This document shows positions 1 to 64,000 of a stretch of 64,000 bases of DNA, in pieces. A program made the position numbers and the translations under genes. How positions within the stretch are numbered: position 1 is the first letter of the stretch; every line of letters starts with the position of its first letter. The stretch covers positions 8,574-72,573 of the forward strand of contig DATHUV010000034.1 of the NCBI GenBank assembly GCA_035461905.1, written 5' to 3'. The notes under the pieces were generated by a model. The model was not told where the DNA came from and searched no databases. It saw only the letters and a list, made by a program, of their open reading frames with translations. The DNA comes from Acidimicrobiia bacterium (GTDB taxonomy: Bacteria > Actinomycetota > Acidimicrobiia > Spongiisociales > UBA5794).

Positions 1-182
1 GACCCGCCGCTGATCGGGCTGACGGCTCCGATCATTCTCATGGTCGACGTCTTTCCGGCGCCGTTCGGACCGAGGAACCCGAATGACTCACCCGCATTCA
101 CCTCGAAGTCGATGCCGTCGACCGCGACGAAGTCACCGAAGCGTTTCTCGAGCGCCTTCCCGCGGATGAGGACATCAGACAT
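1..182 (-). CDS. ABC transporter ATP-binding protein, N-terminal fragment (gene continues past window start)
   Basis: Reverse-strand reading from ATG at 182 gives MSDVLIRGKALEKRFGDFVAVDGIDFEVNAGESFGFLGPNGAGKTST..., an ABC ATPase N-terminus with Walker A GPNGAGKT. It is absent from the ORF track because it runs off the edge. Confidence 0.75.
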   Translation of the reverse strand, partial: MSDVLIRGKALEKRFGDFVAVDGIDFEVNAGESFGFLGPNGAGKTSTMRMIGAVSPISGG

Positions 183-316
183 GAGGCCGTCAACGTTACC
201 GGCGACGTGTGACACATCGGACCCCGGCAAACGATAGGGGAGTGTCCCGGAACCTGCGCGATAGCACGGCGGCGGCGTCCACCGTGCCTGCGCGCCGTCT
301 CCCGTATCCTGCCCGC

Positions 317-1267
317 ATGGACATTCGCGAGAACATCGTCGAGGCGATCGGCGGAACGCCGTTGGTGCGCCTGTCGCGCATCCATCCTCCCGGCAACCTC
401 GTCGCCAAGATCGAGTACATGAACCCCGGAGGATCGATCAAGGACCGCATCGGGCTCGGCATGATCGAGCGGGCCGAGGCGAACGGGTGGATCAGTCCTG
501 GTGACACGATCGTCGAGCCGACATCGGGGAACACCGGTGTGGGCCTTGCGATGGTCGCTGCGATACGGGGCTACAAGCTCATCTGTGTCATGCAGGACAA
601 GCAGTCGAAGGAGAAGCAGGACCTCCTCAAGGCCTATGGCGCACAGGTCGTGTTGTGCCCGACCGACGTCGAGCCGTCGGATCCCCGGTCGTACTACTCC
701 GTCGCCCAGGAGCTCTCCGAGCGCCAGGGACACTACCGGCCGGACCAGTACTCGAACCCGGCGAATCCCGAGGCCCACGTCCGCTCGACAGGTCCTGAGA
801 TCTGGGAGCAGACGGACGGGCGCATCGACGTCTACGTGGCCGGCGTCGGCACAGGGGGCACGATCTCGGGCACCGCGAGGTACCTGAAGGAACGGAACCC
901 CGACCTCGTCGTCGTCGGCGTGGACCCCGAGGGCTCCATCTACACGGCCGACTCCGATGACGATGTCACCACGTACCTCATCGAGGGTGTGGGTGAGGAC
1001 TTCTGGCCGTCGACCTACGATCCGTCGCTCACGGACCGGTACGAGATGGTCAACGATGCCGAAGCGTTTGCGATGACCAGGCGCCTCGCGGTCGAGGAGG
1101 GACTCCTCGTCGGCGGTTCGTGCGGTATGGCGGCCGTTGGTGCCCTGCGGGTCGCTGAGGAGGACCACAGCAAGCTCGTCGTGGTCATCCTTCCCGACTC
1201 GGGCCGCAGCTACCTGTCGAAGATCTTCAACGACCAGTGGATGACCGACAACGGCTTCGAGGTCTGA
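317..1267 (+). CDS. Cystathionine beta-synthase-type PLP enzyme (catalytic core only, no CBS/Bateman pair)
   Basis: From ATG 317 (MDIRENIVEAIGGTPLVRL). Fold-type II PLP motifs NPGGSIKDR, TSGNTGVGLA and GVGTGGTISG are present. The C-terminal stretch VGVDPEGS...IEGVGEDFWP...ILPDSGRSYLSKIFNDQWM resembles CBS more than CysK. The protein ends about 316 aa, leaving no room for a regulatory domain. Confidence 0.85.
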   Translation: MDIRENIVEAIGGTPLVRLSRIHPPGNLVAKIEYMNPGGSIKDRIGLGMIERAEANGWISPGDTIVEPTSGNTGVGLAMVAAIRGYKLICVMQDKQSKEKQDLLKAYGAQVVLCPTDVEPSDPRSYYSVAQELSERQGHYRPDQYSNPANPEAHVRSTGPEIWEQTDGRIDVYVAGVGTGGTISGTARYLKERNPDLVVVGVDPEGSIYTADSDDDVTTYLIEGVGEDFWPSTYDPSLTDRYEMVNDAEAFAMTRRLAVEEGLLVGGSCGMAAVGALRVAEEDHSKLVVVILPDSGRSYLSKIFNDQWMTDNGFEV

Positions 1268-1268
1268 T

Positions 1269-1329
1269 CCCCCGTTCTTGCGTAACTGGGTTCCGCCCTG
1301 AGTGAAACCCAGTTACGCAAGAACGGGGG
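1269..1329 (+). repeat. Palindromic element copy 1 (perfect 24-bp arms CCCCCGTTCTTGCGTAACTGGGTT, 13-nt loop CCGCCCTGAGTGA)
   Basis: Arms at 1269-1292 and 1306-1329 are perfect reverse complements. The element lies between the co-directional CBS-like and cystathionine gamma-lyase genes. Confidence 0.95.
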
Positions 1330-1400
1330 AGGGGGATACGGTGGGGGCTTCGCCGACGGCTACGGTTCGGGCGTAGCAGCCCACTCTGGAGGACCACGAC

Positions 1401-2555
1401 ATGGACAGCGAGGATCGGTTCGAGACCCTGGCGATCCACGCGGGGCAGGACCCTGACCCTGCGACGGGTGCCGCCGTCGTGCCGATCTACGCCACCTCGA
1501 CCTACGTGCAGGAAGCGCCGGGTGTCCACAAGGGATACGAGTACTCCCGCACGGACAACCCGACGCGGACTGCCCTCCAGACCCAGATCGCAGCCCTCGA
1601 GGGCGTCGGGGCCGACGACGATGGCGGGTGCGTCGCAACCGCTTCCGGCCTCGCGGCGACCGCCCTCATCGGCTACATGCTCGAACCTGGTGACCACATC
1701 CTGCTGCCGAACGACGCGTACGGGGGGACCTTCCGGCTGATCGCCAGGGTGTTGTCGGGCCACGGCATCGAGTGGTCGGCGGTCGACATGACGGACCTCG
1801 ATGCACTGGCGGCGGCGATCCGGCCGGCAACGAAGCTCGTCTGGGTGGAGACCCCGACCAATCCGCTCCTGAGGATCGTCGATATCGCAGGGGTCGTCGA
1901 TGCCGCATCGGATGTCGGGGCGATGGTGGCCGTCGACAACACGTTCGCAACGCCGTTCCTCCAGCGACCCCTCGACCTCGGAGCGGACATCGTGATCCAC
2001 TCGTCGACGAAGTACCTCGGAGGGCACTCCGACACCGTCGGCGGGGCGATCATCACCAACGACTCCGATCTCCACGAGAGGCTCCGATTCCTCCAGAACG
2101 CCGCAGGTCCCGTGCCTGGCCCGTTCGACTGCTACCTCGTGCTCAGGGGGATCAAGACGCTCGCTGTGCGCATGGAGCGCCACACGTCGAACGCCACGGT
2201 GATCGCGAACTTCCTCGCAGACGACCCGCGTGTGGAGTCCGTCTGGTACCCGGGCCTCATCGACGACCCCGGGCACGCGGTGGCCTCTCGCCAGATGGAC
2301 GGGTACGGAGGCATGGTTTCGTTCACCCCCGTCGGAGGTGTCGAGGCGGCGAATGCGATCGTGACCCGAACGCGGCTGTTCTTCCTCGCGGAAAGCCTCG
2401 GGGGCGTCGAGTCCCTCATCGAGGTCCCCGCTGCGATGACCCACCTTTCGGTCGAGGGCACAGATCTCGAGGTGCCCAAGCACCTGATCCGCCTCAGCGT
2501 CGGCATCGAGCATGTCGATGATCTGCTGTCCGACCTCGATCGGGCCCTCGGGTGA
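1401..2555 (+). CDS. Cystathionine gamma-lyase/gamma-synthase family PLP enzyme
   Basis: The 384-aa ORF shows Cys/Met-metabolism PLP family features: IHAGQDPD, the SSTKYLGGHSD lysine motif, and ESLGGVESLIEVPAAMTH. It sits directly downstream of the CBS-like gene. Confidence 0.9.
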   Translation: MDSEDRFETLAIHAGQDPDPATGAAVVPIYATSTYVQEAPGVHKGYEYSRTDNPTRTALQTQIAALEGVGADDDGGCVATASGLAATALIGYMLEPGDHILLPNDAYGGTFRLIARVLSGHGIEWSAVDMTDLDALAAAIRPATKLVWVETPTNPLLRIVDIAGVVDAASDVGAMVAVDNTFATPFLQRPLDLGADIVIHSSTKYLGGHSDTVGGAIITNDSDLHERLRFLQNAAGPVPGPFDCYLVLRGIKTLAVRMERHTSNATVIANFLADDPRVESVWYPGLIDDPGHAVASRQMDGYGGMVSFTPVGGVEAANAIVTRTRLFFLAESLGGVESLIEVPAAMTHLSVEGTDLEVPKHLIRLSVGIEHVDDLLSDLDRALG

Positions 2556-3618
2556 GCGTCGGGTACGATTGCTCGATGGAACACGGACGCGGCGGTTGAT
2601 CGACCCGAAGCTTTACGAACTCGGCTGGAACGAGGAGTGGGAGACGAAGCGCCTCGCCGCAAGGGCCATCGGCGACCCCGCCCGTGTGGTCCGCCATGAC
2701 GCCGTCAGGGTGCTGGTCGCAACCCCCTATCAGGTCGGACAGGTCACGTTCCCCAAACGCATGTCGCTCGCGGTGGGCGATTGGGTCCTCGTGGCCAACG
2801 AAACGGTCACGCACCGGCTCGAGCGAAGCAACGTCCTCGAGCGGGACAACGCCGAGTACGGCACGCAGACGATCGCCGCGAACATCGACCTCGTCTTCGT
2901 GCTCTTCGGGGCCGACAGGCCCCTCAGGCAGCGCAAGGTGATGCGTTTCGTCGCCTTTGCGGGTGACATCGGTGCGACCCCTGTGGTGTTGATCACCAAA
3001 GCGGATCTCGTCGATGACGTCGATGCGCTGAAGGACTCGATCGCGCCCTGGATCCCCGGCGTCGAGGTCATGACGACCTCCATCGAGACGGGGATGGGCC
3101 TTCCCGAGGTCGTAGCCGAGCTCGCGGGGCGGACGGGGACCTTCATCGGGGAATCCGGCGCCGGCAAGTCGTCCCTCGTGAACGCCCTGATGGACGAGGA
3201 GGTCGCCTGGGTGGGTGACGTGCGAGAGCGCGACTCGAAGGGCAGGCACACCACGACCCACCGGGAGCTCCATCGGCTCCCCGGGGGTGGCCTGATCATC
3301 GACAACCCCGGCGTGCGGGCACTCGGCCTCGCCGCGGAGGGTGAGGGGATTGAGGCTGCGTTCTCTGATCTCGAGGAGCTCGCGCTCGAGTGTCGATTCC
3401 GGGACTGCGCCCACAGGAGCGAACCGGGATGCGCAGTGCGCGAGGCGATCGAAGGAGGAGTCCTGACCGAGGAGCGGTGGTCCGCGTACCTCCACTTCGT
3501 GAACGAGCAGGACCAGGCAGCACACCGTGCCGGAGCGCGGGATCGAAGGGCGGCGACCCGTCGGGAGGCTGCGTCGCTGCAACGAGGCCGCGACGCCAGC
3601 GACGTGCTCGACGAGTGA
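2512..3618 (+). CDS. rsgA: Ribosome small-subunit-dependent GTPase A
   Basis: P-loop GESGAGKSSLVNAL, G4-like ITKADL, and C-terminal zinc knuckle CRFRDCAHRSEPGCAV. ATG 2512 overlaps the upstream gene by 44 nt, so the true start is probably in-frame TTG 2569 or 2596, just before LYELGW. Confidence 0.85.
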   Translation: MSMICCPTSIGPSGERRVRLLDGTRTRRLIDPKLYELGWNEEWETKRLAARAIGDPARVVRHDAVRVLVATPYQVGQVTFPKRMSLAVGDWVLVANETVTHRLERSNVLERDNAEYGTQTIAANIDLVFVLFGADRPLRQRKVMRFVAFAGDIGATPVVLITKADLVDDVDALKDSIAPWIPGVEVMTTSIETGMGLPEVVAELAGRTGTFIGESGAGKSSLVNALMDEEVAWVGDVRERDSKGRHTTTHRELHRLPGGGLIIDNPGVRALGLAAEGEGIEAAFSDLEELALECRFRDCAHRSEPGCAVREAIEGGVLTEERWSAYLHFVNEQDQAAHRAGARDRRAATRREAASLQRGRDASDVLDE

Positions 3619-3625
3619 CGGTGCC

Positions 3626-4357
3626 CTAGATCGTCACGCCGAACGGGAGTGCGAGGCGATGGGCCGAGAGCAGTTCGGTGTCACCGAGGATGGTGCGTGT
3701 CGGCCCGTCGGCCACGATTGCTCCCCTGTCGATGATCACGCTTCGCTCACACACCTCGAGGGCGTAGAGCAGGTCGTGCGTCACGATCAGCTGGGTGACG
3801 TCGAGTCCTGCAAGCACACGCGTGAGCTCGGCACGCGCCGCAGGGTCGAGGTTGGCGGTCGGTTCGTCGAGAACGACGATGTCGGGTTCCATCGCGAGGA
3901 CGCCAGCGATCGCCGCGCGGCGCTTCTGACCGAATGAGAGGTGGTTGGGCGATCGATCGGCGAGGTCGGCCACCTCGACGGCCTCGAGCGCGCTGCGGAC
4001 CCGTTCGGCGACCTCTTCGTCATCCAGGCCCAGATTTCGCGGACCGAACGCGACGTCTGCCGCGACGGTCGGCATGAAGAGCTGATCGTCGGGGTCCTGG
4101 AAGACGATGCCGACCCGACGCCGTGCCTCCATGACCGAATCCCTGGCGATCACGATCCCCGACACGCTCACCGACCCCCTCTGGGGCATGTGGATCCCGT
4201 TGAGGTGCAGGACGAGGGTCGTCTTGCCCGCTCCGTTGGGCCCGAGCAGGGCGACCCGCTCACCGCGGTGGATGTGGAGGTCCACGTGGTCGAGCGCAGG
4301 AGTCCCGTCCGGGTACCGGAATGACAGATCCTCGACGGAGATGACGGGGACGCTCAT
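3626..4357 (-). CDS. cbiO: ECF/cobalt-type ABC transporter ATP-binding protein
   Basis: Starts MSVPVISVEDLSFRYPDG. Walker A GPNGAGKTT, signature LSFGQKRR and Walker B IVVLDEPT are present. The start ATG overlaps the cbiQ stop (ATGA). The 391-aa track ORF is an upstream extension through cbiQ. Confidence 0.9.
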   Translation of the reverse strand: MSVPVISVEDLSFRYPDGTPALDHVDLHIHRGERVALLGPNGAGKTTLVLHLNGIHMPQRGSVSVSGIVIARDSVMEARRRVGIVFQDPDDQLFMPTVAADVAFGPRNLGLDDEEVAERVRSALEAVEVADLADRSPNHLSFGQKRRAAIAGVLAMEPDIVVLDEPTANLDPAARAELTRVLAGLDVTQLIVTHDLLYALEVCERSVIIDRGAIVADGPTRTILGDTELLSAHRLALPFGVTI

Positions 4358-5118
4358 CGAAGCACCCATGCAAGGCCGCAGACAAGCCAGGCAGCGGCGA
4401 TGAGTGAGGCAGAGACGATCCACTGCCCCCGCGGCGTCGCAGGCTGGAGCGAGGCGGGCATCGTGCCGGTGTAGCCACGCGACGCCATGGAGAGGTAGAC
4501 GCGTTCGCCTCGTTCGAGCGTCCTGATGAACATCACTCCCACCGTGCGAGCGTACGGGCCCACCTGCATGAACCAGCGAGGGTCGTGTCCTCGAGACGCC
4601 ATCGCGACCCGCATGCGCGACCAGTCCCCGGTGATGACGTCGACGTAGCGAACCATGAAACCCGCGATCGCGGTCACGATCGAGGGCACCCGGAGGCCGT
4701 CGAACCCTGCGAGCATCTCGGTGACCTCCGTCGTCGCCCCGAGGATCACCGCGATAGCGAGGCCCAGCGTTGCTTTCGCGACGATGTTCCAGGCGTCCCA
4801 CAGTCCTGCGGTCGACAGGTCGAAGCCGAGTACCTCGGTGGTCGGACCGGATCCGAAGATGGGGAGCAGCGCGGCGAGGATGAGGAACGGGATCTCGATC
4901 GTCATCCGCCTGGCGGCGAATGCGGGCGTAAGGCCCGCGATCGCAGCGACCGCCACGATCACCGCCGTGTAGACGCCGAATGCCCAGATCGCCTCCCGGG
5001 GCGTCGACACGATCGCAAGCAGCGCGCCGAAGGCGGTCGCGATCTTGATCTGTGGTGCGGCGCGGTGCACCGGGGAGTGCCCGTGCAGGTACAGCGCGTG
5101 GACGTGACTACTCGACAT
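4354..5118 (-). CDS. cbiQ: ECF transporter transmembrane (T) component
   Basis: The 254-aa polytopic membrane protein sits between the PDGLE protein and the cbiO ATPase, in the canonical cbiM-N-Q-O order. Confidence 0.8.
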   Translation of the reverse strand: MSSSHVHALYLHGHSPVHRAAPQIKIATAFGALLAIVSTPREAIWAFGVYTAVIVAVAAIAGLTPAFAARRMTIEIPFLILAALLPIFGSGPTTEVLGFDLSTAGLWDAWNIVAKATLGLAIAVILGATTEVTEMLAGFDGLRVPSIVTAIAGFMVRYVDVITGDWSRMRVAMASRGHDPRWFMQVGPYARTVGVMFIRTLERGERVYLSMASRGYTGTMPASLQPATPRGQWIVSASLIAAAWLVCGLAWVLR

Positions 5119-5142
5119 GGCGATCCGACGCCCCGTCGTCGA

Positions 5143-5457
5143 TCAGCGTTTCGATGCAGGCTCCGGCGTCCTGCTCCGTGCGAGCCAGAACAGCCCGATC
5201 GCGAGCACCGCCGTCACCGCGACACCGACGAAACCCGCGATCGCCGTCGCCGTCGAGGCATCCTGATCGAGGTTCTCCCCATAGTCCGCGAGGGGAGCGT
5301 CCCCGAAGGTGTGGTCCTCGGCGGTGTCGACGAATCCCTCCTCCTCTGCCACGAACTCCAGCCCGTCCGGGTTCGAAGAGGCGAACTGGCTCAGCACGAT
5401 TCCCGTCAACGCGATCACGACGACGGCGACGATGACAAGCATCGTGTTCCTGTTCAT
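5143..5457 (-). CDS. PDGLE-domain small membrane protein (CbiN-position component)
   Basis: 104 aa with an N-terminal TM helix (MLVIVAVVVIALTGIVL), then the SSNPDGLEFV motif and a C-terminal TM helix. Its start overlaps the cbiM stop (ATGA). Confidence 0.75.
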   Translation of the reverse strand: MNRNTMLVIVAVVVIALTGIVLSQFASSNPDGLEFVAEEEGFVDTAEDHTFGDAPLADYGENLDQDASTATAIAGFVGVAVTAVLAIGLFWLARSRTPEPASKR

Positions 5458-6131
5458 ACGAATGCCTCCGTGCGCTCCCCGATGTAGTCCGGCGCCCCGT
5501 AGACGAGGTCGGGCCGTGCCTGGACGACCGCCAGGATCACGAAGAAGGTGATCACGCCCTCACCGATCCCGATGAACACGTGGGTCGTGACCATGGCCCA
5601 CAAGACGGAGGCGAGCGATACCGACTCGGCCGCCCCACCGATCGCGAACTCCACGGCGAATGCAAGGGCAGCCATTGGCACCGATAGGAACGCGGCGACC
5701 CCGGCGGACGCGGCAACTGCCCTGTGGCTCTTCGAGGTGAACCGCAGGATCGCCCGGTAGACGTAGTAACCCCCGACGGACGCGACCAGGCCCATGTTGA
5801 TGATGTTCAGTCCGAGTGCCGACAGGCCCCCGTCGGCGAACAGGAATGCCTGGACGATGAGGACGATGGCGAGGACGACGTACCCCGCCGCAGGCCCCAC
5901 GAGGACCGCTGCCAGGACACCACCGATGAGGTGCCCGCTCATCCCGGGAAGTACGGGAAAGTTCACCATCTGGGCGGCAAAGACGAACGCTGCCGTGAGG
6001 GCGGCGAGGGGGACCAACCGCTCCGTGAGATAGCTGCGGAGCTGGCGAAGGGCGTACGCGAACCCGCCAGCGGCACCGACACCCGCAGCGGCGGACATGC
6101 CCGCATTGATGAACCCGTCGGGTATGTGCAT
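5454..6131 (-). CDS. cbiM: Cobalt/nickel ECF transporter substrate-capture component
   Basis: From ATG 6131 the protein begins MHIPDGFINAG, the N-terminal Met-His-Ile-Pro-Asp-Gly metal-binding signature of CbiM/NikM. It is polytopic. AGGAGG lies 4 nt upstream of the ATG. The metal (Co or Ni) cannot be decided from sequence. Confidence 0.88.
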   Translation of the reverse strand: MHIPDGFINAGMSAAAGVGAAGGFAYALRQLRSYLTERLVPLAALTAAFVFAAQMVNFPVLPGMSGHLIGGVLAAVLVGPAAGYVVLAIVLIVQAFLFADGGLSALGLNIINMGLVASVGGYYVYRAILRFTSKSHRAVAASAGVAAFLSVPMAALAFAVEFAIGGAAESVSLASVLWAMVTTHVFIGIGEGVITFFVILAVVQARPDLVYGAPDYIGERTEAFV

Positions 6132-6377
6132 CGATCCTCCTGTTGCGAAGCAGTCGCAACAAGGATAGCACGGCGATGCATCAGGGTCCTCGGTCTCCCA
6201 TGCCAGCCGGTAGACCTCGATGCTTCCCGACGGTCCGCGCTCTTCCCCTCTCGGGAAGCTACCCAGCCATCCGAGCATGACCCCACCTGCGAAATGCCCT
6301 CAGTCCCAGAGGTCGATCTGCGGCAGCCCGGCAGGAGTGATCCGGAACCGTTCAGGGGAGGGCCCATGAACCGGTCG
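6132..6377 (-). promoter_or_regulatory. Structured 5-prime leader of the cbiM operon (candidate riboswitch, class unconfirmed)
   Basis: About 245 nt of non-coding sequence lie between the lipoprotein stop and the cbiM ATG. A hairpin at 6139-6164 has a 3-prime arm running into the AGGAGG Shine-Dalgarno. Read on the minus strand, a GGGAGACC (B12-box-like core) maps to 6192-6199 and GGGAAG motifs to about 6224-6258. Confidence 0.4.
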
Positions 6378-7223
6378 TCACCTGATTCTGTACCCCAAGT
6401 TCCTCGCAGACTGGCGGAGTTCTTCTGCGTCGTACAACGAGAGCGCGATACGGACGTCGTCCTCGATCGACTCCACACCCGATCCGTGGGCATCAAAGGA
6501 GTACACGACGCACCCACCCTCGAATACGTAGTACCAGTTACCGACGTACTTCGCGTCGGTCTCCGCCGCTTCGATCGTCTCGATTGCCGTGTCGAGATCG
6601 CTGACCTCGATCTCGCCGTCCCTCCCCTGGACGAGGAGCGTGAGCGTTCCTTCTTCCGCATCCCGCACACTGATCACGATCACGTGGGCACCCGCTGCGA
6701 GGGCCTTCTCGATTCGGGCAGCCGTTGAGTCGGCGGAGGTTGACGTCGACGCGATGACCTCTCGCCCCCTGATCTGGGTCTCCTCGAGCTCGAGGACGAC
6801 CTCGATGGTCCGATCCATCGTCGCTCGGTTCGTCGTCTCGGGTATCACGACGATGTCGACCTCGATCAGCGACTCGACGTCCTCCCACAGCTCGATGTCC
6901 AGATCCGGGATCACCACGCGCTCGGCGTCGCCCAGATCGCAGCTCAAGACGTTGTCGACACGGAGGAAGCCGAACCCCATACGATCGGAATCAAGGGTGT
7001 AGGACGACCGGCCGGACTCCGCAACCAGGTCCTGGAAGCTCCACCCTGCCTTCAGACCCTCAACGCACGAGATGTATCGCGCTCCAGGGACGGACTGCAC
7101 GGCAAGCACGAGGGTGGCATTGGCACTGGTCCTGTCACATTCCGGAAGCGCCCTTCCGAGCTCCGACGAGCATGCGGACACGAGGAGGCCGATCCCGACG
7201 AGAAGCAGGAAAACGCGCCTCAT
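6378..7223 (-). CDS. Lipoprotein of unknown function
   Basis: From ATG 7223: MRRVFLLLVGIGLLVSAC, a signal peptide with lipobox. The acidic mature domain has no recognisable motif. The start overlaps the stop of the PAP2-kinase gene (ATGA). The 434-aa track ORF is an upstream extension. Confidence 0.75.
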   Translation of the reverse strand: MRRVFLLLVGIGLLVSACSSELGRALPECDRTSANATLVLAVQSVPGARYISCVEGLKAGWSFQDLVAESGRSSYTLDSDRMGFGFLRVDNVLSCDLGDAERVVIPDLDIELWEDVESLIEVDIVVIPETTNRATMDRTIEVVLELEETQIRGREVIASTSTSADSTAARIEKALAAGAHVIVISVRDAEEGTLTLLVQGRDGEIEVSDLDTAIETIEAAETDAKYVGNWYYVFEGGCVVYSFDAHGSGVESIEDDVRIALSLYDAEELRQSARNLGYRIR

Positions 7224-8959
7224 ATGACCCCTGCCTGGAAGTTGTCGATCACGAGGGAGATCAGGAACATCGCGAACAGGAAGGCTCCAGCGGTGAGTGC
7301 CAACCGACGCCAGGTCCACCGTTGAAGGCTGATCCGCTCGCGCGGCGGGGCCAGTTCCCTGAAGCGTTCGACGATGTCGAGACCCTGTGCCTTCTTCACC
7401 AATGCCAGCGACGAACGGCTCTGTGAGGGAATGGTGACACTGCGCATCGCGGCGAACGCCTCTGCGATGTCGTCCGGTGAGAAGTACTGGAGCGCCCGGT
7501 CGTAGACCTTCTCGGGAGAGGTGCGCAGAGCAAGGATGATCATCATGTTGGCGAGGTCGACGGCCTGCCGCCATGGCGAGGGTCGAAGGGTGGCGAACGC
7601 GGGATCGATGAGCACGACCCGCCCGTCCCTGACCATGACATTGGCCGGCTTGATGTCCCTGTGGGCGATGCCGGCGTCCCACAGCTTCCGGACGATGAGC
7701 AATGCTTCGTCGATGATCTCGTCATCGACGTCGGCGTCTCCCATCTCCTTGGCGTTCGCCAGGAACTCCGTGACGATCAGGTACTCCCGTTCAGGTGTGA
7801 TTTCGACGAAGCCGAACGAACGCGGCGACGGCAGGCCCGCATCCTGCAACTTGAGGAGGATGTAGTCCTCGTACTCGACGAGCCTGCGAACGGACGGAAA
7901 CCGCACCTCGTCCTCGAGGGATCCATACAGGATCGTTCGAGCGACCTTGTACCACCGATCCGCCCGCACGTGGCTCTGCGCATAGAGCTTTGCGAACACG
8001 AAGGTCTCCGGGTCCTCACAGCATCGGATCCGCAGTGGGGTCGAGCCTCCTGATCCCTCTAGGCCGAATGGCTTGATCTCGAGCGCGGACAGCCCGAGCT
8101 GCTCGCGCATGGCCGTCCTGATCGCCTCGCCTCGGGCACCCGACACGTCGAGATGCGCCGTTCGTCCCTTTCCATACGCCACGGGGTAGATGGACTCCGG
8201 TGCGACCCATCGGAATGCGAGCACCCCGACGACCGGGCCGATCAGCCAACCAACGGCGACATCCGTGGGATGGTCGGTTCCGAGGTACATCAGGGACACC
8301 GCGAGGATCGCAACGACCACCGAGGTACCTGCGAGCCACCACGTCCGCCACCGCCCCTTCGGAATGAGGGCGAGTCCCGCGACGACGACGCTCACCGCCA
8401 GGAGGGCGACAGGCTTCGATGGGTGCGAGTACCCAAACCAATCGCCGATGATGTCGACAAATGGTCGCGGCCTGGCGATCGCCCAGGAGAGGTTGCGCTG
8501 CATGGTGTCGACGATCACGAACGCGAGGATCACTCCGAAGAATGCCCGCCACCGCCTGAACACGACGAGGATGATCAGTGTCGCCCAGCGGATCGGGCGA
8601 ACGACCCACAGCGAGCCGAGGACCTGCGCCCACTTCATGACCGTCGTGGCGGCGTCCGATCGGATGTCGACGAACCAGTTGAGCACGGCGAGATCGACGT
8701 CCCCCCACCACTCCGTAGAGGCCGGGAAGGCGAAGAGCGAGATCCACAGCAGCATGAGGCCGATACCCGCGAACAGCCAGAACCAGCCCGACCTCTTGAG
8801 TTCACGAGGGAGCGGCGGCTTCTCGCCGGACGGGCGACGCCGACGTCCGGACAGCTGAATCCCCGCGACGCGAACTTGGCGCCGGTGACCGACGTCACCG
8901 AGGGTCACGATGTCGTCAGCTGCCGTTGACATCCGATCGATGTCCTTGTTGTCCGTCAC
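7220..8959 (-). CDS. Membrane PAP2 phosphatase domain fused to a protein-kinase-like (RIO/Kdo-kinase-like) domain
   Basis: The N-terminal half is polytopic with PAP2-like motifs (IARPRPF, YSHPSKP, GTDHPTDVAVG). The C-terminal half carries a kinase catalytic loop and DFG-like region, IAHRDIKPANVMVRDGRVVLIDPAFA, followed by a final TM helix. The start is GTG 8959 or ATG 8932. Confidence 0.75.
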   Translation of the reverse strand: MTDNKDIDRMSTAADDIVTLGDVGHRRQVRVAGIQLSGRRRRPSGEKPPLPRELKRSGWFWLFAGIGLMLLWISLFAFPASTEWWGDVDLAVLNWFVDIRSDAATTVMKWAQVLGSLWVVRPIRWATLIILVVFRRWRAFFGVILAFVIVDTMQRNLSWAIARPRPFVDIIGDWFGYSHPSKPVALLAVSVVVAGLALIPKGRWRTWWLAGTSVVVAILAVSLMYLGTDHPTDVAVGWLIGPVVGVLAFRWVAPESIYPVAYGKGRTAHLDVSGARGEAIRTAMREQLGLSALEIKPFGLEGSGGSTPLRIRCCEDPETFVFAKLYAQSHVRADRWYKVARTILYGSLEDEVRFPSVRRLVEYEDYILLKLQDAGLPSPRSFGFVEITPEREYLIVTEFLANAKEMGDADVDDEIIDEALLIVRKLWDAGIAHRDIKPANVMVRDGRVVLIDPAFATLRPSPWRQAVDLANMMIILALRTSPEKVYDRALQYFSPDDIAEAFAAMRSVTIPSQSRSSLALVKKAQGLDIVERFRELAPPRERISLQRWTWRRLALTAGAFLFAMFLISLVIDNFQAGVI

Positions 8960-9151
8960 CCAGATCTCCCAAACGGTGCATGTTCACTCCAAGTATTGCA
9001 GTGCGAACGCCCGACTCGTCTGCAGTCGGCGCCACGTGTCACTCAGCGCCCAAAGACCTGGCTGCACAAGGCACCGGGAGAGCCCCCCGTAGACGCGGTC
9101 GTGAAGGGCAGTCCAGGTCGCTGAGTAATGGAAGACGGGGGCGTCGGGCCC

Positions 9152-9592
9152 TCAGGCGGATCCGTCGACACAGCTCTCGCACCGCCCGCTCAGGGCGAAG
9201 TGCTCGACGTCGATTCTGAACCCGGTACCCGACTCGATGGCGGCGATGAGGGGCGCGATCGATTCGTCGTCGATCGATTGGATGGTGCCGCACGTGTCGC
9301 ACACCACGTGCTGGTGTGACGACTCCTCGGCGAGGTGGTACACCGTCGGCCCGTGGCCAATGTGCCCGTGCTTGATCACGCCCGCGGACTCGAGGGCGTC
9401 GAGGGTTCGGTACACCGTGGCACGGTCGAGGTCCCCGTCCGAGTCCGTCCGGACGATGTCGTAGATGGCCGCAGCCGTCAGGTGCTCGTGGTGCCGGGTG
9501 GCGACGACCTCGCACACGAGTCGCCGCGGCTCGGTGATCCGCAACCCGTCACGGCGGAGGACGTCGATGAGCTCGTCAGGTGACACGTGCAT
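9152..9592 (-). CDS. Fur-family metalloregulator
   Basis: From ATG 9592: MHVSPDELIDVLRRDGLRITEPRRLV (winged helix). His-rich HGHIGHG and HQH, and CDTCG...C..C zinc sites, are present. The start overlaps the upstream stop by 1 nt (TGATG). Confidence 0.85.
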   Translation of the reverse strand: MHVSPDELIDVLRRDGLRITEPRRLVCEVVATRHHEHLTAAAIYDIVRTDSDGDLDRATVYRTLDALESAGVIKHGHIGHGPTVYHLAEESSHQHVVCDTCGTIQSIDDESIAPLIAAIESGTGFRIDVEHFALSGRCESCVDGSA

Positions 9593-9981
9593 CAGCGATT
9601 CAGCGCCACCGTGTCGATCTCGATCTCCCCGTTGACACGGACCTGACCCGGTGTCTTCCACTGGTACTCGTCAGCGTCTGTGTACTTGCGTGCGAGATCG
9701 TCGATCAGCCACCAGCCATCAGCCTCGAAGCGTGTGACCCTCCCGCGAAGCACGTAGTTGCGGTAGTCGTCGTCCGTGGGTGTGAAGGACAGGGCAACGC
9801 GGTTGTCCCTTCGGATGTTCTCCGTCTTGACCCGCCCCTCGGCGGTCGAGAACAACAGCGTGTCGCCCCTCCTGCCGATCCAGATGACCGACACCTGAGG
9901 TGACCCGTCCGGCATGAGGGTGGCGAGATGCACGAAGACCCGCTCGTCGAGTGCTCGCTTGACGTCATCGGATAGTTCCAC
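9592..9981 (-). CDS. PPOX-class (pyridoxamine 5-phosphate oxidase-like) probable F420-dependent enzyme
   Basis: 129 aa: VFVHLATLMPDGSPQVSVIW...LLFSTAEGRVKTENIRRDNRVALS, a split-barrel PPOX-like pattern. Confidence 0.7.
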   Translation of the reverse strand: MELSDDVKRALDERVFVHLATLMPDGSPQVSVIWIGRRGDTLLFSTAEGRVKTENIRRDNRVALSFTPTDDDYRNYVLRGRVTRFEADGWWLIDDLARKYTDADEYQWKTPGQVRVNGEIEIDTVALNR

Positions 9982-10149
9982 GGTGTCCTCTCCGGGCTGC
10001 GGTCAGGGCTCGCGAACGGTAGTGCCCTGACCAGCAGCGACCGCCGCGTTGACGCATCGCGTGACGCTCACGGCTCGTGCTCGGCATCGCCATCGATGCT
10101 GAACAGGCCCCGAGTGCCCAGCGAGATCACTCCGCCTAGCCTCACCTCC

Positions 10150-10920
10150 ATGGAGACGGGTCTCGCAGGCGCGCGGGTGTTGGTGACGGGAGGAGCTGGA
10201 GGTATCGGAGCCGCCATCTGTCGGGCGTTCGCGGACGAGGGCGCGAAGGTTGCGGTCCACCATCACTCGAGTCGGGAAGCCGCCGAGGCGCTCGCAGACG
10301 AGATCGGCGGGGTCTGCGTCAATGGTGATCTCACCAACGAGGGCGAAGCTGCGAGCGTGTTCGCGTCGACGATCGATGTCCTCGGTGGCCTCGACGTCTG
10401 CGTCGCCAATGCCGGCTGGTATCCGTCCATCGATGTCCCCGTGTGGGACATGGACCTCGCACGGTGGAGAGATGTGGTGGATCGCAACCTCACGACGGCG
10501 TTCCTCACAGCCCGCGCCTTCCTTGGCCACGCATCGACGACGGGCCACGGCTCGCTGGTGTTCACGGCGTCGACCGCAGGCATCTTCGGGGAGGCGGGCC
10601 ACGCGGACTACGCCGCGGCGAAGGCCGCCCTCACATCGGGCTTCCTGCTGTCCCTGAAGAATGAGGCTGCCCGCATCGGTGACGGTGTGCGCGTCAATGC
10701 CGTCGCTCCCGGGTGGACCGTGACCCCGCGGCGCGCTGCGGCGGGGATCGACCCATCCCACGTCGAACGTGCCACTGCGACGATGGCTCGCAAGACGCTG
10801 GCGAGCCCCGAGGACGTAGCCCGCCAGGTGGTCATCCTCGCATCGGACAGGCTCTCTGCACATCAGACGGGCCAGGTAGTGGTTGTCGCGGGCGGCATGG
10901 AGGGAAGGATCGTGCCGTGA
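10150..10920 (+). CDS. SDR-family oxidoreductase
   Basis: From ATG 10150: METGLAGARVLVTGGAGGIGAA (TGxxxGIG Rossmann motif), NAG, and the catalytic YAAAK motif. Confidence 0.85.
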   Translation: METGLAGARVLVTGGAGGIGAAICRAFADEGAKVAVHHHSSREAAEALADEIGGVCVNGDLTNEGEAASVFASTIDVLGGLDVCVANAGWYPSIDVPVWDMDLARWRDVVDRNLTTAFLTARAFLGHASTTGHGSLVFTASTAGIFGEAGHADYAAAKAALTSGFLLSLKNEAARIGDGVRVNAVAPGWTVTPRRAAAGIDPSHVERATATMARKTLASPEDVARQVVILASDRLSAHQTGQVVVVAGGMEGRIVP

Positions 10921-12098
10921 CGTTCGACGCCCTCGAGGTCGAGGCCCTCCGAGCCGCCACGCCGGGGGCATCGACCGTGACGCACTTCAACAACGCGGGT
11001 TCGTCCCTCATGCCCACCCCGGTCATCGACGCCATCCAGCGGTACCTCGACTACGAGATCTTCCACGGCGGGTACGAGGCAGCAGAGGTGCTCGGTGATG
11101 AGATCGAGGCCGTGTACTCGTCCATCGCCGAGCTGATCGGTGGCGATCCGACCGAGATCGCGCTCTCCGACTGTGCCACGAGGGCCTGGGACATGGCCCT
11201 CTACGGCCTTGGCCTCGGCGAGGGGGATCGGATCCTCACGACGACCACCGAGTACGTGTCGAACTGGGCCGCGTACCTGCACCTGCGTGACACCCGGGGC
11301 ATCGTCGTCCAGGTCGTGCCCGACACTCCCGAAGGCGACATCGACGTCGATGTACTCGAGGCATCCATCGACGGATCGACGAGGCTCATCACGCTGAACC
11401 ACATCCCGACGCATTCCGCGGTCGTCAACCCCGTCGAGGAGGTGGGGGAGGTGGCTCGTAGGCATGGCATCCCCTTCCTGCTCGATTCATGCCAGGCGGT
11501 CGGCCACGTTCCCGTCGATGTCGGAGCGATCGGGTGCGACATGCTGAGCGCAACGTCTCGGAAGTTCCTGCGCGGCCCTCGCGGTGAAGGGTTCCTGTTC
11601 GTCAGGAGCGACTTCATCGAACGCCTCGATCCGGTGTTCGTCGAGCTCCATAATGCGACGCTCATCACGCCGGACCGGTACGAGCTGCGATCCGATGCCA
11701 GACGTTTCGAGACGTGGGAGAAGAACTATGCGAATGTCGTCGGGCTCGGTGCCGCGACCCGGTACGCGCTCGACCTCGGGATGGATCGCATCTGGAACCG
11801 GATCAGGTCGCTCGCGGAAACCACACGGTCCGCGCTCTCTGAGGTTCCCGGGGTGACCCTGCACGACAAGGGCACCGTGAAAGGAGGGATTGTCATGTTC
11901 GCCGTTGACGGCTGGTCCTCCGCCGCCGTGAGGGACGCGCTCCGTGCACGGACCATCAACGTGTCGACATCCACGAGGAGCTCCGCACCCGTCGACATGG
12001 CCGAGCGCGGCATCGAAGACCTGGTGCGGGCGTCGGTGCACGTGTTCAACACGGAGGACGAGATCGACACGCTCGTAGAGGCCGTCGCGGCCCTCTGA
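10917..12098 (+). CDS. Class V aminotransferase-fold PLP enzyme (cysteine desulfurase / epimerase-like)
   Basis: GTG 10917 overlaps the SDR stop (GTGA). Supporting sequence: FNNAGSSLMP, LDSCQAVGH, and the SATSRKFLRGPRGEGFLF lysine region. The 461-aa track ORF is an upstream extension inside the SDR gene. Confidence 0.8.
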   Translation: MTFDALEVEALRAATPGASTVTHFNNAGSSLMPTPVIDAIQRYLDYEIFHGGYEAAEVLGDEIEAVYSSIAELIGGDPTEIALSDCATRAWDMALYGLGLGEGDRILTTTTEYVSNWAAYLHLRDTRGIVVQVVPDTPEGDIDVDVLEASIDGSTRLITLNHIPTHSAVVNPVEEVGEVARRHGIPFLLDSCQAVGHVPVDVGAIGCDMLSATSRKFLRGPRGEGFLFVRSDFIERLDPVFVELHNATLITPDRYELRSDARRFETWEKNYANVVGLGAATRYALDLGMDRIWNRIRSLAETTRSALSEVPGVTLHDKGTVKGGIVMFAVDGWSSAAVRDALRARTINVSTSTRSSAPVDMAERGIEDLVRASVHVFNTEDEIDTLVEAVAAL

Positions 12099-12141
12099 AT
12101 CAAGCTATCTCCAACGGGGTCGACGCGACTCGTGGACCCGT

Positions 12142-13185
12142 CTACTCCCGTGGGAAGGGAACTCCTGCGATGAACGCGTCGATGTAGCTCTGGGTGGTCT
12201 CGACCGGAACGACGTACGATCTTCCGTCGCTGCCTCTGGCGTCCCTCACCGGGAGCGTCGCAGCATCGATGGAGCGGCTCTCGAGGGACAGTGCGGTCCT
12301 TCCGAGATCGGCCATCCTCGCAAGGGTGAGACCCTCGTCCGCGGTGATCTGGCTTGCGAAGGTCGGAAGAAAACTCGTCAGGTTGAACGCGCTCGACGGG
12401 GACGTCGCCTGGTTGAACAGCGCGATAAGGATCTGCTGCTGGCGACCGGTCCGAGCGATATCCCCTCCCCTTGCGGAGGTCCATTCCCCGTTGCGGAGTT
12501 CCTGGTACTTGCGCGAACGTGCGTAGGCGACTGCCTGCTCGCCGTCGAGTGTCTGGCGACCGGCCTCGACACGGAAGCCCGAGGTCAGGTCCCGACCCGG
12601 GTACTCGAAGTCGAGGGTGACGCCCCCGAGTGAATCCACGACTTTGCCGACACCACCGAAGTCGATCTCCATGTAGTGGTTGACGGGTATCCCGGTCTCG
12701 GATTGGACGGACTGGATGAGCAGGTCGGGCCCACCGATGACGTACGTTGCATTGATCCGGTTCGTGCCGTGACCTGGGATCTCCGTCCGCCAGTCGCGCG
12801 GGATCGACAGCATCTGGATGGTTTCGCCGGGGACCAGATGCGCGAGCATGATCACATCCGTACGGCGGCCGGCGAAGTTGCCGAACGTGTCCTCCCACTC
12901 GTCGGGTATCGAGGAGCGGTCGTCGACGCCCACGAGGAGGAAGTTGATGGGTGCGCCAGAGGATGTCACGGGGTTGAGGGACGCCACATCGGCTGCAGCG
13001 ATACGGTCGATCCTGCTCTCGGTGTAGCGCAGGAAGCCGTACCCGGCGAACACGGCGACGGCCGTGAATCCGAGCAGGAAGAGGAAGAACTTCTGTGCGC
13101 GGCTCCAGCGCTTCTTCGGCTTGTGAGGTGGCGGCGGGACTTCGACGCGCGGAATCTCAGGAAAGGTCTCGGTGACTGAGGACAT
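12142..13185 (-). CDS. LCP (LytR-CpsA-Psr) family cell-envelope phosphotransferase
   Basis: N-terminal TM anchor, then [12 protein letters not shown]...[10 protein letters not shown]...SIPRD...N.TY, typical LCP motifs. Confidence 0.85.
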
Positions 13186-13264
13186 GATCGAAGAGATTAC
13201 GCATGAGGCCCGGATAGCGGTCGTCAGAAATCGGGACGAACTTCGCGCGAGGTACGCTGGTGAA

Positions 13265-14932
13265 ATGGCGAAGAAGATTCACTCCCAGGACGTCACGATC
13301 GGTCCCGCTCGCGCAGGTGCGAGGGCGATGTTGCGGGCGGTCGGCCTCGGCGAGGACGACTTCGCCCGCTCCCAGATCGGGGTGGTCTCCGCCGGCAACG
13401 AGGTCACTCCCTGCAACGTCACCGGTCCGAAGCTGGCGGGCATCGCCAAGGTCGGGGTCAGGGGTGCCGGGGCCGTCGGACTCGAGTTCGCGACGATCGC
13501 GGTGTCTGACGGCATCTCGATGGGCCATGAGGGAATGCGGGCGTCCCTCGTGTCACGCGAGGTCATCGCCGACTCGGTCGAGCTGGTCATGCACGCGGAA
13601 CGCTTCGACGGCATGGTCGCCATTGCAGGATGTGACAAGTCACTCCCCGGCATGCTGATGGCGGCGGCCCGCCACAACCTTCCCTCCGTCTTCCTCTACG
13701 GCGGCTCCAGCCTCCCTGGACGTGTCGGCGGAAAGGACATCTCGATCGTCGACGTGTTCGAGGGCATCGGAGCACACTCCGAAGGGACGATCACCGATGC
13801 CCAGCTCCTCGAGATCGAGCAGAACGCCTGTCCGGGAGCGGGGTCGTGCGCAGGCATGTTCACGGCGAACACGATGGCGTCCGTCGGGGAGGCAATCGGG
13901 ATGTCGCTTCCCGGTTCGGCAGCAGTGCCAGCGGTCGACGCACGGCTCGAGGAGTACGCCCTCCGCTCGGGTGAAGCGGTCGTGGCGCTCCTCGAAGCCG
14001 ACATCCGCCCTCGCGACATCATGACGAGGGACGCCTTCGAGAACGCGATCACCACGGTCATGGCACTCGGAGGATCCACGAACGCCGTGCTCCACCTCAT
14101 GGCCATCGCCCACGAGGCCAGGGTCGACCTCACGCTCGAGGACTTCGACCGGATCTCGCGCCGTACCCCCCACATCGGCGACATGAAGCCGTTCGGCCGA
14201 TACCACATGGTCGATCTGGACAGGATCGGCGGGGTTCCGGTCGTGCTGCGGGCACTCCTCGATGCCGGGCTCCTCCACGGTGACGCAATGACCGTCACGG
14301 GGCGCACCATGGCGGAGAACCTGGTCGACGTTGTCGTGCCGGAGGACCAGGACGTGGTTGTCCCGGTGGATCAACCGCTCGCTGACCATGGGGGCATCGC
14401 GATCCTGCGCGGATCACTCGCTCCCGAGGGCGCCGTCGTGAAGATCGCAGGAATCGACCTCGACGTGTTCGAGGGGCGGGCCCGTGTCTTCGACGACGAG
14501 CAGCATGCACTCGAGGCACTGTGGAACCACGACCTGCATCCCGGGGATGTCGTCGTGGTCCGATACGAAGGACCAAAGGGCGGTCCGGGGATGCGGGAGA
14601 TGCTTGCCATCACCGCCGCCATCAAGGGAGCGGGCCTCGGCAAGAGCGTCCTCCTCATCACCGACGGCCGGTTCTCCGGTGGAACCACGGGTATGTGCAT
14701 CGGCCACGTTGCACCAGAGGCGGCGAACGGTGGGCCCATCGGCCTCGTCGAGGAAGGCGACCGGATCAGGGTCGACCTGCCGAAGCGAACCCTCGACATG
14801 CTCGTCGACGCCGACGTCCTCGCGAAGCGGCGCGACTCTTGGGAGCCCATCGCTCCTCGGTATGCGACGGGCGCCCTCGCCAAGTACGCCAAGCTCGTCG
14901 GCTCGGCGGAATCCGGCGCTGTCCTCGACTGA
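13265..14932 (+). CDS. ilvD: Dihydroxy-acid dehydratase
   Basis: From ATG 13265 ([27 protein letters not shown]). Supporting sequence: [48 protein letters not shown]. Confidence 0.93.
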
Positions 14933-14992
14933 GGGGGATCGTTCCACGCACGCACGGGAATCGCGCCCGCCGCACCCGTTAGGATCCCCCGC

Positions 14993-15247
14993 ATGAAGCT
15001 TTCCATCGAGTACTGCGCAGCCTGAGGCTATACCGACCGTGCCGTGAGCATGGTGCAGGCAATCCTCGGTAAGTTCGAGCACTACATCGACGACGTCACC
15101 GTGATCCCCTCCCGGGGAGGCGTGTTCGAAGTCATCGCAGGCGACGAGTTGGTCTTCTCCAAGAAGGAACTCGGCCGCCACGCGACGATCGAGGAGGTCA
15201 TCGACTCCCTCGACGCCATCATCGGTCCCGTTCCGGGATCCTCGTAA
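14993..15247 (+). CDS. SelW/Rdx-family selenoprotein candidate with in-frame TGA (Sec) at 15023-15025
   Basis: ATG 14993 is preceded by AGGA 8 nt upstream. The translation is MKLSIEYCAA-TGA-GYTDRAVSMVQAILGKFEHY...VIPSRGGVFEVIAGDELVFSKKELGRHATIEEV. The TGA is in frame with track ORF 15044..15247 and sits at the second redox position of the Rdx CxxC/CxxU motif. Confidence 0.7.
15032..15070 (+). promoter_or_regulatory. Candidate bacterial SECIS hairpin downstream of the in-frame TGA
   Basis: ACCGA (15032-36) pairs with TCGGT (15066-70), and TGCC (15040-43) pairs with GGCA (15058-61). The 14-nt apical loop begins GT, 19 nt after the TGA. The upper stem is only 4 bp, so this is weak. Confidence 0.35.
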
Positions 15248-15287
15248 CTCCGCACCGCTACCGGTCGTCCGTCGGTACCTTCCGGTC

Positions 15288-15479
15288 ATGCACACCGGGC
15301 GTTCGAACGCGATCCTCCTCGCCGACCTCCTGTCCCAGGACGGTCCGCACATCCGCATCGCGGATGACTTCGTCCGTGCCGTGTGCGCACACTGCGGGCA
15401 GCCCCTGACCGACGACCCACGGTTCGGGGAATGGGGCGCCTACTGCGCGACATGCTGGGTCGACTTGCGAGCGGTGTGA
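15288..15479 (+). CDS. Small hypothetical protein with two CxxC pairs (zinc-ribbon-like)
   Basis: 63 aa with CAHCG ... CATCW. Codon usage is consistent with its neighbours. No family recognised. Confidence 0.5.
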   Translation: MHTGRSNAILLADLLSQDGPHIRIADDFVRAVCAHCGQPLTDDPRFGEWGAYCATCWVDLRAV

Positions 15480-15544
15480 TCCGTCCGGGCACCTCCCACC
15501 TCCGCACGAAGCAGTCGATCTACGGGGAATTGCGGTGATCGACC

Positions 15545-16015
15545 ATGAACAGTGATGTGAAACCGATCCTCGCGATCGTGGCTGTCGTCGCAGTGGCCGT
15601 GATCGCAGTCATGGCATTGCGCGGGACCTATGTCGACACCGAGGTACATCCCCCTGTCGACCTCGGAACGCCCGGTGACACCGTGCCGGGCGGCGGACCG
15701 ATCGCCGTCGTCGTCTCGAAGCTCGAGACGCCGGGCAGCTCCTTCTTGTGGTTCCGCCGCAGCAACCCTTCATACGAGGTGACCGTCCAGTTCTTCGCCC
15801 CACCCGGATGCTCGGGTTCGGTCAGCTTCGAAGACCCATGGCCGTCGTCGGACCCGGTGTGTGCCACGGACGTGCCGGTGGCCGGGATCGTGTCGGGTAT
15901 CGGAACGACGCAGACAAGCGAGTCGATCATCGCCGTTGATGTTCAGGTCAATCCCGAGTGCTTCGCGGCCGTGGAGCCGGGTGATTACTGGCCGTCCGCT
16001 GCTGCGTGTCCGTGA
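15545..16015 (+). CDS. Membrane-anchored hypothetical protein
   Basis: 156 aa with an N-terminal TM helix (ILAIVAVVAVAVIAVMAL) and an extracytoplasmic domain containing 4 Cys. Confidence 0.6.
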   Translation: MNSDVKPILAIVAVVAVAVIAVMALRGTYVDTEVHPPVDLGTPGDTVPGGGPIAVVVSKLETPGSSFLWFRRSNPSYEVTVQFFAPPGCSGSVSFEDPWPSSDPVCATDVPVAGIVSGIGTTQTSESIIAVDVQVNPECFAAVEPGDYWPSAAACP

Positions 16016-16025
16016 CGCCAAACGA

Positions 16026-17594
16026 TCAGTCGACCCACGTCGGTAAGTGCGCGTCGAAGGTGACAGCGTCGGCATCGACGTAGGTCGACAGAACTGCTGC
16101 GCTGCGAATCTCGTCGGGTGTTGCCGTGGTCACGTCCACACCGATGACAACCATGTCCGCCGGTGCTCCAATCGACAATGGCGCTTGCTCACCGAGGGCG
16201 TACGCCGCCCCGTCGGTGAACAGGTCGAGTGCTTCGAGAGGCGTGAGGCGTTCGCCCGGTGAGATACCGTGTCGGTCGATCGCCGCAGCCATGCCCCACA
16301 GCGGATGGGGTGGCTCGACCGGACAGTCCGACGAGCCCGCGAGTGGGATACCCGAGTCGCGCATCGTCCGAAACGGGTACAGCCACGGTTCACGGTCAGG
16401 GCCCACGCGCTGGGCGACCCACTCGGACTCGGAAGCGAGGAATGCCGGCTGGACGCACGCCGTGGCACCGAGGCCTGCGAATCTTCTGATCTGGTCCGGA
16501 TCGATGACCGACGCGTGCTCCATGCGGAGCCGGTCCGGGGTGGCTCCGTCGGCGATGAGCCCGTCGAAGAGGTCGAGGACGCCGCTTACGGCACGATCGC
16601 CGATCGCGTGTACCGCGACCATGCCACCCATCCGAATCGACTCCCCGCAGATCGCGGCGTCGGCATCGTTGAGGCGATAGGTCCCGATCGTGTCGACGTC
16701 GGCGAATGGAGCCCGCATGGCCGCGGTGTGACCTCCGAGGCTTCCGTCGGCGAAACGCTTGACACCGATCCACCGCATGCGTGGACCCGCCCCAGAGAGC
16801 CGCGCGGCGGCGCGTGACAGCTGATCCGGATCATCGGTGATGACGATGCCGTACACCCTGATCGGGAGGCGTCGGCCCACCTCGCACCACAGGTCGATCT
16901 CATCCTCCAGTTTGTGCGACGGCGCCTCTCCGTATCCGATCATGGTGCCGATGCTCGTCAGCCCTACGGCGGCGAGCCGCTCGAGCCCGTGGATCAGCTC
17001 GTCGGGATGCAGCCGCGACCCGCGTGAGAGGGCGGACGCGATCAGTCCGGCCGCCGTCTCCCTGAGCACTCCCGTCGGTCTTCCGCCCTCGTCGCGATCG
17101 AGCGAGCCCCCGGGGGGATCGGGTGTCGCCGATGAGATGGCGGATGCGTCGAGGGCAGCAGAGTTCGCGACCGCGACATGCCCGCAGTACCGGTAGATGA
17201 CCGCCGGGCGATCCGGTACGGCGCGGTCCAGGTCTTCACGGGTCGGCAGGCGCCGCTCTGCAAGACCCTCGTCATCCAGCCTCGTTGCCACGATCGGCTC
17301 CGTGGTCGGGCGCGAAGAGGCATACGCAGAGAGCCTCGCGACCAGGTCGTCGATCGACGAGGCAGACTTGAGCGAACACCCGCCGAGCAGCGTGGCGTAC
17401 GGCACGGCGTGGAGATGAGCGTCCCTGAGGCCGGGAATGATGAACCCTCCCGGATAGCGTTCCTCGACGATGGTGGGCTCGACGAGGTCATCCCGTTCAC
17501 CGATAGCCACCACGGTTCCGGACTCGGTGAGGATCGCGTTCCCGACCCGGCCCCGCGAGGTGATGACAGCCTCTGCGGAGAACAGCTTCCTCAC
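16026..17594 (-). CDS. Amidohydrolase-family metal-dependent hydrolase
   Basis: 522 aa with GLRDAHLH (HxH metal motif), VAVHAIGD, and SDCP near the C-terminus. The GTG start overlaps the upstream stop (GTGA). Confidence 0.8.
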   Translation of the reverse strand: MRKLFSAEAVITSRGRVGNAILTESGTVVAIGERDDLVEPTIVEERYPGGFIIPGLRDAHLHAVPYATLLGGCSLKSASSIDDLVARLSAYASSRPTTEPIVATRLDDEGLAERRLPTREDLDRAVPDRPAVIYRYCGHVAVANSAALDASAISSATPDPPGGSLDRDEGGRPTGVLRETAAGLIASALSRGSRLHPDELIHGLERLAAVGLTSIGTMIGYGEAPSHKLEDEIDLWCEVGRRLPIRVYGIVITDDPDQLSRAAARLSGAGPRMRWIGVKRFADGSLGGHTAAMRAPFADVDTIGTYRLNDADAAICGESIRMGGMVAVHAIGDRAVSGVLDLFDGLIADGATPDRLRMEHASVIDPDQIRRFAGLGATACVQPAFLASESEWVAQRVGPDREPWLYPFRTMRDSGIPLAGSSDCPVEPPHPLWGMAAAIDRHGISPGERLTPLEALDLFTDGAAYALGEQAPLSIGAPADMVVIGVDVTTATPDEIRSAAVLSTYVDADAVTFDAHLPTWVD

Positions 17595-18382
17595 GGATCG
17601 ATCAACCGCATCGGCATCCAGCTCTCGATCACGGTCCGCAGGTCGTCGTGGACGACGGAGTTGGAGGCAACGACGAGACCCATGAACGGTGTCGACCCCC
17701 GCCCGAAGGGATCCGTCACGGTTCCACCGGCCTCACGGACGAGGAGCAGACCTGCCGCACCGTCCCACGGCGCGATGCCGAGTTCCCAGTATCCCTCGTA
17801 TCGACCCGCGGCGACCCATGCGAAGTCGAGGGCGGCCGACCCGAAGCGCCTGATGCCGTTCACCCGTCTCAACACCTCCCGCACCACGACCGCGAGCTCG
17901 TCGGCATGCTCGTCGTGGTTGTACGGGAACCCGGTGGCGATCACCGATCGCTCCAGGCTGCTCTCGATCGAAACCGTCACGTGATGGCCGTTGAGGCGGG
18001 TTCCCCCGCCATCGGTGGCACTGAAGATCTCGTCACGCATCGGGTCGTACACGACACCCACCCGGGCACGGTCACCGTCGTAGAGGGCAATGGACACCGA
18101 GACGTGGGGTATGCCATGCACGAAGTTGACGGTGCCATCGAGTGGATCCACGATCCAGTGCCTGCCTCCCGTCAACTCCCCGCCTGCCTCCTCGGCGAGG
18201 ATCTCGTCTTCGGGCCTGTGCGTACGGATCAGGTCCGTGATCGCCTCCTCGGATGCGCGGTCCACCGCCGTCACGGGATCGAACTTCCCCTTGTAGTCGG
18301 GATTGGGTGGTGTCCCGAAGAAGCGACGGATGATCTCTCCGCCTGCCCTGGCAGCGTCGATGGCGAGGTGGAGGTCATCCAT
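17591..18382 (-). CDS. Inositol monophosphatase / SuhB-CysQ family phosphatase
   Basis: Motifs EE...WIVDPLDGTVNFVHG and WDGAAG. ATG 18382 (MDDLHLAIDAA) is preferred over GTG 18415. Confidence 0.85.
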   Translation of the reverse strand: MDDLHLAIDAARAGGEIIRRFFGTPPNPDYKGKFDPVTAVDRASEEAITDLIRTHRPEDEILAEEAGGELTGGRHWIVDPLDGTVNFVHGIPHVSVSIALYDGDRARVGVVYDPMRDEIFSATDGGGTRLNGHHVTVSIESSLERSVIATGFPYNHDEHADELAVVVREVLRRVNGIRRFGSAALDFAWVAAGRYEGYWELGIAPWDGAAGLLLVREAGGTVTDPFGRGSTPFMGLVVASNSVVHDDLRTVIESWMPMRLIDP

Positions 18383-18424
18383 GGTGTCGATGCTATCGCC
18401 TTGGTGCACCGACACGGCGGGTAG

Positions 18425-19963
18425 GTGGGTCCGGTCCTATCCTCTCGACCCATGGTTCCCATAGCCCTCGTCGCAGCGAGTTCCGTGCTGATGTGGGCCG
18501 CGTTTCCACCGATCGGCTTCGGACCCCTCGCCTTCGTCGCGCCGGTTCCGCTGTTTCTCGCCCTCCGCTCGGTCGAGAGGCCGTTCCATGCCCTGGCCCT
18601 CGGCTTCATATGGGGAGCCGCGTTCTTCGGACTCCTGCTCAACTGGTTGATGGTCCTCGGGTTCGTCGCCTGGTTCCCCCTCGCGATCCTGATGGGTGCG
18701 TTCTCTGCGTCCTATGCGTTCGTCGTCTGGTTGTTCCGAATGTGGCCCTCCTGGCGTTGGTGGATGATCGCAACCGGCGGATGGGTCGCCCTCGAGTTCA
18801 TCCGGGGCCGGTTTCCGTTCGGGGGGTTCCCGTGGGGGGACATCGGGTATCCGGCCGCTGGAATCCCCGGCGCGATCGGGTCGGTCCAGTGGATCGGGCC
18901 GTCCGGCTGGACCGCCATGACCATCGCATTCGCTGCGGGCTTGACGCTCTTCATCGAGAACCATCGCGACTGGAGGATGGCGGTGGACGCCGGGAGTGTC
19001 ATCGTGCTCCTCATCGTGGGCGGGGCCCTGTTCGCACCCTCGCCCGGTGGCCAGGTGTGGCGCACGGTCATCGTCCAGGGTGGATCGCCGTGTCCCCAGG
19101 TCCGATGTCAGAACGAGAACCAGCGCATCTATGAGCGGCACATGCAGCTGACCCGCCAGATTCCCGCGGGTACGGTCGAGTTCGTCGTGTGGCCGGAGAA
19201 CTCCACAGGAACCCCGTACGAGCCTGAGGGCAACGAGCAGGTACGCGCCGAGATCATCGAGCAGGCGAGGCGCCTCGATGCGCACATGCTCATCTCGGGG
19301 ACGCGGGTCGCAGGCGACGGCGAGTTCTACAACGTCAATGTCATGTACTCGCCCGATGGGGTGAAGGTCGGTGAGTACCTCAAGCGGCACCCTGTGCCCT
19401 TCGGGGAGTTCGTGCCGTTGCGGGGCCTGTTCGACTTCGTTCCGCAGCTCGACCGGGTGCCGAGGGACATGATCCGAGGTACCGACGCCGTGGTATTTCC
19501 GACCGAGCAGGGGTCTGTGGGCTCGGTGATCTCCTTCGAGGGATCGTTCGCCCGCTCGATGCGCTCGAGCGCGCTCGCAGGAGCGGAGGTGATGGTCGTG
19601 ACTACGAACACGTCGTCGTATGGGAAGTCACCGGCGACGGATCAGGCAATCGCGATGGTCAGGGTGAATGCCGCAGCCGTCGGCCTTGACACGGCGTACG
19701 CGTCGATCACCGGCAAGTCGACGTTCATAGGTGCGGACGGCAGTATCGGGCTCGTGACCGAGCAGCTCGACGAGCTCGCCCTCTATGGTGCACTGCGTTT
19801 CAGCCCGCAGGAAGTGACGCTGTGGGTCCGGTTCGGCGATTGGCTCGCAATCGGATCAATCCTGCTCGCCGGTGTTGCCCTGGCCTTCCCGGGGAGCCGG
19901 TCGCGATCGGGGTCATCGACCTCGGAAACGTCGTCGACAGGCCGTTTTGCGCCTTCGGGATGA
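18425..19963 (+). CDS. lnt: Apolipoprotein N-acyltransferase
   Basis: Polytopic N-terminal half, then a CN-hydrolase domain (VVWPENS, KRHPVPFGEFVP, VISFE). Confidence 0.88.
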   Translation: MGPVLSSRPMVPIALVAASSVLMWAAFPPIGFGPLAFVAPVPLFLALRSVERPFHALALGFIWGAAFFGLLLNWLMVLGFVAWFPLAILMGAFSASYAFVVWLFRMWPSWRWWMIATGGWVALEFIRGRFPFGGFPWGDIGYPAAGIPGAIGSVQWIGPSGWTAMTIAFAAGLTLFIENHRDWRMAVDAGSVIVLLIVGGALFAPSPGGQVWRTVIVQGGSPCPQVRCQNENQRIYERHMQLTRQIPAGTVEFVVWPENSTGTPYEPEGNEQVRAEIIEQARRLDAHMLISGTRVAGDGEFYNVNVMYSPDGVKVGEYLKRHPVPFGEFVPLRGLFDFVPQLDRVPRDMIRGTDAVVFPTEQGSVGSVISFEGSFARSMRSSALAGAEVMVVTTNTSSYGKSPATDQAIAMVRVNAAAVGLDTAYASITGKSTFIGADGSIGLVTEQLDELALYGALRFSPQEVTLWVRFGDWLAIGSILLAGVALAFPGSRSRSGSSTSETSSTGRFAPSG

Positions 19964-20068
19964 CGTGCATACAATGAAGAACCGAGATTTCGCGGTTGCA
20001 CTATCGCGCGTCACATCGCCAATAGCTGCTCCGCTCTGATACGCACCCAAGAAAGGCACCCAAGACCC

Positions 20069-20257
20069 ATGTCCGACATTCTCAAGGCATCACGTCCGAA
20101 GGGTCGATCCCGACGGCCGAAGACCTACGACGAGGAGCGCACCTGCGCCCATGTCGAGTGCTCCACACAGCTGTCGCGCTACAACAGGGCCGAGTTCTGT
20201 CACACCCATCGCCCGGTTCGGTACCCACGCCTCCGAGGCGTCCTCAGCGAGGAGTGA
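20069..20257 (+). CDS. Small basic Cys/His-rich protein (hypothetical)
   Basis: 62 aa: RPKGRSRRPKTYDEERTCAHVECSTQLSRYNRAEFCHTH. It is preceded by an AT-richer region and AAGAAAGG, and followed by a strong hairpin. Confidence 0.6.
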   Translation: MSDILKASRPKGRSRRPKTYDEERTCAHVECSTQLSRYNRAEFCHTHRPVRYPRLRGVLSEE

Positions 20258-20278
20258 CCGCCCTCCGTCCGAAGTGAA

Positions 20279-20303
20279 AAGGCCCCGGTAGCACCGGGGC
20301 CTT
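20279..20303. terminator. Bidirectional intrinsic-terminator-like hairpin
   Basis: AAGGCCCCGGT-AGC-ACCGGGGCCTT, a perfect 11-bp stem with a 3-nt loop, lies between the convergent small-protein and aminotransferase genes. Confidence 0.7.
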
Positions 20304-20365
20304 CCCATTTCCGACCTGGCACCTAGGACTCAACCGTTTCCGGTGGCCTCGGGAGCGTGAGGCGC

Positions 20366-21637
20366 TCAGCCCTTCTCGTGTGCGGCGATCGCTTCGGAAA
20401 GCATGTCGATGCCCCGGTCGAGATCGTCCTCGCTCACGTTCAGGGGAGGGATGAATCGGATGACATTGCCGTCAGGCCCGCAGTTGAGGATGAGGAGGCC
20501 GGCCTCGTGGGCGTGGGCAGCGATGTCCCTGAACGCGTCTGGATCGGGTGCGTTGTCGTGGGTGACGAGTTCGATCCCGATCATGAGCCCGAGGCCGCGT
20601 ACGTCCCCGATGGCTGCGTGCTGTTCCTTCAGTGCGTTCCACCGGGTGAACGCGTGTTCAGACAGCGCGGGTACGTTCGGTACCACGGAGCGAAGCTCTC
20701 GCACGGTTGCCGCCGAAGCTGCACACGAGACGGGGTTTCCCCCGAACGTGGTTCCATGGGAGCCGGTCGGCCACCGGTCGATGAATTCTGCGGAAGCGGC
20801 GACTGCCGAAAGGGGGAGGCCGTTCGCGATCGCCTTGCCCATGACGAGGACGTCCGGCCGCACGTCGTACACCTGGCTCGTGAACCAGTCGCCGGTGCGT
20901 CCGAATCCGGTCTGGACCTCGTCAGCGATGAGCAGGATGCCGTGTTCGTCGGCGATCTCACGAATTGCGGTGAGGAACTCCCGACTCGCGGGGTAATAGC
21001 CGCCTTCACCCTGCATCGGTTCGATGAGGAACGCCGCGATCTCCCCCGGTGTGACCTCGTACTTGAACTTCATGTCGAGTTCGCGCAGGGCGTAGGCGTT
21101 CGCCTCCTCCTGGGACATTCCCCACCCGAACGGGTGCGGGAACGGGACCACGAATGTCGATGGGAGGAGCGGGTGATAGCCCTGGCGGTACTTCGCCTTC
21201 GAGGTCGTGTAGGTGACGGACCCCATCGTCCGCCCATGGAATCCGCCGCGGAAGGTGATGATGCCCTGCCGGCCGGACACCTTGCGGGCGAGCTTCACGG
21301 AAGCCTCGACTGCCTCGGCGCCCGAGTTCATGAAGAAGAGCTTCTCGATGCCCTCCGGAGCCACGTCGATGATCACTTCGGCCGCATCGACGATCGTCTC
21401 GTACAGGAATGCACCACCGGCGTGCCAGAGCTTGTTCAGCTGTGCCTGGGCGGCGGCGACGACGGCATCGGGGCGGTGGCCGAGGTTGGTCGTGGCGATG
21501 CCACACGTGAAGTCGAGGTACTGCTTGCCGTCGGGTGCGGTGACCCAGCTCCCCTTGCCTTCGGTGATCTCGATCTCATTGTCGAACGAGATCACGGGGG
21601 CGATGATGTCACGGAATCTTCTCTGCAGGTCGGTCAT
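20366..21637 (-). CDS. Class III aminotransferase (4-aminobutyrate / omega-amino-acid type)
   Basis: From ATG 21637 (MTDLQRRF). Supporting sequence: MNSGAEAVE, FHGRT, IADEVQTGFGRTG, and the MGKAIANG lysine. Confidence 0.88.
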   Translation of the reverse strand: MTDLQRRFRDIIAPVISFDNEIEITEGKGSWVTAPDGKQYLDFTCGIATTNLGHRPDAVVAAAQAQLNKLWHAGGAFLYETIVDAAEVIIDVAPEGIEKLFFMNSGAEAVEASVKLARKVSGRQGIITFRGGFHGRTMGSVTYTTSKAKYRQGYHPLLPSTFVVPFPHPFGWGMSQEEANAYALRELDMKFKYEVTPGEIAAFLIEPMQGEGGYYPASREFLTAIREIADEHGILLIADEVQTGFGRTGDWFTSQVYDVRPDVLVMGKAIANGLPLSAVAASAEFIDRWPTGSHGTTFGGNPVSCAASAATVRELRSVVPNVPALSEHAFTRWNALKEQHAAIGDVRGLGLMIGIELVTHDNAPDPDAFRDIAAHAHEAGLLILNCGPDGNVIRFIPPLNVSEDDLDRGIDMLSEAIAAHEKG

Positions 21638-21781
21638 GGTCTCTCCGATCGGTTCGGGTCCGGGTCGTCGTGGCGCGAGGTTGGGCGTCACGGAGCTGCG
21701 AAGAGATGTTTTCGCTGGCGTCGAGGAGTCCGAACCATGTCCTGATGGTACCCGTCGGAGCCAATCACGTGCAGGAGCCCT

Positions 21782-22639
21782 TCATTCTCCCCTGAACTCG
21801 GGCGGGCGCTTCTCGAGGAACGCCATCGCAGCCTCCATGAAGTCGTTCGATCCGAGGAAGGAGCTGTTCCACAACGCCACGTAGTCGAGGCCTTCGGCGA
21901 CGGACCAGCCCTCGCCGGCGCGAAGGACGGCCTTGGCTCCCTGCACGGCGAGCGGTGAGTTCGCTGCGATCTCGTGGGCGAGTGCGACCGCCGCACTGAC
22001 GACTGCTGCGTGGTCATCCATGATGCGACCGACGAGGCCGATCTCGTGCGCCTCGTCGGCACCGAAGTCCCTGCCCGTGTAGACGAGCTCGGCCAGCCGT
22101 CCGGGGTCGATGATGCGCGGTAGTCGCTGGAGCGTCCCGACATCTGCGACCATCGCGATCCTCGTCTCACGAACGGAGAACACCGCGTCGCGTGACGCGT
22201 ATCGGATGTCGCACGCCGTGATGAGGTCGACACCCGCACCGATGCAGTTGCTGTGGACTGCTGCGATGACGGGCTTCGCACACGCCGCCAGTGCGTTGAA
22301 CGTGTGTTGCATCTTCCTGATCGTCTTGTACAGCGCTGCGCGCTTGCCGACGTCCGACGCCGGTTGGTTCTCGTCCGCTGGATCGACGCCACCGTTCGCA
22401 AAGATGGGGCCGAACGCTTTCAGGTCGATGCCTGCCGTGAAAGACGGCCCCTTTGCCGCGATCACGACGGCTCTGGTCTCGGGGTCGTCCGAGAGTGCCT
22501 CGATGATCTGCGGGAACTCGGTCCAGAACGCCGGCGCGAAGGCGTTGTGTGCTTCGGGACGATCGAGCCACACCGTTGCGACATGGTGATCGAAATCGAC
22601 GGAGACGACGTCTGAACGGGGGATGGCTGCTCGTGACAT
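21782..22639 (-). CDS. Enoyl-CoA hydratase/isomerase (crotonase) family protein
   Basis: From ATG 22639: VATVWLDRPEAHNAF, GPSFTAGIDL, CIGAGVDL. Confidence 0.85.
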   Translation of the reverse strand: MSRAAIPRSDVVSVDFDHHVATVWLDRPEAHNAFAPAFWTEFPQIIEALSDDPETRAVVIAAKGPSFTAGIDLKAFGPIFANGGVDPADENQPASDVGKRAALYKTIRKMQHTFNALAACAKPVIAAVHSNCIGAGVDLITACDIRYASRDAVFSVRETRIAMVADVGTLQRLPRIIDPGRLAELVYTGRDFGADEAHEIGLVGRIMDDHAAVVSAAVALAHEIAANSPLAVQGAKAVLRAGEGWSVAEGLDYVALWNSSFLGSNDFMEAAMAFLEKRPPEFRGE

Positions 22640-22723
22640 GCCCGGACAGTAATCGGCGACTCCGTCGAATCGGCCGGTCAGGGAACCGGATCGACCCCGG
22701 CGCCCGTCCAAACCCCAGCCGAC

Positions 22724-23704
22724 ATGGTCGGGTCAACGATGGGAGGAATCATGGGACGTCAGGACACCACTCGACGGACGGGATGGGCCCGCATCCTCCT
22801 CGTCGTCATGGCCGTATCGGTCGTTGTCGCAGCGTGCTCGGCCAACGACGACGCGACGACTGTCACCACGACGGCCTCAGCAGGGGGCGAAAGCGGACTC
22901 GATGAAGGGCCCGCACCGGAACCGGGTGCCCGCCAGGATGGGATCGCATACGACGTCGTGCTCGACGACGGGATGATCGTCTTCGAGCAGGTCGGGTCCA
23001 CCTTCGATGCGAAGATCATCAGGGATGGCTCCGTCGAACTCCGGATCGAGCCTGGCTCGTTCGGGACCACCGCCGGTCAGGTGCGAGCGATCGCCGCTGA
23101 CCTCGGCGGGTACATCGCCTCGGGGGAGTCGCGTGTCGAGCAGTTCGAGGACGATCGTTACGCAGTCGGCTGGTACACGATCCGGATCCCGAGTGATCGG
23201 TTCGACGAGGCCGTCGCTCGCGTCGAGCAGCTCGGTGAGCGTGTCTCTGCGTCGCTGTCATCCCAGGACGTCACCGAGGAGTATGTGGATCTCGAGGGTC
23301 GCCTCGACTACTGGCGCGAGCAGGAGGCGTTCTACCTGCGCCTCATGGAGGAAGCAACGACGATCGAGGAGCTCGTGACGGTCCAGACGAGGATGCAGGA
23401 CGTCTTGTTGAACATCGAGCAGATCGAAGGCCGACTCCGCTACCTCGACTCGCGCACGGACTTCGCGACGCTGACCGTCGGCCTGACCGAGGTTCCCGAC
23501 ACGGCGGTTCCGCCCGTCGACCCGAAGGATCCGGGCCCCATCGCCGAAGCGTTCGATCAGGCGGGAGAGGTCCTCCTCGCGACCGTTGGCTTCATGATCA
23601 TCGCAACCGCCGTTGCCATCCCGATCGCGATCGTCGTGGCTGTTGCCTACGGCATCTTCAGGCTGTTCACCCGTCCCACCCGCCGCGGAACCGCTGCGAG
23701 CTGA
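22724..23704 (+). CDS. DUF4349-like lipoprotein
   Basis: Signal peptide with lipobox (VVVAACS). The central coiled region VTEEYVDLEGRLDYWREQE...IEGRLRYLDSRTDFATLTV and the C-terminal TM helices match the DUF4349 architecture as I recall it. Confidence 0.7.
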   Translation: MVGSTMGGIMGRQDTTRRTGWARILLVVMAVSVVVAACSANDDATTVTTTASAGGESGLDEGPAPEPGARQDGIAYDVVLDDGMIVFEQVGSTFDAKIIRDGSVELRIEPGSFGTTAGQVRAIAADLGGYIASGESRVEQFEDDRYAVGWYTIRIPSDRFDEAVARVEQLGERVSASLSSQDVTEEYVDLEGRLDYWREQEAFYLRLMEEATTIEELVTVQTRMQDVLLNIEQIEGRLRYLDSRTDFATLTVGLTEVPDTAVPPVDPKDPGPIAEAFDQAGEVLLATVGFMIIATAVAIPIAIVVAVAYGIFRLFTRPTRRGTAAS

Positions 23705-23714
23705 CCGAGGTTGG

Positions 23715-24329
23715 TCAGCGTTTGAGGGTGAATGGTGGGTACTCGTCGGTGAGGGCGGCGATCCACGCCCACGTCCGGGCCCACCAGCGGTGGAAGCCGA
23801 CGAAGTACCAGTGCAGCGAAAGGGGAAGGCGTCCGGTCATGAGGATCGCGACGTATCCGAACCATGCCGCGAACAGCGTCCCGATCGTGAGCCACAGGAG
23901 GATGAACAGGTGCGGCACCGCCATGAGCGACCGGATGAGCAGGATCCCGGCAAGGGCGAGCCAGCGGTTCTGTGGTTCGGGAGCCTCCTCGACGATCACC
24001 TGGGCCGGATGGTTCTCGTCCGTACCGAACGTCGGATACACGTCGGTCGTCGAGGTGAACCAGGCGAACACCCGGCTCGACCACTCGAGGAAGATGAGTT
24101 CGAGGTTCTCCACCCAATAGGGCTTCCCGCCCTGGATGAGGATGTACCAGTACCCGATCCACACCACGACCTGGACCACGGACGCGTAGAGCGAGAGGAG
24201 GATCAGGTGAGGTATGAGCAGGACGGTCTTGGCGAACAGCAGGATGCCGAGCGCTGCGAGGCCCCTGCTGCGGTACTCGTCGTCGACGGGAACCACGAAG
24301 TCGACGGGGTACTGAGCCGGTTCCGTCAT
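23715..24329 (-). CDS. DUF4389-like integral membrane protein
   Basis: From ATG 24329 (MTEPAQYPVDF). There are two repeats of a two-TM module with (L/V)PH(L/I) motifs (LLIPHLILL, MAVPHLFILL). Confidence 0.65.
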   Translation of the reverse strand: MTEPAQYPVDFVVPVDDEYRSRGLAALGILLFAKTVLLIPHLILLSLYASVVQVVVWIGYWYILIQGGKPYWVENLELIFLEWSSRVFAWFTSTTDVYPTFGTDENHPAQVIVEEAPEPQNRWLALAGILLIRSLMAVPHLFILLWLTIGTLFAAWFGYVAILMTGRLPLSLHWYFVGFHRWWARTWAWIAALTDEYPPFTLKR

Positions 24330-24538
24330 GTCCACCTCGCTCGCTGACAGTCGGCGCATCCACTGGTGAGGACCGTCGCTTCCAGTCTCCCACATGGGTG
24401 CGGCAATCCCCAGTGCCGTCGTTGGAACATCCCCGGCCCCGGCCCCGGCCCGAGCCGCGAGCCGACCGAAGTCTGCGACGAGGGCCCCCGAATGGAGGGC
24501 CCCGATGGCTGGCCTTCGATGCCGAGAGTTGCGAGAGG

Positions 24539-25555
24539 TCAGCGGATCTCGACGGCGCGGTCCCCGGCGACGACCCTGCCGATCACCGACGCAGGCAGTT
24601 CGGACGTCTCGAACGCCCGCATCGTCGCATCCACGTCGTCCTCGGCAACGATCGCCGTGAACCCGATTCCCATGTTGAAGGTGCGGAACATCTCACCAAG
24701 GGGGATACCCCCCACCTTCTGGAGGACCGAGAACACGTGGGGAACCTCCCAACTCGACCGCTCGATGACCGCTCGGGAGCCCTCGGGGAGCACACGAATC
24801 ACGTTGCCGGGAAGGCCGCCGCCCGTGATGTGCGCGAGGCCGTGCGCCACGACCCGAGCGTTGAGGTTCACGACCGCCGGTGCGTACACGATGCTCGGCT
24901 GGAGCAGGACGTGGGCGGTCGGCGTCGAGGTGTCGGGGAAGTCGGCGTCGAGGGGCAGCCCTTTCGCGATGATGGCTCGTACGAGGGAGAAGCCGTTCGA
25001 GCGGAGGTTCGGGCTCTCCACGCCGATGATGACGTCACCGGGTCCGACGTTCTCCGCGTTCACCTCCTCGCCCATCTCCACGATGCCCAGGGCCGTCGCC
25101 GAGATGTCGAACTGGCCCGGCGCCATGATGCCGGGGTGCTCGGCCGTCTCCCCTCCGAGGAGGGCGATGTCAGCTGCTGAACATGCATCAGCGATGGACT
25201 CGATGAGCGTCTCGACCATGTCGACGTCGAGGGTGCCGACCGCCACATAGTCCGTCATCGCAATCGGTTGGGCGCCAGCTGCGGCGAGATCATCTGCGAC
25301 CATAGCGACGAGATCGAAGCCGAGGCCCTCGATCAGTCCCGCTTGTCGAGCGACCTCCGCCTTGGTGCCGACGCCGTCCGTCGACATCATCAGCACGGGA
25401 ACCCGGAACCCGGCGGGGATCTGGATACCGGCGGCGAATCCGCCGAAGCCGCCTACGACGTCCTCGGTCCAGGTCGCCGTTACGCGCCACCCGATCCGTT
25501 CGACCAGTTCGTCGGCGGCGTCGAGGTTGACGCCCGCGTTCTTGTAGCTCGTCAT
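24539..25555 (-). CDS. purM: Phosphoribosylformylglycinamidine cyclo-ligase (AIR synthetase)
   Basis: From ATG 25555: MTSYKNAGVNLDAADELV...STDGVGTK...GGETAEHPG. The start overlaps the purF stop (ATGA). The 561-aa track ORF is an extension into purF. Confidence 0.93.
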   Translation of the reverse strand: MTSYKNAGVNLDAADELVERIGWRVTATWTEDVVGGFGGFAAGIQIPAGFRVPVLMMSTDGVGTKAEVARQAGLIEGLGFDLVAMVADDLAAAGAQPIAMTDYVAVGTLDVDMVETLIESIADACSAADIALLGGETAEHPGIMAPGQFDISATALGIVEMGEEVNAENVGPGDVIIGVESPNLRSNGFSLVRAIIAKGLPLDADFPDTSTPTAHVLLQPSIVYAPAVVNLNARVVAHGLAHITGGGLPGNVIRVLPEGSRAVIERSSWEVPHVFSVLQKVGGIPLGEMFRTFNMGIGFTAIVAEDDVDATMRAFETSELPASVIGRVVAGDRAVEIR

Positions 25556-26976
25556 GGGGTCCTCTCCAGGAGGAACTTGCTGTCGTTGAGGGGGACGTCG
25601 GTCGGATAGTCCCCGGAGAGGCATGCGGTGCAGAACGAGGCAGGGTCGGATCGGGTCGCCTCGATCAGGTTGGCGAGTTCGAGGTATGCGATCGAGTCGA
25701 CCTCGAGGTGCTCGGCGATCTCCTCGACGGAGCGTCCCGCGGCGAGCAGGGTCGCTCGGTCCCCCGTGTCCATGCCGTAGAAGCACGGCCATCGGTACGG
25801 AGGGGACGAGATACGCAGGTGGATCTCGGTTGCCCCGGCCTCTCGGACCATCGCGACGAGTTGGCGGGTGGTCGAGCCTCGAACGATGGAGTCGTCGACC
25901 AGCACGACCCGTTTCCCCGACACCACGCTGGGCATCGGGTTGAGCTTCATGCGGACCCCGCGGTCGCGCATCGACTGGGCAGGCTGGATGAACGTGCGCC
26001 CGACGTAGCGATTCTTCACCAGTCCGTCGGAGTACGGGATACCGCTCACCGCGGCGAAGCCTTGTGCTGCGGGGATCCCCGATTCGGGTACGGGCACGAC
26101 GACGTCCGCCTCGACCGGCGCCTGGGTCGCGAGCAACCTGCCCATGTTCTGGCGTTTGGTGTGGACGTTGCGGCCCAACAGTGTGGAGTCGGGGCGGGCG
26201 AAGTAGACGAACTCGAAGATGCACAGATCCGTCGTGGTCTTCGCAAACGGCTCGATGAACCTGGGGCCGTGCTCGTCGATGACCACCATCTCGCCCGGTG
26301 CGATCTCACGGACCAACTCGGCGCCGAGGATGTCGAGCGCGGCAGTCTCGGATGCGATGACCCAGCTTCCGTCGAGGGATCCGAGGCACAGCGGCCGGAA
26401 CCCGTGGGGATCACGGACGCCGACGAGGGTGCTGGTGTCCATCACGGTGAGCGTGAAGGCGCCATCGAACGTGGGGAGCACCTTGGCGAGCGCATCGGGA
26501 AGGTCGAGGTCCTCGGTCGTCATCGTGTGCGCAATGGCCTCGGTCATCAGCTCGGAGTCCGTTGTCGCTGCGACGGGCCCGAATCGCTGGGAGAGTTCCG
26601 CCGTGTTCGTCAGGTTCCCGTTGTGGGCGAGGGCGATGCCGTTTCGCCCGAGGTGGCGGAACACGGGTTGGCTGTTCTCCCAGCTGTTGGATCCGGTGGT
26701 GGAGTAGCGCGTGTGGCCGATGGCGAGGTGGCCCGGCAGTCCCGCGAGTACCGACTCGTCGAATACCTGGGCGACGAGCCCGAGGTCCTTGTACACGGTG
26801 ATGTTGTCGGTGTCACTCACCGCGATGCCTGCGCTCTCCTGTCCCCGGTGTTGGAGGGCGAAGAGGCCGAAGTAGGTCAGGCGGGCAGCTTCGATCCCGG
26901 GACCGATGATCCCGAAGACTCCGCAGGCCTCACCTGGCCTGTCGAGTACAGGATCGCCGAGTGGTTGCTCGCTCAC
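25552..26976 (-). CDS. purF: Amidophosphoribosyltransferase
   Basis: From GTG 26976: VSEQPLGDPVLDRPGEACGVFGI (catalytic Cys after the propeptide). Supporting sequence: HRGQESAGI, HTRYSTTG, and VVLVDDSIVRGST (PRPP loop). Confidence 0.92.
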   Translation of the reverse strand: MSEQPLGDPVLDRPGEACGVFGIIGPGIEAARLTYFGLFALQHRGQESAGIAVSDTDNITVYKDLGLVAQVFDESVLAGLPGHLAIGHTRYSTTGSNSWENSQPVFRHLGRNGIALAHNGNLTNTAELSQRFGPVAATTDSELMTEAIAHTMTTEDLDLPDALAKVLPTFDGAFTLTVMDTSTLVGVRDPHGFRPLCLGSLDGSWVIASETAALDILGAELVREIAPGEMVVIDEHGPRFIEPFAKTTTDLCIFEFVYFARPDSTLLGRNVHTKRQNMGRLLATQAPVEADVVVPVPESGIPAAQGFAAVSGIPYSDGLVKNRYVGRTFIQPAQSMRDRGVRMKLNPMPSVVSGKRVVLVDDSIVRGSTTRQLVAMVREAGATEIHLRISSPPYRWPCFYGMDTGDRATLLAAGRSVEEIAEHLEVDSIAYLELANLIEATRSDPASFCTACLSGDYPTDVPLNDSKFLLERTP

Positions 26977-27011
26977 GGCGGGCAGTGTACCCGCCGTGAG
27001 CCATGCCCATC

Positions 27012-27848
27012 TCAGAGTGCGATCGTCACGGCGATCGCACCGGCGATGACAGCCATCGCGATCAGGGTGCGAATCGTGCGTGCGTTCGGCTTCCCGACGG
27101 CGAACACCGACCAGAGCCAGGCGATGACAAGACCGCCGGCGAGGCCTCCCAGGTGGGCACGCCAATCGATGCCCCCGACGAGCAGGGGTAGTGCGAGGTT
27201 GATGGCGAGGAGGACGCCCAACTGGTTGAACATCGCCCGTCCACCCGGTGTCCCGCGCATCTTCCATGCCACGAAGATCCACGCACCGAACAGCCCGAAG
27301 ATTGCACCGGATGCGCCGATCGACACCTGGAGCGGCGATCCGAAGATGTACGACGCCGCACCGCCGGTACCTGCGGTTGCGATGTACAACGCGGCGAATG
27401 CGGGCCCTCCGACCTGGTACTCGAGGCGGGGACCGAACAGGTACAGGGCGTACATGTTGAACAGGATGTGCATCAGCCCACCGTGGAGGAGTGCGGCTGT
27501 GAAGATCCGATACCACTCACCCTCGGCCACGAGGAAATTGATGAGCGCGAGGTTCTCGAGGAGCCATCGGTCCAATTCCGGAGAGAGGAATCCGAGCACG
27601 AAGATGAACGTCGTGATCCCGATGATGGCGAACGACACGGGCGACGTCTGATACGACGGTCGACCGACCGTGTGCCGTGCCTGGACGACCCGCGCCCTGG
27701 CGTCGGGTTCAGCGCACTCTGGGCACTTCTGACCCACCGACGCGTCACGTGAGCACTCCACGCAGATGGGACGGCCACAGCTCGTGCACGACAGCCTCGT
27801 CGGGCGGTCGGGATGCCGGTAACAGGTGGTGGTGATGGAGTCGCTCAT
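27012..27848 (-). CDS. Rhomboid-family intramembrane serine protease with N-terminal zinc ribbon
   Basis: N-terminus CYRHPDRPTRLSCTSCGRPICVEC...CPEC. The polytopic core carries HGGLMHILFNM and the catalytic GASGAIFGLFGA, with the catalytic His in HLGGL. Confidence 0.85.
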   Translation of the reverse strand: MSDSITTTCYRHPDRPTRLSCTSCGRPICVECSRDASVGQKCPECAEPDARARVVQARHTVGRPSYQTSPVSFAIIGITTFIFVLGFLSPELDRWLLENLALINFLVAEGEWYRIFTAALLHGGLMHILFNMYALYLFGPRLEYQVGGPAFAALYIATAGTGGAASYIFGSPLQVSIGASGAIFGLFGAWIFVAWKMRGTPGGRAMFNQLGVLLAINLALPLLVGGIDWRAHLGGLAGGLVIAWLWSVFAVGKPNARTIRTLIAMAVIAGAIAVTIAL

Positions 27849-27915
27849 CGCCACGCAACGGTAACGACGTCACCGGTTTGCTTCCTCGACCCTCTTGGCG
27901 CACGGGACGATGCGC

Positions 27916-29340
27916 TCACGGGTCGGGCACCGGTGGATGCCGGAGCCACAGCATCGTTGCCTCCTGGAAGGCGTAGGCGGCGCGCAGGACGTCGACGTCG
28001 GCTTTCGGGCGGCCAACGATCTGGAGGCCGACCGGCAGGCCGTCCGGAGTGAACCCTCCCGGAACCGAGATCGCCGGGAGGCCGGTCAGGGAGATCAGAT
28101 AACAACTGGCGAACCACGACGTGTAGTTGGCCATCGGCTGGCCTGCGATCTCGGTCGGATACTCGACCGACACCGGGAACGGTGGCACCGCCGCCGTCGG
28201 GAGGGCGAGAAACCGGTGCTCGTCGAGGAACTTCACAACGCGGTTTCGGACCCTCGTTCGGGTCTCGATCGCGGCACCGACCTGCTCGGTGGTGAGTGAC
28301 AGGCCGTACTCGGTGTTCTCGTGGATGGCGGCCTTGTAGGCGTCCGGATCCCGCCGAAGAGCTTCGGCGAACTCTCGTGCGTAGACGAAACCGCGCAACA
28401 CCGTGAACGCCTCGTCGGCGTCGCGGAAGCTCGGTGCGTCGTCCGTCAAGACGAATCCGATGTCGGACAGGGTCTCTCGAGCCGGCGACAGCGCTTGGGT
28501 GACGACAGGGTCGATGGCAAGCTCCCCGAGATCCTCGGACCATGCGACGGGGACACCTGTCCAGTCCCCTGCGAGCGGCGTCGCGAACACCGACCCCGGT
28601 TGGTCGATCGAGATCGGGATCCGGGGGTCAGGCCCTGCGGTGGCCGCCATGAACAGGGCGATGTCCTCCACCGTCCGAGCGATCGGCCCGTGGACGCTGT
28701 GGTCGGCCCATACGTCCTTGGACGGCCAGGACGGGATCCTCCCGGGGGACGGGCGGAATCCGACCGTGTTGGTGAACGACGCCGGGTTCCGCAGTGAAGC
28801 GCCGTAGTCCGAACCGTCCGCAAGGGCGGCCATGCCGGTTGCGATCGCGACCGCCGCTCCGCCGGAGGATCCCCCCGGCGTGTACTCGGGATTCCACGGG
28901 TTCCTCGTTGCGCCGAACACCTCGTTGAACGTCTGGCTCCCCGCACCGTGCTGTGGTGTGTTGGTCTTGCCGAGGGTCACCGCACCGGCGCGCTGCTGAC
29001 GCTCAACGATCAGCGCGTTGCGGGTCGGCACGTACGATCGGTACACAGGCGAGCCGAACGTGGTGCGGATGCCAGCCGTCTCGTGGGTGTCCTTGTGCAC
29101 GACGGGGAGGCCGGTGAGGAGGGGGATGTCACCTCCTGAGGCGAGGGTCCGGTCGGCCTCCTCGGCCATCTCCCTCGCGATGTCAGGGACGAGGGTCACG
29201 ATCGCATTGAGCTGAGGATTGACACGCTCGATCTGGAGGAGGTGGGCGTCGAGCAATTCCGACGCGGAGATCTCGCGCCGTCGCAGCATCGCCGCGTGGT
29301 CGACAGCCCGAAGCCTCACCAGGTCGCTCATGCTCCCCAT
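27916..29340 (-). CDS. Amidase-signature family enzyme
   Basis: Amidase signature GGSSGGAAVAIATGMAALADGSDYGASLRNPA. The start is ATG 29340 or 29331; the track ORF begins at TTG 29349. Confidence 0.85.
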   Translation of the reverse strand: MGSMSDLVRLRAVDHAAMLRRREISASELLDAHLLQIERVNPQLNAIVTLVPDIAREMAEEADRTLASGGDIPLLTGLPVVHKDTHETAGIRTTFGSPVYRSYVPTRNALIVERQQRAGAVTLGKTNTPQHGAGSQTFNEVFGATRNPWNPEYTPGGSSGGAAVAIATGMAALADGSDYGASLRNPASFTNTVGFRPSPGRIPSWPSKDVWADHSVHGPIARTVEDIALFMAATAGPDPRIPISIDQPGSVFATPLAGDWTGVPVAWSEDLGELAIDPVVTQALSPARETLSDIGFVLTDDAPSFRDADEAFTVLRGFVYAREFAEALRRDPDAYKAAIHENTEYGLSLTTEQVGAAIETRTRVRNRVVKFLDEHRFLALPTAAVPPFPVSVEYPTEIAGQPMANYTSWFASCYLISLTGLPAISVPGGFTPDGLPVGLQIVGRPKADVDVLRAAYAFQEATMLWLRHPPVPDP

Positions 29341-29350
29341 CCTGCCCAAC

Positions 29351-29410
29351 CCCGTGTTCTTGCGTAACTGGGTTTCACCCAGGATGGAACCCAGTTACGC
29401 AAGAACGGGA
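29351..29410 (-). repeat. Palindromic element copy 2 (inverted orientation relative to copy 1)
   Basis: Arms GTTCTTGCGTAACTGGGTT at 29356-29374 and AACCCAGTTACGCAAGAAC at 29388-29406. The loop TCACCCAGGATGG is the reverse complement of a copy-1-like loop. It lies between the purL stop and the amidase start. Confidence 0.95.
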
Positions 29411-29427
29411 GCAGGATCGGCGGTACA

Positions 29428-31584
29428 TCATGTCATGCGGCGGGGCAGGGCGCTCGCCCAGATGTCCCTCGCGGCGCCCAGCTCGATGGATCCAGCGAAT
29501 CCGAAGTCGATCGTGGTTCCTCCGACGGTGCCAATGCGTCGATGAGGCACCTCGGTGTCGAGCTCATCGCCGTACCCGACCGCGATGAACCGGAGGGGGG
29601 TCTCATCGAACAGGTCGGGCCCGCTGACGTGGTCGATGGTGACTCCCACGTCGGACGCGATTGCGATCTCCGCGAGGGCCACGGCGAGCCCGCCCGTTGA
29701 GATGTCGTGGAGGACCGGGGTGGTGAAGGCGAGTGTGGCAGCAGCGGAGACCACGCGCCGTGCCGTCTCACCGTCGACGTCCGCGGGCCGACCCCGCAGC
29801 TCACCGTTGACGATGCGGTCATACGCGGATGCGGCGAAGTCCCCCTGCGGCTCCGGTCCGACCACCCAGATCCCCATGCCGTCGGCAGCCCGATCGAGGC
29901 GAGGCGGGTGTGACGGCCTGGGATCGCAGAACCCGAGCATCCCGACCACTGGGGCGGGGTAGATGTCCACGCCGTCGGTCTGGTTGTAGAACGAGACGTT
30001 GCCGCCAACGACGGGTACGTCGAGCTCCTCACACGCCCATGCCATGCCCTCGACGGCTTCCACGAACTGCCACATGACGCCGGGCACCTCGGGGTTGCCG
30101 AAGTTGAGATTGTCGACGAGGGCATACGGACGGGCACCCGTGACGGCGACGTTGAGGGCGGATTCGAACACGATCCTTGCGGCGCCGCGCCTCGGGTCGA
30201 GGAACGTACGGAGCGCGTCGCCGTCCGTCGACACCGCCATTGCCTTCTGTGTTCCCTTGATCCGCATGAGGGAACCGTCGTGACCCGGTTCGACCATCGT
30301 GTTGAGGAACAGCATGTGGTCGTACTGGCGCCAGATCCACGAGCGGTCGCCGATCGCAGGATCGTCGAGCAGGGTCGCCAGCGTCCAGCCCGCATCGAGG
30401 TCCTCGGGCACGACAGGAGTTCGGGCCCAGCGTTCCTCGACGTCGTCCGGCATGACCGCCGGTCGGTGGTAGATGGGGGCATCGTCCGCCAGTGACGCCG
30501 CTGGCACCTCGGCGACGAGTTCGCCCTTCGCATGCACGTTCAGGAGCGGCCCCTCGGTGATGGTGCCGATCGTCGATGCCTCGATCTCCCACTTCTCGGC
30601 GAGGGCGAGGACCTCCGCCTCGTTCTCCGGCGTGACCACGGCGAGCATGCGTTCCTGGGATTCCGACATGAGGATCTCGCCGGGGGTCATGTCGTGCTCG
30701 CGGAGATGCACCCTGTCGAGGTCGACGTCCATCCCCATGCCGCCGTTGCCTGCGACCTCAGACGTAGCGCACGAGATGCCGGCTGCCCCGAGATCCTGGA
30801 TGGCGACGACGAGGCCCCTGTCGTACAGCTCGAGGCAGGCCTCGATCAGCTTCTTCTCCTCGAACGGGTCGCCGACCTGGACGTTCGGACGCTTCTCCTC
30901 GTCCCCCTCCTCGAACGATGCCGACGCGAGGATCGATGCACCGCCGATTCCGTCGCGACCCGTTGCGTTCCCGAGGAGGATGGCGAGGTTCCCGACACCC
31001 GATGCCGCTGAGAGCACGAGCTGATCCTCCTTGAGGATCCCGAGCGCCATGACGTTGACGAGGGGGTTCTTCGAGAACCGGTCAGCGAACTCGACCTCGC
31101 CGCCGAGGGTGGGGACTCCCACGGCGTTCCCATATCCGGCGATGCCGGACACAACACCCTCGAGGAGGTACCGGTTGCGTGGGTCGTCGAGTGGGCCGAA
31201 GCGGAGCGGGTCCCACACGGCGATCGGGCGTGCGCCCATCGTGAAGATGTCGCGAAGGATGCCTCCGACGCCCGTGGCTGCACCCTGGTACGGCTCGACG
31301 AAGCTCGGGTGGTTGTGGCTCTCGATCCGCAACGCCGCAAGCCACCCATCGCCGAGATCCACGACGCCCGCGTTCTCGCCGGGCCCGACGACGACCCACG
31401 GCTGGTCGGACGAGAAGCGGCCGAGATGTGCACGGGACGACTTGTACGAGCAGTGCTCTGACCACATCACCGAGTACATGGCGAGTTCTGCGGCCATGGG
31501 TTCGCGCCCAAGGATCTCGACGACGTGCTGGTATTCGTCGTCCGTCATCCCGAGGCGAACGTGTGCTGGCGTGTCGAGTGTCAT
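29428..31584 (-). CDS. purL: Phosphoribosylformylglycinamidine synthase subunit PurL
   Basis: 718 aa: [25 protein letters not shown]. The start overlaps the purQ stop (ATGA). Confidence 0.94.
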
Positions 31585-32273
31585 ACGAGGAGGGCTTCGG
31601 TCGAAGCCACGAAACTCTCGATGAGGATCATCCCGTCGGAGGACCCGAGGATCTCCTCCGATGCGCGCTCGGGATGTGGCATGAGCCCTGCGACGTTGCG
31701 GTTCGCGTTCGTGATGCCGGCGATCGAGTTGGTGGATCCGTTCGGGTTGGCTACGTCCGAGACGACACCAGAGCGGTCCGAGTACCTCAGGATCACGTCA
31801 CCGGCGTCCTCGATCGCGTCGATGTCGGCGGCGACGTAGTTGCCCTCGTAGGAGTTGAGCGGGATCTCGATCACCTGCCCGACGGTTGCGGCCCTGGTGA
31901 GCACGCTGTCCGTCGATTCGACGCGCATGTGGATCGGCTTGCAGACGAACTTGAGGTCCCTGTTGGCCACGAGCGCGCCGGGAAGGAGGCCTGCTTCGCA
32001 CAGGATCTGGAAGCCGTTGCAGATGCCGATCACCGGCGTAGCCGTGCCGCCGAGCTGCTCGACCGTGGCCATGATCGGGGAGAACCGGGCGATGGCCCCG
32101 GTACGCAGGTAGTCGCCGTGGGCGAACCCGCCGGGAAGCACGATGCCATCGGCACCCGAGAGGTCGGTCTCACGGTGCCACACGAGATCCGCATCGGCCC
32201 CTGCGAGGTGGAGGGCGTGGACGATGTCGTGTTCGCAGTTGGTGCCCGGGAACACTGCAACGGCGATCCTCAT
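31581..32273 (-). CDS. purQ: Phosphoribosylformylglycinamidine synthase glutaminase subunit PurQ
   Basis: From ATG 32273: [16 protein letters not shown]...[10 protein letters not shown]...GICNGFQIL...MPHPER. The start overlaps the purS stop. Confidence 0.93.
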
Positions 32274-32518
32274 GTGAGGGTCTCGATCTCGTAGCGCTCC
32301 ATGACCGGGTTCGCGAGCAGCTTGGTGCACATGGCGTCGAGGCGTTCACGTGCCTCGGCTGGATCGTCGGTGTCGATGGTCAGGGTGATGATGCGACCGA
32401 AGGACACTTCGGCGACCTCGTCGAATCCGAGATCGGTCAGCGCCTTGTGGGTCGTCGAACCCTCGGGGTCGGACAGGCCCGGCTTGCGGGTGATCGTGAC
32501 GCGGTATCTCTGGCTCAT
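32270..32518 (-). CDS. purS: Phosphoribosylformylglycinamidine synthase subunit PurS
   Basis: 82 aa: VTITRKPGLSDPEGSTTHKAL..LGF, in the canonical purS position between purC and purQ. Confidence 0.9.
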   Translation of the reverse strand: MSQRYRVTITRKPGLSDPEGSTTHKALTDLGFDEVAEVSFGRIITLTIDTDDPAEARERLDAMCTKLLANPVMERYEIETLT

Positions 32519-33405
32519 CGAGCGCCCATCGCTTCGAGGTAGCTCGAGAAGCTTGTCCCCGTGAGCGCCTCGTACGCGCTGATGTAGCGATCGGACGTCT
32601 GATCAACGACGTGATCCGGCAGGGGTGGAGCCGGCGGCGTCTTGTCCCAACCGTCCTGGGCTTCGAGCCAGTCGCGAACGGGTTGCTTGTCGAACGACGG
32701 CATGACCGCTCCCTCGGACCACTCGTCGGAGGGCCAGTAGCGCGAGCTATCGGGTGTGAGGACCTCGTCGATGAGGATGATCTCGTCGTCGACCCTGCCG
32801 AACTCGAACTTGGTGTCCGCGAGGATGATCCCCCGTGCGGCTGCGTACTCGGCGCCAGCGATGTAGATGGCGAGCGACCGCGCCCTGAGCTCCTCGTACA
32901 GGTCGTTCCCGACAAATGCTCGGGCGTCGGCTTCCGAGAGGTTCTCATCGTGTCCCGACTCCGCCTTGGTGGCGGGAGTGAAGATGGGCTCGGGGAGCTT
33001 GCTTGCCATCTGCAGGCCCGGTGGGAGGTGCTCAGTGGTCGGGCCGCCGCCGGATGCGTACTCCTTCCAGGAGGATCCGTAGAGGTAGCCGCGGATGACG
33101 CACTCCATCGGGATGACCTCGGCCGCCCTCACGAGCATTGCCCTGCCCGCATACTCGGCCTGTTCGCTAACCGAGAGGAAGTCCATCGACGACGTGTCCA
33201 CCGAGACGAGGTGGTGGGGTGTGTCGAGGATGTCGAACCAGTGGAGCGAGACGCCGGTGAGTACCTGGCCCTTGTGGGGGATGTCCTCGCCGAGCACCAC
33301 GTCGAAGGCCGAGATCCGGTCGCTTGCGACGATGAGGAGGTGGTCGTGATCGATCCTGAAGATCTCGCGGACCTTGCCCGATCCCACGTGTTCAAGTGCC
33401 GCCAC
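32515..33405 (-). CDS. purC: Phosphoribosylaminoimidazole-succinocarboxamide synthase
   Basis: 296 aa, GTG start: GSGKVREIF, SDRISAFD, ILADTKFEFG. Confidence 0.93.
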   Translation of the reverse strand: MAALEHVGSGKVREIFRIDHDHLLIVASDRISAFDVVLGEDIPHKGQVLTGVSLHWFDILDTPHHLVSVDTSSMDFLSVSEQAEYAGRAMLVRAAEVIPMECVIRGYLYGSSWKEYASGGGPTTEHLPPGLQMASKLPEPIFTPATKAESGHDENLSEADARAFVGNDLYEELRARSLAIYIAGAEYAAARGIILADTKFEFGRVDDEIILIDEVLTPDSSRYWPSDEWSEGAVMPSFDKQPVRDWLEAQDGWDKTPPAPPLPDHVVDQTSDRYISAYEALTGTSFSSYLEAMGAR

Positions 33406-33484
33406 GGGGGCGATCCTAGTGCCGGTGCCGAACCTGCCGATGTGTCCGGTGCGGTCGCCGGAACGCGATTCCTACCCTCGCCCC

Positions 33485-33880
33485 ATGGACGCTGTGCATC
33501 CTTGGGGTTCCGCGGATACACCGTTCGACGAGCTCGGCGGTGAGGGGACGATTCGCGCCATCGTCGATCGCTTCTACGACATCATCGACGCTGATGCACC
33601 GGTGCTTCGTGCCATGCTCCCCGCCAACGACTCCGTGTCGCGCGACAAGCTCTACTCCTACCTCGTCGAATGGACCGGTGGCCCTGCCCTGTACTCACCG
33701 ACGCGAGGCCACCCCCGCATGCGCGCCAGGCACCTCCCGTTCCCCATCGGAGAAGAGGAGGTCCTCACGTGGCTCGCCTGCATGGCCCGCGCCCTCGACG
33801 ATGCACGGGTCGAGGGCCCGCTGCGATCATTCCTCGACGAGCGCCTCACCTCCCTCGCCCACCACATGCGCAACCAATGA
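33485..33880 (+). CDS. glbO: Group II truncated hemoglobin (globin family)
   Basis: From ATG 33485: FDELGGEGTIRAIVDRFYD...YLVEWTGGPALYSPTRGHPRMRARHLPFPIG. It is divergent from purC. Confidence 0.8.
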   Translation: MDAVHPWGSADTPFDELGGEGTIRAIVDRFYDIIDADAPVLRAMLPANDSVSRDKLYSYLVEWTGGPALYSPTRGHPRMRARHLPFPIGEEEVLTWLACMARALDDARVEGPLRSFLDERLTSLAHHMRNQ

Positions 33881-33884
33881 TCTC

Positions 33885-33945
33885 TCCCGTTCTTGCGTAA
33901 CTGGGTTCCACCCATGCGTGAAACCCAGTTACGCAAGAACGGAGG
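33885..33945 (+). repeat. Palindromic element copy 3
   Basis: Arms at 33885-33907 and 33922-33943 (core CCGTTCTTGCGTAACTGGGTT), loop CCACCCATGCGTGA. It lies between the convergent glbO and purB genes, and the right arm contains the purB stop codon. Confidence 0.95.
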
Positions 33946-35227
33946 ACTCGAGGCGGTCGAAGACGATCGAGCTGTTGCGTAGGAAGCGGGCGGTGTCGAA
34001 GCAGGTGGCCAGCACGTCGGGGGCGAGGGTGCACTCGGGGTCGGCGGCCAGGCGGCCCTCGAGCGTCCCTCCCTCATCCCATGCGGCCATGGCGTTTTGT
34101 TGGACGATGCGGTACGCCTCGTCACGCGTCGAGCCTCCGTCGACGAGGGCGAGCAGGACGGCCTGGCTGTACACGAGGCCACGTGTCGAGTCGAGGTTCG
34201 CGGCCATGCGATCGGTGTCGACGACCAGGGTCTCGACGAGTCGGGTCATCCGCAACAGGGCATAGTGGAGCAGCGTCGTCGCGTCGGGGAGGGCGACCCG
34301 TTCGACCGATGAATGGGAGATGTCGCGCTCGTGCCACAACGCCACGTCCTCGAGTCCTGCCGATGCATATCCGCGAAGGAGCCTCGCAGCGCCCGTCAGG
34401 TTCTCGGATGCGATCGGGTTCCGCTTGTGGGGCATGGCCGACGAACCCTTCTGCCCGGATCCGAATGCCTCACGAACCTCCCCGACCTCGGACCTCTGCA
34501 GGTGGCGAATCTCGGTTGCGAACCGTTCGAGCGTCGCTCCGACAAGGGCGATCACCGACAGGAAGTGTGCATGACGGTCGCGGGCGACGACCTGAGTGGA
34601 TGCGGGCTCGATATTGAGGCCGAGCTTGTCGCAGACGTACGACTCGACGGATGGGGGAGTGTGCGCGTACGTCCCGACGGCGCCGGAGATCTTCCCGACG
34701 GCGACGTCCGTGACCGCGTCGGTGAGACGTTCGTGATCCCGTTGCACCTCGAACGCCCAGCTTGCGAGTTTCAGCCCGAACGAAGTCGGTTCCGCCCAGA
34801 TGCCATGCGTCCGGCCGATCATGGGTGTGTCTCGGAACTCGAACGCCCTGCGCTTGACGACGTCAAAGAGACCCGAGATCGCGTCGAGCAGCAGGTTGCC
34901 GGCCTCTCCGAGCAGGACACCGGTCGCCGTGTCGAGGACGTCTGAGGAGGTGAGGCCGAAGTGGATCCACTCGCCGCCCTCGCCGACCGACTCCGCCAGG
35001 AGGTCGACGAAGGCCGCAACGTCGTGGTTCGTGACCTTCTCACGCTCCTTCCACGCGACCGAATCGACCTGAGGGCTCTTGCGAGCGGCGTCTGCTGCGG
35101 AGTGGGGCGCTACCCCGAGTTCGGCCCATGCCTCGACGACCAGGATCTCGACGTCGCGCCAGACGGCGAGTTTGCGCGCCTCCGACCAGACATCGTTCAT
35201 CTCGGGCGTCGAGTACCGCTCGATCAT
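33929..35227 (-). CDS. purB: Adenylosuccinate lyase
   Basis: 432 aa: MIERYSTPEM, and GSSAMPHKRNP (fumarate-lyase signature). The last four codons (GTT CTT GCG TAA, VLA-stop) lie inside element copy 3. Confidence 0.94.
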   Translation of the reverse strand: MIERYSTPEMNDVWSEARKLAVWRDVEILVVEAWAELGVAPHSAADAARKSPQVDSVAWKEREKVTNHDVAAFVDLLAESVGEGGEWIHFGLTSSDVLDTATGVLLGEAGNLLLDAISGLFDVVKRRAFEFRDTPMIGRTHGIWAEPTSFGLKLASWAFEVQRDHERLTDAVTDVAVGKISGAVGTYAHTPPSVESYVCDKLGLNIEPASTQVVARDRHAHFLSVIALVGATLERFATEIRHLQRSEVGEVREAFGSGQKGSSAMPHKRNPIASENLTGAARLLRGYASAGLEDVALWHERDISHSSVERVALPDATTLLHYALLRMTRLVETLVVDTDRMAANLDSTRGLVYSQAVLLALVDGGSTRDEAYRIVQQNAMAAWDEGGTLEGRLAADPECTLAPDVLATCFDTARFLRNSSIVFDRLESSVLA

Positions 35228-35670
35228 GCCTTCCAGGTCTCCCGGTACTCAGCCAGCCTGCCGATGAGGTCGGGATCCGACAGGGACAGGATCGACGCGG
35301 CGAGGTACCCCGCATTCGCGGCCCCGTCGATGGCGACGGTCGCAACCGGGATGCCCGTCGGCATCTGGACGGTCGAATACAGGGCATCGACACCCCCCAT
35401 GCCACCGGCAGCGATCGGGACACCGATCACAGGGAGGGTCGAGTGGGCCGCCGCCGCGCCAGCGAGGTGGGCCGCCTTTCCGGCGCCGCACACGATGACG
35501 CCGAACCCCGCATCGCGCGCACCTGCGACGAACGACGCGACCTTCTCGGGTGTGCGATGGGCGGACATGACGTGCACCTCGTGCGCGATGCCGAAGTCGT
35601 CGAGGACATCCGCGCACGGCCGCATCTTGTCCATATCCTTCTCGGACCCCATCAGGATCGCCACCTTCAT
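35224..35670 (-). CDS. purE: Phosphoribosylaminoimidazole carboxylase catalytic/mutase subunit PurE
   Basis: From ATG 35670, with AAGGAG upstream: MKVAILMGSEKDMDKM...SAHRTPEK...GAGKAAHLAG. No purK was recognised in the window. Confidence 0.9.
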   Translation of the reverse strand: MKVAILMGSEKDMDKMRPCADVLDDFGIAHEVHVMSAHRTPEKVASFVAGARDAGFGVIVCGAGKAAHLAGAAAAHSTLPVIGVPIAAGGMGGVDALYSTVQMPTGIPVATVAIDGAANAGYLAASILSLSDPDLIGRLAEYRETWKA

Positions 35671-35683
35671 CGTCGCTCCTTTC

Positions 35684-36937
35684 TCAGCCGACCGCGATGT
35701 CGGAACGGATGTGCTTGCCACGGAACTGGATGAGGTTCGCCGCCGAGTACGCATCCTCGCGAGCCTCGGCGAGGGTGTCGCCGAGCCCGACCACCGTGAG
35801 GACGCGGCCACCGCTCGTCACGAGTCTGCCGTCCACCACTGACGTGCCTGCGTGGAACACGAGCGCCTCCGCGACATGGTCGAGACCGATGATGGCGAGC
35901 CCCGTCTCAGGTGCGTCCGGGTATCCGGGCGATGCGAGGACGACACCTGCTGCGAACGTGTCTGACCACTCCAGATCGGCGGTGCCGAGGGCGCCGTGCG
36001 CACCGGCGTGGAGAACCTCGAGGAGATCCGTGCGGAGCCGCGGCAGTAGCACCTGCGTTTCGGGATCACCGAGACGGCAGTTGAACTCGAGAACCTTGGG
36101 CCCTTCGGCCGTGAGCATGAGCCCGACGTACAGGAACCCCGTGTAGTCGATCCCCCTCGCCGCGAGCGCAGCGATCGTCGGCTCGGCGACCCTGGTGCGT
36201 GTCCATTCCACGAGCCCATCGTCGAGGTCGTGGACCGGGCTGTAGGCGCCCATGCCTCCCGTGTTCGGCCCGTGGTCGTCGTCGTTCAGGCGCTTGTAGT
36301 CCCTCGCTGGCTCGAGCGGGACCGCGGAACCGCCGCTGCAGATGAAGAAGACCGACACCTCCGCGCCGTCGAGGTACTCCTCGATCACGACGGTCGACCC
36401 TGCCGCTCCGAACCGCCCCTCCGCGAGACACGCATCGACCCATGCCTCGGCCTCGGGGCGATCATCGGTCACGAGCACACCCTTCCCCGCCGCGAGGCCA
36501 TCGGCCTTCACCACGTACGGGCCATCGGAACCCCTCAGGTGGGCGATCGCGGAGTCGCGATCCCTGAACTCGGCGTAGGCGCCCGCCGGAACCCCGGCCT
36601 CGGTCATGACCTGCTTCGCGAATGCCTTCGAGGATTCGAGCATGGCCGCCTGCCGAGTCGGTCCGAACACCGCGATCCTCGCCTCGTGTAACGCGTCCAC
36701 TACCCCGGCGGCGAGGGGACCCTCGGGGCCTACGACGACGAGATCGATGCGCCGCTCCTGCGCGAGGGTCACGACGGCCTGGGGATCCATCGGATCGACG
36801 TCCGGGGCGACATCGCCCAAAGCGCCCGATCCAGGGTTCCCCGGACACGACACCAGGTTCGTGATGAGCGGGCTCTGGGCGAGCTTCCAGGCGATCGCAT
36901 GTTCCCGACCCCCTGATCCGAGAAGGAGGACCCTCAT
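35684..36937 (-). CDS. purD: Phosphoribosylamine-glycine ligase
   Basis: From ATG 36937: MRVLLLGSGGREHAIAWKL, with an ATP-grasp core. The 493-aa track ORF is an upstream extension into purA. Confidence 0.93.
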   Translation of the reverse strand: MRVLLLGSGGREHAIAWKLAQSPLITNLVSCPGNPGSGALGDVAPDVDPMDPQAVVTLAQERRIDLVVVGPEGPLAAGVVDALHEARIAVFGPTRQAAMLESSKAFAKQVMTEAGVPAGAYAEFRDRDSAIAHLRGSDGPYVVKADGLAAGKGVLVTDDRPEAEAWVDACLAEGRFGAAGSTVVIEEYLDGAEVSVFFICSGGSAVPLEPARDYKRLNDDDHGPNTGGMGAYSPVHDLDDGLVEWTRTRVAEPTIAALAARGIDYTGFLYVGLMLTAEGPKVLEFNCRLGDPETQVLLPRLRTDLLEVLHAGAHGALGTADLEWSDTFAAGVVLASPGYPDAPETGLAIIGLDHVAEALVFHAGTSVVDGRLVTSGGRVLTVVGLGDTLAEAREDAYSAANLIQFRGKHIRSDIAVG

Positions 36938-36938
36938 G

Positions 36939-39577
<2,639 letters not shown>

Positions 39578-39740
39578 TCCAAGCGAGGAATCGATGGGAA
39601 GGGGCCGCCCTCGGGCGGCCCCTTCTTCGTTCCGGGCGACAGGGCCGTCGCCCATGATTTTCCTGCAGAGCGCGGGCCCGTCCGTCTAGGGTGCCGGTAC
39701 GCGAAATGCGTTGTCGGACGTTGATCGTCGTGGAAGGCAC

Positions 39741-41321
39741 ATGACCGTACAGGTACGCGAACAGCACAGAACGCCACTCTGGCGGAATGCGACGGTGCTC
39801 AAATGGGCCGCGCAAATCGTCGTCTTGCTCGGTGTCGTTGCCCTGTTTGCGACCCTCGCCTCCCAAGCCGCAGCCAACTTCGACAGGTCCAACATCTCGT
39901 TCGGGTGGCGATGGCTCTCGGATCCGACGGGCGTCCAGGTCAGGGAAGGCATCGACACACTCCCCGACAGCGGAGCACGTGCCCTGCTCGTGGGCATCGT
40001 CAACACGCTGCGCGTCGCGATCTCCGGCATCATCGTCGCAACGATCCTCGGGACGATCATCGGCATCGCGAGGCTCTCGAGCAACTGGATAGTCAACAAG
40101 ATCGCGACGACCTACATCGAGGCGATCCGCAACGTGCCGCTCCTCGTCCAGATCTTCTTCTGGTCCGCCTTGGCGATCGGGCTTCCCGGGCTCACAGCTG
40201 AGGATGTCGGCGAGTACTGGTTCAAGTCATCGAATCGTGGCTTCGCGTTTGCCTGGGTCTTTCCGAACGGCGGATTCTGGCCGTGGCTGATCTTCGTCAT
40301 CGTCGGGTACCTGGCGGGTCGTCGGGTCGCAACGATGCGCAAGCGGCACCAGGAGGACACCGGTGAACCCGGTCACAGCGGCCGCTACATGGTTCTCGTC
40401 ATCGTCGCCTTTGCGGTCATCGGCTGGTTCGCATGGCCGATACTCGGCTTCCTCGAACCGGTCTTCGATGCGCTCGACCGATTCGTCTCGAGCCTGCCGG
40501 CGATCCTCGTGCCCATCGTCATCGCAGTCGCCGCGGTCCTCATCGCTGCCCTCTGGATACGCAACTTCTTCGAGTCACGTCGCACCCCGGCAGGTTTCGG
40601 CAAGATGACGGACGACGATTGGTTCAGGGTCATCTTCGTAGCCTTCTCGGGCGTCGCCATCGCCGTACTTGCCTTCGTGATCGGCGGCTACGACGTGACA
40701 ACGGTTCGTGGTGAGGTGCTCTCGGTCTCCCAACTCATCATCGATGCCCTCGGGAACCTGATGGGTTGGTCGGCGGACAAGTTCAACACGGACAACTACA
40801 ACACGGTGGTCGAAGGCGTCCGTTCGGGCGGTCCGCTGGTGTTCGAGAAGGCCGAGGTCATCCTGAGGGGTGGTGCGGCGATACCGCAGTACGGCGAGAA
40901 GGGCATGGTGCTGAGCATTCCCTTCTTTGCGATCTGGACCGGCGTGACGCTCTACACGGCTGCCTTCATCGCCGAGATCGTTCGAGGCGGCATACTGGCT
41001 GTGCCGAAGGGGCAGACCGAAGCAGCGATGGCCATGGGCCTCAAGCGGAGCCAGTACCTTCGCCAGATCATCCTTCCCCAGGCCTTCCGGATCATCCTCC
41101 CGCCGATGGGGAACCAGTACCTGAACCTCGCGAAGAACACGTCCCTGGGCCTTGCCGTCGCCTATGCCGACATCGTGGCCGTCGGCACGACGATCATCAA
41201 CCAAACGGGTCAGTCCCTTCCTGTCGTGTTCGTGTGGATGGCGTTCTTCCTCACCATGAGCCTCGTGTTGTCCGCGATCGTCAACTACTACAACCGCAAG
41301 CTGATGTTGGTCGAGCGATGA
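39741..41321 (+). CDS. Amino-acid ABC transporter permease (AapQ/BztB-like, enlarged)
   Basis: 526 aa from ATG 39741. It has an N-terminal His/Glu/Gln/Arg-type permease start (GIVNTLRVAISGII) and the EAA-like loop EAAMAMGLKRSQYLRQIILPQAFR. Confidence 0.85.
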   Translation: MTVQVREQHRTPLWRNATVLKWAAQIVVLLGVVALFATLASQAAANFDRSNISFGWRWLSDPTGVQVREGIDTLPDSGARALLVGIVNTLRVAISGIIVATILGTIIGIARLSSNWIVNKIATTYIEAIRNVPLLVQIFFWSALAIGLPGLTAEDVGEYWFKSSNRGFAFAWVFPNGGFWPWLIFVIVGYLAGRRVATMRKRHQEDTGEPGHSGRYMVLVIVAFAVIGWFAWPILGFLEPVFDALDRFVSSLPAILVPIVIAVAAVLIAALWIRNFFESRRTPAGFGKMTDDDWFRVIFVAFSGVAIAVLAFVIGGYDVTTVRGEVLSVSQLIIDALGNLMGWSADKFNTDNYNTVVEGVRSGGPLVFEKAEVILRGGAAIPQYGEKGMVLSIPFFAIWTGVTLYTAAFIAEIVRGGILAVPKGQTEAAMAMGLKRSQYLRQIILPQAFRIILPPMGNQYLNLAKNTSLGLAVAYADIVAVGTTIINQTGQSLPVVFVWMAFFLTMSLVLSAIVNYYNRKLMLVER

Positions 41322-41322
41322 C

Positions 41323-43185
41323 ATGACCGATGCGATGACCACTCTCGACCTGGAGTTCGCACCCGAACCGCCCCCGAAAGGTGCGCGGATCTGGTTGCGG
41401 GACAACCTCTTCTCGACGCCTGCCAGCGGGGTGATGACGATCGTCAGTATCACGATCGTCGTCCTCGCAATCCGTGGCCTGCTCAACTTCCTGTTCGACC
41501 CCCTCCGCCGATGGGATGCGGTCACCTTCAACATGAAACTGCTGATGGTTCAGGCCTACCCCGCAGCCGATCTGTGGCGGGTGTGGTGGTCCGTCGGCAT
41601 CATCGTCGCCCTGCTCGCTGCATCCCTGGCCGTGTGGAGGATCGGCGGCATGGCAGAGCCTCGCGAGGTGGGCAGGATTTTGACCGGAGCCGGTGGCCTG
41701 CTCCTCCTCGCCGGCCTGGTCGGACCCTTCACCTCCGACACCGGAGCGTGGATCTCGACCGGTCGTCTCATCTGGCTCGGGCTCGGTGCGATCCTGGTGG
41801 GTCTCGGGTACGCGGCGCGTGCCTTCACGGGGGAGCGAGCGAAGCAGCCGATCATTCCGATCATGGGCCTGGTCGCCCTCCTCCTACTGCTCCTCCTCGC
41901 CGTCCTGTGGACAGTCGAGGTGCCCGTTCCTGCGAAGGTGGTCGACGGCGAGGTCATCACGAACGGCGCGGAAGCCTCCGGCGTGCAGGGGCTGCAGGTG
42001 AAGGTGCTCCGTCCGGTCGCGTCCACGACGGTCATCCCGTGGACGATCATCGTCGCTGTCGGGATCATCGTCTACGGGTTGTTCCGGCTCCTCGGCGGGA
42101 CGTCACGGTCAGGGGCCGTGAAGCGAACGTTGACCGTCTTTTGGCTCCTGAGCTTCCCTGTGCTCCTCCTCGTCCTCCTCCGGAACCCCGAGTGGGACGT
42201 CGACGCCGGCGTCTCGACCTTCCTCCCCGCCTTCGTCGTGTTCGCCGTCGTCGGTGTCGGGTTGATGTGGTTTGTCTCGAAGCCGGGAATCGGTGAGATT
42301 GGTCGCGTCGTCGGGGCACTCGTGCTGATCGTCGCGTTCGCGAGCTTCCTCATCCCCATGCCCTTCCTGTTCCGGTTCCTCCTCCTCGCCCTTGCCCTGT
42401 TCACCCTGGCCGGGCCGACATTCGGAGGTGAGGGATGGAAGGGGTTGGCCAGCGCTTGGGTGATCACGGCGCTCATCATCACGTTGTTCGTGTTCACCAC
42501 CGCGACAGACTCCGGGATCACCGTCCCCGGCAGCTTCTTCCTCGGCGGGTTGGCGCTCACCATCGTGTTGGCGTTCACGTCGATCGTGCTTTCGTTCCCG
42601 CTCGGTGTTCTCTTGGCGCTCGGTCGAACGTCCACCATGCCAATCTTCAGGCTCCTGTCGACGGCGTACATCGAGCTCGTGCGTGGCGTCCCACTGATCA
42701 CGTGGCTCCTCGTTGCGTTCCTGATGCTGCCGGTTGCGTTACCGACCGGCGTGGAACTCGGCGGGGTGATCCGGGCCATTGGGGCGATGACATTCTTCTC
42801 GGCGGCCTACCTCGCCGAGAACGTGAGAGGTGGCCTCCAGTCGATCGCAACAGGGCAGCGTGAGGCGTCGCGCGCACTCGGTATGTCCACTGTTCAAATG
42901 ATCGTGTTCATCACCCTTCCCCAGGCATTGCGCGCGGTGATCCCCGCCCTCGTCGGCCAGGTGATCGCGCTGTTCAAGGACACATCGCTCGTCACGATCG
43001 TCGGTCTGTTCGACTTCCTCCACATCGCACGCCAGATCATCCCCTCCCAGAGCCAGCCGTTCAGCTTCCTCGGCTCGATCAAGGAGACCCTGATCTTCGC
43101 TGCACTCGTCTACTGGCTCTTCACATTCACGTTCTCACGCATCAGCCTCCGCCTCGAGAAGCGTCTCGGCGTCGGTGAGCGATAA
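41323..43185 (+). CDS. Amino-acid ABC transporter permease (AapM/BztC-like, enlarged N-terminal membrane region)
   Basis: 620 aa. The C-terminal third carries the permease core ([36 protein letters not shown]). The first roughly 380 aa are additional TM helices. Confidence 0.85.
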
Positions 43186-43210
43186 GTCACGGTTCGCAAA
43201 GGGAGCATCG

Positions 43211-43978
43211 ATGGACAATCAACAAGCACACGGCGGGGTGGTCCTCGGGGACCCGATCGTCATCACCGAGGGCGTGAAGAAGTGGTTCGGAGACTTCCAG
43301 GCGCTCAAAGGCGTAACGGCAACAGTTCGCGAGCGCGAAGTCGTGGTCGTCATCGGGCCGTCAGGCTCAGGCAAGTCGACGTACATCCGATGCATCAACC
43401 GCCTCGAAGCCCATCAGGAGGGCACGATCATCGTCGACGGCATCGAGCTGACGAACGACATCAAGAACATCGAGAAGATCCGTTCCGAAGTCGGGATGGT
43501 GTTCCAGCAGTTCAACCTGTTCCCGCACCTCACCGTGCGGGACAACATCACGCTCGCACCCCAGTGGGTTCGCAAGCAGCCGAAGGCCGAGGCCGAGGAC
43601 TACGCGATGGAGCTCCTCGAGCGCGTCGGGATCCCCGAGCAGGCGGACAAGTACCCGGGGCAACTCTCCGGGGGCCAGCAGCAGCGCGTTGCGATCGCGA
43701 GATCGCTCGCGATGAAGCCGAAGATCATGCTCTTCGACGAACCAACCTCGGCACTCGACCCGGAGATGATCAAAGAGGTGCTCGACGTGATGAAGGAGCT
43801 CGCAGAATCGGGAATGACGATGCTGGTCGTCACTCACGAGATGGGCTTCGCACGGGAGGTCGCTGACCGCGTCCTGTTCTTCGACTACGGCGTGATCGTC
43901 GAGGAGGGCACGCCGGAGCACTTCTTCACCAACCCCCAACACGATCGCACGAAGCTCTTCCTGTCCCAGATCCTCTGA
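43211..43978 (+). CDS. Amino-acid ABC transporter ATP-binding protein (GlnQ/AapP-like)
   Basis: From ATG 43211. Walker [10 protein letters not shown], signature [13 protein letters not shown], Walker [13 protein letters not shown]. Confidence 0.92.
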
Positions 43979-43985
43979 TCCGGCG

Positions 43986-44028
43986 CTTCCTGCGTACGAA
44001 CCCGTGTGGGCATCAGTTACGCAGGAAC
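43986..44028. repeat. Degenerate palindromic element copy 7
   Basis: CTTCCTGCGTA (43986-96) and TTACGCAGGAAC (44017-28) match the family arms with substitutions (GTTCCTGCGTAA). The element lies between the convergent ABC ATPase and lgt genes. Its right arm encodes the lgt C-terminus V-P-A-stop. Confidence 0.7.
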
Positions 44029-44871
44029 CGTCTCCTTCTGGGGTGAGAGCAGGGTTGGGTCCCCGATCAAGGTGCGGCGCTCCGCTCGCTTCTGCGTGTA
44101 CCAGATCCATGCGAGGCCGCCGGCAAATGCGACGATGGACACCCAGCCGTTGCGGCTGAGCCCGAGGAACCGGAACGTCGTATCCGTGCGAATGAGCTCC
44201 ATCACGAACCTGATGAACGCGTACATCGCGACGTACACACCCCATGAGGCACCCTTCGCGAGCTTGCCACGCCGCTCCAGCCACAGGATCGTCGGTACGA
44301 GGATGAGCAGGTTCCACAACGCCTCGTACGCGAACGTCGGGTGGAACGTCTCGAACTGCTCATAGCCGTCGGGGCGTCGTGCGGGGTCGATGATGATCGC
44401 CCACGGCAGGTCGCTCGGTGTTCCGAACAACTCCTGGTTGAAGTAGTTGCCGAAGCGGCCGATGGCCTGGGCGAGGGGGAGCCCGACGGCGATCGCATCG
44501 CCGATCGCAAACAGGTCCCCCTGATGCTTGTCGACAAGGTAGATGATCGTGAGTGCCCCGAACACGAGCCCCCCATAGAGGGCGAGCCCACCCTCCCAGA
44601 TGTACAGCATCGCCCACGGCCTGCCCGAGAAACGGCCCGTATGGGTCACGACGTACGCGGCCCGGGCACCGAGGAATCCGATCACGACGGCCCAGATCGC
44701 GACCTTCTCGAAGAGCTCTGGACTCCCACCGAACCGGGCGTAGCGATGCCTCGACACGATGATCGCGGTGATGACGCCTATCGCGATCAGGATCCCGTAG
44801 AAGTGGATGGTCAGCGGACCGATCTCGATCGTGTTCTGGGCAGGCGAAGGGATGGCCGCGATCAGGTTCAT
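44017..44871 (-). CDS. lgt: Prolipoprotein diacylglyceryl transferase
   Basis: 284 aa: IHFYGILIAIG, GRFGNYFNQELFG. The start overlaps the AhpD-like stop (ATGA). Confidence 0.92.
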   Translation of the reverse strand: MNLIAAIPSPAQNTIEIGPLTIHFYGILIAIGVITAIIVSRHRYARFGGSPELFEKVAIWAVVIGFLGARAAYVVTHTGRFSGRPWAMLYIWEGGLALYGGLVFGALTIIYLVDKHQGDLFAIGDAIAVGLPLAQAIGRFGNYFNQELFGTPSDLPWAIIIDPARRPDGYEQFETFHPTFAYEALWNLLILVPTILWLERRGKLAKGASWGVYVAMYAFIRFVMELIRTDTTFRFLGLSRNGWVSIVAFAGGLAWIWYTQKRAERRTLIGDPTLLSPQKETVPA

Positions 44872-45215
44872 CCGTAGCGTTCCTTGAACTCCTTGAACGC
44901 CTCAAATGCCTTCGGGGCATAGACCGTGCCGGGACCGCCGTTCATGTCGATTGCGACTCCGAGCATCTCGGCGAACTCCTGCTCGGTGGCGCCCTGGCGT
45001 ACGGCGTTGCGAGCATGGGCAGCGATGCAGCCGTCGCACCGGTCGGTCACCGCGATCGCAACGGCGATGAGTTCCTTCACCTTCGGTGACAGTTCACCCT
45101 CGGCGAACGTCGCCTTGTGCATGGCTGAGAACCCGTCGTAGACCGCTGGAATCAGTGCGCGCAGCTCCTTTGCGGATTCCTGATTGGATCGGAGCTCGTC
45201 GTGATGATGGCCCAT
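44868..45215 (-). CDS. Carboxymuconolactone decarboxylase / AhpD-like alkylhydroperoxidase family protein
   Basis: From ATG 45215: MGHHHDEL...LSPKVKELIAVAIAVTDRCDGCIAAH (CxxC redox motif). Confidence 0.8.
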   Translation of the reverse strand: MGHHHDELRSNQESAKELRALIPAVYDGFSAMHKATFAEGELSPKVKELIAVAIAVTDRCDGCIAAHARNAVRQGATEQEFAEMLGVAIDMNGGPGTVYAPKAFEAFKEFKERYG

Positions 45216-45350
45216 GGTCACCTCCTGCCTCCATGCTATGGAGGTTCGCCGCGCTTGCATCCGGTGGGCGACGAGACAGCGCGCATGTAGCCTGAAGCCC
45301 GGTCGAAGAACCTGACTAAGGGTTTGGCTATTCCAGCGGGAGAGGTGCAC

Positions 45351-46502
45351 GTGACGACCAAGCAGCGGGCCGAGGAAGCGTTCAGCGCGAAGGAGCACGA
45401 CCTCAGGGAGCTATCCCAATGGATGTACGACAACCCCGAGGTCGCGTACGAGGAGCACGGGACCTCCCGTCGGATCGTCGACATGCTCAGGAGCAGTGGC
45501 TTCGACGTCGAGTACCCCGCGTATGGCCTCGATACGGCCTTCGCTGCCCGGGTCGGAACCTCGGGTCCCGAGGTCGTCATCTGCGCCGAGATGGACGCCC
45601 TCCCCGAAGTGGGCCATGCATGCGGCCACAACATCATCGCCACGGCAGGCATGGGGGCGGGGCTCGCCCTCGTCGATCTGGCTGACGAACTCGGCATTCG
45701 CGTGACCGTGCTCGGCACGCCCGCTGAGGAGAAGTACGGTGGCAAGGTGGATCTGATCAACGCAGGAGCATTTACAGGAGCGGCCGCATCAATGATGATC
45801 CATCCCGCTCCCATCGATACGGTCGATATCAATGCGATCGCCGTCGCCCACGTCGACGTCGAGTTCTTCGGCAAGGAGACCCACGCCTCGTTCGCCCCAC
45901 ACCTCGGTGTCAATGCGCTCGACGCAGCCGTCCAGGCGTATGTCAACGTCTCGACCCTCCGCCAGCACTTCCTCGACACCGACCGTGTCCACGGCGTCAT
46001 CACCCATGGTGGGTCCGCCCCGAACGTCATCCCTGCCCACACGTCGATGTCGTGGTACGTGCGTGCCGCCACGGACGAGCGCCTCGATGACCTGTACCCG
46101 CAGATCGTCCGGTGCTTCGAGGCGGCCGCACTCGCAACCGGTTGCACCTTCGGCGTTACTGTGACCGGGCATCGGTACAAGGACATGAGGAACGACAAGC
46201 TGCTGGTCGAGCTCTACGGAGCGAACTCGGCTGCACTCGGTCGTCCCATGCCCACCTCCGCCGAGATCGGGAAGACCGGAGCCGGCTCGACGGACATGGG
46301 CAACGTGTCGTACGTGGTGCCGTCGATCCATCCGATGGTCGGCATCAGCTCCTCACCAGCGGTCAACCATCAGAAGGAGTTTGCCGCCCACACGGTGACG
46401 GAGGACGGGACACGTGCCATCAGGGATGGCGCGTTGGCCATGGCGTGGACGATCATCGACCTTGCCGAGGGCGACCGCTGGGCCGAACTCGGCTCGTACT
46501 GA
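45351..46502 (+). CDS. M20-family amidohydrolase / metallopeptidase
   Basis: EVAYEEHGTSRRI, EMDALPEVGHACGHN. GTG 45351 lies 5-6 nt after GGGAGAGG; the track ORF starts at TTG 45324. Confidence 0.8.
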   Translation: MTTKQRAEEAFSAKEHDLRELSQWMYDNPEVAYEEHGTSRRIVDMLRSSGFDVEYPAYGLDTAFAARVGTSGPEVVICAEMDALPEVGHACGHNIIATAGMGAGLALVDLADELGIRVTVLGTPAEEKYGGKVDLINAGAFTGAAASMMIHPAPIDTVDINAIAVAHVDVEFFGKETHASFAPHLGVNALDAAVQAYVNVSTLRQHFLDTDRVHGVITHGGSAPNVIPAHTSMSWYVRAATDERLDDLYPQIVRCFEAAALATGCTFGVTVTGHRYKDMRNDKLLVELYGANSAALGRPMPTSAEIGKTGAGSTDMGNVSYVVPSIHPMVGISSSPAVNHQKEFAAHTVTEDGTRAIRDGALAMAWTIIDLAEGDRWAELGSY

Positions 46503-46512
46503 ACGGGCATCA

Positions 46513-49218
46513 ATGGACCGAGACATCATCGAACGTGCGGACTGGTTCTCCCTCCCCGCGGACGATGCGATCCGAGACCTCGCGTCACCACCGGAGGGGC
46601 TCTCCCACGACGAGGTGAGCGAGAGGTCCGTCACGTTCGGGCCCAACGAGATCGAGGAACACGGGGGGCGCAGCAAGTCCGAGATCTTCTTCGCGCAGTT
46701 CAAGGCCTTCCTCACCTACGTCCTTGCTGGTGCCGTCGTCATCTCAGCGATCCTCGGGGATTGGGTCGAGGCAGTGGCGATCGTTGCGATCATCGTCCTC
46801 AACGCCGTCATGGGATACGTCCAGGAGTCCAGAGCGGAAGACGCGATGGAAGCGCTCAAGCAGATGGCCGTCCCCATGGTCCGGGTGCGGCGATCTGGCG
46901 AGCTGATGGACGTGTCATCGGTCGACCTTGTGCCGGGAGACCGGCTGTTGATCGAGGCAGGCAACGTGGTGCCGGCGGACGGGCGGCTCATCGAGTCCAG
47001 CAACCTCCAGATCGAGGAGGCTGCGCTCACGGGTGAGTCCGAACCCGTGAACAAGAGCGCGACGGAGGTGCTCACCGGCAAACAGGCCCTCGCCGATCGG
47101 ATCACCATGGTGTTCAGCGGTACGATCGTGACCCGAGGACGAGCAGAGCTTGTCGTCACAGCAACGGGTATGGCCACCGAGCTCGGCAGGATCGCATCCC
47201 TCATCCGCGGCGTGGAGGAGGAGCGGACGCCGCTCCAGGAGCGTCTCGATCACCTTGGCAAGGTTCTCGCCGCCGTGGCCGGTGGACTCGTCGGACTGCT
47301 CTTCGTCCTCGGATGGGCGAGGGGAGACGACCTCGAGACCCTCCTGCTCACATCCGTCAGCCTTGCTGTGGCGGCCATCCCCGAGGCGATGCCTGCCGTC
47401 GTCACCATCGCCCTGTCGCTCGGCGCCCAGCGCATGCTGAAGCGCCAGGCGCTGATTCGGAGGCTTCCTGCGGTCGAGACCCTCGGTGCGGTCAGCGTCA
47501 TCGGCACTGACAAGACCGGGACGCTCACCGAGAACCGGATGACGGCCGTCGTCCTCGACGTGGCCAATCGGCAACACGAGTTCGAGCACGACACCCTTCC
47601 GGAGGGCGACGTCCTCCCCTCGATCCAGCTCGCCCTGCTCACGGGTGTCCTCTGCAACGACGCGACCCTCCGGCAGAACGAGGCCTTCACGGCCATCGGT
47701 GACCCGACTGAGGGCGCCCTGGTCGTCATCGGGGCCAGGATCGGCGTGCTCAAGCCCGCCCTCGAGGCCGTCATGCCCAGGGTGGGCGAGGTCCCGTTCG
47801 ACTCGACACGCAAGCGCATGACGACCATCCACAGGACACCGGAATCGATCGAGGACGTCCCCTCGGAGCTGGAGGCACTGTTCCGTGCGGCAGAGGACCG
47901 CCTGCCCGAGTATGTCGGGCTGACGAAGGGCGCCGTCACCGGGCTCGTCGAGCATGCGAACAGGGTCTGGGTCGACGACCGGATCCTGCCAATCGACGCA
48001 CAGGCCAAGGAGCGGATCGCAGCGGCGGAGGCTGAGCTTGCGAGCAAGGGAATGCGAGTGCTCGGGATGGCGGTCAAGCCGACCGATTCACCGGATCCTG
48101 GCCCCGACACCGAAGAGGACCTCGTCTTCGTCGGGATGTTCGGACTGATCGACCCTCCGCGCGAGGCCGTTCCAGGGGCCATCGCCGCAACGATGGCAGC
48201 AGGTATCCGGCCCGTGATGATCACAGGGGACCACCCTCTCACGGCGAGCCACATCGCCCAGTCGATCGGTGTGACGACGAGCTCCGAGGTGATTGACGGT
48301 CCTGAGCTCGACGAGATGTCGGACGAGGAAGTGAGGACGGCGGCGAAGTCGGTGTCCGTGTTCGCGAGGGTTTCCCCGGAGCACAAGCTCGACATCATCG
48401 ACGCGCTCCAGTCCGACGGTGAGCTCGTCGCCATGACGGGTGACGGCGTCAACGACGCCCCTGCCCTCAAGAGGGCGGACATCGGGATCGCGATGGGCAT
48501 CACAGGCACCGATGTCTCCAAGCAGGCCGCTGACATGGTGCTCCTCGACGACAACTACGCGACGATCGTCGCTGCGGTCGAGGAAGGGCGGGTGATCTAC
48601 GACAACATCCGCAAGTTCATCGCGTACCTCCTCACGTGCAACGCGTCGGAGATCCTCGTGATGATCATTGGACCGCTTCTCGGCATGCCACTTCCCCTGC
48701 TCCCGCTCCAGATCCTGTGGATGAACCTCGTGACCGACGGGCTACCGGCCCTCGCGCTCGGCGTCGAGCCTGCGGAGGATGACGTGATGCTCCGGAAGCC
48801 GAGATCGGCGACCGAGACGATCTTCGGTGGCGGAACAACGCGCTTCATCGCCATCTTCGGCGTCGTGCTCTCAGTCGTCACACTCGTGCCCGGCTATCTC
48901 CTGTGGGACTCCGGCGACGGGCAATGGCAATCGGTGCTGTTCACGGTGCTGATCTTCGGTCAGCTCGGACTCGCACTCGAGGTGAGGTCACAGAAGCGCT
49001 CGCTGTTCAAGGTCGGGCTCTTCTCCAACAGGGCGATGATCGGCGCAGTGGCCATCGGCATCGCGGCGCATCTCGCGATCCTGTACGTCCCGTTCCTCCA
49101 GCGCATCTTCGGTACCGACGCCCTCGATCCGATCCATTTCGGCATGGCCCTCCTGGGTGCCGCGGCCGTGATCGGTGCGGTCGAGGTCTACAAGGTGTTC
49201 CTGCGAGCGAGCGCGTAG
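46513..49218 (+). CDS. P-type cation-transporting ATPase (type IIA Ca/Mg-like)
   Basis: From ATG 46513. TGESEPV, phosphorylation site DKTGTLTEN, MITGDHPLTA, TGDGVNDAPALKRADIGIAMG, and 10-TM topology. Confidence 0.92.
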   Translation: MDRDIIERADWFSLPADDAIRDLASPPEGLSHDEVSERSVTFGPNEIEEHGGRSKSEIFFAQFKAFLTYVLAGAVVISAILGDWVEAVAIVAIIVLNAVMGYVQESRAEDAMEALKQMAVPMVRVRRSGELMDVSSVDLVPGDRLLIEAGNVVPADGRLIESSNLQIEEAALTGESEPVNKSATEVLTGKQALADRITMVFSGTIVTRGRAELVVTATGMATELGRIASLIRGVEEERTPLQERLDHLGKVLAAVAGGLVGLLFVLGWARGDDLETLLLTSVSLAVAAIPEAMPAVVTIALSLGAQRMLKRQALIRRLPAVETLGAVSVIGTDKTGTLTENRMTAVVLDVANRQHEFEHDTLPEGDVLPSIQLALLTGVLCNDATLRQNEAFTAIGDPTEGALVVIGARIGVLKPALEAVMPRVGEVPFDSTRKRMTTIHRTPESIEDVPSELEALFRAAEDRLPEYVGLTKGAVTGLVEHANRVWVDDRILPIDAQAKERIAAAEAELASKGMRVLGMAVKPTDSPDPGPDTEEDLVFVGMFGLIDPPREAVPGAIAATMAAGIRPVMITGDHPLTASHIAQSIGVTTSSEVIDGPELDEMSDEEVRTAAKSVSVFARVSPEHKLDIIDALQSDGELVAMTGDGVNDAPALKRADIGIAMGITGTDVSKQAADMVLLDDNYATIVAAVEEGRVIYDNIRKFIAYLLTCNASEILVMIIGPLLGMPLPLLPLQILWMNLVTDGLPALALGVEPAEDDVMLRKPRSATETIFGGGTTRFIAIFGVVLSVVTLVPGYLLWDSGDGQWQSVLFTVLIFGQLGLALEVRSQKRSLFKVGLFSNRAMIGAVAIGIAAHLAILYVPFLQRIFGTDALDPIHFGMALLGAAAVIGAVEVYKVFLRASA

Positions 49219-49299
49219 GACGTCCGTCGGGAGGTCGGTGCGGACATCGCCCCGGGCCGCAGTGGGAACCACACCCCTGCCCCTGGCGGACAGGCGAAC

Positions 49300-49677
49300 T
49301 CAGGTGCCGGGAGTGTCCCCACCAGCCCCCGGGTCCCGTTCGTGGAGTCCTACGATCATGCCCGTGGTGTCGGTGAAGTAACAGGCCTGACCTACACCGG
49401 GGATCGTGAACCTCGGCACGACGATCTCTCCTCCTGCGACGATGACCCGTGCCATCGCGCCGGGGAGGTCATCCACCTCGATCGTCACCACGGTGAGCGG
49501 CTCGCCATCCTGGGAGGTCGTGAACCCCGCATCGAGTCCGGGACCGTCGCCATTTCGGTGCACGAGGTAGTCGTCGCCGCCCCACGGCTGGGGGTCCCAT
49601 CCGAACACCTCCCGGTAGAACGCAGCCGATGCCTCGAGGTCACCGCTGTTGAATTCGATGTAGCTGACGTGTGCCAC
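49300..49677 (-). CDS. VOC (glyoxalase/bleomycin-resistance) family protein
   Basis: 125 aa, GTG start. VSYIEFNSGDLEASAAFYREVFGW is a typical VOC beta-alpha-beta-beta-beta N-terminus. Confidence 0.75.
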   Translation of the reverse strand: MAHVSYIEFNSGDLEASAAFYREVFGWDPQPWGGDDYLVHRNGDGPGLDAGFTTSQDGEPLTVVTIEVDDLPGAMARVIVAGGEIVVPRFTIPGVGQACYFTDTTGMIVGLHERDPGAGGDTPGT

Positions 49678-49698
49678 GGTCGTCCTCCAAGGAGTCGG

Positions 49699-50571
49699 CT
49701 ACTTCTCGATCGGGACGCGGACGGCGTTCCCGTACTCGGTCCACGAGCCGTCGTAGTTGCGGACCGTGGGGTACCCGAGCAGGTGTGTCAGGACGAACCA
49801 GGTGTGGCTCGACCGCTCGCCGATGCGGCAGTAGACGATCACGTCATCGTCTCGGGAGAGGCCGACCTCTCCCTCATAGATGGACTCGAGCTCCGATCGC
49901 GACCGGAAGGTCCCATCTTCTGAGGCTGCCCTCTTCCAGGGCACGTTTGCTGCCCCGGGGACGTGACCACCTCGGAGGGCACCCTCGTTCGGATAGTCGG
50001 GCATGTGCATGCGCTCCCCACTGAACTCCTCGGGGGATCGAACGTCGATCAGGGGCATGCCGTTGGCGCTGTGCTCGACGGTGTCGGACAGGAAGGCGCG
50101 GATAGCGGTGTCGTCTCGGACGGGAACGGGGTACTCGGATCGGGCACGCTCTGGTACGTCGGTGGTCATGGGGCGGTCCTCGGCGAGCCACTTCTGCCTG
50201 CCCCCGTCGAGCAGACGGACGTTGTCGTGGCCGAACAGCGAGAACACCCACAACGCATACGATGCCCACCAGTTGAAGTTGTCCCCGTAGAAGACAACGG
50301 TGGTATCCCGGGAGATCCCGTGGCGCTCCATCAGGTCTGCAAACGCCTCGGGGCTCAGGTAGTCACGCACGAGGGGATCGTTGAGGTCGGCGTGCCAATC
50401 GATCTTCACCGCTCCGGGGATGTGCCCGGTTTCGTAGAGGAGGACGTCCTCATCGGATTCGACGACCACGATGGAGGGATCGTCGAGGTGCTCGGCGAGC
50501 CAGTCGGTCGATACGAGAATGTCCGGGTTGGCGTACTCGGAGAACTTCGGGGAGCGGTCGCCTGACGTCAT
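49699..50571 (-). CDS. Thiosulfate / 3-mercaptopyruvate sulfurtransferase (tandem rhodanese)
   Basis: From ATG 50571: [13 protein letters not shown]...[11 protein letters not shown], with the active-site loop [13 protein letters not shown] in the second domain. Confidence 0.88.
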
Positions 50572-50668
50572 GGGGATCCCTTTCGAGCCTCGGTGCCGGA
50601 GCGTCCGTATGGTAACCACTACCGAGATAGGTAGAATACGGGATTCAGCGACTCGCAGAACGGTGATC

Positions 50669-51091
50669 ATGCCCCTTCCCGCGAAACTCGACCAGATCGT
50701 CACCCTGATGCACGGTGCACCCAAGAACCTCAAGGTCGAGGCGATGCTCGACTACTCGCGCCGGCTGCCACCCCTGCCTTCGCACATCGAGGCGGCGGAC
50801 CTCGAGCAGGTCCACGAGTGCCAATCCCCGTTCTTCCTCGCGACGGAGGTCGATGACGACGGGACGGTGCACCTCTTCTTCGAAGTGCCCCAGGAAGCCC
50901 CGACGGTGCGCGGCTTCGCCGGGATTCTGCTCGACGGCCTCGATGGTGAGTCCGCGGATGTCGTGCTCGGGGTTCCCGACGACTTCTTCTACGCGATGGG
51001 TCTCGAGGAGGTCGTCACACCGATGCGGTTGCGCGGCATGGGAGCGATCCTCGCAAGGATCAAGCGTCAAGTGCGCGACGCCGTCGCATGA
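50669..51091 (+). CDS. sufE: SufE-like sulfur acceptor protein
   Basis: From ATG 50669: [11 protein letters not shown]...[10 protein letters not shown] (conserved Cys)...[14 protein letters not shown]. It is divergent from the rhodanese gene. Confidence 0.8.
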
Positions 51092-51104
51092 CCCGGACGC
51101 GAGA

Positions 51105-51126
51105 GGGGAGCGCCCGGGCGCTCCCC
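51105..51126. terminator. GC-rich palindromic hairpin between convergent sufE and SPFH genes
   Basis: GGGGAGCGCC-CG-GGCGCTCCCC is a perfect 10-nt inverted repeat. The top pairs must open to form a loop. Confidence 0.55.
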
Positions 51127-51149
51127 GCCGGCAACCCGGTTCCACGCCG

Positions 51150-52127
51150 CTACATCCCGGAGTCGGGTGTCCCCCCGAACTGCGGACCGGTGCGCCGGTC
51201 CCTCATCTCGGTTGCGGCAACCCGCTGCGAGTCAGTGAACAGCTCCCCGATCGCACCGATGCTCGAGAGCACGCCTGCGGTTTCGAGGGGGAGGTAGATC
51301 TTCGAGGCCTGCCCGTCGGCAATCCCCTGAAGTGCTTCGAGGTACTTGATGGCGATGAGGTCGGGCGTCGGGTCTCCGGTGTGGATCGCCGAGAACACCC
51401 GCTCGATCGCACGCCCTTCGCCCTCTGCGATGGTCTCCTTCTGGTACCGCTCGGCGTCTGCGACCTCGCGGATGGCCTGGGCCTGTCCCTCGGCGTCGAG
51501 GATCCTCGACTGCTTCACACCCTCCGAGCGGAGGATCGCTGCGCGCTTGTCACCCTCGGCTTCCGTCACCAGGGCACGACGATCGCGCTCCGCCTTCATC
51601 TGGCGGTGCATCGCGTCCGTCACGTCGGCGGGAGGGTCGATCCTCTGGATCTCGACACGAACGACCCTGGTACCCCAGACGTCCGTTGCCTCGTCGAGGA
51701 TCAGCCGCAACTCGGTGTTGATCTTCTCCCTTGACGTGAGGGCGTCGTCGAGATCCATGTCTCCGACCACGTTCCTCAGGTTGGTCTGGGCGAGCTTGGT
51801 CGCAGCGAGGATGAAGTTCGCCACGTTGTACGCAAGCTTGACCGGGTCGGTGGCCTGGAAGTACACGACGGCGTCGACGGTCACGACGACGTTGTCCTTC
51901 GTGATGACCTCCTGCGGTGGCACGTCGACGACCTGCTCACGCATGTCGATCTTGCGTACCTTCTCGATGAACGGCACGATCAGGTGGAATCCCGGATCGA
52001 GCGTCTTGCGGTATCGACCGAATCGCTCGACGAGACCCTGCTCGTACTGTTGGACGATCTTGATCGCCAGCCCCACGTAGATGATGAGTACGACGATGAG
52101 GACCAGGATGATCCCTGCGGCTTCCAT
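51150..52127 (-). CDS. SPFH/band-7 (stomatin-like) membrane protein
   Basis: N-terminal TM helix, then [34 protein letters not shown]...TKDNV and a coiled, Ala/Glu-rich C-terminal half. Confidence 0.9.
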
Positions 52128-52158
52128 GCGTTCCCTTTCTCCTTCGACCTTGTCTGAC

Positions 52159-52956
52159 CTAGATGTCCTTGGGCTCGACGACCAGGCGCGCGCCGCGCAC
52201 CTCGACGACCCTGACGATGGTGCCTGCGGCGATCTCGTCGTCCCTGTCGGTGGTCGCCCGCCAGTCCTCTGTTCCCATCTTCACGGCGCCTGTCGTGAAC
52301 CTACTCACAGGCTCGCGGACGATCGCCGTTGCGCCGACGTAGCGGGCGGCGCCCACTGCGACGAGCTCACCGTGGACGTCCTTGCGGGCGAATCGCTGAA
52401 GCATCCACAGTGATGCGACGGAGACCACGACGAACGTGATGACCTGGAGCGGGACGGTGACGTTGGCGATTGCGAGCACGCCTGATGCTGCGGCGCCGAT
52501 GGCGAACGGCAGGAGGAAGAAGCCCGCGGTGACCATTTCGCCGACGGCAAGGAGAGCTGCCGCGATCAGCCAGACGGCGATCCATGTCCCCTGGTCGGTG
52601 CCGTCGTCCTCGGGCGCTACCACAGCGACGAGGGCGACGAGGGCGACCATGACCAGGATTCCTGCCCACAGGGCCCATCCAGGGGCCCGTCCATCGGTGG
52701 TGGGCATCGATGGGGGAGTCACGATCATTGGTGCAGCTGCGGGCTTCGGTCCGCGGAAGGCGAGCGCCCACTCCTCGGCGAAGTCATCGATGTCGGACCC
52801 GGTGACTGTCTCGATCCCCTTGTTCGCCGCAACGGCGTCCTCGAGGTGAGAGCGAAGCTCCGCGGCCATCTCGTCGGTTGCAGTCGGGGTGACGCCTGAG
52901 CCGAGCCAGTATGAACGGCACCGGTCCATCACCTGATCGACGGTCAGATCTGTCAC
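52159..52956 (-). CDS. Fusion protein: PadR-partner HAAS/DUF1700-like helical domain, TM helices, and C-terminal NfeD OB-fold
   Basis: GTG 52956 overlaps the padR stop (GTGA). The N-terminus [39 protein letters not shown] is the pattern seen in PadR-adjacent membrane partners. Four TM helices follow. The C-terminus [11 protein letters not shown]...[15 protein letters not shown]...[18 protein letters not shown] is the NfeD beta-barrel. Confidence 0.7.
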
Positions 52957-53294
52957 GTTGTGACTCCCTTCAAAACCTCGTCCACACCGTCTCTCAGGCT
53001 GGACCACTCATTTCTCCACTCGGTGAGGCGCTGCTCGCCCTCCGGTGCGATCCGGTAGTACTTCCGGGGTGGGCCGGATCCGTCAGCCTCGACGAAGAAT
53101 CCCTCGATGAGCGACGACCGCTGCATCCTCGACAGTGTCGGGTAGATCGAACCCTCACTCATCAGGTGCAATCCCCTCCTACTCAGCTTGTCGGCCATTT
53201 CGTACCCGTAACTTGGCTCCTCGCTGATTATTGCAAGAAGACACATGTCGAGCACTCCTTTGAGGAGCTGGCTCCGATGATCCATGCGACCCAT
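52953..53294 (-). CDS. PadR-family transcriptional regulator
   Basis: LLKGVLDMCLLAIISEEPSYGYEMADKL...GSIYPTLSRM. Possible starts are ATG 53294, ATG 53285 or GTG 53306. Confidence 0.9.
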   Translation of the reverse strand: MGRMDHRSQLLKGVLDMCLLAIISEEPSYGYEMADKLSRRGLHLMSEGSIYPTLSRMQRSSLIEGFFVEADGSGPPRKYYRIAPEGEQRLTEWRNEWSSLRDGVDEVLKGVTT

Positions 53295-53321
53295 ATCTTG
53301 TATCACCCGTTATCTAGGTTT

Positions 53322-53352
53322 CCATGATATCCACTGTCCATTGATATCATGG
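53322..53352. promoter_or_regulatory. Perfect 10-bp inverted repeat upstream of padR (probable PadR operator)
   Basis: CCATGATATC (53322-31), an 11-nt spacer, then GATATCATGG (53343-52). It lies in the only markedly AT-rich stretch nearby, 16-58 nt upstream of the candidate padR starts. Confidence 0.6.
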
Positions 53353-53406
53353 TAAGACGACTATGTCAAGGGTGGTTTCGTCACCGGGGGCGATTCCGGT
53401 CCGCCG

Positions 53407-54312
53407 TCAGGGACAGCTGGGCCGCCACTCGCCCTCACCGAACACCGAGGCGGCGATGGTCCACAGGGCGGGGTCGTAGTCGAGCAGCTCGTCCCTCGTG
53501 TTGATGGCGTTGTGGCTGGAGTTCGGTTCCCGATCCTCGGCCGTGTCCTCCAGGTTCGCGTCGAAGTAGCTCTGGGCACCCTCCATCCAGTACTCGTCCG
53601 CGTTGATCTCCGCCAAGGTGTTGTTCCACAGGCCCTGTGCAATCGCTCGACCGTACGCCTGGTCGATCGCGAGGGAGGTTGCCGGGTCGGCCGTGTCGAT
53701 CCCGAACCTCTTGATCGTGAGCGCGAAGGCGCGTACGAAGTCGTCCTCGCCCTCGTAGAAGTCTCCGTCCGAGCACAGCAGGTTCTCCTCTGCTCCTGCG
53801 AAGTACGGGACGAGTTCGGTGCCGGGGAACGATCGACCCCGCCGTATCCAGTCGAAGCCCGGGTACTGGTCGTACAGGTCGGCGAACTCCGGGAGCTCGG
53901 TGATGCGCTGGTCCTCGTCGATGATCCGTCCCGCGAGCCCCTGATCGACCATGGCCGCAAGGAGGTCCGGTCTGCTGAGGAGCATCTCGTAGACGCGCTC
54001 TGCAGCGGCTGTCACGGCAGAGGGCTCGACGTCCTCGGGTGCGAGGATCTCGATACCGAGCACGCTGCATCCCTGCGCATACCCCTCGACGGAGGCGTCG
54101 GCTCCCACGACGCACTCGTTCTCGGGCAGGGCGATCGTGGTGGTCGTCGTCGGGTCGGTCCCGGGTGCACTCGTCGTGGTGCTGCCGAGTGGGGCAAGCG
54201 TCGTGATGGGCGTCTGGTCAGTCGTCGACGTCACGATGACGCCGGCGTTGCTCGACGTGCATGCCGCAACGGTGATGGCGAGTGCTACGGCGAGGAGGCT
54301 GAACCTGTGCAT
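53407..54312 (-). CDS. Lipoprotein of unknown function
   Basis: MHRFSLLAVALAITVAAC (lipobox), a Thr-rich linker, and a roughly 230-aa domain with no motif I recognise. Confidence 0.7.
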   Translation of the reverse strand: MHRFSLLAVALAITVAACTSSNAGVIVTSTTDQTPITTLAPLGSTTTSAPGTDPTTTTTIALPENECVVGADASVEGYAQGCSVLGIEILAPEDVEPSAVTAAAERVYEMLLSRPDLLAAMVDQGLAGRIIDEDQRITELPEFADLYDQYPGFDWIRRGRSFPGTELVPYFAGAEENLLCSDGDFYEGEDDFVRAFALTIKRFGIDTADPATSLAIDQAYGRAIAQGLWNNTLAEINADEYWMEGAQSYFDANLEDTAEDREPNSSHNAINTRDELLDYDPALWTIAASVFGEGEWRPSCP

Positions 54313-54385
54313 CGCGCCCGAGGATACGACCCTGGTGGTCGAGGTCGTGCTTCAACGCCGAAGGTGGTGGTGTACCTTTGCCGAC

Positions 54386-54745
54386 ATGTCACCGTCAGCA
54401 GCCGACATCGAGGCCCTTGCCCGCACCCGCACGGTTGACCTGACCACCATCGGTCGACGCTCAGGGCAGCCACGCACCGTCGAGATCTGGTGGTTCCACG
54501 TGGATGGCCGGTTCATCATCACCGGGACACCGGGCCGCCGCGACTGGCTCGCGAACGTTCGAGCAAACCCGCGCGTGACGGTCTCCGCAGGCAACGGCGA
54601 CTTCCACGGAACCGCGACGGAGGTGGATGATGCCGCGTTCAAGCGTCGCGTCTTCACGGATGCCCAGATCGGCTGGTACCGGACGCAGGCGGACCTCGAC
54701 GAGCTGATCTCCACCGCACCGATGGTCGAGGTCGTGCTTCACTGA
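54386..54745 (+). CDS. DUF385-like deazaflavin (F420)-dependent nitroreductase family protein
   Basis: From ATG 54386: TIGRRSGQPRTVEIWWFHVDGRFIITGTPGRRDWLANVRANPRVTV. The longer track ORF would overlap the lipoprotein gene. Confidence 0.65.
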   Translation: MSPSAADIEALARTRTVDLTTIGRRSGQPRTVEIWWFHVDGRFIITGTPGRRDWLANVRANPRVTVSAGNGDFHGTATEVDDAAFKRRVFTDAQIGWYRTQADLDELISTAPMVEVVLH

Positions 54746-54752
54746 CGGAGAT

Positions 54753-54804
54753 GTTCTTGCGTAACTGGGTTCCACCCATGGGCGGAACCCAGTTACGCAA
54801 GAAC
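54753..54804 (+). repeat. Palindromic element copy 4
   Basis: GTTCTTGCGTAACTGGGTT at 54753-71 and AACCCAGTTACGCAAGAAC at 54786-804. The inner CC/GG pairs extend the stem. The right arm contains the clpB stop codon (54793-95). Confidence 0.95.
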
Positions 54805-57369
54805 GGCGAAGGTGGGGCCGTTCTCGTCGGCGCCGATGGTGACCCGCGAGCCCTCGGGGAGCTCACCGGCGAGGACACGCATCGCAAGCGGGTCGGCGAC
54901 CGCCGTCTGGAGCAGGCGCTTCAGCGGCCTCGCCCCGTAGGTGGGGTCGTAGCCGTGGTCGGTGAGCCAGTCGATACCGGCATCGGCCAGTTCCACGTCG
55001 ATCTTGCGATCGGCGAGCCGGTGGCGGAGGATCTCGAACTGGATCTCGACGATCTGGCGAAGGTCCTCTCTGGTGAGTCGATGGAAGACGATCACGTCGT
55101 CGACCCGGTTGAGGAACTCCGGGCGGAAGTGCCCACGCACCGCACCCATCACCCTCTCCTCGACGACCTCCTCGGGCAGCTCGGGGTCGATGAACTCCGA
55201 CCCGAGATTGGACGTCATCACGAGGACGGTGTTCGTGAAGTCGACGGTTCGACCCTGCCCGTCCGTCATGCGGCCGTCATCGAGCACCTGGAGGAGGGCG
55301 TTGAACACGTCGGAGTGGGCCTTCTCGACCTCATCGAGGAGGATCACCGAATACGGCCTCCGCCGAACCGCCTCGGTCAGCTGGCCTCCCTCGTCATACC
55401 CGACGTACCCGGGGGGAGCGCCGATGAGGCGGCTCACGGAGTGCTTCTCCATGTACTCGGACATGTCGATGCGCACCATTGCCCGCTCGTCGTCGAACAT
55501 GAACTGCGCCAGGGCCCTGGCGAGCTCGGTCTTGCCGACGCCCGTCGGGCCGAGGAAGAGGAACGAGCCGATCGGTCGATTCGGGTCCGAGAGGCCCGCC
55601 CGTGAGCGTCGGATCGCGCTCGCGATCGATGTCACCGCCTCTTGCTGCCCTACGACGCGGCCGTGGAGATGGTCCTCGAGATGGATGAGTTTGTGCATCT
55701 CGCCCTCCATGAGCTTGGACACCGGAACACCGGTCCATCGGCTCACGACCTCGGCGACGTCCTCCTCGTCGACTTCCTCCTTGAGCATCTTCAGGTCCTG
55801 CTGGAGCGAGTCGAGCCTGCCCTGTTCCTCCTGGAGTTGCTGATCGAGGCTCGGCAGGGTCGCATACCGCAGTTCGGCAGCCCGCTCGAGATCCCCGGAA
55901 CGCTCGGCACGGTCGGCCTCGGCGCGGGACTCCTCGATCCGTCCCTTCGTCCCTCGGATCGCGTCGATCGAATCCTTCTCGAGCTGCCAGTGCGCCATGA
56001 GGGCGTCGAGCTCCTCACCGATATCCGCTAGCTCCTCGACGATCGCCTCGCGACGCTCCTCTGAAGCACGGTCCTCTTCCTTGGCAAGGGCCTGGCGCTC
56101 GATCTCGAGCTGACGGCGCCGTCGTTCGAGTTCATCGATCTCGTCAGGCATCGAGTCGATCTCGATCCGGAGCTTCGACGCCGCCTCATCGATGAGGTCG
56201 ATCGCCTTGTCCGGAAGGTGCCGGCCGGTCACGTACCGGTCCGAGAGGACGGCCGCACCGATGAGGGCAGCGTCCGTGATACGAACCCCGTGGTGGACCT
56301 CATAGCGCTCCTTGAGGCCACGAAGGATGCCGATGGTCTCGTCGACACTCGGGGCATCGACGAGGACTGGCTGGAATCGACGCTCGAGCGCAGCGTCCTT
56401 CTCGATGTACTTGCGGTACTCGTCGAGCGTCGTCGCCCCGACCATGCGGAGCTCACCGCGGGCGAGCATCGGCTTGAGCATGTTCGATGCGTCCATCGAC
56501 CCCTCGGCGGCGCCCGCTCCGACGATCGTGTGCATTTCGTCGATGAAGGTGATGATGCGACCCTCAGCGGCCTTGATCTCACCGAGCACCGCCTGGAGTC
56601 GCTCCTCGAATTCTCCGCGGTACTTCGCACCTGCAACCATCGATCCGATGTCGAGGGCGACGAGCCGTCGGTTCTTGAGGCTCTCGGGGACGTCACCGTC
56701 GACGATCCGCTGGGCGAGGCCCTCCGCAATCGCCGTCTTGCCCGTGCCCGGTTCGCCGATGAGGACGGGGTTGTTCTTCGTTCGGCGTGAGAGCACCTGA
56801 ACGACGCGACGAATCTCGTCGTCGCGACCGATGACCGGGTCGAGTCTTCCCCTCCTGGCCTCCTCGGTGAGGTCCCTCCCGTACTTGTCGAGTGGCGCGA
56901 ACGTGTCCTCGGGGTTCTGGCTCGTCACGCTCTGGCTCCCGCGCACAGACGCGAGTGACTCGAGGATCGTGGCCTTCGTCACGCCGGCAGATCGGAGGAT
57001 CTCCCCGGCGGTGAACTCAGACTCCGCAAGTGCGATCAGGATGTGCTCGACAGAGGTGTAGGCGTCCTTCATCCCCGTCCGCTCGCGTGTTGCCGCGTCG
57101 AGGACGTCGAGCGTGTCTTGCGAGAACGCGACCTCTGATCCACCAACGACCCTCGGGATCGCAGCGAGCGCGGCATCGAGCGGTTGCCGTACCGCCGTGA
57201 CGTGGGCGCCGACGGACGCGAGGATCGGGTACACCAGGCCGTCCGTCTGGGCGAGCAAGGCATCGAGGAGGTGCTCGGGCTGCGCATACTGGTGGTTGCG
57301 TGCGCTGGCCACGTCCCGTGCGTGGAGGATCGCCTGTTGGCTTCGCTGCGTGAAGGTGTTGATGTCCAT
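54793..57369 (-). CDS. clpB: ATP-dependent chaperone/disaggregase ClpB
   Basis: From ATG 57369 ([14 protein letters not shown]). There are two AAA+ modules ([10 protein letters not shown] and [11 protein letters not shown]) and a middle coiled coil. The C-terminus ...[10 protein letters not shown]-stop has its last codons inside element copy 4. Confidence 0.95.
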
Positions 57370-57468
57370 GGGTCCCCGATTATCGTGTCGCACGACCGAG
57401 TTCCTCGATCGTCCCCTGTAATGCTACCTCCAATTCAACGCTGCTAGTGAGTGATGTATGCCAGATAA

Positions 57469-57489
57469 CTTGAGTCAAAGTGACTCAGA
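57469..57489. promoter_or_regulatory. HAIR (HspR-associated inverted repeat) operator upstream of clpB
   Basis: CTTGAGT-CAAAGTG-ACTCAGA compares with the consensus CTTGAGT-N7-ACTCAAG. It lies about 100 nt upstream of the clpB ATG in an AT-richer divergent promoter region. hspR itself is at 63570-63971. Confidence 0.75.
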
Positions 57490-57502
57490 ACACGAAGGTC
57501 AG

Positions 57503-57982
57503 ATGGAAGGCGGTGGCACCGATGGCCGTGGCGGCGTCTGGGTCGCCGGACAGGTGGTGCTGTTCGGCCTTTTTCTCGTGAGCGTGATCGGATCGGGCCC
57601 CATTCCAGACGTCCCCGGCATCCAGTTCGCTCGGATCGTCGGCATCCTCGTGGCTCTCGGGGGCGCCGCGCTGTCGAGCTGGGCATTCGTCCATCACGGG
57701 TCTGATCTGACTCCATTCCCGAAGCCTGTGGATGGTCAGCAGCTCATCGACCAGGGTCCGTACCGCCACGTCCGGCACCCGATGTACTCGGGAATCATCG
57801 CTTTCACGCTCGGTGTCGGCCTCGCGTATGCGAACCCTGCGACGATGCTGTCGTCGCTGGCATTCACCGTGTTCTTCATGGCGAAGACGGGCCACGAGGA
57901 GGAACTGCTCATCCGTCACGTACCCGGGTATCGCGCCTACCGAGCGGCGGTTCCGTGGAGGTTGATCCCGTTCGTCCTGTGA
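57503..57982 (+). CDS. Isoprenylcysteine carboxyl methyltransferase (ICMT/PEMT)-family membrane methyltransferase
   Basis: From ATG 57503. Polytopic, with LIDQGPYRHVRHPMYSGIIAFTLG and EEELL. Confidence 0.8.
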   Translation: MEGGGTDGRGGVWVAGQVVLFGLFLVSVIGSGPIPDVPGIQFARIVGILVALGGAALSSWAFVHHGSDLTPFPKPVDGQQLIDQGPYRHVRHPMYSGIIAFTLGVGLAYANPATMLSSLAFTVFFMAKTGHEEELLIRHVPGYRAYRAAVPWRLIPFVL

Positions 57983-58062
57983 CCGGCGGATACGGCGGGC
58001 CGTCCCTTACCGTTCGCGCGAGTGCTCCCGTGGTGTGGGGCGACGTGAAAGGGGTCAGGTCC

Positions 58063-58503
58063 ATGCGAGCGTTTCGTACTGCTGCAGTCATCGCGGCGTT
58101 CGCCCTCATTCTGGCGGCGTGCAGCGGGGGTGACGAAGTCTTGAGTGTCGACGACGCATGGGGGCGGCCCTCACCGACGTCATCGTCGAATGGAGCGTTC
58201 TACATGACGATCACGGGCGGTGCCGAGGACGACCGCATCGTCTCTGCGGAATCGCCGGCATGCGGCATGGTCGAGCTTCACGAAACCACGATGACCGACG
58301 GCTCGATGTCGATGCGCGAGCTCCCCGGCGGCATCCCCGTTCCCTCCGGCGAAACGGTCGTCCTCGAACCAGGCGGCATGCACATCATGTGTATGAATGT
58401 CCAGACTGCGCTGACGGAGGGAGAGACCGTAGCCGTCAAGCTCACCCTCGAGAACAGCGGCCTCATCACGGTGCAGGCCGAGATCCGCGAATTGGCTCCC
58501 TGA
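58063..58503 (+). CDS. Copper chaperone PCu(A)C (DUF461) lipoprotein
   Basis: From ATG 58063: MRAFRTAAVIAAFALILAACSG (lipobox). GAFYMTITGG, and VELHETTMTDGSMSMREL (H..M..M copper motif). Confidence 0.85.
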   Translation: MRAFRTAAVIAAFALILAACSGGDEVLSVDDAWGRPSPTSSSNGAFYMTITGGAEDDRIVSAESPACGMVELHETTMTDGSMSMRELPGGIPVPSGETVVLEPGGMHIMCMNVQTALTEGETVAVKLTLENSGLITVQAEIRELAP

Positions 58504-58530
58504 CCTTTCGTCCTCCCTTCAGGAATGGAG

Positions 58531-58551
58531 TCCGATCACTGCGTGATCGGA
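58531..58551 (+). terminator. Hairpin downstream of the PCu(A)C gene
   Basis: TCCGATCAC-TGC-GTGATCGGA, a 9-bp stem 28 nt after the stop. There is no T-tract. Confidence 0.45.
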
Positions 58552-58734
58552 AGCCTCCAGCCTACGAGCTGGGTTTCGAGGCCCAAGACGGTCGGCCTAC
58601 CTATGAGACAGCAAGACTCTTGGGGGGACGGGCGAACGAAGTGAGCCAGGGGGTCCGCGAGCCCGCGAGCACGGGAGTGGGATGCGGCCGCGGTGTGGTT
58701 CTTCGTCCCGTGATCCCCCTGCATCGTCGCTTCG

Positions 58735-58773
58735 CTCCTCTGCCGTCCCCCTTGAAAAGGGGGACGAGAGGAG
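58735..58773 (-). terminator. Extended hairpin immediately downstream of the DUF427 gene
   Basis: CTCCTCT-GCC-GTCCCCCTT-GAA-AAGGGGGAC-G-AGAGGAG gives 16 bp in total with a small internal loop, starting 16 nt after the minus-strand stop at 58789. Confidence 0.55.
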
Positions 58774-58788
58774 TCCGGCGTCAGCCGA

Positions 58789-59073
58789 TCAGGGGGTGAC
58801 CTTCACTCCGCGCCAGAAGGCGATGTAGTCCTTGATGTCGGATGCCGCAGGCTTCGGATCCGGGTAGTACCACGCGGCACCGGCGTTGACGGCTCCATCG
58901 ACCACGACGTCGTAGTAGCTCGCTGTCCCCTTCCAAGGGCACACCGTGTGGGCATCCGACGCCTTGAAGAACTCGGTGTGCACCGCGTCCGGAGGGAAGT
59001 AGTGGTTCCCCTCGACCACGATGGTCTCGTCGCTCTCGGCAACGACCGTTCCGTTCCATGTGGCAATTGCCAT
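58789..59073 (-). CDS. DUF427-domain protein
   Basis: 94 aa: WNGTVVAESDETIVVEGNHYFPPDAV...CPWKGTASYYDVVVDG..NAGAAWYYPDP. Confidence 0.8.
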   Translation of the reverse strand: MAIATWNGTVVAESDETIVVEGNHYFPPDAVHTEFFKASDAHTVCPWKGTASYYDVVVDGAVNAGAAWYYPDPKPAASDIKDYIAFWRGVKVTP

Positions 59074-59184
59074 GGCCTACTCCTCAGTTGACTTGTTGTG
59101 TCCTCTTGAACGGTTCGGTCCGGCGCTGCATTCCGGATGTCGACTCGCAGGCATAGAGGGCCCCGCGCCCACTAGCGTTGCGGC

Positions 59185-59817
59185 ATGCTGCCGATACGCA
59201 TCATCGAGACCGAACGAGAGGACTTCGACGGGCCCATCGTCGAGCTGTGGCGCGAGGACGACTTCATCGGCCTCGTGTTCTGGGACGGCGAGGCGACGAT
59301 CCTGCAGGTGTACCCGGACGGGGAGGGCGACGTCCACGATCTGGACGTACGCGAGCTCCAGATGCTGTTGGACACGGCGATGCGGATCGTCGATCCCGAC
59401 GCCTTCGATGCGGAGATGGACCAGCTCCGGAGCGCGGCCGTGGCCGCACAGTCGTGGGGGGACGAGCACCCGGCAACGGTCGAGCTGCTTGCCGACTTCG
59501 ATGGGCGGGCCGTGTTCCGCACGGACGAAGGCGAGGGGTTCTTCGATCGTGCGACTGCATTGGCGTTCATCGACAAGTGCGAGGAGCTGGACCTTGCCGT
59601 CGTGGAGATGGACGGCCTCGACCTCGTGGACGACGCGGTGACGTCACGCGAAGGCCTCGACCTGGTCGTACCCGACCAGCCGATGATGACGTGGTCCGAG
59701 GCGCGGGCATTCGCAAACCGAACTGCCCACCGAACGCTCGACGGATGGCCTGCTGATGACGACCTCGTGGTGGCGTTCGTGTTCCGCCAACCCGACGGAG
59801 AGGACATCGTCGCGTGA
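59185..59817 (+). CDS. Acidic hypothetical protein
   Basis: 210-aa ORF, Asp/Glu-rich, with codon usage like its neighbours. No recognisable motif. Confidence 0.55.
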   Translation: MLPIRIIETEREDFDGPIVELWREDDFIGLVFWDGEATILQVYPDGEGDVHDLDVRELQMLLDTAMRIVDPDAFDAEMDQLRSAAVAAQSWGDEHPATVELLADFDGRAVFRTDEGEGFFDRATALAFIDKCEELDLAVVEMDGLDLVDDAVTSREGLDLVVPDQPMMTWSEARAFANRTAHRTLDGWPADDDLVVAFVFRQPDGEDIVA

Positions 59818-59821
59818 TGTC

Positions 59822-60178
59822 TCACGCCGACGCCGTGATGAGCACCCCCGTCACGAGATAGATCGCTCCGACGAGGAGCGGTATGTTCGTGATCACCGAC
59901 TCGGTGCCTCTCGGGGTTTCCCACGACGAACCGTTGATCGCCAGGTCGATGAACGAACCCGCGATGGGGCCGAAGATCATCGTCAACACGCCGAGCACCA
60001 CGACGAGGTATCCCATCATCGTCTGGACGGCGACTGGCTCACACGCTGCGCCCACCACGGTTCCATCGCAGAAGTCCGGCCACAGTGGTGCGAATACGAC
60101 CGACAGCACCCAAGCCGCCGCATAGCCGGCGACAGTCAGGACGACCGTCCGGATTGGCCTCGATCGAAGCATCCGCAT
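59822..60178 (-). CDS. Hypothetical integral membrane protein
   Basis: 118 aa with three predicted TM segments. It converges on the previous gene with a 4-nt gap. Confidence 0.55.
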   Translation of the reverse strand: MRMLRSRPIRTVVLTVAGYAAAWVLSVVFAPLWPDFCDGTVVGAACEPVAVQTMMGYLVVVLGVLTMIFGPIAGSFIDLAINGSSWETPRGTESVITNIPLLVGAIYLVTGVLITASA

Positions 60179-60258
60179 CAGGCAAGGGTAGGGGATGTCG
60201 ATCTGCCCGGCCCGGCGCCGCGTATTACCCTGTGTGTGTTCCCCCGAGGAAGTGACCA

Positions 60259-61332
60259 GTGCCGAGATACCGACCGGACATCGATGCGATTCCCCGGTAC
60301 GTACCGGGCAGACCCATCGAGGACGTCGTTCGCGAGCTCGGCATCACGTCCATCGACAAGCTCGCCTCGAACGAGCATCCCGAGCCCCCGTTTCCCGAGG
60401 TGCTCGAGGCCATCCACGCCGCATCCGACGGACTCAACCGCTATCCCGACAGCGGCGTCCACGTCCTCAGGCATGCCATTGCCGAGTACCACGGCGTTCC
60501 ACCTGAAGCGGTCTGGGTCGGTGCAGGGTCATCCGAGATCCTGCGATGCTCCGCACTGGCCGTGGGGGGTCCTGGTACGAGCGCGGTCTATGCATCCCCG
60601 TCGTTCGTGATGTACGCGATCGGGACCATGATCTCGGGTGCGGAGCCGGTGACGGTGCCGCTCACGCCCGGCCACGACCACGACCTGGACGCGATGCTCG
60701 CCGCGCTGCGCGAGGACACGACGATGGTCTACGTGTGCAATCCGAACAACCCGACGGGCGGCTTCCGTAGCGGGGACGACGTCGATGCGTTCATCTCGGA
60801 GGTGCCGACGGGCACGGTGTTGATCATCGATGAGGCGTACGCGGAGTACGTCACCGATCCGACCTATCGCTCCATGGTCCACCGTGCACTCGAGTCGCCG
60901 AACGTACTCGTGACCCGCACGTTCTCGAAGGTCTACGGCCTTGCGGGCCTCCGTGTCGGGTACGGCATCGGCGATCCCGACATGGTTGCGACGCTCCGAA
61001 CGACCCAGGCTCCATTCTCGGTCACGACTCTCGGCCAGGTCGCGGCTCTCGAGGCGCTCCGACACGATGACCGTGTCCGGGACAGGGCGGCCGCCAACGC
61101 GAAAGGCAGGGAGACCCTCGTGGAGGGCCTCACCGCCCTCGGCTACCTGGTGGCGCCGACGCAGGCGAACTTCGTGTATTTCGAGCCGGAGAACGGGGCG
61201 GCCGCCCTCGGCGACCGGCTCCTCTCGCTCGGCATCATCGTCAGGGTGCTCGGTGACGGTGTCCGCGTCTCCGTCGGGACAGAGGACGAGAACGCGCGTT
61301 TCCTCGCGGCGATGGGTGACCTCGATGCGTAG
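60259..61332 (+). CDS. Histidinol-phosphate / aromatic amino-acid aminotransferase (class II)
   Basis: GTG start. LASNEHPEPP, YPDSG, NPNNPTG, IIDEAYAEY, and TFSKVYGLAGLRVGY (PLP lysine). Confidence 0.88.
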   Translation: MPRYRPDIDAIPRYVPGRPIEDVVRELGITSIDKLASNEHPEPPFPEVLEAIHAASDGLNRYPDSGVHVLRHAIAEYHGVPPEAVWVGAGSSEILRCSALAVGGPGTSAVYASPSFVMYAIGTMISGAEPVTVPLTPGHDHDLDAMLAALREDTTMVYVCNPNNPTGGFRSGDDVDAFISEVPTGTVLIIDEAYAEYVTDPTYRSMVHRALESPNVLVTRTFSKVYGLAGLRVGYGIGDPDMVATLRTTQAPFSVTTLGQVAALEALRHDDRVRDRAAANAKGRETLVEGLTALGYLVAPTQANFVYFEPENGAAALGDRLLSLGIIVRVLGDGVRVSVGTEDENARFLAAMGDLDA

Positions 61333-61342
61333 GCCTTCCAAC

Positions 61343-61404
61343 TCCCCGTTCCTGCGTAACTCACGTCCCCTCCCGGGGCGTCAGCTACGCAAGGACGGGA
61401 GGGG
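61343..61404. repeat. Degenerate palindromic element copy 5
   Basis: CCCCGTTCCTGCGTAACTCACG ... CGTCAGCTACGCAAGGACGGGAGGGG. The arms match the family with several substitutions and still largely pair. The right arm GGACGGGAGGGG doubles as the Shine-Dalgarno region for the ATG at 61410. Confidence 0.75.
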
Positions 61405-61409
61405 CGCCC

Positions 61410-63527
61410 ATGCGTGAGCCTGCATCGGTCGATTGGGCGGATCTGTATGAGGTCGTCGGACGTGACGGGTCGATCGTCGGGGACGGTGAGATGCCGCCGT
61501 GGATCACGGAGGAACTCGCAACCGACCTCTACCGGGGGATGCTGTGCGCGAGGGTGTTCGACCGGCGTGCCACCGCAGCCCAGCGTCAGGGGCGGATCGG
61601 CACGTACGCGATCGCCGAGGGGCACGAAGCGATCCAGGTCGGGAGCGCCAAGGCACTTCGACCGAATGACTTCGTATACCCGGGGTATCGGGAGCACGGC
61701 GTGCAGATCGCAATGGGCGTCCCCTACGACACGATCCTGTCGTACTGGCGGGGCCTCCCCAACGCGACCTGGGATCCGCCTGCCATGCGCCAGATGGTGG
61801 TCACGGTGCCGATCGGAAGCCATCTCCCCCACGCGGTCGGGCACGCGTATGCCGAGCGTCTCGCCGGACACGATGTGGTGACGGTCGCCTACATCGGTGA
61901 TGGCGGGACATCCGAGAACGACTTCCACTCCGGGGTCAACTTCGCGGGTGTGTGGAAGACGCCCACCGTCTTCATCGTGTCAAACAACTTCTACGCGATC
62001 TCGGTGCCGTACGAGCAGCAGACGGCAGCCGCGAACCTCGCTGCGAAGGCTCCGGGCTATGGCGTGGCGGCAGAGCGGGTGAACGGGTTCGATGCCCTCG
62101 CGGTATACGACGCAACGCGTCGAGCCGTCGAGCGTGGAGCGGCGGGGGATGGGCCAACGCTCATCGAGGCTGTCTGTTACCGATTCGGTCCCCACGCAAC
62201 TGCCGACGATCCCGGCCTGTACCGGACGAAGGACGAGGAGGAACTGTGGCGCCCGTACGACCCGCTCATCCGGATGCGTCGGTTCCTCGAGTCGAACGGG
62301 TGGTGGGATACCGATCGTGAGGACGAAGCACAGAATGCGGCCGCGTCCGCCTTCGATCAAGCGCTCGACCGGGTGACCGCGATCCCGCTTCCTCCACGGT
62401 CGGATGCGATCGCGCACACCTTCTCGCGAACACCCGACTCCCTCCTCGAGCAGCTCAATCGAATAGAGGATGCCGCAGGGGAGGCCAGGACTGAGCTCCC
62501 GGCGTCGGAGCGGTTCGATGTGGGTGTGGACCAGCTCCCCGACGGTCCAACCACCTCGTTGACGATGGCAGAGGCCATCAACGCTGCGTTGCACCATGAG
62601 ATGGGTGCTGATCCCACGACCGTTCTCCTCGGCCAGGACGTCGCGGTGGCCGGAGGTGTGTTCCGGGTGTCCGTCGGCCTCCTCGAGGCGTTCGGTCCCG
62701 AACGGGTGATCGACACGCCGATCAACGAGTCCGGCATCGTCGGGACGGCGATCGGCATGGCGATGGCCGGGATGAGGCCGATCGCTGAGATCCAGTTCGA
62801 AGGGTTCTCATATCCCGCGTTCGACCAGATCGCGAGCCACCTCGGACGGATACGGTTCCGCTCCCGCGGGCACACGTCGCTCCCGATGGTTCTACGGATG
62901 CCCAACGGAGCAGGCATCGGCGCCCACGAGCACCACTGTGACAGTCCCGAGGCGTACTTTGCCCACGTGCCCGGTGTGATCGTCGTCGTCCCTTCGTCCC
63001 CGATCGACGCCAAGGGTCTGCTCGCAGCCGCGATCCGGTCACCGGACCCGGTGATCTTCCTCGAACCGAAGGTGTTGTACAGGGCCGGACGCGAGGAGGT
63101 GCCCGACGCACCGTACGAGCTCCCCATCGGCAGGGCCCGTATCCGTCGCCCCGGAAGCGATGTCACCCTCGTGACCTACGGGGGGATGGTGCCCGTTTCG
63201 CTCCGTGCGGCGGGGATGGTGGAGGGGGAAGGCGTCGATGTCGAGGTGATCGACCTTCGCACGATCTACCCGTGGGATGTCGGGACAGTGGCGGACTCGG
63301 TCAGCCGAACGGGCCGCCTTCTCTTCGTCCAGGAGCCCCAACGCACGGGAGGGGTGGGTGCCGAGGTCGTGGCCGAGATCGCCGAACGGTGCGGCTACGA
63401 CCTGATCGCTCCACCGCGGCGGTTCAGCGCGACGGACGCCCCGTGGCCCCAGTTCGCGGTCGAACGACACGCACTGCTCACCGACACGATGATCGCCTCG
63501 GAACTCCGCTCCCTCGTTCTTGCGTAA
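61410..63527 (+). CDS. Fused 2-oxoacid dehydrogenase E1 component (alpha and beta subunits in one polypeptide)
   Basis: Residues about 1-350 form the E1-alpha TPP-binding part (YIGDGGTSENDFH, NNFYAIS). After a linker, residues about 385-705 form E1-beta (MAEAINAALHHEM, IDTPINESGIVG, EIQFEGFSYPAFDQI). It is a single uninterrupted ORF whose last codons GTT CTT GCG TAA lie inside element copy 6. Confidence 0.88.
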   Translation: MREPASVDWADLYEVVGRDGSIVGDGEMPPWITEELATDLYRGMLCARVFDRRATAAQRQGRIGTYAIAEGHEAIQVGSAKALRPNDFVYPGYREHGVQIAMGVPYDTILSYWRGLPNATWDPPAMRQMVVTVPIGSHLPHAVGHAYAERLAGHDVVTVAYIGDGGTSENDFHSGVNFAGVWKTPTVFIVSNNFYAISVPYEQQTAAANLAAKAPGYGVAAERVNGFDALAVYDATRRAVERGAAGDGPTLIEAVCYRFGPHATADDPGLYRTKDEEELWRPYDPLIRMRRFLESNGWWDTDREDEAQNAAASAFDQALDRVTAIPLPPRSDAIAHTFSRTPDSLLEQLNRIEDAAGEARTELPASERFDVGVDQLPDGPTTSLTMAEAINAALHHEMGADPTTVLLGQDVAVAGGVFRVSVGLLEAFGPERVIDTPINESGIVGTAIGMAMAGMRPIAEIQFEGFSYPAFDQIASHLGRIRFRSRGHTSLPMVLRMPNGAGIGAHEHHCDSPEAYFAHVPGVIVVVPSSPIDAKGLLAAAIRSPDPVIFLEPKVLYRAGREEVPDAPYELPIGRARIRRPGSDVTLVTYGGMVPVSLRAAGMVEGEGVDVEVIDLRTIYPWDVGTVADSVSRTGRLLFVQEPQRTGGVGAEVVAEIAERCGYDLIAPPRRFSATDAPWPQFAVERHALLTDTMIASELRSLVLA

Positions 63528-63566
63528 CTGAGTTCCACCCTCGGTGGAACTCAGTTACGCAAGAAC
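63516..63566. repeat. Palindromic element copy 6 (variant with perfect 24-bp arms and a 3-nt loop)
   Basis: GTTCTTGCGTAACTGAGTTCCACC (63516-39), CTC, then GGTGGAACTCAGTTACGCAAGAAC (63543-66). It exactly fills the gap between the convergent E1 fusion (stop 63525-27) and hspR (stop 63570-72). Confidence 0.95.
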
Positions 63567-63569
63567 GGG

Positions 63570-63971
63570 TCAGGTGCCGTCGTTGAAGGGATCAGGTCTG
63601 CGGATCGCAGGGAGTTGGCGCTTCGAGGTTCGGCCCATCTCGATCAGCATCGTGTGCGTCCGTTCGCCGCGGCGCTCCTCGGCATCCTCGAGGAGCCTGC
63701 GGAGCCTGTCGACCTGGCTGCGCAGCCGGTCATTGTCCTTCTGGAGGCGGAGGATCCGCCTGATGCCCTCGATGTTGACGCCCGCGTTCGACAGTTCCTG
63801 GATGAGCTGGAGTCGCTCCACATCGGCCTGGCTGTAGCGGCGCGTTCCGCCCGGCGTGCGATAGGGCTCGACCAGTCCCTTGCGCTCGTACACGCGCAGG
63901 GTCTGTGGGTGCATACCGACGATCTCGGCCGCCACCGAAATGATGTACACCGCGTCTCTCTGTTCGCTCAT
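63570..63971 (-). CDS. hspR: MerR-family heat-shock repressor HspR
   Basis: 133 aa: YIISVAAEIVGMHPQTLRVYERKGLVEPYRTPGGTRRYS..DVERLQLIQEL, the MerR HTH with the HspR-type sequence. Confidence 0.88.
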   Translation of the reverse strand: MSEQRDAVYIISVAAEIVGMHPQTLRVYERKGLVEPYRTPGGTRRYSQADVERLQLIQELSNAGVNIEGIRRILRLQKDNDRLRSQVDRLRRLLEDAEERRGERTHTMLIEMGRTSKRQLPAIRRPDPFNDGT

Positions 63972-63972
63972 G

Positions 63973-64000
63973 TCACACTCCCAATACCGATCGGGGATTC
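63973..64000 (-). CDS. 3-prime end of the upstream minus-strand gene (possibly dnaJ, by dnaK-grpE-dnaJ-hspR synteny)
   Basis: Only 8 codons plus a TGA stop (..NPRSVLGV-stop) are visible, 1 nt before the hspR ATG. The identity is inferred from the usual operon order and is not seen here. Confidence 0.3.

Follow-up and report, generated by a model that had tools for sequence, protein, structure and literature searches.

Intergenic palindromes of Acidimicrobiia as candidate cognate sites of an AbiEi-DUF559 nuclease in a REPtron-like partnership

Dispersed palindromic repeats are common in bacteria. To our knowledge, REP/RAYT is the only dispersed-repeat pairing with a known enzyme partner, and many families, e.g., the CGTC REPs, have none. 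In the REP/REPIN-RAYT systems (REPtrons; Di Nocera 2013, PMC3733652; Bertels & Rainey 2011, PMC3116915), and in TIR/TIRYT, short extragenic palindromes are dispersed at gene ends, can give flanking genes their stop codons, show a genome-specific consensus and vertical persistence, and are accompanied by an enzyme gene, apparently one per genome, that is itself flanked by the repeat, differing enzyme variants having differing cognate repeats. All of this recurs in the elements described here from a 64-kb stretch of Acidimicrobiia DNA (the window) and its relatives. The enzyme differs: RAYT is an HUH tyrosine transposase, whereas the gene found here encodes an AbiEi-type wHTH with a Vsr-like PD-(D/E)XK nuclease, and the repeat has neither a GTAG/CGTC tag nor a small hairpin in each arm.

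The DNA-binding half has its precedent in type IV toxin-antitoxin operators, where AbiEi occupies a pair of 23-bp inverted repeats with 3 bp between them and the repeat pairs bound by Rv2827c are spaced by 13 bp (PMC7319586). Those operators share with the present system a homologous DNA-binding module (PADLOC, E 3e-29) and a site immediately before the gene in which two ~23-bp inverted repeats are separated by 3-13 bp; there the AbiEii nucleotidyltransferase toxin is separate, whereas here a nuclease domain is fused, the site recurs at the gene's 3' end, and sites are multiplied to about one per 9 kb in the window, at non-promoter positions. Free-standing homing endonuclease genes (Vsr-like EDxHD I-Bth0305I, PDB 3R3P) are similar in the fold of the catalytic domain (TM 0.67-0.79), in presence/absence polymorphism at one precise site and in their many unrelated contexts. 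Here, in contrast, both flanks of the gene keep intact candidate recognition sites, which are repeated along the chromosome, there is no intron or intein, and cleavage is predicted. Integron attC sites are likewise palindromic, lie at gene 3' ends, combine a conserved base with a variable, species-homogeneous distal part, and may have a gene present or absent between two of them; the present stems, however, are perfect, without extrahelical bases or strand asymmetry, and do not match the R-box consensus. An attC assignment was rejected, as no integrase was found in the window or the loci and the flanking genes are housekeeping genes in both orientations.

The palindromes of the window and their family

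A covariance model (R1, built from 64 copies) was run over the whole window with filters off and returned exactly the seven intergenic palindromes that the first-pass annotation had listed (Table 1): five near-perfect copies (65-78 bits) plus a diverged-subtype copy and a decayed one, the next-best match scoring 10 bits with E > 1. The 19-nt core occurs 10 times, as five inverted pairs with at most one mismatch, against 0.00 matches in shuffled sequence; no window copy is expected by chance. Arm length is 25-28 nt, with 92-100% complementarity. All seven copies are intergenic or overlap only the last codons of a gene, each follows at least one gene end, and the contexts claimed earlier (4 convergent, 3 co-directional) hold with Pfam-supported flanking genes. 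Three of these genes end within an arm with V-L-A-stop: purB and clpB in a right arm (purB as GTT CTT GCG TAA) and the E1 gene in a left arm.

Table 1. Palindromic elements of the window (window coordinates; strands in brackets)
Copy	Position	Paired 19-nt cores (core search)	R1 score	Type and sequence	Flanking genes	Stop inside element	Orthologous copy
1	1268..1330	1274-1324	78 bits	solo; CCCCC-GTTCTTGCGTAACTGGGTT..AACCCAGTTACGCAAGAAC-GGGGG	PALP-enzyme gene (+, stop 1267) / Cys/Met-metabolism PLP-enzyme gene (+)		CAVWBO01 (L057 947-989)
2	29350..29412	29356-29406	68 bits	solo	purL (-, stop 29428) / amidase gene (-, start 29349)		CAVWBO01 (L063 4408-4450); L115 (15976-16018)
3	33883..33946	33889-33940	74 bits	solo	glbN (+) / purB (-)	purB, 33929-33931	
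4	43980..44034		24 bits, E 1e-4	decayed; CTTCCTGCGTAC...CAGTTACGCAGGAAC	amino-acid ABC transporter ATPase gene (+) / lgt (-)		JASJBC01 (L031 7031-7070)
5	54747..54810	54753-54804	66 bits	solo	F420H2-dependent reductase-like gene (+) / clpB (-)	clpB, 54793-54795	CAVWBO01 (L008 2067-2110)
6	61342..61402		52 bits	other inner-stem subtype; GTTCCTGCGTAACTCACGTCC...GGGGCGTCAGCTACGCAAGGAC	aminotransferase gene (+) / 2-oxoacid dehydrogenase E1 gene (+)		
7	63510..63572	63516-63566	73 bits	solo	2-oxoacid dehydrogenase E1 gene (+) / MerR-family gene (-)	E1 gene, 63527	

Copies 4 and 6 had both been called degenerate. Copy 4 is the decayed orthologue of a perfect copy in the MAG JASJBC01; copy 6 is more than just degenerate, its inner stem (CACGTCC..GGGGCGTC) resembling the type dominant in BTQL01 and JAWOJB01. 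The GAGTTCC inner stem of copy 7 is the type dominant in JAQAZV01 and L115, and this copy carries a compensated change (G>A / C>T) in both arms. Copy 3 looks recombinant: its outer left flank matches the purB-side copy of the MAG CAVWBO01, and its inner stem (CACGCATGGGTGG) and right flank match the glbN-side copy.

A wider search recovered the family in at least 13 species-level Acidimicrobiia genomes among the matches listed. The block CGTTCTTGCGTAACTG is nearly invariant across the family, and the inner stem is genome-specific and covarying. Element sites are stable at orthologous positions across deep divergence, and the inner stem of the copies there is the one proper to each genome, a sign of concerted evolution; purB, for example, ends ...VLA-stop inside the element in six genomes and the inner stem is still genome-specific. 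Chimeric copies were found in MAG111. Taken across genomes, the consensus is perfectly palindromic (...GGGTTCCACCCA/TGGGTGGAACCC...). Descent from one oriented element had been suggested from the related centres of the window copies; with a symmetric consensus this argument does not hold, and the asymmetry of the window copies comes from point changes around the dyad.

The REP/MITE-like behaviour described by the first-pass annotation is borne out in that the copies form a genuine dispersed family whose members occur only in short intergenic gaps next to gene ends. Similarity among copies ends at the palindrome edges, so the copies are not parts of segmental duplications, a possibility that had been raised. 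No named family had been recognised, and searches of Rfam and of plasmids and phages gave no match to the palindrome, nor did a literature search find a description of it; its partnership with a nuclease, described below, looks to be previously undescribed. The elements are high-copy short extragenic palindromes, as REPs are, but CGTTCTTGCGTAACTG lacks a terminal GTAG or CGTC, the tag by which REP superfamilies are defined, and the arms are not self-complementary, whereas each REP is itself a small imperfect hairpin.

The nuclease gene and its bracketing palindromes

In relatives of the window, a gene of ~310 aa adjoins purB and is bracketed by two element copies. Two full elements surround a gene of 304-320 aa at purB-glbN in five loci (L077, L020, L035, L115, L121); in L116 a variant-core copy precedes the gene and a decayed one follows at its 3' end, and in L123 the gene has two copies so diverged that they went unpaired by blastn. 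L077 and L115 carry the gene in inverted orientation, and it has been deleted from the window, where the site holds one copy (copy 3; absence here refers to the 64-kb window). The purB site thus occurs with the gene, with the gene inverted and without it, and the gene's place is in every case between or at palindromes.

By its domain matches and predicted fold, the gene product is a complete AbiEi-type wHTH DNA-binding module fused to a Vsr-like (DUF559, PD-(D/E)XK) nuclease. Pfam assigned AbiEi_4 and DUF559/REase_MTES_1575. In Foldseek searches with the AF2 model (pLDDT 92.8), the N-terminal ~200 residues matched AbiEi (6Y8Q, E 2e-6) and Rv2827c (1ZEL), and the C-terminal part matched the I-Bth0305I catalytic domain (3R3P, TM 0.67-0.79) and the DUF559 protein 3HRL, the latter also found by a PDB profile search. 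The PADLOC AbiEi models span residues 6-182 (E 3e-29). Residues D239, E250, D252 and H257 are invariant in 23 homologues, and both the fold and the catalytic-type residues are those of a Vsr-like/DUF559 PD-(D/E)XK nuclease. The enzyme partner anticipated earlier, a RAYT/IS200-like gene or another protein tracking the element, was found only in its second form: phmmer with approximate IS200 TnpA and E. coli YafM queries gave no match in the ~1 Mb examined (not whole genomes).

The linkage extends far beyond purB, and the purB/glbN context occurs in only 6 of 86 homologue loci. Among 67 loci of metagenomic homologues with both flanks present (30-69% identity, almost all outside the purB context), a matching repeat pair of 25-60 nt brackets the gene in at least 37; these bracketing palindromes are 45-60 bp long. 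Across 80 metagenomic homologue loci, 32 of the 36 covariance-model matches adjoin the gene ends, in zones that make up 8.9% of the sequence (binomial p 1e-29). Palindromes stand at both gene ends in L118 and L120, and the element is otherwise absent from the 21-kb surroundings. Roughly 30-45% of the homologue loci have no recognisable bracketing pair, and only an ordinary hairpin was found at the gene in L122. An upstream copy (stem of at least 12 bp) is present in 45 of 70 assessable loci; its end mostly lies 10-50 nt from the start codon, with a Shine-Dalgarno-like AAGGGGG close behind it.

Arm identity climbs from 0.31 to 0.76 with rising protein identity, i.e., the palindromes co-diverge with the protein. 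The outer boxes TCTKG...CMAGA are 44-45 bp apart in 47 of 56 palindromes drawn from various subtypes; of six window copies measured, five have a spacing of 47-48 bp. Several lineages show independent expansions of solo copies of the cognate palindromes: in L146, 5 copies within 7.6 kb occupy four successive intergenic gaps and the 3' end of the nuclease gene, and in L162, 4 copies lie within 9 kb. In many lineages and genomic settings, the site accompanies the gene.

Cognate sites or other kinds of repeat

The window elements are probably solo cognate sites of the AbiEi-DUF559 nuclease, REP-like in behaviour without being members of REP/RAYT, in a REPtron-like partnership with a different enzyme; on the sequence comparisons above we put the probability of this reading at about 0.6. 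An ordinary REP/REPIN or MITE family could instead be moved in trans by an unlinked transposase (RAYT-type HUH or DDE), with the AbiEi-DUF559 gene as one more colonised gene. The habit of the elements is REP-like, as they are short, palindromic, extragenic, packed on gene ends and supply stop codons, as GTAG REPs do (PMC3733652), and a species-specific consensus with long vertical persistence is known for REPINs. We nevertheless consider trans-mobilisation unlikely, because this one gene family is bracketed in more than half of the assessable, unrelated contexts, some with no other nearby copy, because the palindrome co-diverges with the protein, and because the GTAG/CGTC tag and the internal REP hairpin per arm are missing, as is an IS200/RAYT-like ORF in the ~1 Mb searched with approximate queries. 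Moreover, target-site duplications are lacking (the flanks are a complementary C-run and G-run, not direct repeats), and single arms with at most one mismatch are few, consistent with chance matches to a 10-mer, none marking a longer element. A DDE-derived MITE was rejected for want of a direct target-site duplication, a longer parent element and a plasmid or phage match.

Equally improbable in our judgement is that the palindromes are operators of an AbiEi-type regulator, the upstream copy being autoregulatory and the dispersed copies forming a host regulon or protein roadblocks at gene ends, without the family being mobile DNA. The geometry agrees with AbiEi-type operators (arms 22-25 bp, gap 0-14 bp, box-to-box 44-48 bp), and the placement of the upstream copy ahead of the Shine-Dalgarno-like motif and the stability of orthologous sites fit as well. 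However, solo copies are, by crude gene calls, far commoner at 3' ends and in convergent gaps than at promoters (16 convergent, 24 tandem, at most 8 divergent), and a second copy at the gene's 3' end is unexpected under autoregulation. The nuclease domain is conserved, with its invariant acidic and histidine residues; genome-wide homogenised multi-nucleotide variants of the inner stem need copying between sites and not site-by-site selection; and presence, absence and inversion of the gene all occur at one site. A point against the cognate-site reading is that the bracketing pair could simply consist of an autoregulatory operator upstream and a terminator downstream.

Intercistronic REP hairpins are a classic precedent for an RNA role, and the elements may be RNA elements foremost, i.e., bidirectional terminators or 3'-end stabilising hairpins with the DNA-level associations as by-products, which we regard as very unlikely. 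Very high stability is predicted for the RNA hairpins (-44 to -55 kcal/mol, z -8 to -12.6; copy 1, -55 kcal/mol, z -8.8), and each window copy follows a gene end. The terminator role considered in the first-pass annotation has no support in the sequence, which lacks a U-tract: the 3' flank is G/A-rich on both strands, and intrinsic (Rho-independent) terminators were rejected for this although the hairpins are strong. Stem mismatches show no transcribed-strand bias (G.U 14 vs C.A 14), a 16-nt invariant block is unnecessary for a hairpin, box spacing is fixed across subtypes, and some copies lie between divergent genes. DNA-uptake-type signals in inverted pairs, cf. Neisseria DUS or Haemophilus USS, would share the conserved core with lineage "dialects" and the inverted pairs at gene ends, but are scarcely credible, since such cores are mostly single and often intragenic whereas all 10 window cores are paired and none lies wholly within a gene, the density is far under DUS/USS levels, and the family is linked to one specific gene.

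A possible mechanism and its implications

If the elements are cognate sites of the nuclease, each site would be ~55-60 bp of symmetric DNA with two inverted half-sites of ~23-25 bp. The predicted protein may bind each arm in the manner of AbiEi on its 2 x 23-bp operator; a long, near-perfect palindrome of two half-sites with fixed box spacing suggests recognition of the duplex by a dimer and not of a single-stranded hairpin. The nuclease would then cut at or near the site, and repair of the breaks by recombination between copies may homogenise the family, while the same breaks could invert or delete the DNA between two copies and let the gene occupy or leave a site. RNA-level effects, e.g., of a 3' hairpin, would be secondary. 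A PD-(D/E)XK nuclease is not a recombinase, and we know of no route by which one would place an entire palindrome at a previously unoccupied locus.

More tentatively, and with somewhat less confidence than in the cognate sites themselves, we propose a new Actinomycetota class of enzyme plus repeat, in which a nuclease would cut its own ~50-bp sites and break repair would spread and homogenise them and let the gene, or possibly any intervening segment, excise, invert and re-insert either way, an analogue of RAYT/REPIN built on a homing-endonuclease-like nuclease. A repeat family would thereby be linked to a wholly different protein whose fold is at hand, together with a precedent for its DNA binding and dozens of natural variants that differ in their cognate sites; simple biochemistry could address how repeats spread, stay homogeneous within a genome and reshape gene order. 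If true, this would give a function to a very large actinobacterial group annotated only as DUF559 or AbiEi-domain proteins, and it suggests a natural set of long, programmable-looking site/nuclease pairs. Weighing against the cognate-site reading, palindromes sharing the GTTCTTGCGTAACT core are also present in one MAG of Parachlamydiaceae and one of deltaproteobacterial origin, and no AbiEi-DUF559 gene accompanies them in the 8-kb pieces examined.

Seven copies in the window and the variation of the element between genomes

A covariance model of the element (R1) was built from an alignment of 64 copies, taken from the window and from other genomes, and run over the entire window with filters off. 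Only the seven sites listed in the first-pass annotation rose above noise (see table), and the flanking genes gave the same split as reported there, with four sites between convergent and three between co-directional genes. With up to one mismatch allowed, the 19-nt core GTTCTTGCGTAACTGGGTT matched ten times in the window, forming five inverted pairs, and not once in shuffled sequence; arms measure 25-28 nt and their complementarity is 92-100%. The neighbouring genes are housekeeping genes (cysteine/methionine enzymes, purL, an amidase, glbN, purB, an ABC ATPase, lgt, clpB, an aminotransferase, dehydrogenase E1 and a MerR regulator), and the G+C content of the window is ~65%. No tRNA was found in the window, and Rfam gave zero matches there at gathering thresholds (at relaxed E-values, miRNA-like hairpin look-alikes only).

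Two unique GC-rich inverted repeats in other intergenic gaps of the window are terminator-like and unrelated to the family; thus the element is not used at every gene end there. A second repeat of ~130 nt, also unrelated to the family (GGGGGGACGGGCGAACGAAGTGAGCC...GGTTCTTCGTCCCGTGATCCCCC), folds as a long imperfect hairpin, has no match in Rfam and is followed in the window by a GC hairpin; its window copy is 85% identical to a copy at a non-orthologous position in CAVWBO01, a MAG that is syntenic with the window at ~88% identity.

When one genome per species was scanned with the pattern TTGCGTAACT-N5-35-AGTTACGCAA, at least 114 stretches matched, and about half of the matches listed came from at least 13 Acidimicrobiia or Actinomycetota MAGs. 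Since bases outside the search pattern are near-invariant too (C-GTTC ... GAAC-G, and a G after the core), the conserved block of the element extends to CGTTCTTGCGTAACTG; it shrinks to CGTTCTTGCGTA in one more distant lineage. The inner stem of 8-11 bp varies between genomes and is homogeneous within each (types GGGTTCCACC, GAGTTCC, GACGTCCTCC, GGTAGCCGC, GAGTCCCC and GGCGGCC). Its columns 24-27 pair with columns 42-45 and both sides are changed in ~45% of the sequences, and none of 500 shuffles attained the observed covariation. From their related centres, the window copies had been read as descending from one oriented element; because the consensus across genomes is perfectly palindromic, an oriented centre is no feature of the family.

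The copies had further been considered as terminators. Their 3' flank is G-rich, not U-rich, and a G.U wobble test for RNA-level selection found stem mismatches without transcribed-strand bias (14 vs 14), which speaks against this reading and places the element outside the class of intrinsic terminators. Together with the few copies that sit between divergent genes, these observations make the constraint look DNA-level rather than RNA-level.

Coordinates of the palindromes and of associated features
Feature	Location	R1 score (bits) or remark
Copies 1, 2, 3, 5 and 7	window 1268-1330; 29350-29412; 33883-33946; 54747-54810; 63510-63572	65-78
Copy 6	window 61342-61402	52
Copy 4	window 43980-44034	24
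Val-Leu-Ala-stop gene ends in the element	window 33929-33940; 54793-54804; 63516-63527	purB also in L077, L115, L020, L035, L116
Chimeric copies	L015 3370-3411; L017 1668-1709; L022 5021-5062	MAG111
Empty site	window 23705-23714	10-nt spacer
Counterpart of empty site	L018 2687-2728	MAG111, 80-nt spacer
GC-rich inverted repeats	window 20267-20315; 51091-51140	
~130-nt repeat	window 58622-58751; L057 4836-4963	
GC hairpin	window 58743-58766	
Palindromes with (G)TTCTTGCGTAACT or TTGCGTAAC core	L021 847-927; L111 1222-1300, 4055-4136; L107 725-835; L030 4157-4250; L005 3575-3670; L061 7775-7835	Parachlamydiaceae, deltaproteobacterial and Elusimicrobia groups together
Bacillaceae hairpin	L012 1578-1608; about 45 other loci	Neobacillus, Anoxybacillus, Psychrobacillus

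Occupied sites and the replacement of their sequence

The sites of copies 1, 2, 3 and 5 are also occupied in CAVWBO01, and where the window has the decayed copy 4, the MAG JASJBC01 has a perfect copy at the corresponding site. In six genomes the 3' end of purB lies inside the element, where GTT CTT GCG TAA (TAG in the relative L116) encodes Val-Leu-Ala-stop. The purB genes of these six are only 70-88% identical, yet the inner stem of each purB-end copy is of that genome's own type, which indicates that the sites are old and stable and that their sequences have repeatedly been overwritten from other copies of the same genome. The same ending within the element is found in clpB, the E1 gene and others, and in L121 one palindrome takes the ends of two convergent genes, from opposite sides. 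Chimeric copies in MAG111, whose left and right arms come from two different inner-stem subtypes of that genome, imply that copies have exchanged sequence at the dyad or close to it. One short spacer between two convergent genes of the window is empty and its MAG111 counterpart holds a full element; the two genomes are 72% identical, a divergence too high to define the junctions of an insertion.

A nuclease gene bracketed by the palindromes

At the purB-glbN site, where the window has a single element and no gene, five sequences from relatives (L077, L020, L035, L115 and L121) carry a gene of 304-320 aa between two full elements; in L116 and L123 the gene is present and the copies are variant or decayed. 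It is convergent with purB in L020, L035, L116, L121 and L123 and inverted in L077 and L115, and it too gains Val-Leu-Ala-stop from the element. In the solo copy of the window, the outer flank is that of the purB-side copy in CAVWBO01 and the inner stem is that of its glbN-side partner, as would remain after a deletion between two copies.

The protein matches AbiEi_4 and DUF559/REase_MTES_1575 in Pfam, and PADLOC AbiEi models cover its residues 6-182 (E 3e-29). In a confident AF2 model (pLDDT 92.8) the first ~200 residues match the AbiEi antitoxin 6Y8Q and Rv2827c, and the C-terminal ~100 residues match the I-Bth0305I (homing endonuclease) catalytic domain and the DUF559 structure 3HRL, the latter by profile as well. 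Neither element nor protein was matched in plasmid and phage collections; a single match in viral contigs lies inside a phage ORF and was rejected as chance.

The association was followed in 80 metagenomic loci encoding homologues of 30-69% identity. There, 32 of 36 R1 matches lie beside the ends of the gene, a zone that makes up 8.9% of the sequence (p 1e-29), and a de novo search found the gene enclosed by a matching pair of repeats in at least 37 of the 67 loci with both flanks present (the purB/glbN context was seen in only 6 of 86 loci). In L118 and L120, two further sequences with a homologue away from the purB-glbN site, R1-type palindromes stand at both gene ends and nowhere else in 21 kb. 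Each member of a bracketing pair is a palindrome of 45-60 bp at whose edges the similarity ends; the pairs are not always direct repeats (16 direct, 10 inverted, 4 undecidable). The palindrome sequence varies by locus (GTTCTTGCGTA.., GTCTGGCGTAG.., TTCTGTGTGCGC.., GTTCTTGGCGCGC.., AAATCTGGCC..), and likeness between loci rises with the likeness of the proteins. A TCTKG box lies 22-24 nt from the dyad, and 47 of 56 palindromes have a box-to-box distance of 44-45 bp. Multiplication as solo copies is seen in other subtypes too, with five copies in 7.6 kb of L146 (at four successive intergenic gaps and at the nuclease gene's 3' end) and four in 9 kb of L162, one with its centre flipped. The literature yielded no link between DUF559 proteins and flanking palindromes.

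AbiEi is known to bind a pair of 23-bp inverted repeats with a gap of 3 bp, and in the pairs bound by Rv2827c the gap is 13 bp (PMC7319586), an inverted-repeat geometry that the elements share. In the simplest account, the product of the bracketed gene would use each arm as a half-site for its AbiEi-like module, and the fused nuclease would act there. Breaks at elements, if repaired from other copies, could homogenise the family within a genome and yield chimeric copies; repair between neighbouring copies could produce inversion and deletion, and the gene could come to be present or absent at a site, in either orientation. Binding, cutting and movement are all steps that we infer, and the proposal does not extend to how a complete palindrome is seeded at a new locus.

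Known repeat families and palindromes of other phyla

Closest in behaviour are the REP/REPIN-RAYT and TIR-TIRYT systems (PMC3733652; PMC3116915). The element differs from REP/REPIN in having no GTAG/CGTC tag and no internal hairpin in its arms, and neither an ORF for the suggested RAYT/IS200 partner nor an HUH enzyme was found in a non-exhaustive search of ~1 Mb of sequence. It is not a MITE, because target-site duplication and a parent IS are absent, and the consensus sequences of attC, parS, dif, CIRCE and uptake sequences do not fit.

Similar palindromes occur in other phyla. A Parachlamydiaceae MAG has small families with the same core ((G)TTCTTGCGTAACT, GTTCTTGCGTAACT or TTGCGTAAC), one copy lying directly 3' of an apparent AbiEi-AbiEii operon (ORF translations read by eye), and those of a deltaproteobacterial MAG have two cores per arm. 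In Elusimicrobia the outer GGGGTCAGAC conforms to GGGGWSAS, a motif of the TIRs associated with TIRYTs; it also resembles Tn3 ends, which were rejected for the family, the sequence being absent from the Acidimicrobiia copies. A half-site preference common to AbiEi-type winged helices could explain the likeness across phyla.

About 45 matches to the 10-mer pattern in Bacillaceae were judged unrelated chance matches of a 10-nt stem. They belong to a hairpin (AAAAATTGCGTAACT-loop-AGTTACGCAATTTTT) conserved between the genes for the substrate-binding protein and the permease of an amino-acid ABC transporter operon, a placement reminiscent of the classic REP in the intercistronic regions of hisJ-hisQ and malE-malF.

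Follow-up and report, generated by a model that had tools for sequence, protein, structure and literature searches.

Does the TGA codon at 15023-15025 of this Acidimicrobiia sequence end translation, or is it read as selenocysteine (Sec) within a longer gene? The window, by which we mean the whole 64-kb stretch of DNA analyzed, has a G+C content of 65% and contains a 67-aa ORF starting from GTG 15044. The earlier note on this DNA had pointed to ATG 14993, opening the frame MKLSIEYCAA-TGA-GYTDRAV in continuity with the 67-aa ORF, and had proposed that the intervening TGA is recoded in a SelW/Rdx-like protein. The frame is indeed present: from the start codon at 14993-14995 it runs in-frame into the ORF of GTG 15044. 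From the sequence comparisons below, we consider it highly probable (about 0.9) that 14993-15247 on the plus strand is a SelW-like selenoprotein gene with a Cys8-x-x-Sec11 motif, in which the TGA is read as Sec.

Reading frame and family assignment

The full SelW-like (Rdx family) CDS is predicted at 14993-15247 (+) and comprises 84 codons followed by a TAA stop (15245-15247). With U at codon 11, the product reads MKLSIEYCAAUGYTDRAVSMVQAILGKFEHYIDDVTVIPSRGGVFEVIAGDELVFSKKELGRHATIEEVIDSLDAIIGPVPGSS. The Cys8 codon, TGC at 15014-15016 (+), encodes the first residue of the CxxU redox motif, and the TGA of codon 11 (15023-15025, +), embedded in IEYCAA-U-GY, is the predicted Sec codon at its second residue; C8-A-A-U11 directly follows the N-terminal beta strand. 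The upstream neighbor is ilvD (13265-14932), whose own TGA stop lies 60 nt before ATG 14993, and the LytR-IlvD-Rdx synteny is kept in close relatives.

For HMM searches, Sec was written as Cys in the 84-aa product. Pfam Rdx (PF10262; cut-off 22.6 bits) matched the product with 69.3 bits over profile positions 2-72 of 74 and the 67-aa ORF alone with 41.0 bits over positions 19-72; the 17 extra codons thus contribute 28 bits and carry the match to the N-terminus of the profile. NCBIfam TIGR02174 (CXXU_selWTH) gave 56.0 bits (positions 1-73 of 74) for the product and 30.8 bits for the 67-aa ORF, its cut-off of 34.2 being passed only by the extended protein. The Rdx match expected over the upstream 17 codons was borne out by both profiles. 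The product scored 70.8 against the Campylobacter-type equivalog NF041051, under its cut-off of 88, which places it outside that subfamily.

A phmmer search against PDB sequences matched the Cys-type Rdx proteins Atu0228 (2fa8, IRYCTQCNW) and SAV_2001 (3dex, IEYCTQCRW). In the alignment, the two Cys residues of their CxxC motifs fall on C8 and on the TGA, respectively, in agreement with the claim that this codon occupies the position of the second redox residue. A 22-sequence family profile matched all eight solved Rdx-family proteins with E = 1e-19 to 2e-7, the best being 2fa8 (1.3e-19), with mammalian selenoprotein W (2npb) at 2.4e-7. Cys8 is invariant in 45/45 Acidimicrobiia loci as well as in the 22-sequence family alignment, where both CxxU positions are invariant. 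Homology to the eight solved structures suggests a thioredoxin-like alpha/beta fold, and because of the CxxU motif together with this fold in the solved homologues, the product is expected to be a small thiol/selenol oxidoreductase.

The TGA column and the downstream hairpin

We scanned one genome per GTDB species for orthologues, and 80 loci were returned. The scan patterns included MKLSIEYC, which biases the sample to this N-terminus but not to TGA over TGC or TGT. About 47 of the 80 loci are titled Acidimicrobiia, Actinomycetota or Actinomycetes and are 94-52% identical to the product, and the others, from Marinimicrobia, Poribacteria, Gemmatimonadota, Planctomycetota, Chloroflexota and further groups, are 36-53% identical. 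Seventy-nine loci could be aligned from the start codon, the remaining one (L036) being cut at its 5′ end. The ATG...C-x-x-TGA layout is common to all 79, with MKLSIEYC almost invariant; the CxxU column holds TGA in 79/79 and a Cys codon in 0/79, and the truncated L036 has the same IEYCAA-TGA motif. Instead of starting at the position equivalent to GTG 15044, which the earlier note had named as an observation that would speak against recoding, all orthologues retain MKLS[I/L]EYCxx-TGA, and their codons before the TGA vary synonymously. In the DNA of close relatives (ENA contig_91 of 2.70 Mb, JGI contigs and others), MKLS[I/L]EYCAA-TGA-GYTDRAV is likewise in frame, and the same TGA is found in independent assemblies of the same protein.

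Codons 2-10 encode the same amino acids across 45 distinct Acidimicrobiia-type sequences, yet their synonymous sites are free to change: six codons are used for Leu3, six for Ser4 and four for Ala9, and Glu6 shows a 20/25 split. On the 5′ side of the ATG, the sequence has diverged among the Acidimicrobiia loci, with the exception of a TAnnnT hexamer. The invariance of the amino acids combined with free synonymous change indicates that the segment before the TGA is translated, and purifying selection is seen on both flanks of this codon.

Gene callers take the TGA as a stop and report a 65-67-aa fragment devoid of strand beta-1 and the active site. As had been foreseen, the homologues listed from a collection of 5.8 billion proteins, at least 120 in number, are all truncated calls of 63-70 aa with about 75% query cover. 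The miscalled starts lie inside the hairpin described below, GTG 15044 in its predicted loop and ATG 15050 in its 3′ arm. Several of the truncated homologues carry the JGI name 'selenoprotein W-related protein'.

A bacterial SECIS hairpin, ACCGUGC-CGUGA-GCAUGGU, is predicted at 15036-15054 (+), 17 nt after the TGA, with the 5′ arm at 15036-15042, the loop at 15043-15047 and the 3′ arm at 15048-15054 (7 bp). In the bSECIS model (PMC13188914, Fig. 2), the apical loop measures 3-9 nt, the upper stem has 4-16 bp and the distance from the UGA is 16-37 nt; a G is present in the first two loop positions, usually with G/U after it, and the MFE does not exceed -7.5 kcal/mol. The window hairpin fits this model: its 5-nt loop has a G in second position with a U after it, the spacing is 17 nt and the MFE is -8.6 kcal/mol. 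The test is permissive for a single sequence, as it is also passed by 4 of the 31 TGA codons that act as ordinary stops and by 180 of 1681 TGA trinucleotides (11%); with a strict version that allows no bulge and takes the hairpin in isolation, 38 of the 79 orthologues pass. Single-sequence folding of the 81-nt region revealed no excess of stability over shuffles (z = 0.42), and an Rfam search at gathering and permissive thresholds returned no relevant match. We would therefore not lean on the fit of a single sequence; the weight for a SECIS lies in the comparison, that is, in frozen rare codons, an invariant loop G and covariation in other phyla.

Among 44 distinct Acidimicrobiia sequences, all six core pairs are unchanged, and the closing pair is the only one that varies (AU 29, GC 4, unpaired 11); the invariant core thus attests to conservation in this group with almost no covariation. 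The codons of the hairpin are frozen, Arg16 being CGT in 45/45, Ser19 AGC in 35/35 and Tyr13 TAT in 40/45 sequences, in contrast to Arg41 and Arg62, which use 5-6 codons. These codons are rare in the genes of the window, where CGT, AGC and TAT account for 12%, 16% and 14% of the codons for their respective amino acids. A second alignment comprised the 35 loci of other phyla, together with two divergent loci of actinobacterial or Chloroflexota origin. Here the hairpin lies 4-5 nt further 3′ and has a GUN-type loop with an invariant G, so that the loop G is invariant in both alignments. The pair 30-42, both members of which are third-codon positions, occurs as six standard pair types (CG 11, AU 8, GC 8, GU 3, UA 3, UG 1), and a single cell of 35 is unpaired. 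For the stem of this hairpin, the covariation score was 0.329 versus 0.132 ± 0.015 in shuffles, 0 of 500 of which reached it, and slid controls gave 0.131 or less. A tentative lower stem enclosing the UGA (15020-15070, +; 15020-15027 with 15064-15070) has weaker evidence, with 79.5% of cells paired and 3 of 7 pairs changed on both sides (e.g. CG:18, UA:13). A SECIS-type hairpin is thus present after the TGA, within published bacterial criteria, at the right distance and under nucleotide-level selection.

By analogy with the established bacterial mechanism, a ribosome arriving at UGA codon 11 would encounter the hairpin at 15036-15054 (loop CGUGA) acting as the SECIS, which would recruit SelB-GTP-Sec-tRNA(Sec) and allow insertion of Sec in place of termination.

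Start site and transcript

The AGGA that had been noticed 8 nt upstream of ATG 14993 exists (14981-14984), but taking it for a Shine-Dalgarno sequence is probably a misreading. It is contained in TAGGAT at 14980-14985 (+), 7 nt before the ATG, which is a probable -10 hexamer of the TAnnnT type. A TAnnnT hexamer about 6-7 nt before the start codon and no Shine-Dalgarno sequence constitute the leaderless architecture of mycobacteria and other actinobacteria. TAnnnT is located 6-7 nt before the ATG in 43/45 distinct Acidimicrobiia loci and is represented by 17 different hexamers; a further locus (L021) also fits this spacing once its ATG is placed one codon upstream, and no additional TAnnnT occurs within 60 nt upstream of the ATG. 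Shine-Dalgarno-like matches are seen only in loci whose hexamer happens to be TAGGAT. Since the conserved hexamer is TAnnnT, the Shine-Dalgarno reading was discarded, and AGGA is probably part of the -10 box rather than a conserved Shine-Dalgarno sequence.

As a background, the TAnnnT layout is found at 0.47% of all ATG/GTG codons in the window, in 20 occurrences, 14 of which open coding-type ORFs. Those matching the gene lengths of relatives include ilvD (555 aa) and the genes for inositol monophosphatase (263 aa), enoyl-CoA hydratase (285 aa) and an SDR (256 aa), as well as a 63-aa neighbor. In the other phyla, this ATG is preceded at 4-8 nt by a canonical AGGAG(G). Under both layouts, leaderless and Shine-Dalgarno, the start codon is ATG 14993. 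GTG 15044 lacks a Shine-Dalgarno sequence, just as had been stated: neither this codon nor ATG 15050 is preceded by such a motif in the window, and the same holds for 76 of 78 orthologues.

We infer that TAGGAT acts as the promoter -10 box. The conservation of such a box 6-7 nt before the ATG implies a leaderless mRNA, with transcription probably starting on the A of ATG 14993 or on an adjacent nucleotide. The Sec-UGA would then be 30 nt and the SECIS 43-62 nt from the mRNA 5′ end, which compresses the -10 box, AUG, UGA and SECIS into a cassette of about 75 nt. That the Acidimicrobiia clade expresses its SelW-like selenoprotein from such a leaderless cassette is fairly likely. If true, SelB-SECIS recognition would take place on a message loaded by the 70S ribosome directly at its 5′ terminus, and the locus would represent a natural minimal selenoprotein expression unit with a SECIS under constraint strong enough to keep 19 nt invariant in 45 species.

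Sec machinery, alternative readings and known systems

The trans-acting genes for Sec were searched for in the surrounding DNA. ARAGORN found no tRNA-Sec in the 64-kb window, which has no tRNA genes at all, and tblastn with E. coli queries found no match to SelA, SelB or SelD at E < 0.1 in the same window; none of selA, selB, selD and tRNA-Sec was found in 1.17 Mb of orthologous flanks. In relatives, an AIRS/AIRS_C gene located about 9.5 kb downstream was a candidate for selD but turned out to be purM, followed by purF. With respect to further selenoprotein genes, a scan of the window for CxxU, UxxC, TxxU and similar motifs recovered only the target, and a redox-motif scan of 640 kb of Acidimicrobiia flanks gave nothing convincing. 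A GC3-based scan for TGA-interrupted coding frames yielded antisense frames and gene ends only and missed the target too; it was rejected as insensitive to N-terminal Sec. In the Actinomarinales, an order of the class Acidimicrobiia, 84/84 complete genomes contain selA/B/C/D and about five selenoproteins each, one of which is an unidentified 78-aa family (Actinomarina preprint). The selA/B/C/D genes of this order indirectly lend plausibility to Sec use in the lineage studied here.

Four other readings of the TGA have to be weighed against Sec. Hairpin-stimulated read-through might insert an amino acid other than Sec, by near-cognate Trp/Cys decoding or another kind of recoding, in a genome that lacks the Sec machinery. 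The search results for the window and the 1.17 Mb of flanks fit this reading, and the inserted amino acid cannot be told from the sequence alone. We nevertheless judge it very unlikely, given that the column corresponds to the second redox position in a family with documented Sec/Cys alternation (427 Sec against 56 Cys forms in GOS), that the hairpin is of the SelB type with its small loop, invariant G followed by U and right spacing, and that the same class is known to have selA/B/C/D. Moreover, a single base change would convert TGA to TGC or TGT, yet Cys codons number 0 in 79 species, which speaks against Cys being able to replace the encoded residue. Still less credible is a true stop, with the real gene being the 65-67-aa ORF from ATG 15050 or GTG 15044 and the upstream 10 codons a non-coding segment or a mini-ORF. 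The short product would be without the beta-1 strand and CxxC/U (profile positions 19-72) and is under the TIGR02174 cut-off, even though it alone remains over the Pfam Rdx gathering score (41 bits), every database entry calls it and no Sec machinery was found within the 64-kb window. Against a true stop there is also the protein-level purifying selection on codons 2-10, with synonymous change free; the internal starts have no Shine-Dalgarno sequence in 76 of 78 loci and lie inside the conserved hairpin, and the conserved -10-like box puts the mRNA 5′ end at ATG 14993.

The remaining two readings have a negligible probability. A pseudogene or a sequencing or assembly error, in which a Cys codon TGC or TGT was mutated or misread as TGA, would take only a single-base change (TGC to TGA), but the TGA recurs in independent assemblies and in 79/79 species-level representatives of several phyla, and both of its flanks are under purifying selection. 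Genome-wide reassignment of TGA to an amino acid such as Trp or Gly, known from codes 4 and 25, is contradicted by the stops of the window itself: TGA terminates 31 of the 42 high-confidence ORFs, including ilvD immediately upstream, and the TGA-terminated ORFs end where gene ends are called in relatives. Recoding at codon 11 is thus site-specific. Sec insertion, the reading originally proposed for this locus, has in its favor the TGA in 79/79 orthologues, the Cys aligned to it in solved homologues and the SECIS-type hairpin.

By its match to the known SelW-like family, the gene is a new, currently mis-annotated but ordinary member of this family. The main value of this result is annotation correction, as the gene is recorded as a fragment without the CxxU active site here and in every close relative in public protein collections. 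Recognizing the gene implies the use of Sec by an uncultured Acidimicrobiia lineage and predicts selA/B/C/D in its MAGs. It brings nothing conceptually new on selenoproteins; what goes beyond routine is limited to a transcript that is likely leaderless and a SECIS frozen across the clade.

Like the fdhF-type SECIS of E. coli, the predicted element is a hairpin within the CDS a short distance behind the UGA, and its small apical loop contains G then U; it shows no sequence similarity to the fdhF element, and its upper stem lacks a bulged U. Its 17-nt core, CCGUGC-CGUGA-GCAUGG, starting 11 nt after the UGA, matches the minimal SECIS geometry that Liu et al. reportedly defined for E. coli in 1998. 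At the protein level, Cys-type Rdx proteins (2fa8, 3dex, 2ojl, 2p0g, 2oka, 2obk) belong to the same family (profile E = 1e-19 to 2e-13), and their [I/L]-x-Y-C-x-x-C motif aligns to IEYCAAU of the product. With 103-108 aa, those proteins exceed the product by about 20 residues; they have Cys in place of Sec and contain CTQC[NR]W, as opposed to CAAUGY here. Mammalian selenoprotein W (2npb) and MIEN1/C17orf37 (2ljk) share a homologous Rdx domain (E = 2.4e-7 and 5.7e-12, respectively), and the CxxU of SelW is at the same position as in the product; eukaryotic SelW depends on a 3′UTR SECIS with SBP2/eEFSec, whereas the predicted SECIS here lies within the CDS directly after the UGA, as in the bacterial mechanism.

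The closest counterparts are the bacterial SelW-like selenoproteins, which have a CxxU motif and fall into PF10262 (formerly PF05169) and TIGR02174 (Zhang, Fomenko, Gladyshev 2005, PMC1088965; Zhang et al. 2006, PMC1794560; Zhang, Gladyshev 2008, PMC2398784). According to these studies, this family ranks first in abundance among the prokaryotic selenoprotein families of marine metagenomes, with Sec forms outnumbering Cys forms by 48 to 7 in the Sargasso Sea and by 427 to 56 in GOS. The novelty of the present gene had been confined beforehand to its locus and lineage, and rightly so, as bacterial members of this very abundant family have been known since the early 2000s. The family has been noted to have few or no Cys homologues in Sec-using organisms, which agrees with the 79-to-0 count of TGA versus Cys codons here. 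Like these proteins, the product falls within about 75-90 aa and carries its CxxU after an N-terminal beta strand, and its in-frame UGA is directly followed by a hairpin. Nothing essential differs between them, and Sec forms dominate in both. What distinguishes the present members is their origin in uncultured, high-GC (65%) Acidimicrobiia from soil, sediment or vent metagenomes and, compared with the other phyla sampled, a lineage-specific, nucleotide-frozen SECIS that lies 4-5 nt closer to the UGA on a probably leaderless transcript.

Positional classes of the predicted SECIS

The predicted SECIS hairpin of the SelW-like (Rdx) family, located 3′ of the UGA, falls into two positional classes, as seen when the alignment of the Acidimicrobiia loci was compared with that of the loci from other phyla (window 15014-15082 and the equivalent regions in L012-L091). 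In the Acidimicrobiia class, the SECIS loop begins 17 nt past the UGA and reads CGUGA or AGUUG, whereas in the other-phyla class it begins 21-22 nt past the UGA and is of the GUN type. The orthologous loci L053 and L057 carry the SECIS of the other-phyla type, although their protein sequences are nearer to the Acidimicrobiia group.

Downstream genes and probable leaderless starts

A TAnnnT motif, the probable -10 hexamer, is located 6-7 nt before the start codon of many window genes, leaving no leader (e.g., 13265, 18382 on the minus strand, 22639 on the minus strand, 10150, 26976 on the minus strand and 59185), and the ORFs read from such starts have the same lengths as those called in relatives. 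Many transcripts of this genome thus seem to lack a leader. Neither tRNA genes (ARAGORN) nor Rfam families at the gathering threshold were found in the whole 64 kb (window 1-64000).

The selenoprotein gene is followed 40 nt downstream by a conserved 63-aa ORF (15288-15479, plus strand; MHTGRSN...VCAHCGQPL...YCATCW), which contains two CxxC pairs and gave only sub-threshold matches to zinc ribbons. Its counterparts in the relatives L001-L005, L009 and L092 are annotated as a gene without a Pfam family. This ORF may be a separate leaderless unit because it has its own TAnnnT, TACCTT (15276-15281, plus strand), 6 nt upstream of the ATG; a functional link with the SelW-like gene is possible. Further downstream lies a conserved 156-aa ORF (15545-16015, plus strand) that matches no Pfam family and is hydrophobic in a segment at its N-terminus; its synteny is kept in the relatives L001-L005, L092 and L093.

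Comparison with a predicted Actinomarina selenoprotein family

The most abundant predicted selenoprotein family in Actinomarina is 78 aa long and has neither a UniRef90 hit nor a KofamScan assignment (bioRxiv 10.64898/2026.04.03.716425). The SelW-like orthologues of L038-L058 in Acidimicrobiia, at 77-78 aa, match it in length, and the two may be one family.

What the first reader, a model, noticed from the sequence alone, without database searches (positions are those of the whole stretch)
54753..54804. Palindromic element arms donate the C-terminal V-L/P-A and TAA stop codon to four conserved genes
Each outer arm reads GTT CTT GCG TAA on its own strand. Four genes terminate with exactly these codons inside an element arm:
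- clpB ends ...PTFAVLA-stop at 54793-54804.
- purB ends ...LESSVLA-stop at 33929-33940.
- The fused E1 ends ...RSLVLA-stop at 63516-63527.
- lgt ends ...KETVPA-stop at 44017-44028, in the degenerate copy (GTT CCT GCG TAA).

So in 4 of 7 copies the element has apparently inserted into, or been recruited as, the extreme 3-prime end of an essential-type gene, replacing the native terminus. Because it is palindromic, it can do this for both genes of a convergent pair.
Basis: seen in the sequence. Interest (0 to 1): 0.7.

Follow-up and report, generated by a model that had tools for sequence, protein, structure and literature searches.

The report
Palindromic repeat supplies gene stop codons
A 51-base palindromic repeat scattered between genes of an uncultured Acidimicrobiia bacterium carries a TAA in each arm, and genes that lose their own stop codon end there with three extra residues (Val-Leu-Ala); this is real and recurrent, but it is a new example of something already described for other bacterial palindromic repeats.

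Summary
The window holds exactly seven copies of a 49-52-bp palindrome. clpB, purB, the fused E1 gene and lgt each end GTT C(T/C)T GCG TAA inside an arm.

The same element is present in at least five related Acidimicrobiia MAG species: 65 copies at 38 independent sites. It is always intergenic. Stop codons usually lie 3-24 nt from its edge. Eight of 52 independent arms that face a gene end donate the terminus. In two other MAGs both arms of one copy end both genes of a convergent pair.

- **ClpB:** two relatives keep the native stop plus a 5- or 14-nt spacer in front of the same element. The fusion therefore arose by a small deletion, and VLA is a 3-residue extension.
- **E1, PurB, E2:** two or three native residues are swapped.
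- **Lgt:** a variable acidic tail is lost.

TAA is the only stop triplet in the element. No gene enters the arms in the other two frames.

The element is a REP/TRIT-like hairpin repeat (-44 to -50 kcal/mol). It has a conserved outer box and an inner stem that varies with compensating changes. REP ends that donate TAG stops, and mycobacterial TRITs that overlap coding ends, are already published. I class this as a new member of a known kind, of moderate interest.

The parts
54753..54804 (.). Palindromic element copy. Its right arm, read on the minus strand, supplies V-L-A and TAA to clpB. An F420H2-reductase-like gene ends at 54745, 7 nt from the left arm.
54793..57393 (-). clpB (866-aa ORF). 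Its last 12 nt, 54793-54804, are the element arm. Its native end ...TF(A/T) is intact, and VLA is an extension.
33889..33940 (.). Palindromic element copy. Its right arm supplies V-L-A and TAA to purB. A convergent globin-like gene ends at 33880, 8 nt from the left arm.
33929..35227 (-). purB (432 aa). It ends ...ESSVLA* in the arm. Orthologues without the element are 431 aa and end ...x-x-L*.
63516..63566 (.). Palindromic element copy of the A/T variant at pair 16. Its left arm supplies V-L-A and TAA to the fused E1 gene. A convergent MerR-family gene ends 3 nt from the right arm.
61410..63527 (+). Fused 2-oxoacid dehydrogenase E1 alpha/beta gene (705 aa). It ends ...RSLVLA*. Orthologues of 82% identity or less end in three different residues at the same length, most often A-x-E after ...RSL.
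43986..44028 (.). Decaying element copy. The gene-side arm GTTCCTGCGTAA is kept as the lgt terminus (V-P-A, TAA). The far arm is eroded.
44017..44871 (-). lgt (284 aa). It is truncated after ...SPQKETV compared with relatives, which carry a further acidic tail of at least 8 residues.
1274..1324 (.). Element copy inside a probable operon. It lies 6 nt after the stop of a PALP-family gene and 76 nt before a Cys/Met PLP-enzyme gene. It is not used as a stop.
29356..29406 (.). Element copy between the start of an amidase gene and the stop of the purL-type (AIRS-domain) gene, which lies 21 nt away. It is not used as a stop.
61348..61396 (.). Variant copy with outer box GTTCCTGCGTAAC and a different inner stem. 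It is inserted between the aminotransferase and E1 genes, which overlap by ATGCGTGA in relatives. It is not used as a stop.

Best explanation
**What it is.** The element is a dispersed intergenic palindromic repeat of an Acidimicrobiia lineage, of the REP/TRIT kind. It has an invariant 13-15-nt outer box, GTTCTTGCGTAAC(TG). Inside the box is a self-complementary inner stem that differs between lineages.

**Position (shown).** It sits tightly against genes. Stop codons usually lie 3-24 nt from its edge.

**The built-in stop (shown).** Each arm holds exactly one stop triplet, TAA at arm positions 10-12, and in one reading frame only.

**How fusions arise (shown for clpB, consistent for E2, inferred for the rest).** When small deletions remove the short spacer and the native stop, the ORF runs into the arm, reads GTT CTT GCG and stops.

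**Why only this frame (partly shown, partly inferred).** Entry in the other two frames would translate the whole palindrome and run on beyond it. No gene is seen in that state, which I take to mean it is selected against.

**What the tail is (inferred).**
- The VLA tail is a tolerated by-product, not a selected tag.
- Fusions survive where VLA adds to, or closely imitates, the native last residues: ClpB +3, PurB xL to VLA, E2 TL to VLA, E1 usually AxE to VLA.
- They also survive where the lost tail is dispensable, as in Lgt.

**After fusion (shown for lgt).** The arm is kept as coding sequence even when the hairpin decays.

**What the element itself does (inferred).** Most likely it acts as a very stable RNA hairpin at the 3' ends of transcripts read from either side. 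That hairpin would define or protect mRNA ends, and when it lies within a ribosome footprint of the stop codon it would dampen translation of the upstream gene. A sequence-specific factor probably reads the outer box.
For: **Anatomy**
- The stem is 22-25 bp, with dG of -44 to -50 kcal/mol and z-scores of -8 to -13.
- 95% of cells are paired. Pair 16-40 covaries G-C 28 to A-U 20, and most other columns are invariant.
- Other lineages keep the outer box but carry different, compensated inner stems.

**Distribution**
- The element was found in the Acidimicrobiia MAGs CAVWBO01, CAZYGP01, JAWOGV01, JAQAZV01 and DASWKM01, plus an Actinomycetota MAG, JASJXX01.
- There are 65 copies at 38 sites, all intergenic. 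Of the 44 unfused gene ends, 39 lie within 24 nt of the element.

**Direction of change**
- clpB is unfused in the outgroup JAQAZV (14-nt spacer) and in CAZYGP (5-nt spacer). It is fused in the window and in CAVWBO.
- E2 is unfused in JAQAZV and fused in CAZYGP and CAVWBO.

**Frame exclusivity:** 20 ORFs enter the element in the TAA frame, and none in the other two frames.

**Absence of a tag signal:** T10, A11 and A12 are invariant in all 62 aligned copies, whether or not they serve as a stop. Unfused stops show no frame bias.

**Fossil arm:** in L063, lgt keeps GTTCTTGCGTAG while the far arm is gone.

**Replacement of local hairpins:** loci with native gene ends carry no element but have a unique GC-rich hairpin in an intergenic gap of the same length. 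This holds for E1 in L061 and L062 and for purB in L058.

**Published parallels**
- REPs within 15 nt of a stop codon stall ribosomes (cited in PMC12306157).
- Mycobacterial TRITs are conserved palindromes that start about 8 nt inside coding sequences (PMC3152330).
Against: - No transcript data exist for these uncultured organisms, so the RNA-level role is inferred.
- There is no U-tract, and the consensus terminator scan does not call the copies it covered, at 54753, 61348 and 63516.
- In M. tuberculosis, TRIT predictions overlapped few mapped 3' ends (bioRxiv 10.1101/2022.06.01.494293).
- Eight copies lie between divergent genes. Two window copies lie inside probable operons, which an efficient terminator would disrupt.
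- G-U against A-C asymmetry on the transcribed strand is 18 to 10, which is not significant.
- For E1, purB and lgt, no intermediate state with the element downstream of an intact native stop was found. Direct insertion cannot be excluded for those three.
- For E2, the direction of change rests on a single outgroup.
Confidence: 0.7

Rival explanations
1. The palindrome is a mobile element that inserts directly into the last codons of genes. It replaces the native terminus in a single step, and only insertions in the TAA frame survive.
For: - The element is mobile or newly formed at some sites. The copy at 61348-61396 is absent from CAZYGP (L001) and from L061 and L062, where the two flanking genes overlap.
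- The copy at L023 4076 is absent from the window.
- For E1, purB and lgt, relatives either lack the element and keep native ends, or have the element already fused. No intermediate was found.
Against: - clpB and E2 show the intermediate state: native stop, short spacer, then the element at the same site.
- The gap between the flanking genes is the same length with and without the element: 54 against 55 nt at E1, and 60 against 62 nt at purB. A simple 51-nt insertion would lengthen it.
- Canonical copies have no target-site duplications.
Confidence: 0.2
2. The element works at the DNA level and not as an RNA hairpin. It would be a binding or recombination site for a sequence-specific protein, such as a nucleoid-associated, ParB-like or recombinase-type protein. 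It would lie at gene ends only because insertions there are tolerated.
For: - The outer box is almost invariant across species whose coding DNA is only 79-88% identical. Structure alone does not require that.
- Copies mark gene-sized insertions, deletions and one inversion at several sites.
- 13 of 24 CAVWBO copies cluster within 200 kb of the contig.
- The inner arm GTTCCAC equals a parS half-site (my own knowledge of parS).
Against: - The inner stem changes with compensation between lineages. That points to base pairing within one strand, not to contacts with double-stranded DNA.
- The parS-like half-sites are separated by 6-8 bp and are absent from other lineages' variants.
- Recombination between 51-bp repeats needs no dedicated protein.
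Confidence: 0.25
3. The V-L-A tail is itself selected. It would be a short hydrophobic C-terminal tag, for example a protease-recognition signal resembling the ...LAA end of the tmRNA tag. The element would spread it to chosen proteins.
For: - The same tail has been acquired repeatedly, by at least eight gene families.
- The arm persists as coding sequence after the hairpin has decayed.
Against: - The TAA and the arm sequence are equally invariant in the roughly 85% of gene-end-facing arms that are not translated.
- The tail varies: VPA, LLA, and IPG in a diverged variant.
- Unfused stops are not enriched in frame with the arm TAA, at 15 of 39.
- The fused proteins share no function.
Confidence: 0.05
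4. The match is a coincidence, or the element grew out of a conserved gene end such as that of purB.
For: PurB orthologues without the element end x-L, and sometimes T-L-A, at the same alignment positions.
Against: - The same 12 nt sit in more than 60 copies at 38 unrelated sites.
- ClpB, E1 and Lgt orthologues without the element do not end in VLA.
- The chance expectation for the arm motif in the window is 0.56, against 14 observed.
Confidence: 0.03

Closest known systems
REP / BIME and REPIN repeats of Proteobacteria, including GTAG-tagged REPs (Di Nocera et al. 2013, PMC3733652; Bertels & Rainey 2011, PMC3116915)
   Same: - Short, dispersed intergenic palindromes.
- Found mostly between convergent or co-directional genes and close to stop codons.
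- No target-site duplication.
- Conserved at orthologous sites over long periods.
- Known to overlap ORF ends and to donate a stop codon (the TAG of the GTAG tag).
- Hot spots for rearrangement.
   Different: - This element is a near-perfect 51-52-bp palindrome with 22-25-bp arms, not a 20-40-bp imperfect one.
- It has no GTAG or CGTC tag.
- The donated stop is TAA, placed 9 nt inside the arm, so three fixed residues are added.
- Copy number is modest, about 24 exact copies in 2.7 Mb.
- No RAYT transposase was seen in the DNA available.
- The host is an uncultured actinobacterial class.
TRIT, the 'Tuberculosis Rho-independent terminator' motif of Mycobacterium (Gardner et al. 2011, PMC3152330)
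   Same: - An actinobacterial motif that is palindromic and therefore bidirectional.
- Both sequence and structure are conserved.
- It lacks a canonical U-tract.
- It is tightly associated with gene termini and often begins about 8 nt inside the coding sequence. That is the same geometry as the fused copies here, which begin 9 nt before the stop.
   Different: - TRIT was reported only in Mycobacterium, with 147 copies per genome.
- Most copies here lie 3-24 nt downstream of the stop, not inside the gene.
- Sequence relatedness could not be tested, because the consensus is not given in the text and there is no Rfam family.
REP-mediated translational down-regulation in E. coli (Liang et al. 2015, as cited in PMC12306157)
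   Same: A stable hairpin within about 15 nt of a stop codon. This describes most copies here, and by construction all fused ones.
   Different: The effect has been shown only in E. coli. Here the stop codon can lie inside the 5' arm itself. No expression data exist.
MITEs and in-frame palindromic insertions (Rickettsia RPEs; intragenic REPs, both mentioned in PMC3733652)
   Same: Small non-autonomous repeats that become part of coding sequences and change protein ends.
   Different: MITEs have terminal inverted repeats plus target-site duplications, which were not found here. RPEs insert in frame inside genes and are translated throughout. Here only 9 nt are ever translated.

Membership tests
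REP / REPIN (RAYT-mobilised) | Dispersed, intergenic, palindromic repeat that forms a hairpin | tested here: met
   There are 65 copies at 38 sites, all intergenic. The hairpin has dG of -44 to -50 kcal/mol.
REP / REPIN (RAYT-mobilised) | Conserved GTAG (or CGTC) tetranucleotide at one end, which is the RAYT cleavage site | tested here: not met
   The ends read GTTC...GAAC, and the consensus contains no GTAG or CGTC tag. The feature is as defined in PMC3733652.
REP / REPIN (RAYT-mobilised) | A cognate single-copy RAYT (Y1/HUH transposase) gene flanked by the repeats | not testable with these tools
   Only about 0.45 Mb of genomes of roughly 2.8 Mb is in hand. The genes found flanked by two copies are an F420H2-reductase-like gene, an MFS transporter and an AbiEi_4/MTES_1575 gene; none is a transposase.
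REP / REPIN (RAYT-mobilised) | No target-site duplication | tested here: met
   Direct repeats in the flanks are no longer than in shuffled pairings, mean 4.40 against 4.41 nt.
TRIT (mycobacterial conserved terminator motif) | Palindromic motif with conserved sequence and structure at gene termini, without a U-tract | tested here: met
TRIT (mycobacterial conserved terminator motif) | Narrow placement that begins about 8 nt inside the coding sequence | tested here: inconclusive
   This holds for 8 of 52 independent gene-end-facing arms, where the element starts 9 nt before the stop. The rest lie 3-24 nt downstream of the stop.
TRIT (mycobacterial conserved terminator motif) | Sequence homology to the Mycobacterium motif | not testable with these tools
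   The consensus is not given in the text. Rfam has no such family, and the Rfam search gives only generic hairpin hits below threshold.
MITE | Terminal inverted repeats flanked by a target-site duplication | tested here: not met
   Canonical copies have no such duplication. The one exception is the copy at 61348. There the 8-nt gene overlap ATGCGT(G/A)(A/G) is duplicated on both sides, which selection to keep both genes intact would also demand.
Canonical intrinsic terminator | GC-rich hairpin followed by a run of U | tested here: not met
   The flanks are G-rich or C-rich. The scan of 50000-64000 calls none of the three copies in that range.
Integron attC site | Imperfect palindrome with RYYYAAC / GTTRRRY cores and extrahelical bases, found in cassette arrays next to an integrase | tested here: not met
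   The GCGTAAC / GTTACGC boxes are one mismatch from the cores. However, the palindrome is perfect, the copies are dispersed among housekeeping genes, and no integrase was seen. The definition of attC rests on my own knowledge.
parS (ParB binding site) | 16-bp palindrome TGTTNCACGTGAAACA with abutting half-sites | tested here: not met
   The GTTCCAC half-sites are separated by 6-8 bp and are replaced by unrelated stems in other lineages. There is no canonical parS in the window.

The most novel reading that the evidence does not exclude
The AbiEi_4 (winged-helix) plus MTES_1575/DUF559 (restriction-endonuclease-fold) gene may be the element's cognate enzyme. It sits between two copies of the palindrome next to purB in four divergent lineages. 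It occurs there in both orientations and always ends inside an arm. If so, the pair would form a REPtron-like repeat-and-nuclease system that uses a PD-(D/E)XK-type nuclease in place of a RAYT tyrosine transposase. That would explain the near-invariant outer box and the long persistence of the element.
Probability: 0.1. Interest if true: 0.75.

Novelty: new member of a known kind. Interest (0 to 1): 0.4.

Why it matters
- **Annotation.** In this lineage, genes that end VLA-TAA inside the repeat are complete, not truncated or mis-called. About two thirds of the TAA stops in the DNA sampled come from the repeat.
- **Evolution.** The comparisons give a stepwise natural series of how a repeat turns into coding sequence in a streamlined genome. 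The steps seen are a 14-nt spacer, a 5-nt spacer, fusion, and finally a fossil arm left after the hairpin has decayed.
- **Transcript ends in high-GC Actinobacteria.** This is a second, independent case after the mycobacterial TRIT of a sequence-conserved hairpin without a U-tract that abuts or overlaps stop codons. It strengthens the case for testing experimentally whether such motifs define or protect transcript ends.
- **Limits.** It does not reveal a new principle. Stop-codon donation by palindromic repeats is already published.

Tried and rejected
- **Rfam.** At gathering thresholds there is no hit in the window. At E up to 10, only generic miRNA-precursor-like hairpin hits appear, far below threshold.
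- **Exact-sequence look-up of the window's ClpB.** Not on record.
- **Metagenome scan with PurB**. It returned mostly distant orthologues of 73% identity or less. None carries the element. It was useful only for showing that the native PurB end is ...x-L, sometimes TLA or TLT.
- **Target-site duplications.** No signal, so a MITE reading is rejected.
- **Frame bias of unfused stops relative to the arm TAA.** None, at 15 of 39. A 'selected tandem back-up stop' reading is therefore not supported.
- **G-U against A-C asymmetry on the transcribed strand.** 18 to 10, which is not significant.
- **parS reading.** Rejected.
- **attC/integron reading.** Rejected: perfect palindrome, dispersed copies, no integrase.
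- **HspR/HAIR operator reading.** I considered this because the copies lie beside clpB and the dnaK-operon MerR-family gene. I dropped it because the spacing differs and more than 30 other sites are unrelated to heat shock.
- **Plasmid and phage collections.** No match to the element.
- **Neighbour-joining tree of PurB.** The run timed out. I replaced it with average-linkage clustering, which is too crude to count independent fusions.

Full report
**1. The observation**

The window is about 65% G+C. At 54753-54804 it carries GTTCTTGCGTAACTGGGTTCCACCCATGGGCGGAACCCAGTTACGCAAGAAC, a 52-bp palindrome.

A 15-mer arm search with up to three mismatches gives 14 hits where 0.56 are expected. A covariance model built from 62 copies finds exactly seven copies in the window and nothing else above noise. 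They lie at 1274-1324, 29356-29406, 33889-33940, 43986-44028, 54753-54804, 61348-61396 and 63516-63566.

Pfam confirms ClpB, adenylosuccinate lyase (PurB), a fused E1 alpha/beta dehydrogenase and Lgt. Direct translation gives ...GPTFAVLA*...RLESSVLA*...LRSLVLA* and ...QKETVPA*. In each case the last 12 nt are the arm, GTT C(T/C)T GCG TAA. Four of the six TAA stops among 62 predicted genes in the window are arm-encoded.

**2. The element elsewhere**

An exact-pattern scan of one genome per species found the arm almost only in Acidimicrobiia MAGs. It was found in CAVWBO01, which includes a 2.7-Mb contig, and in CAZYGP01, JAWOGV01, JAQAZV01 and DASWKM01, plus one Actinomycetota MAG (JASJXX01).

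The window's own genome is not among them. CAVWBO, CAZYGP and JAWOGV match it at 87-91% nucleotide identity, and JAQAZV at 76-80%.

I catalogued 65 copies and predicted genes with a codon-usage model trained on the same DNA. I then grouped copies by flank similarity into 38 independent sites.
- Every copy is intergenic.
- 52 independent arms face a gene's 3' end and 34 face a start.
- Of the 44 unfused gene ends, 39 have their stop within 24 nt of the element, typically 3-8 nt.
- Eight independent arms are fused, meaning the gene ends at the arm's TAA. The fused genes are E1, ClpB, PurB, Lgt, an E2 acyltransferase, an AbiEi_4/MTES_1575 (DUF559) protein, an AzlD-family membrane protein and an unnamed 116-aa protein.
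- TAA is the only stop triplet in the element on either strand. Twenty ORFs with coding signal enter in that frame, and none in the other two.

**3. Extended, replaced or truncated?**

| Gene | Native end in relatives | End in the window | Net effect |
|---|---|---|---|
| ClpB | ...LTFT-TGA | ...TFA-VLA | 3-residue extension |
| E2 (relatives only) | ...ALETL-TGA | ...ALEVLA in CAZYGP and CAVWBO | TL replaced by VLA |
| E1 | ...RSL plus three residues, usually A-x-E | ...RSLVLA | three residues swapped, same length |
| PurB | ...x-x-L (431 aa) | ...SSVLA (432 aa) | xL replaced by VLA; the Leu is native |
| Lgt | ...SPQP(A/E)TV plus a further acidic tail of at least 8 residues | ...SPQKETVPA | tail truncated |

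- **ClpB.** CAZYGP (L023) has the native end followed by 5 nt and then the element. JAQAZV (L033) has it followed by 14 nt and then the element. The window and CAVWBO read straight into the arm. JAQAZV is the outgroup, so the unfused state is ancestral. The fusion is a small deletion that removed the stop and the spacer.
- **E2.** JAQAZV (L007) has the native end followed by 5 nt and the element.
- **E1.** Only relatives of 93-95% identity end SLVLA. All those of 82% identity or less keep a native end of the same length. Two such loci (L061, L062) have no element but carry a unique GC-rich hairpin in a gap of the same size.
- **PurB.**
  - About a quarter of 120 homologues of 75-94% identity end (S/T)VLA.
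  - A few element-free orthologues end TLA (L060, L070).
  - L058, whose PurB is 81% identical and has a native end, has no element and a gap of the same length.
  - In a diverged variant of the palindrome (L059), PurB ends IPG-TAG at the equivalent arm position.
  - VLA-ending PurBs are scattered among clusters of native-ended ones. The fusion is therefore either old with repeated losses or recurrent, and I could not decide which.
- **Lgt.** The truncated form is shared by the window's clade of 93% identity or more. In L063 (97% identity) only the gene-side arm survives, as GTTCTTGCGTAG. The arm is thus kept as coding sequence while the hairpin decays.

**4. Both arms at once**

In two other MAGs (L145, L147), one palindrome ends purB with its left arm and a convergent AbiEi_4/MTES_1575 gene with its right arm. 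Only 26 nt separate the two stops.

**5. What the element is**

- It folds as a 22-25-bp stem with dG of -44 to -50 kcal/mol in either orientation.
- Across 50 distinct copies, 95% of cells pair. One pair switches cleanly between G-C (28) and A-U (20), and most other columns are invariant.
- Other lineages keep the outer box GTTCTTGCGTAAC but have unrelated, self-complementary inner stems. This includes the window's own copy at 61348.
- There is no target-site duplication and no U-tract.
- There is no Rfam family and no match in plasmid or phage collections.
- No transposase was seen among the genes bracketed by two copies.

This anatomy fits the REP/REPIN class, although the GTAG/CGTC tag is missing. 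It most resembles the mycobacterial TRIT, a sequence-conserved, bidirectional hairpin without a U-tract that tends to start about 8 nt inside coding sequences (PMC3152330). [quoted passage not shown] REPs within 15 nt of a stop codon are reported to stall ribosomes in E. coli (cited in PMC12306157).

**6. How it most likely works**

*Shown*
- The element abuts gene ends.
- It has one stop triplet, in one frame.
- For clpB, the fused state derives from a state with stop, spacer and element.

*Inferred*
- In these small genomes, deletion trims the short spacers.
- When the native stop is lost and the frame matches, the arm's TAA ends the protein after three residues. The other frames would give long read-through products and are not seen.
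- Fusions persist where VLA adds to, or imitates, the native end, or where the lost tail is dispensable.
- The tail is not itself selected. The arm is equally invariant where it is untranslated. The tail varies (VPA, LLA, IPG). Unfused stops show no frame preference.
- The element's own role is most likely as an RNA hairpin that defines or protects 3' ends on both strands and dampens upstream translation when it lies within a ribosome footprint. This is by analogy, with no transcript evidence.
- Copies between divergent genes and inside probable operons argue against an efficient terminator.
- The near-invariant outer box implies a sequence-specific partner, which remains unidentified.

**7. 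Verdict**

The phenomenon is already known for REPs and TRITs. The element family appears undescribed, in an uncultured actinobacterial class. I class it as a new member of a known kind, with interest 0.4.

Noticed in passing
L017:6872-7931, L024:3061-4115, L145:2288-3299, L147:2288-3299; window 33889-33940: An AbiEi_4/MTES_1575 (DUF559) gene of 304-313 aa lies between two element copies next to purB in four divergent lineages. It is on the purB strand in L017 and L024 and inverted in L145 and L147, and it always ends inside an arm. The window and CAZYGP (L020) have a single element and no such gene. This looks like inversion and deletion by recombination between palindromes. The gene could also be the element's partner.
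   Followed up: partly
L007:1399-2004 vs L035/L037; L054:4269-5749 vs L043; L056 vs L048; L016 vs L031: At several further sites, one genome has a single element where another has an accessory gene bracketed by two elements, or extra gene-sized DNA (0.6-1.8 kb) next to its element. The bracketed or extra genes include an F420H2-reductase-like gene, an MFS transporter and a Sap-family gene. The repeats therefore mark gene-sized insertions and deletions.
   Followed up: partly
window 61290-61440: The variant copy at 61348-61396 separates the aminotransferase and E1 genes. In CAZYGP, L061 and L062 these genes overlap by ATGCGTGA. In the window, the 8-nt overlap is duplicated on both sides of a 77-nt insert. 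CAVWBO carries a 25-nt hairpin remnant at the same place.
   Followed up: partly
window 54328-54349 and 54722-54745: A 22-nt copy of the 3' end of the F420H2-reductase-like gene sits upstream of that gene, where CAZYGP (L023) has an element copy. CAVWBO (L003) lacks the gene body between the two 22-mers. This is consistent with a duplication followed by deletion between the short direct repeats.
   Followed up: partly
CAVWBO010000007.1 (loci L025, L034, L003, L017, L013, L011, L029, L053): 13 of 24 exact copies on the 2.7-Mb contig lie between 128 and 330 kb, which is the region syntenic with this window. The cause is unknown. It could be local spread or proximity to a chromosomal landmark.
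   Followed up: no
all canonical copies, e.g. window 54769-54788: The inner arms read GTTCCAC...GTGGAAC. These are two parS-type half-sites, but 6-8 bp separate them. Other lineages replace this stem entirely, so the resemblance is probably coincidental.
   Followed up: yes
L059:2797-2844: This is a diverged variant of the palindrome, ATTCCCGGGTAGTCGGGTTCC..., with model E-value about 1e-4. It ends purB with I-P-G and a TAG at the same arm position. Stop donation is therefore not tied to the exact VLA-TAA sequence.
   Followed up: partly
L011:5629-5680, L031:1268-1319: The 52-nt form has ATG in its loop (CCCATGGG). My gene finder chose that ATG as the start of two downstream genes. This is probably an artefact but was not checked against orthologues.
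   Followed up: no
L019 vs L036; L022 and L049 vs L050: Two short CAVWBO contigs (contig_8152 and contig_28828) carry element sites whose flanks are identical or nearly identical to JAQAZV contigs. This suggests mis-binning, or sequence shared between the two MAGs.
   Followed up: no
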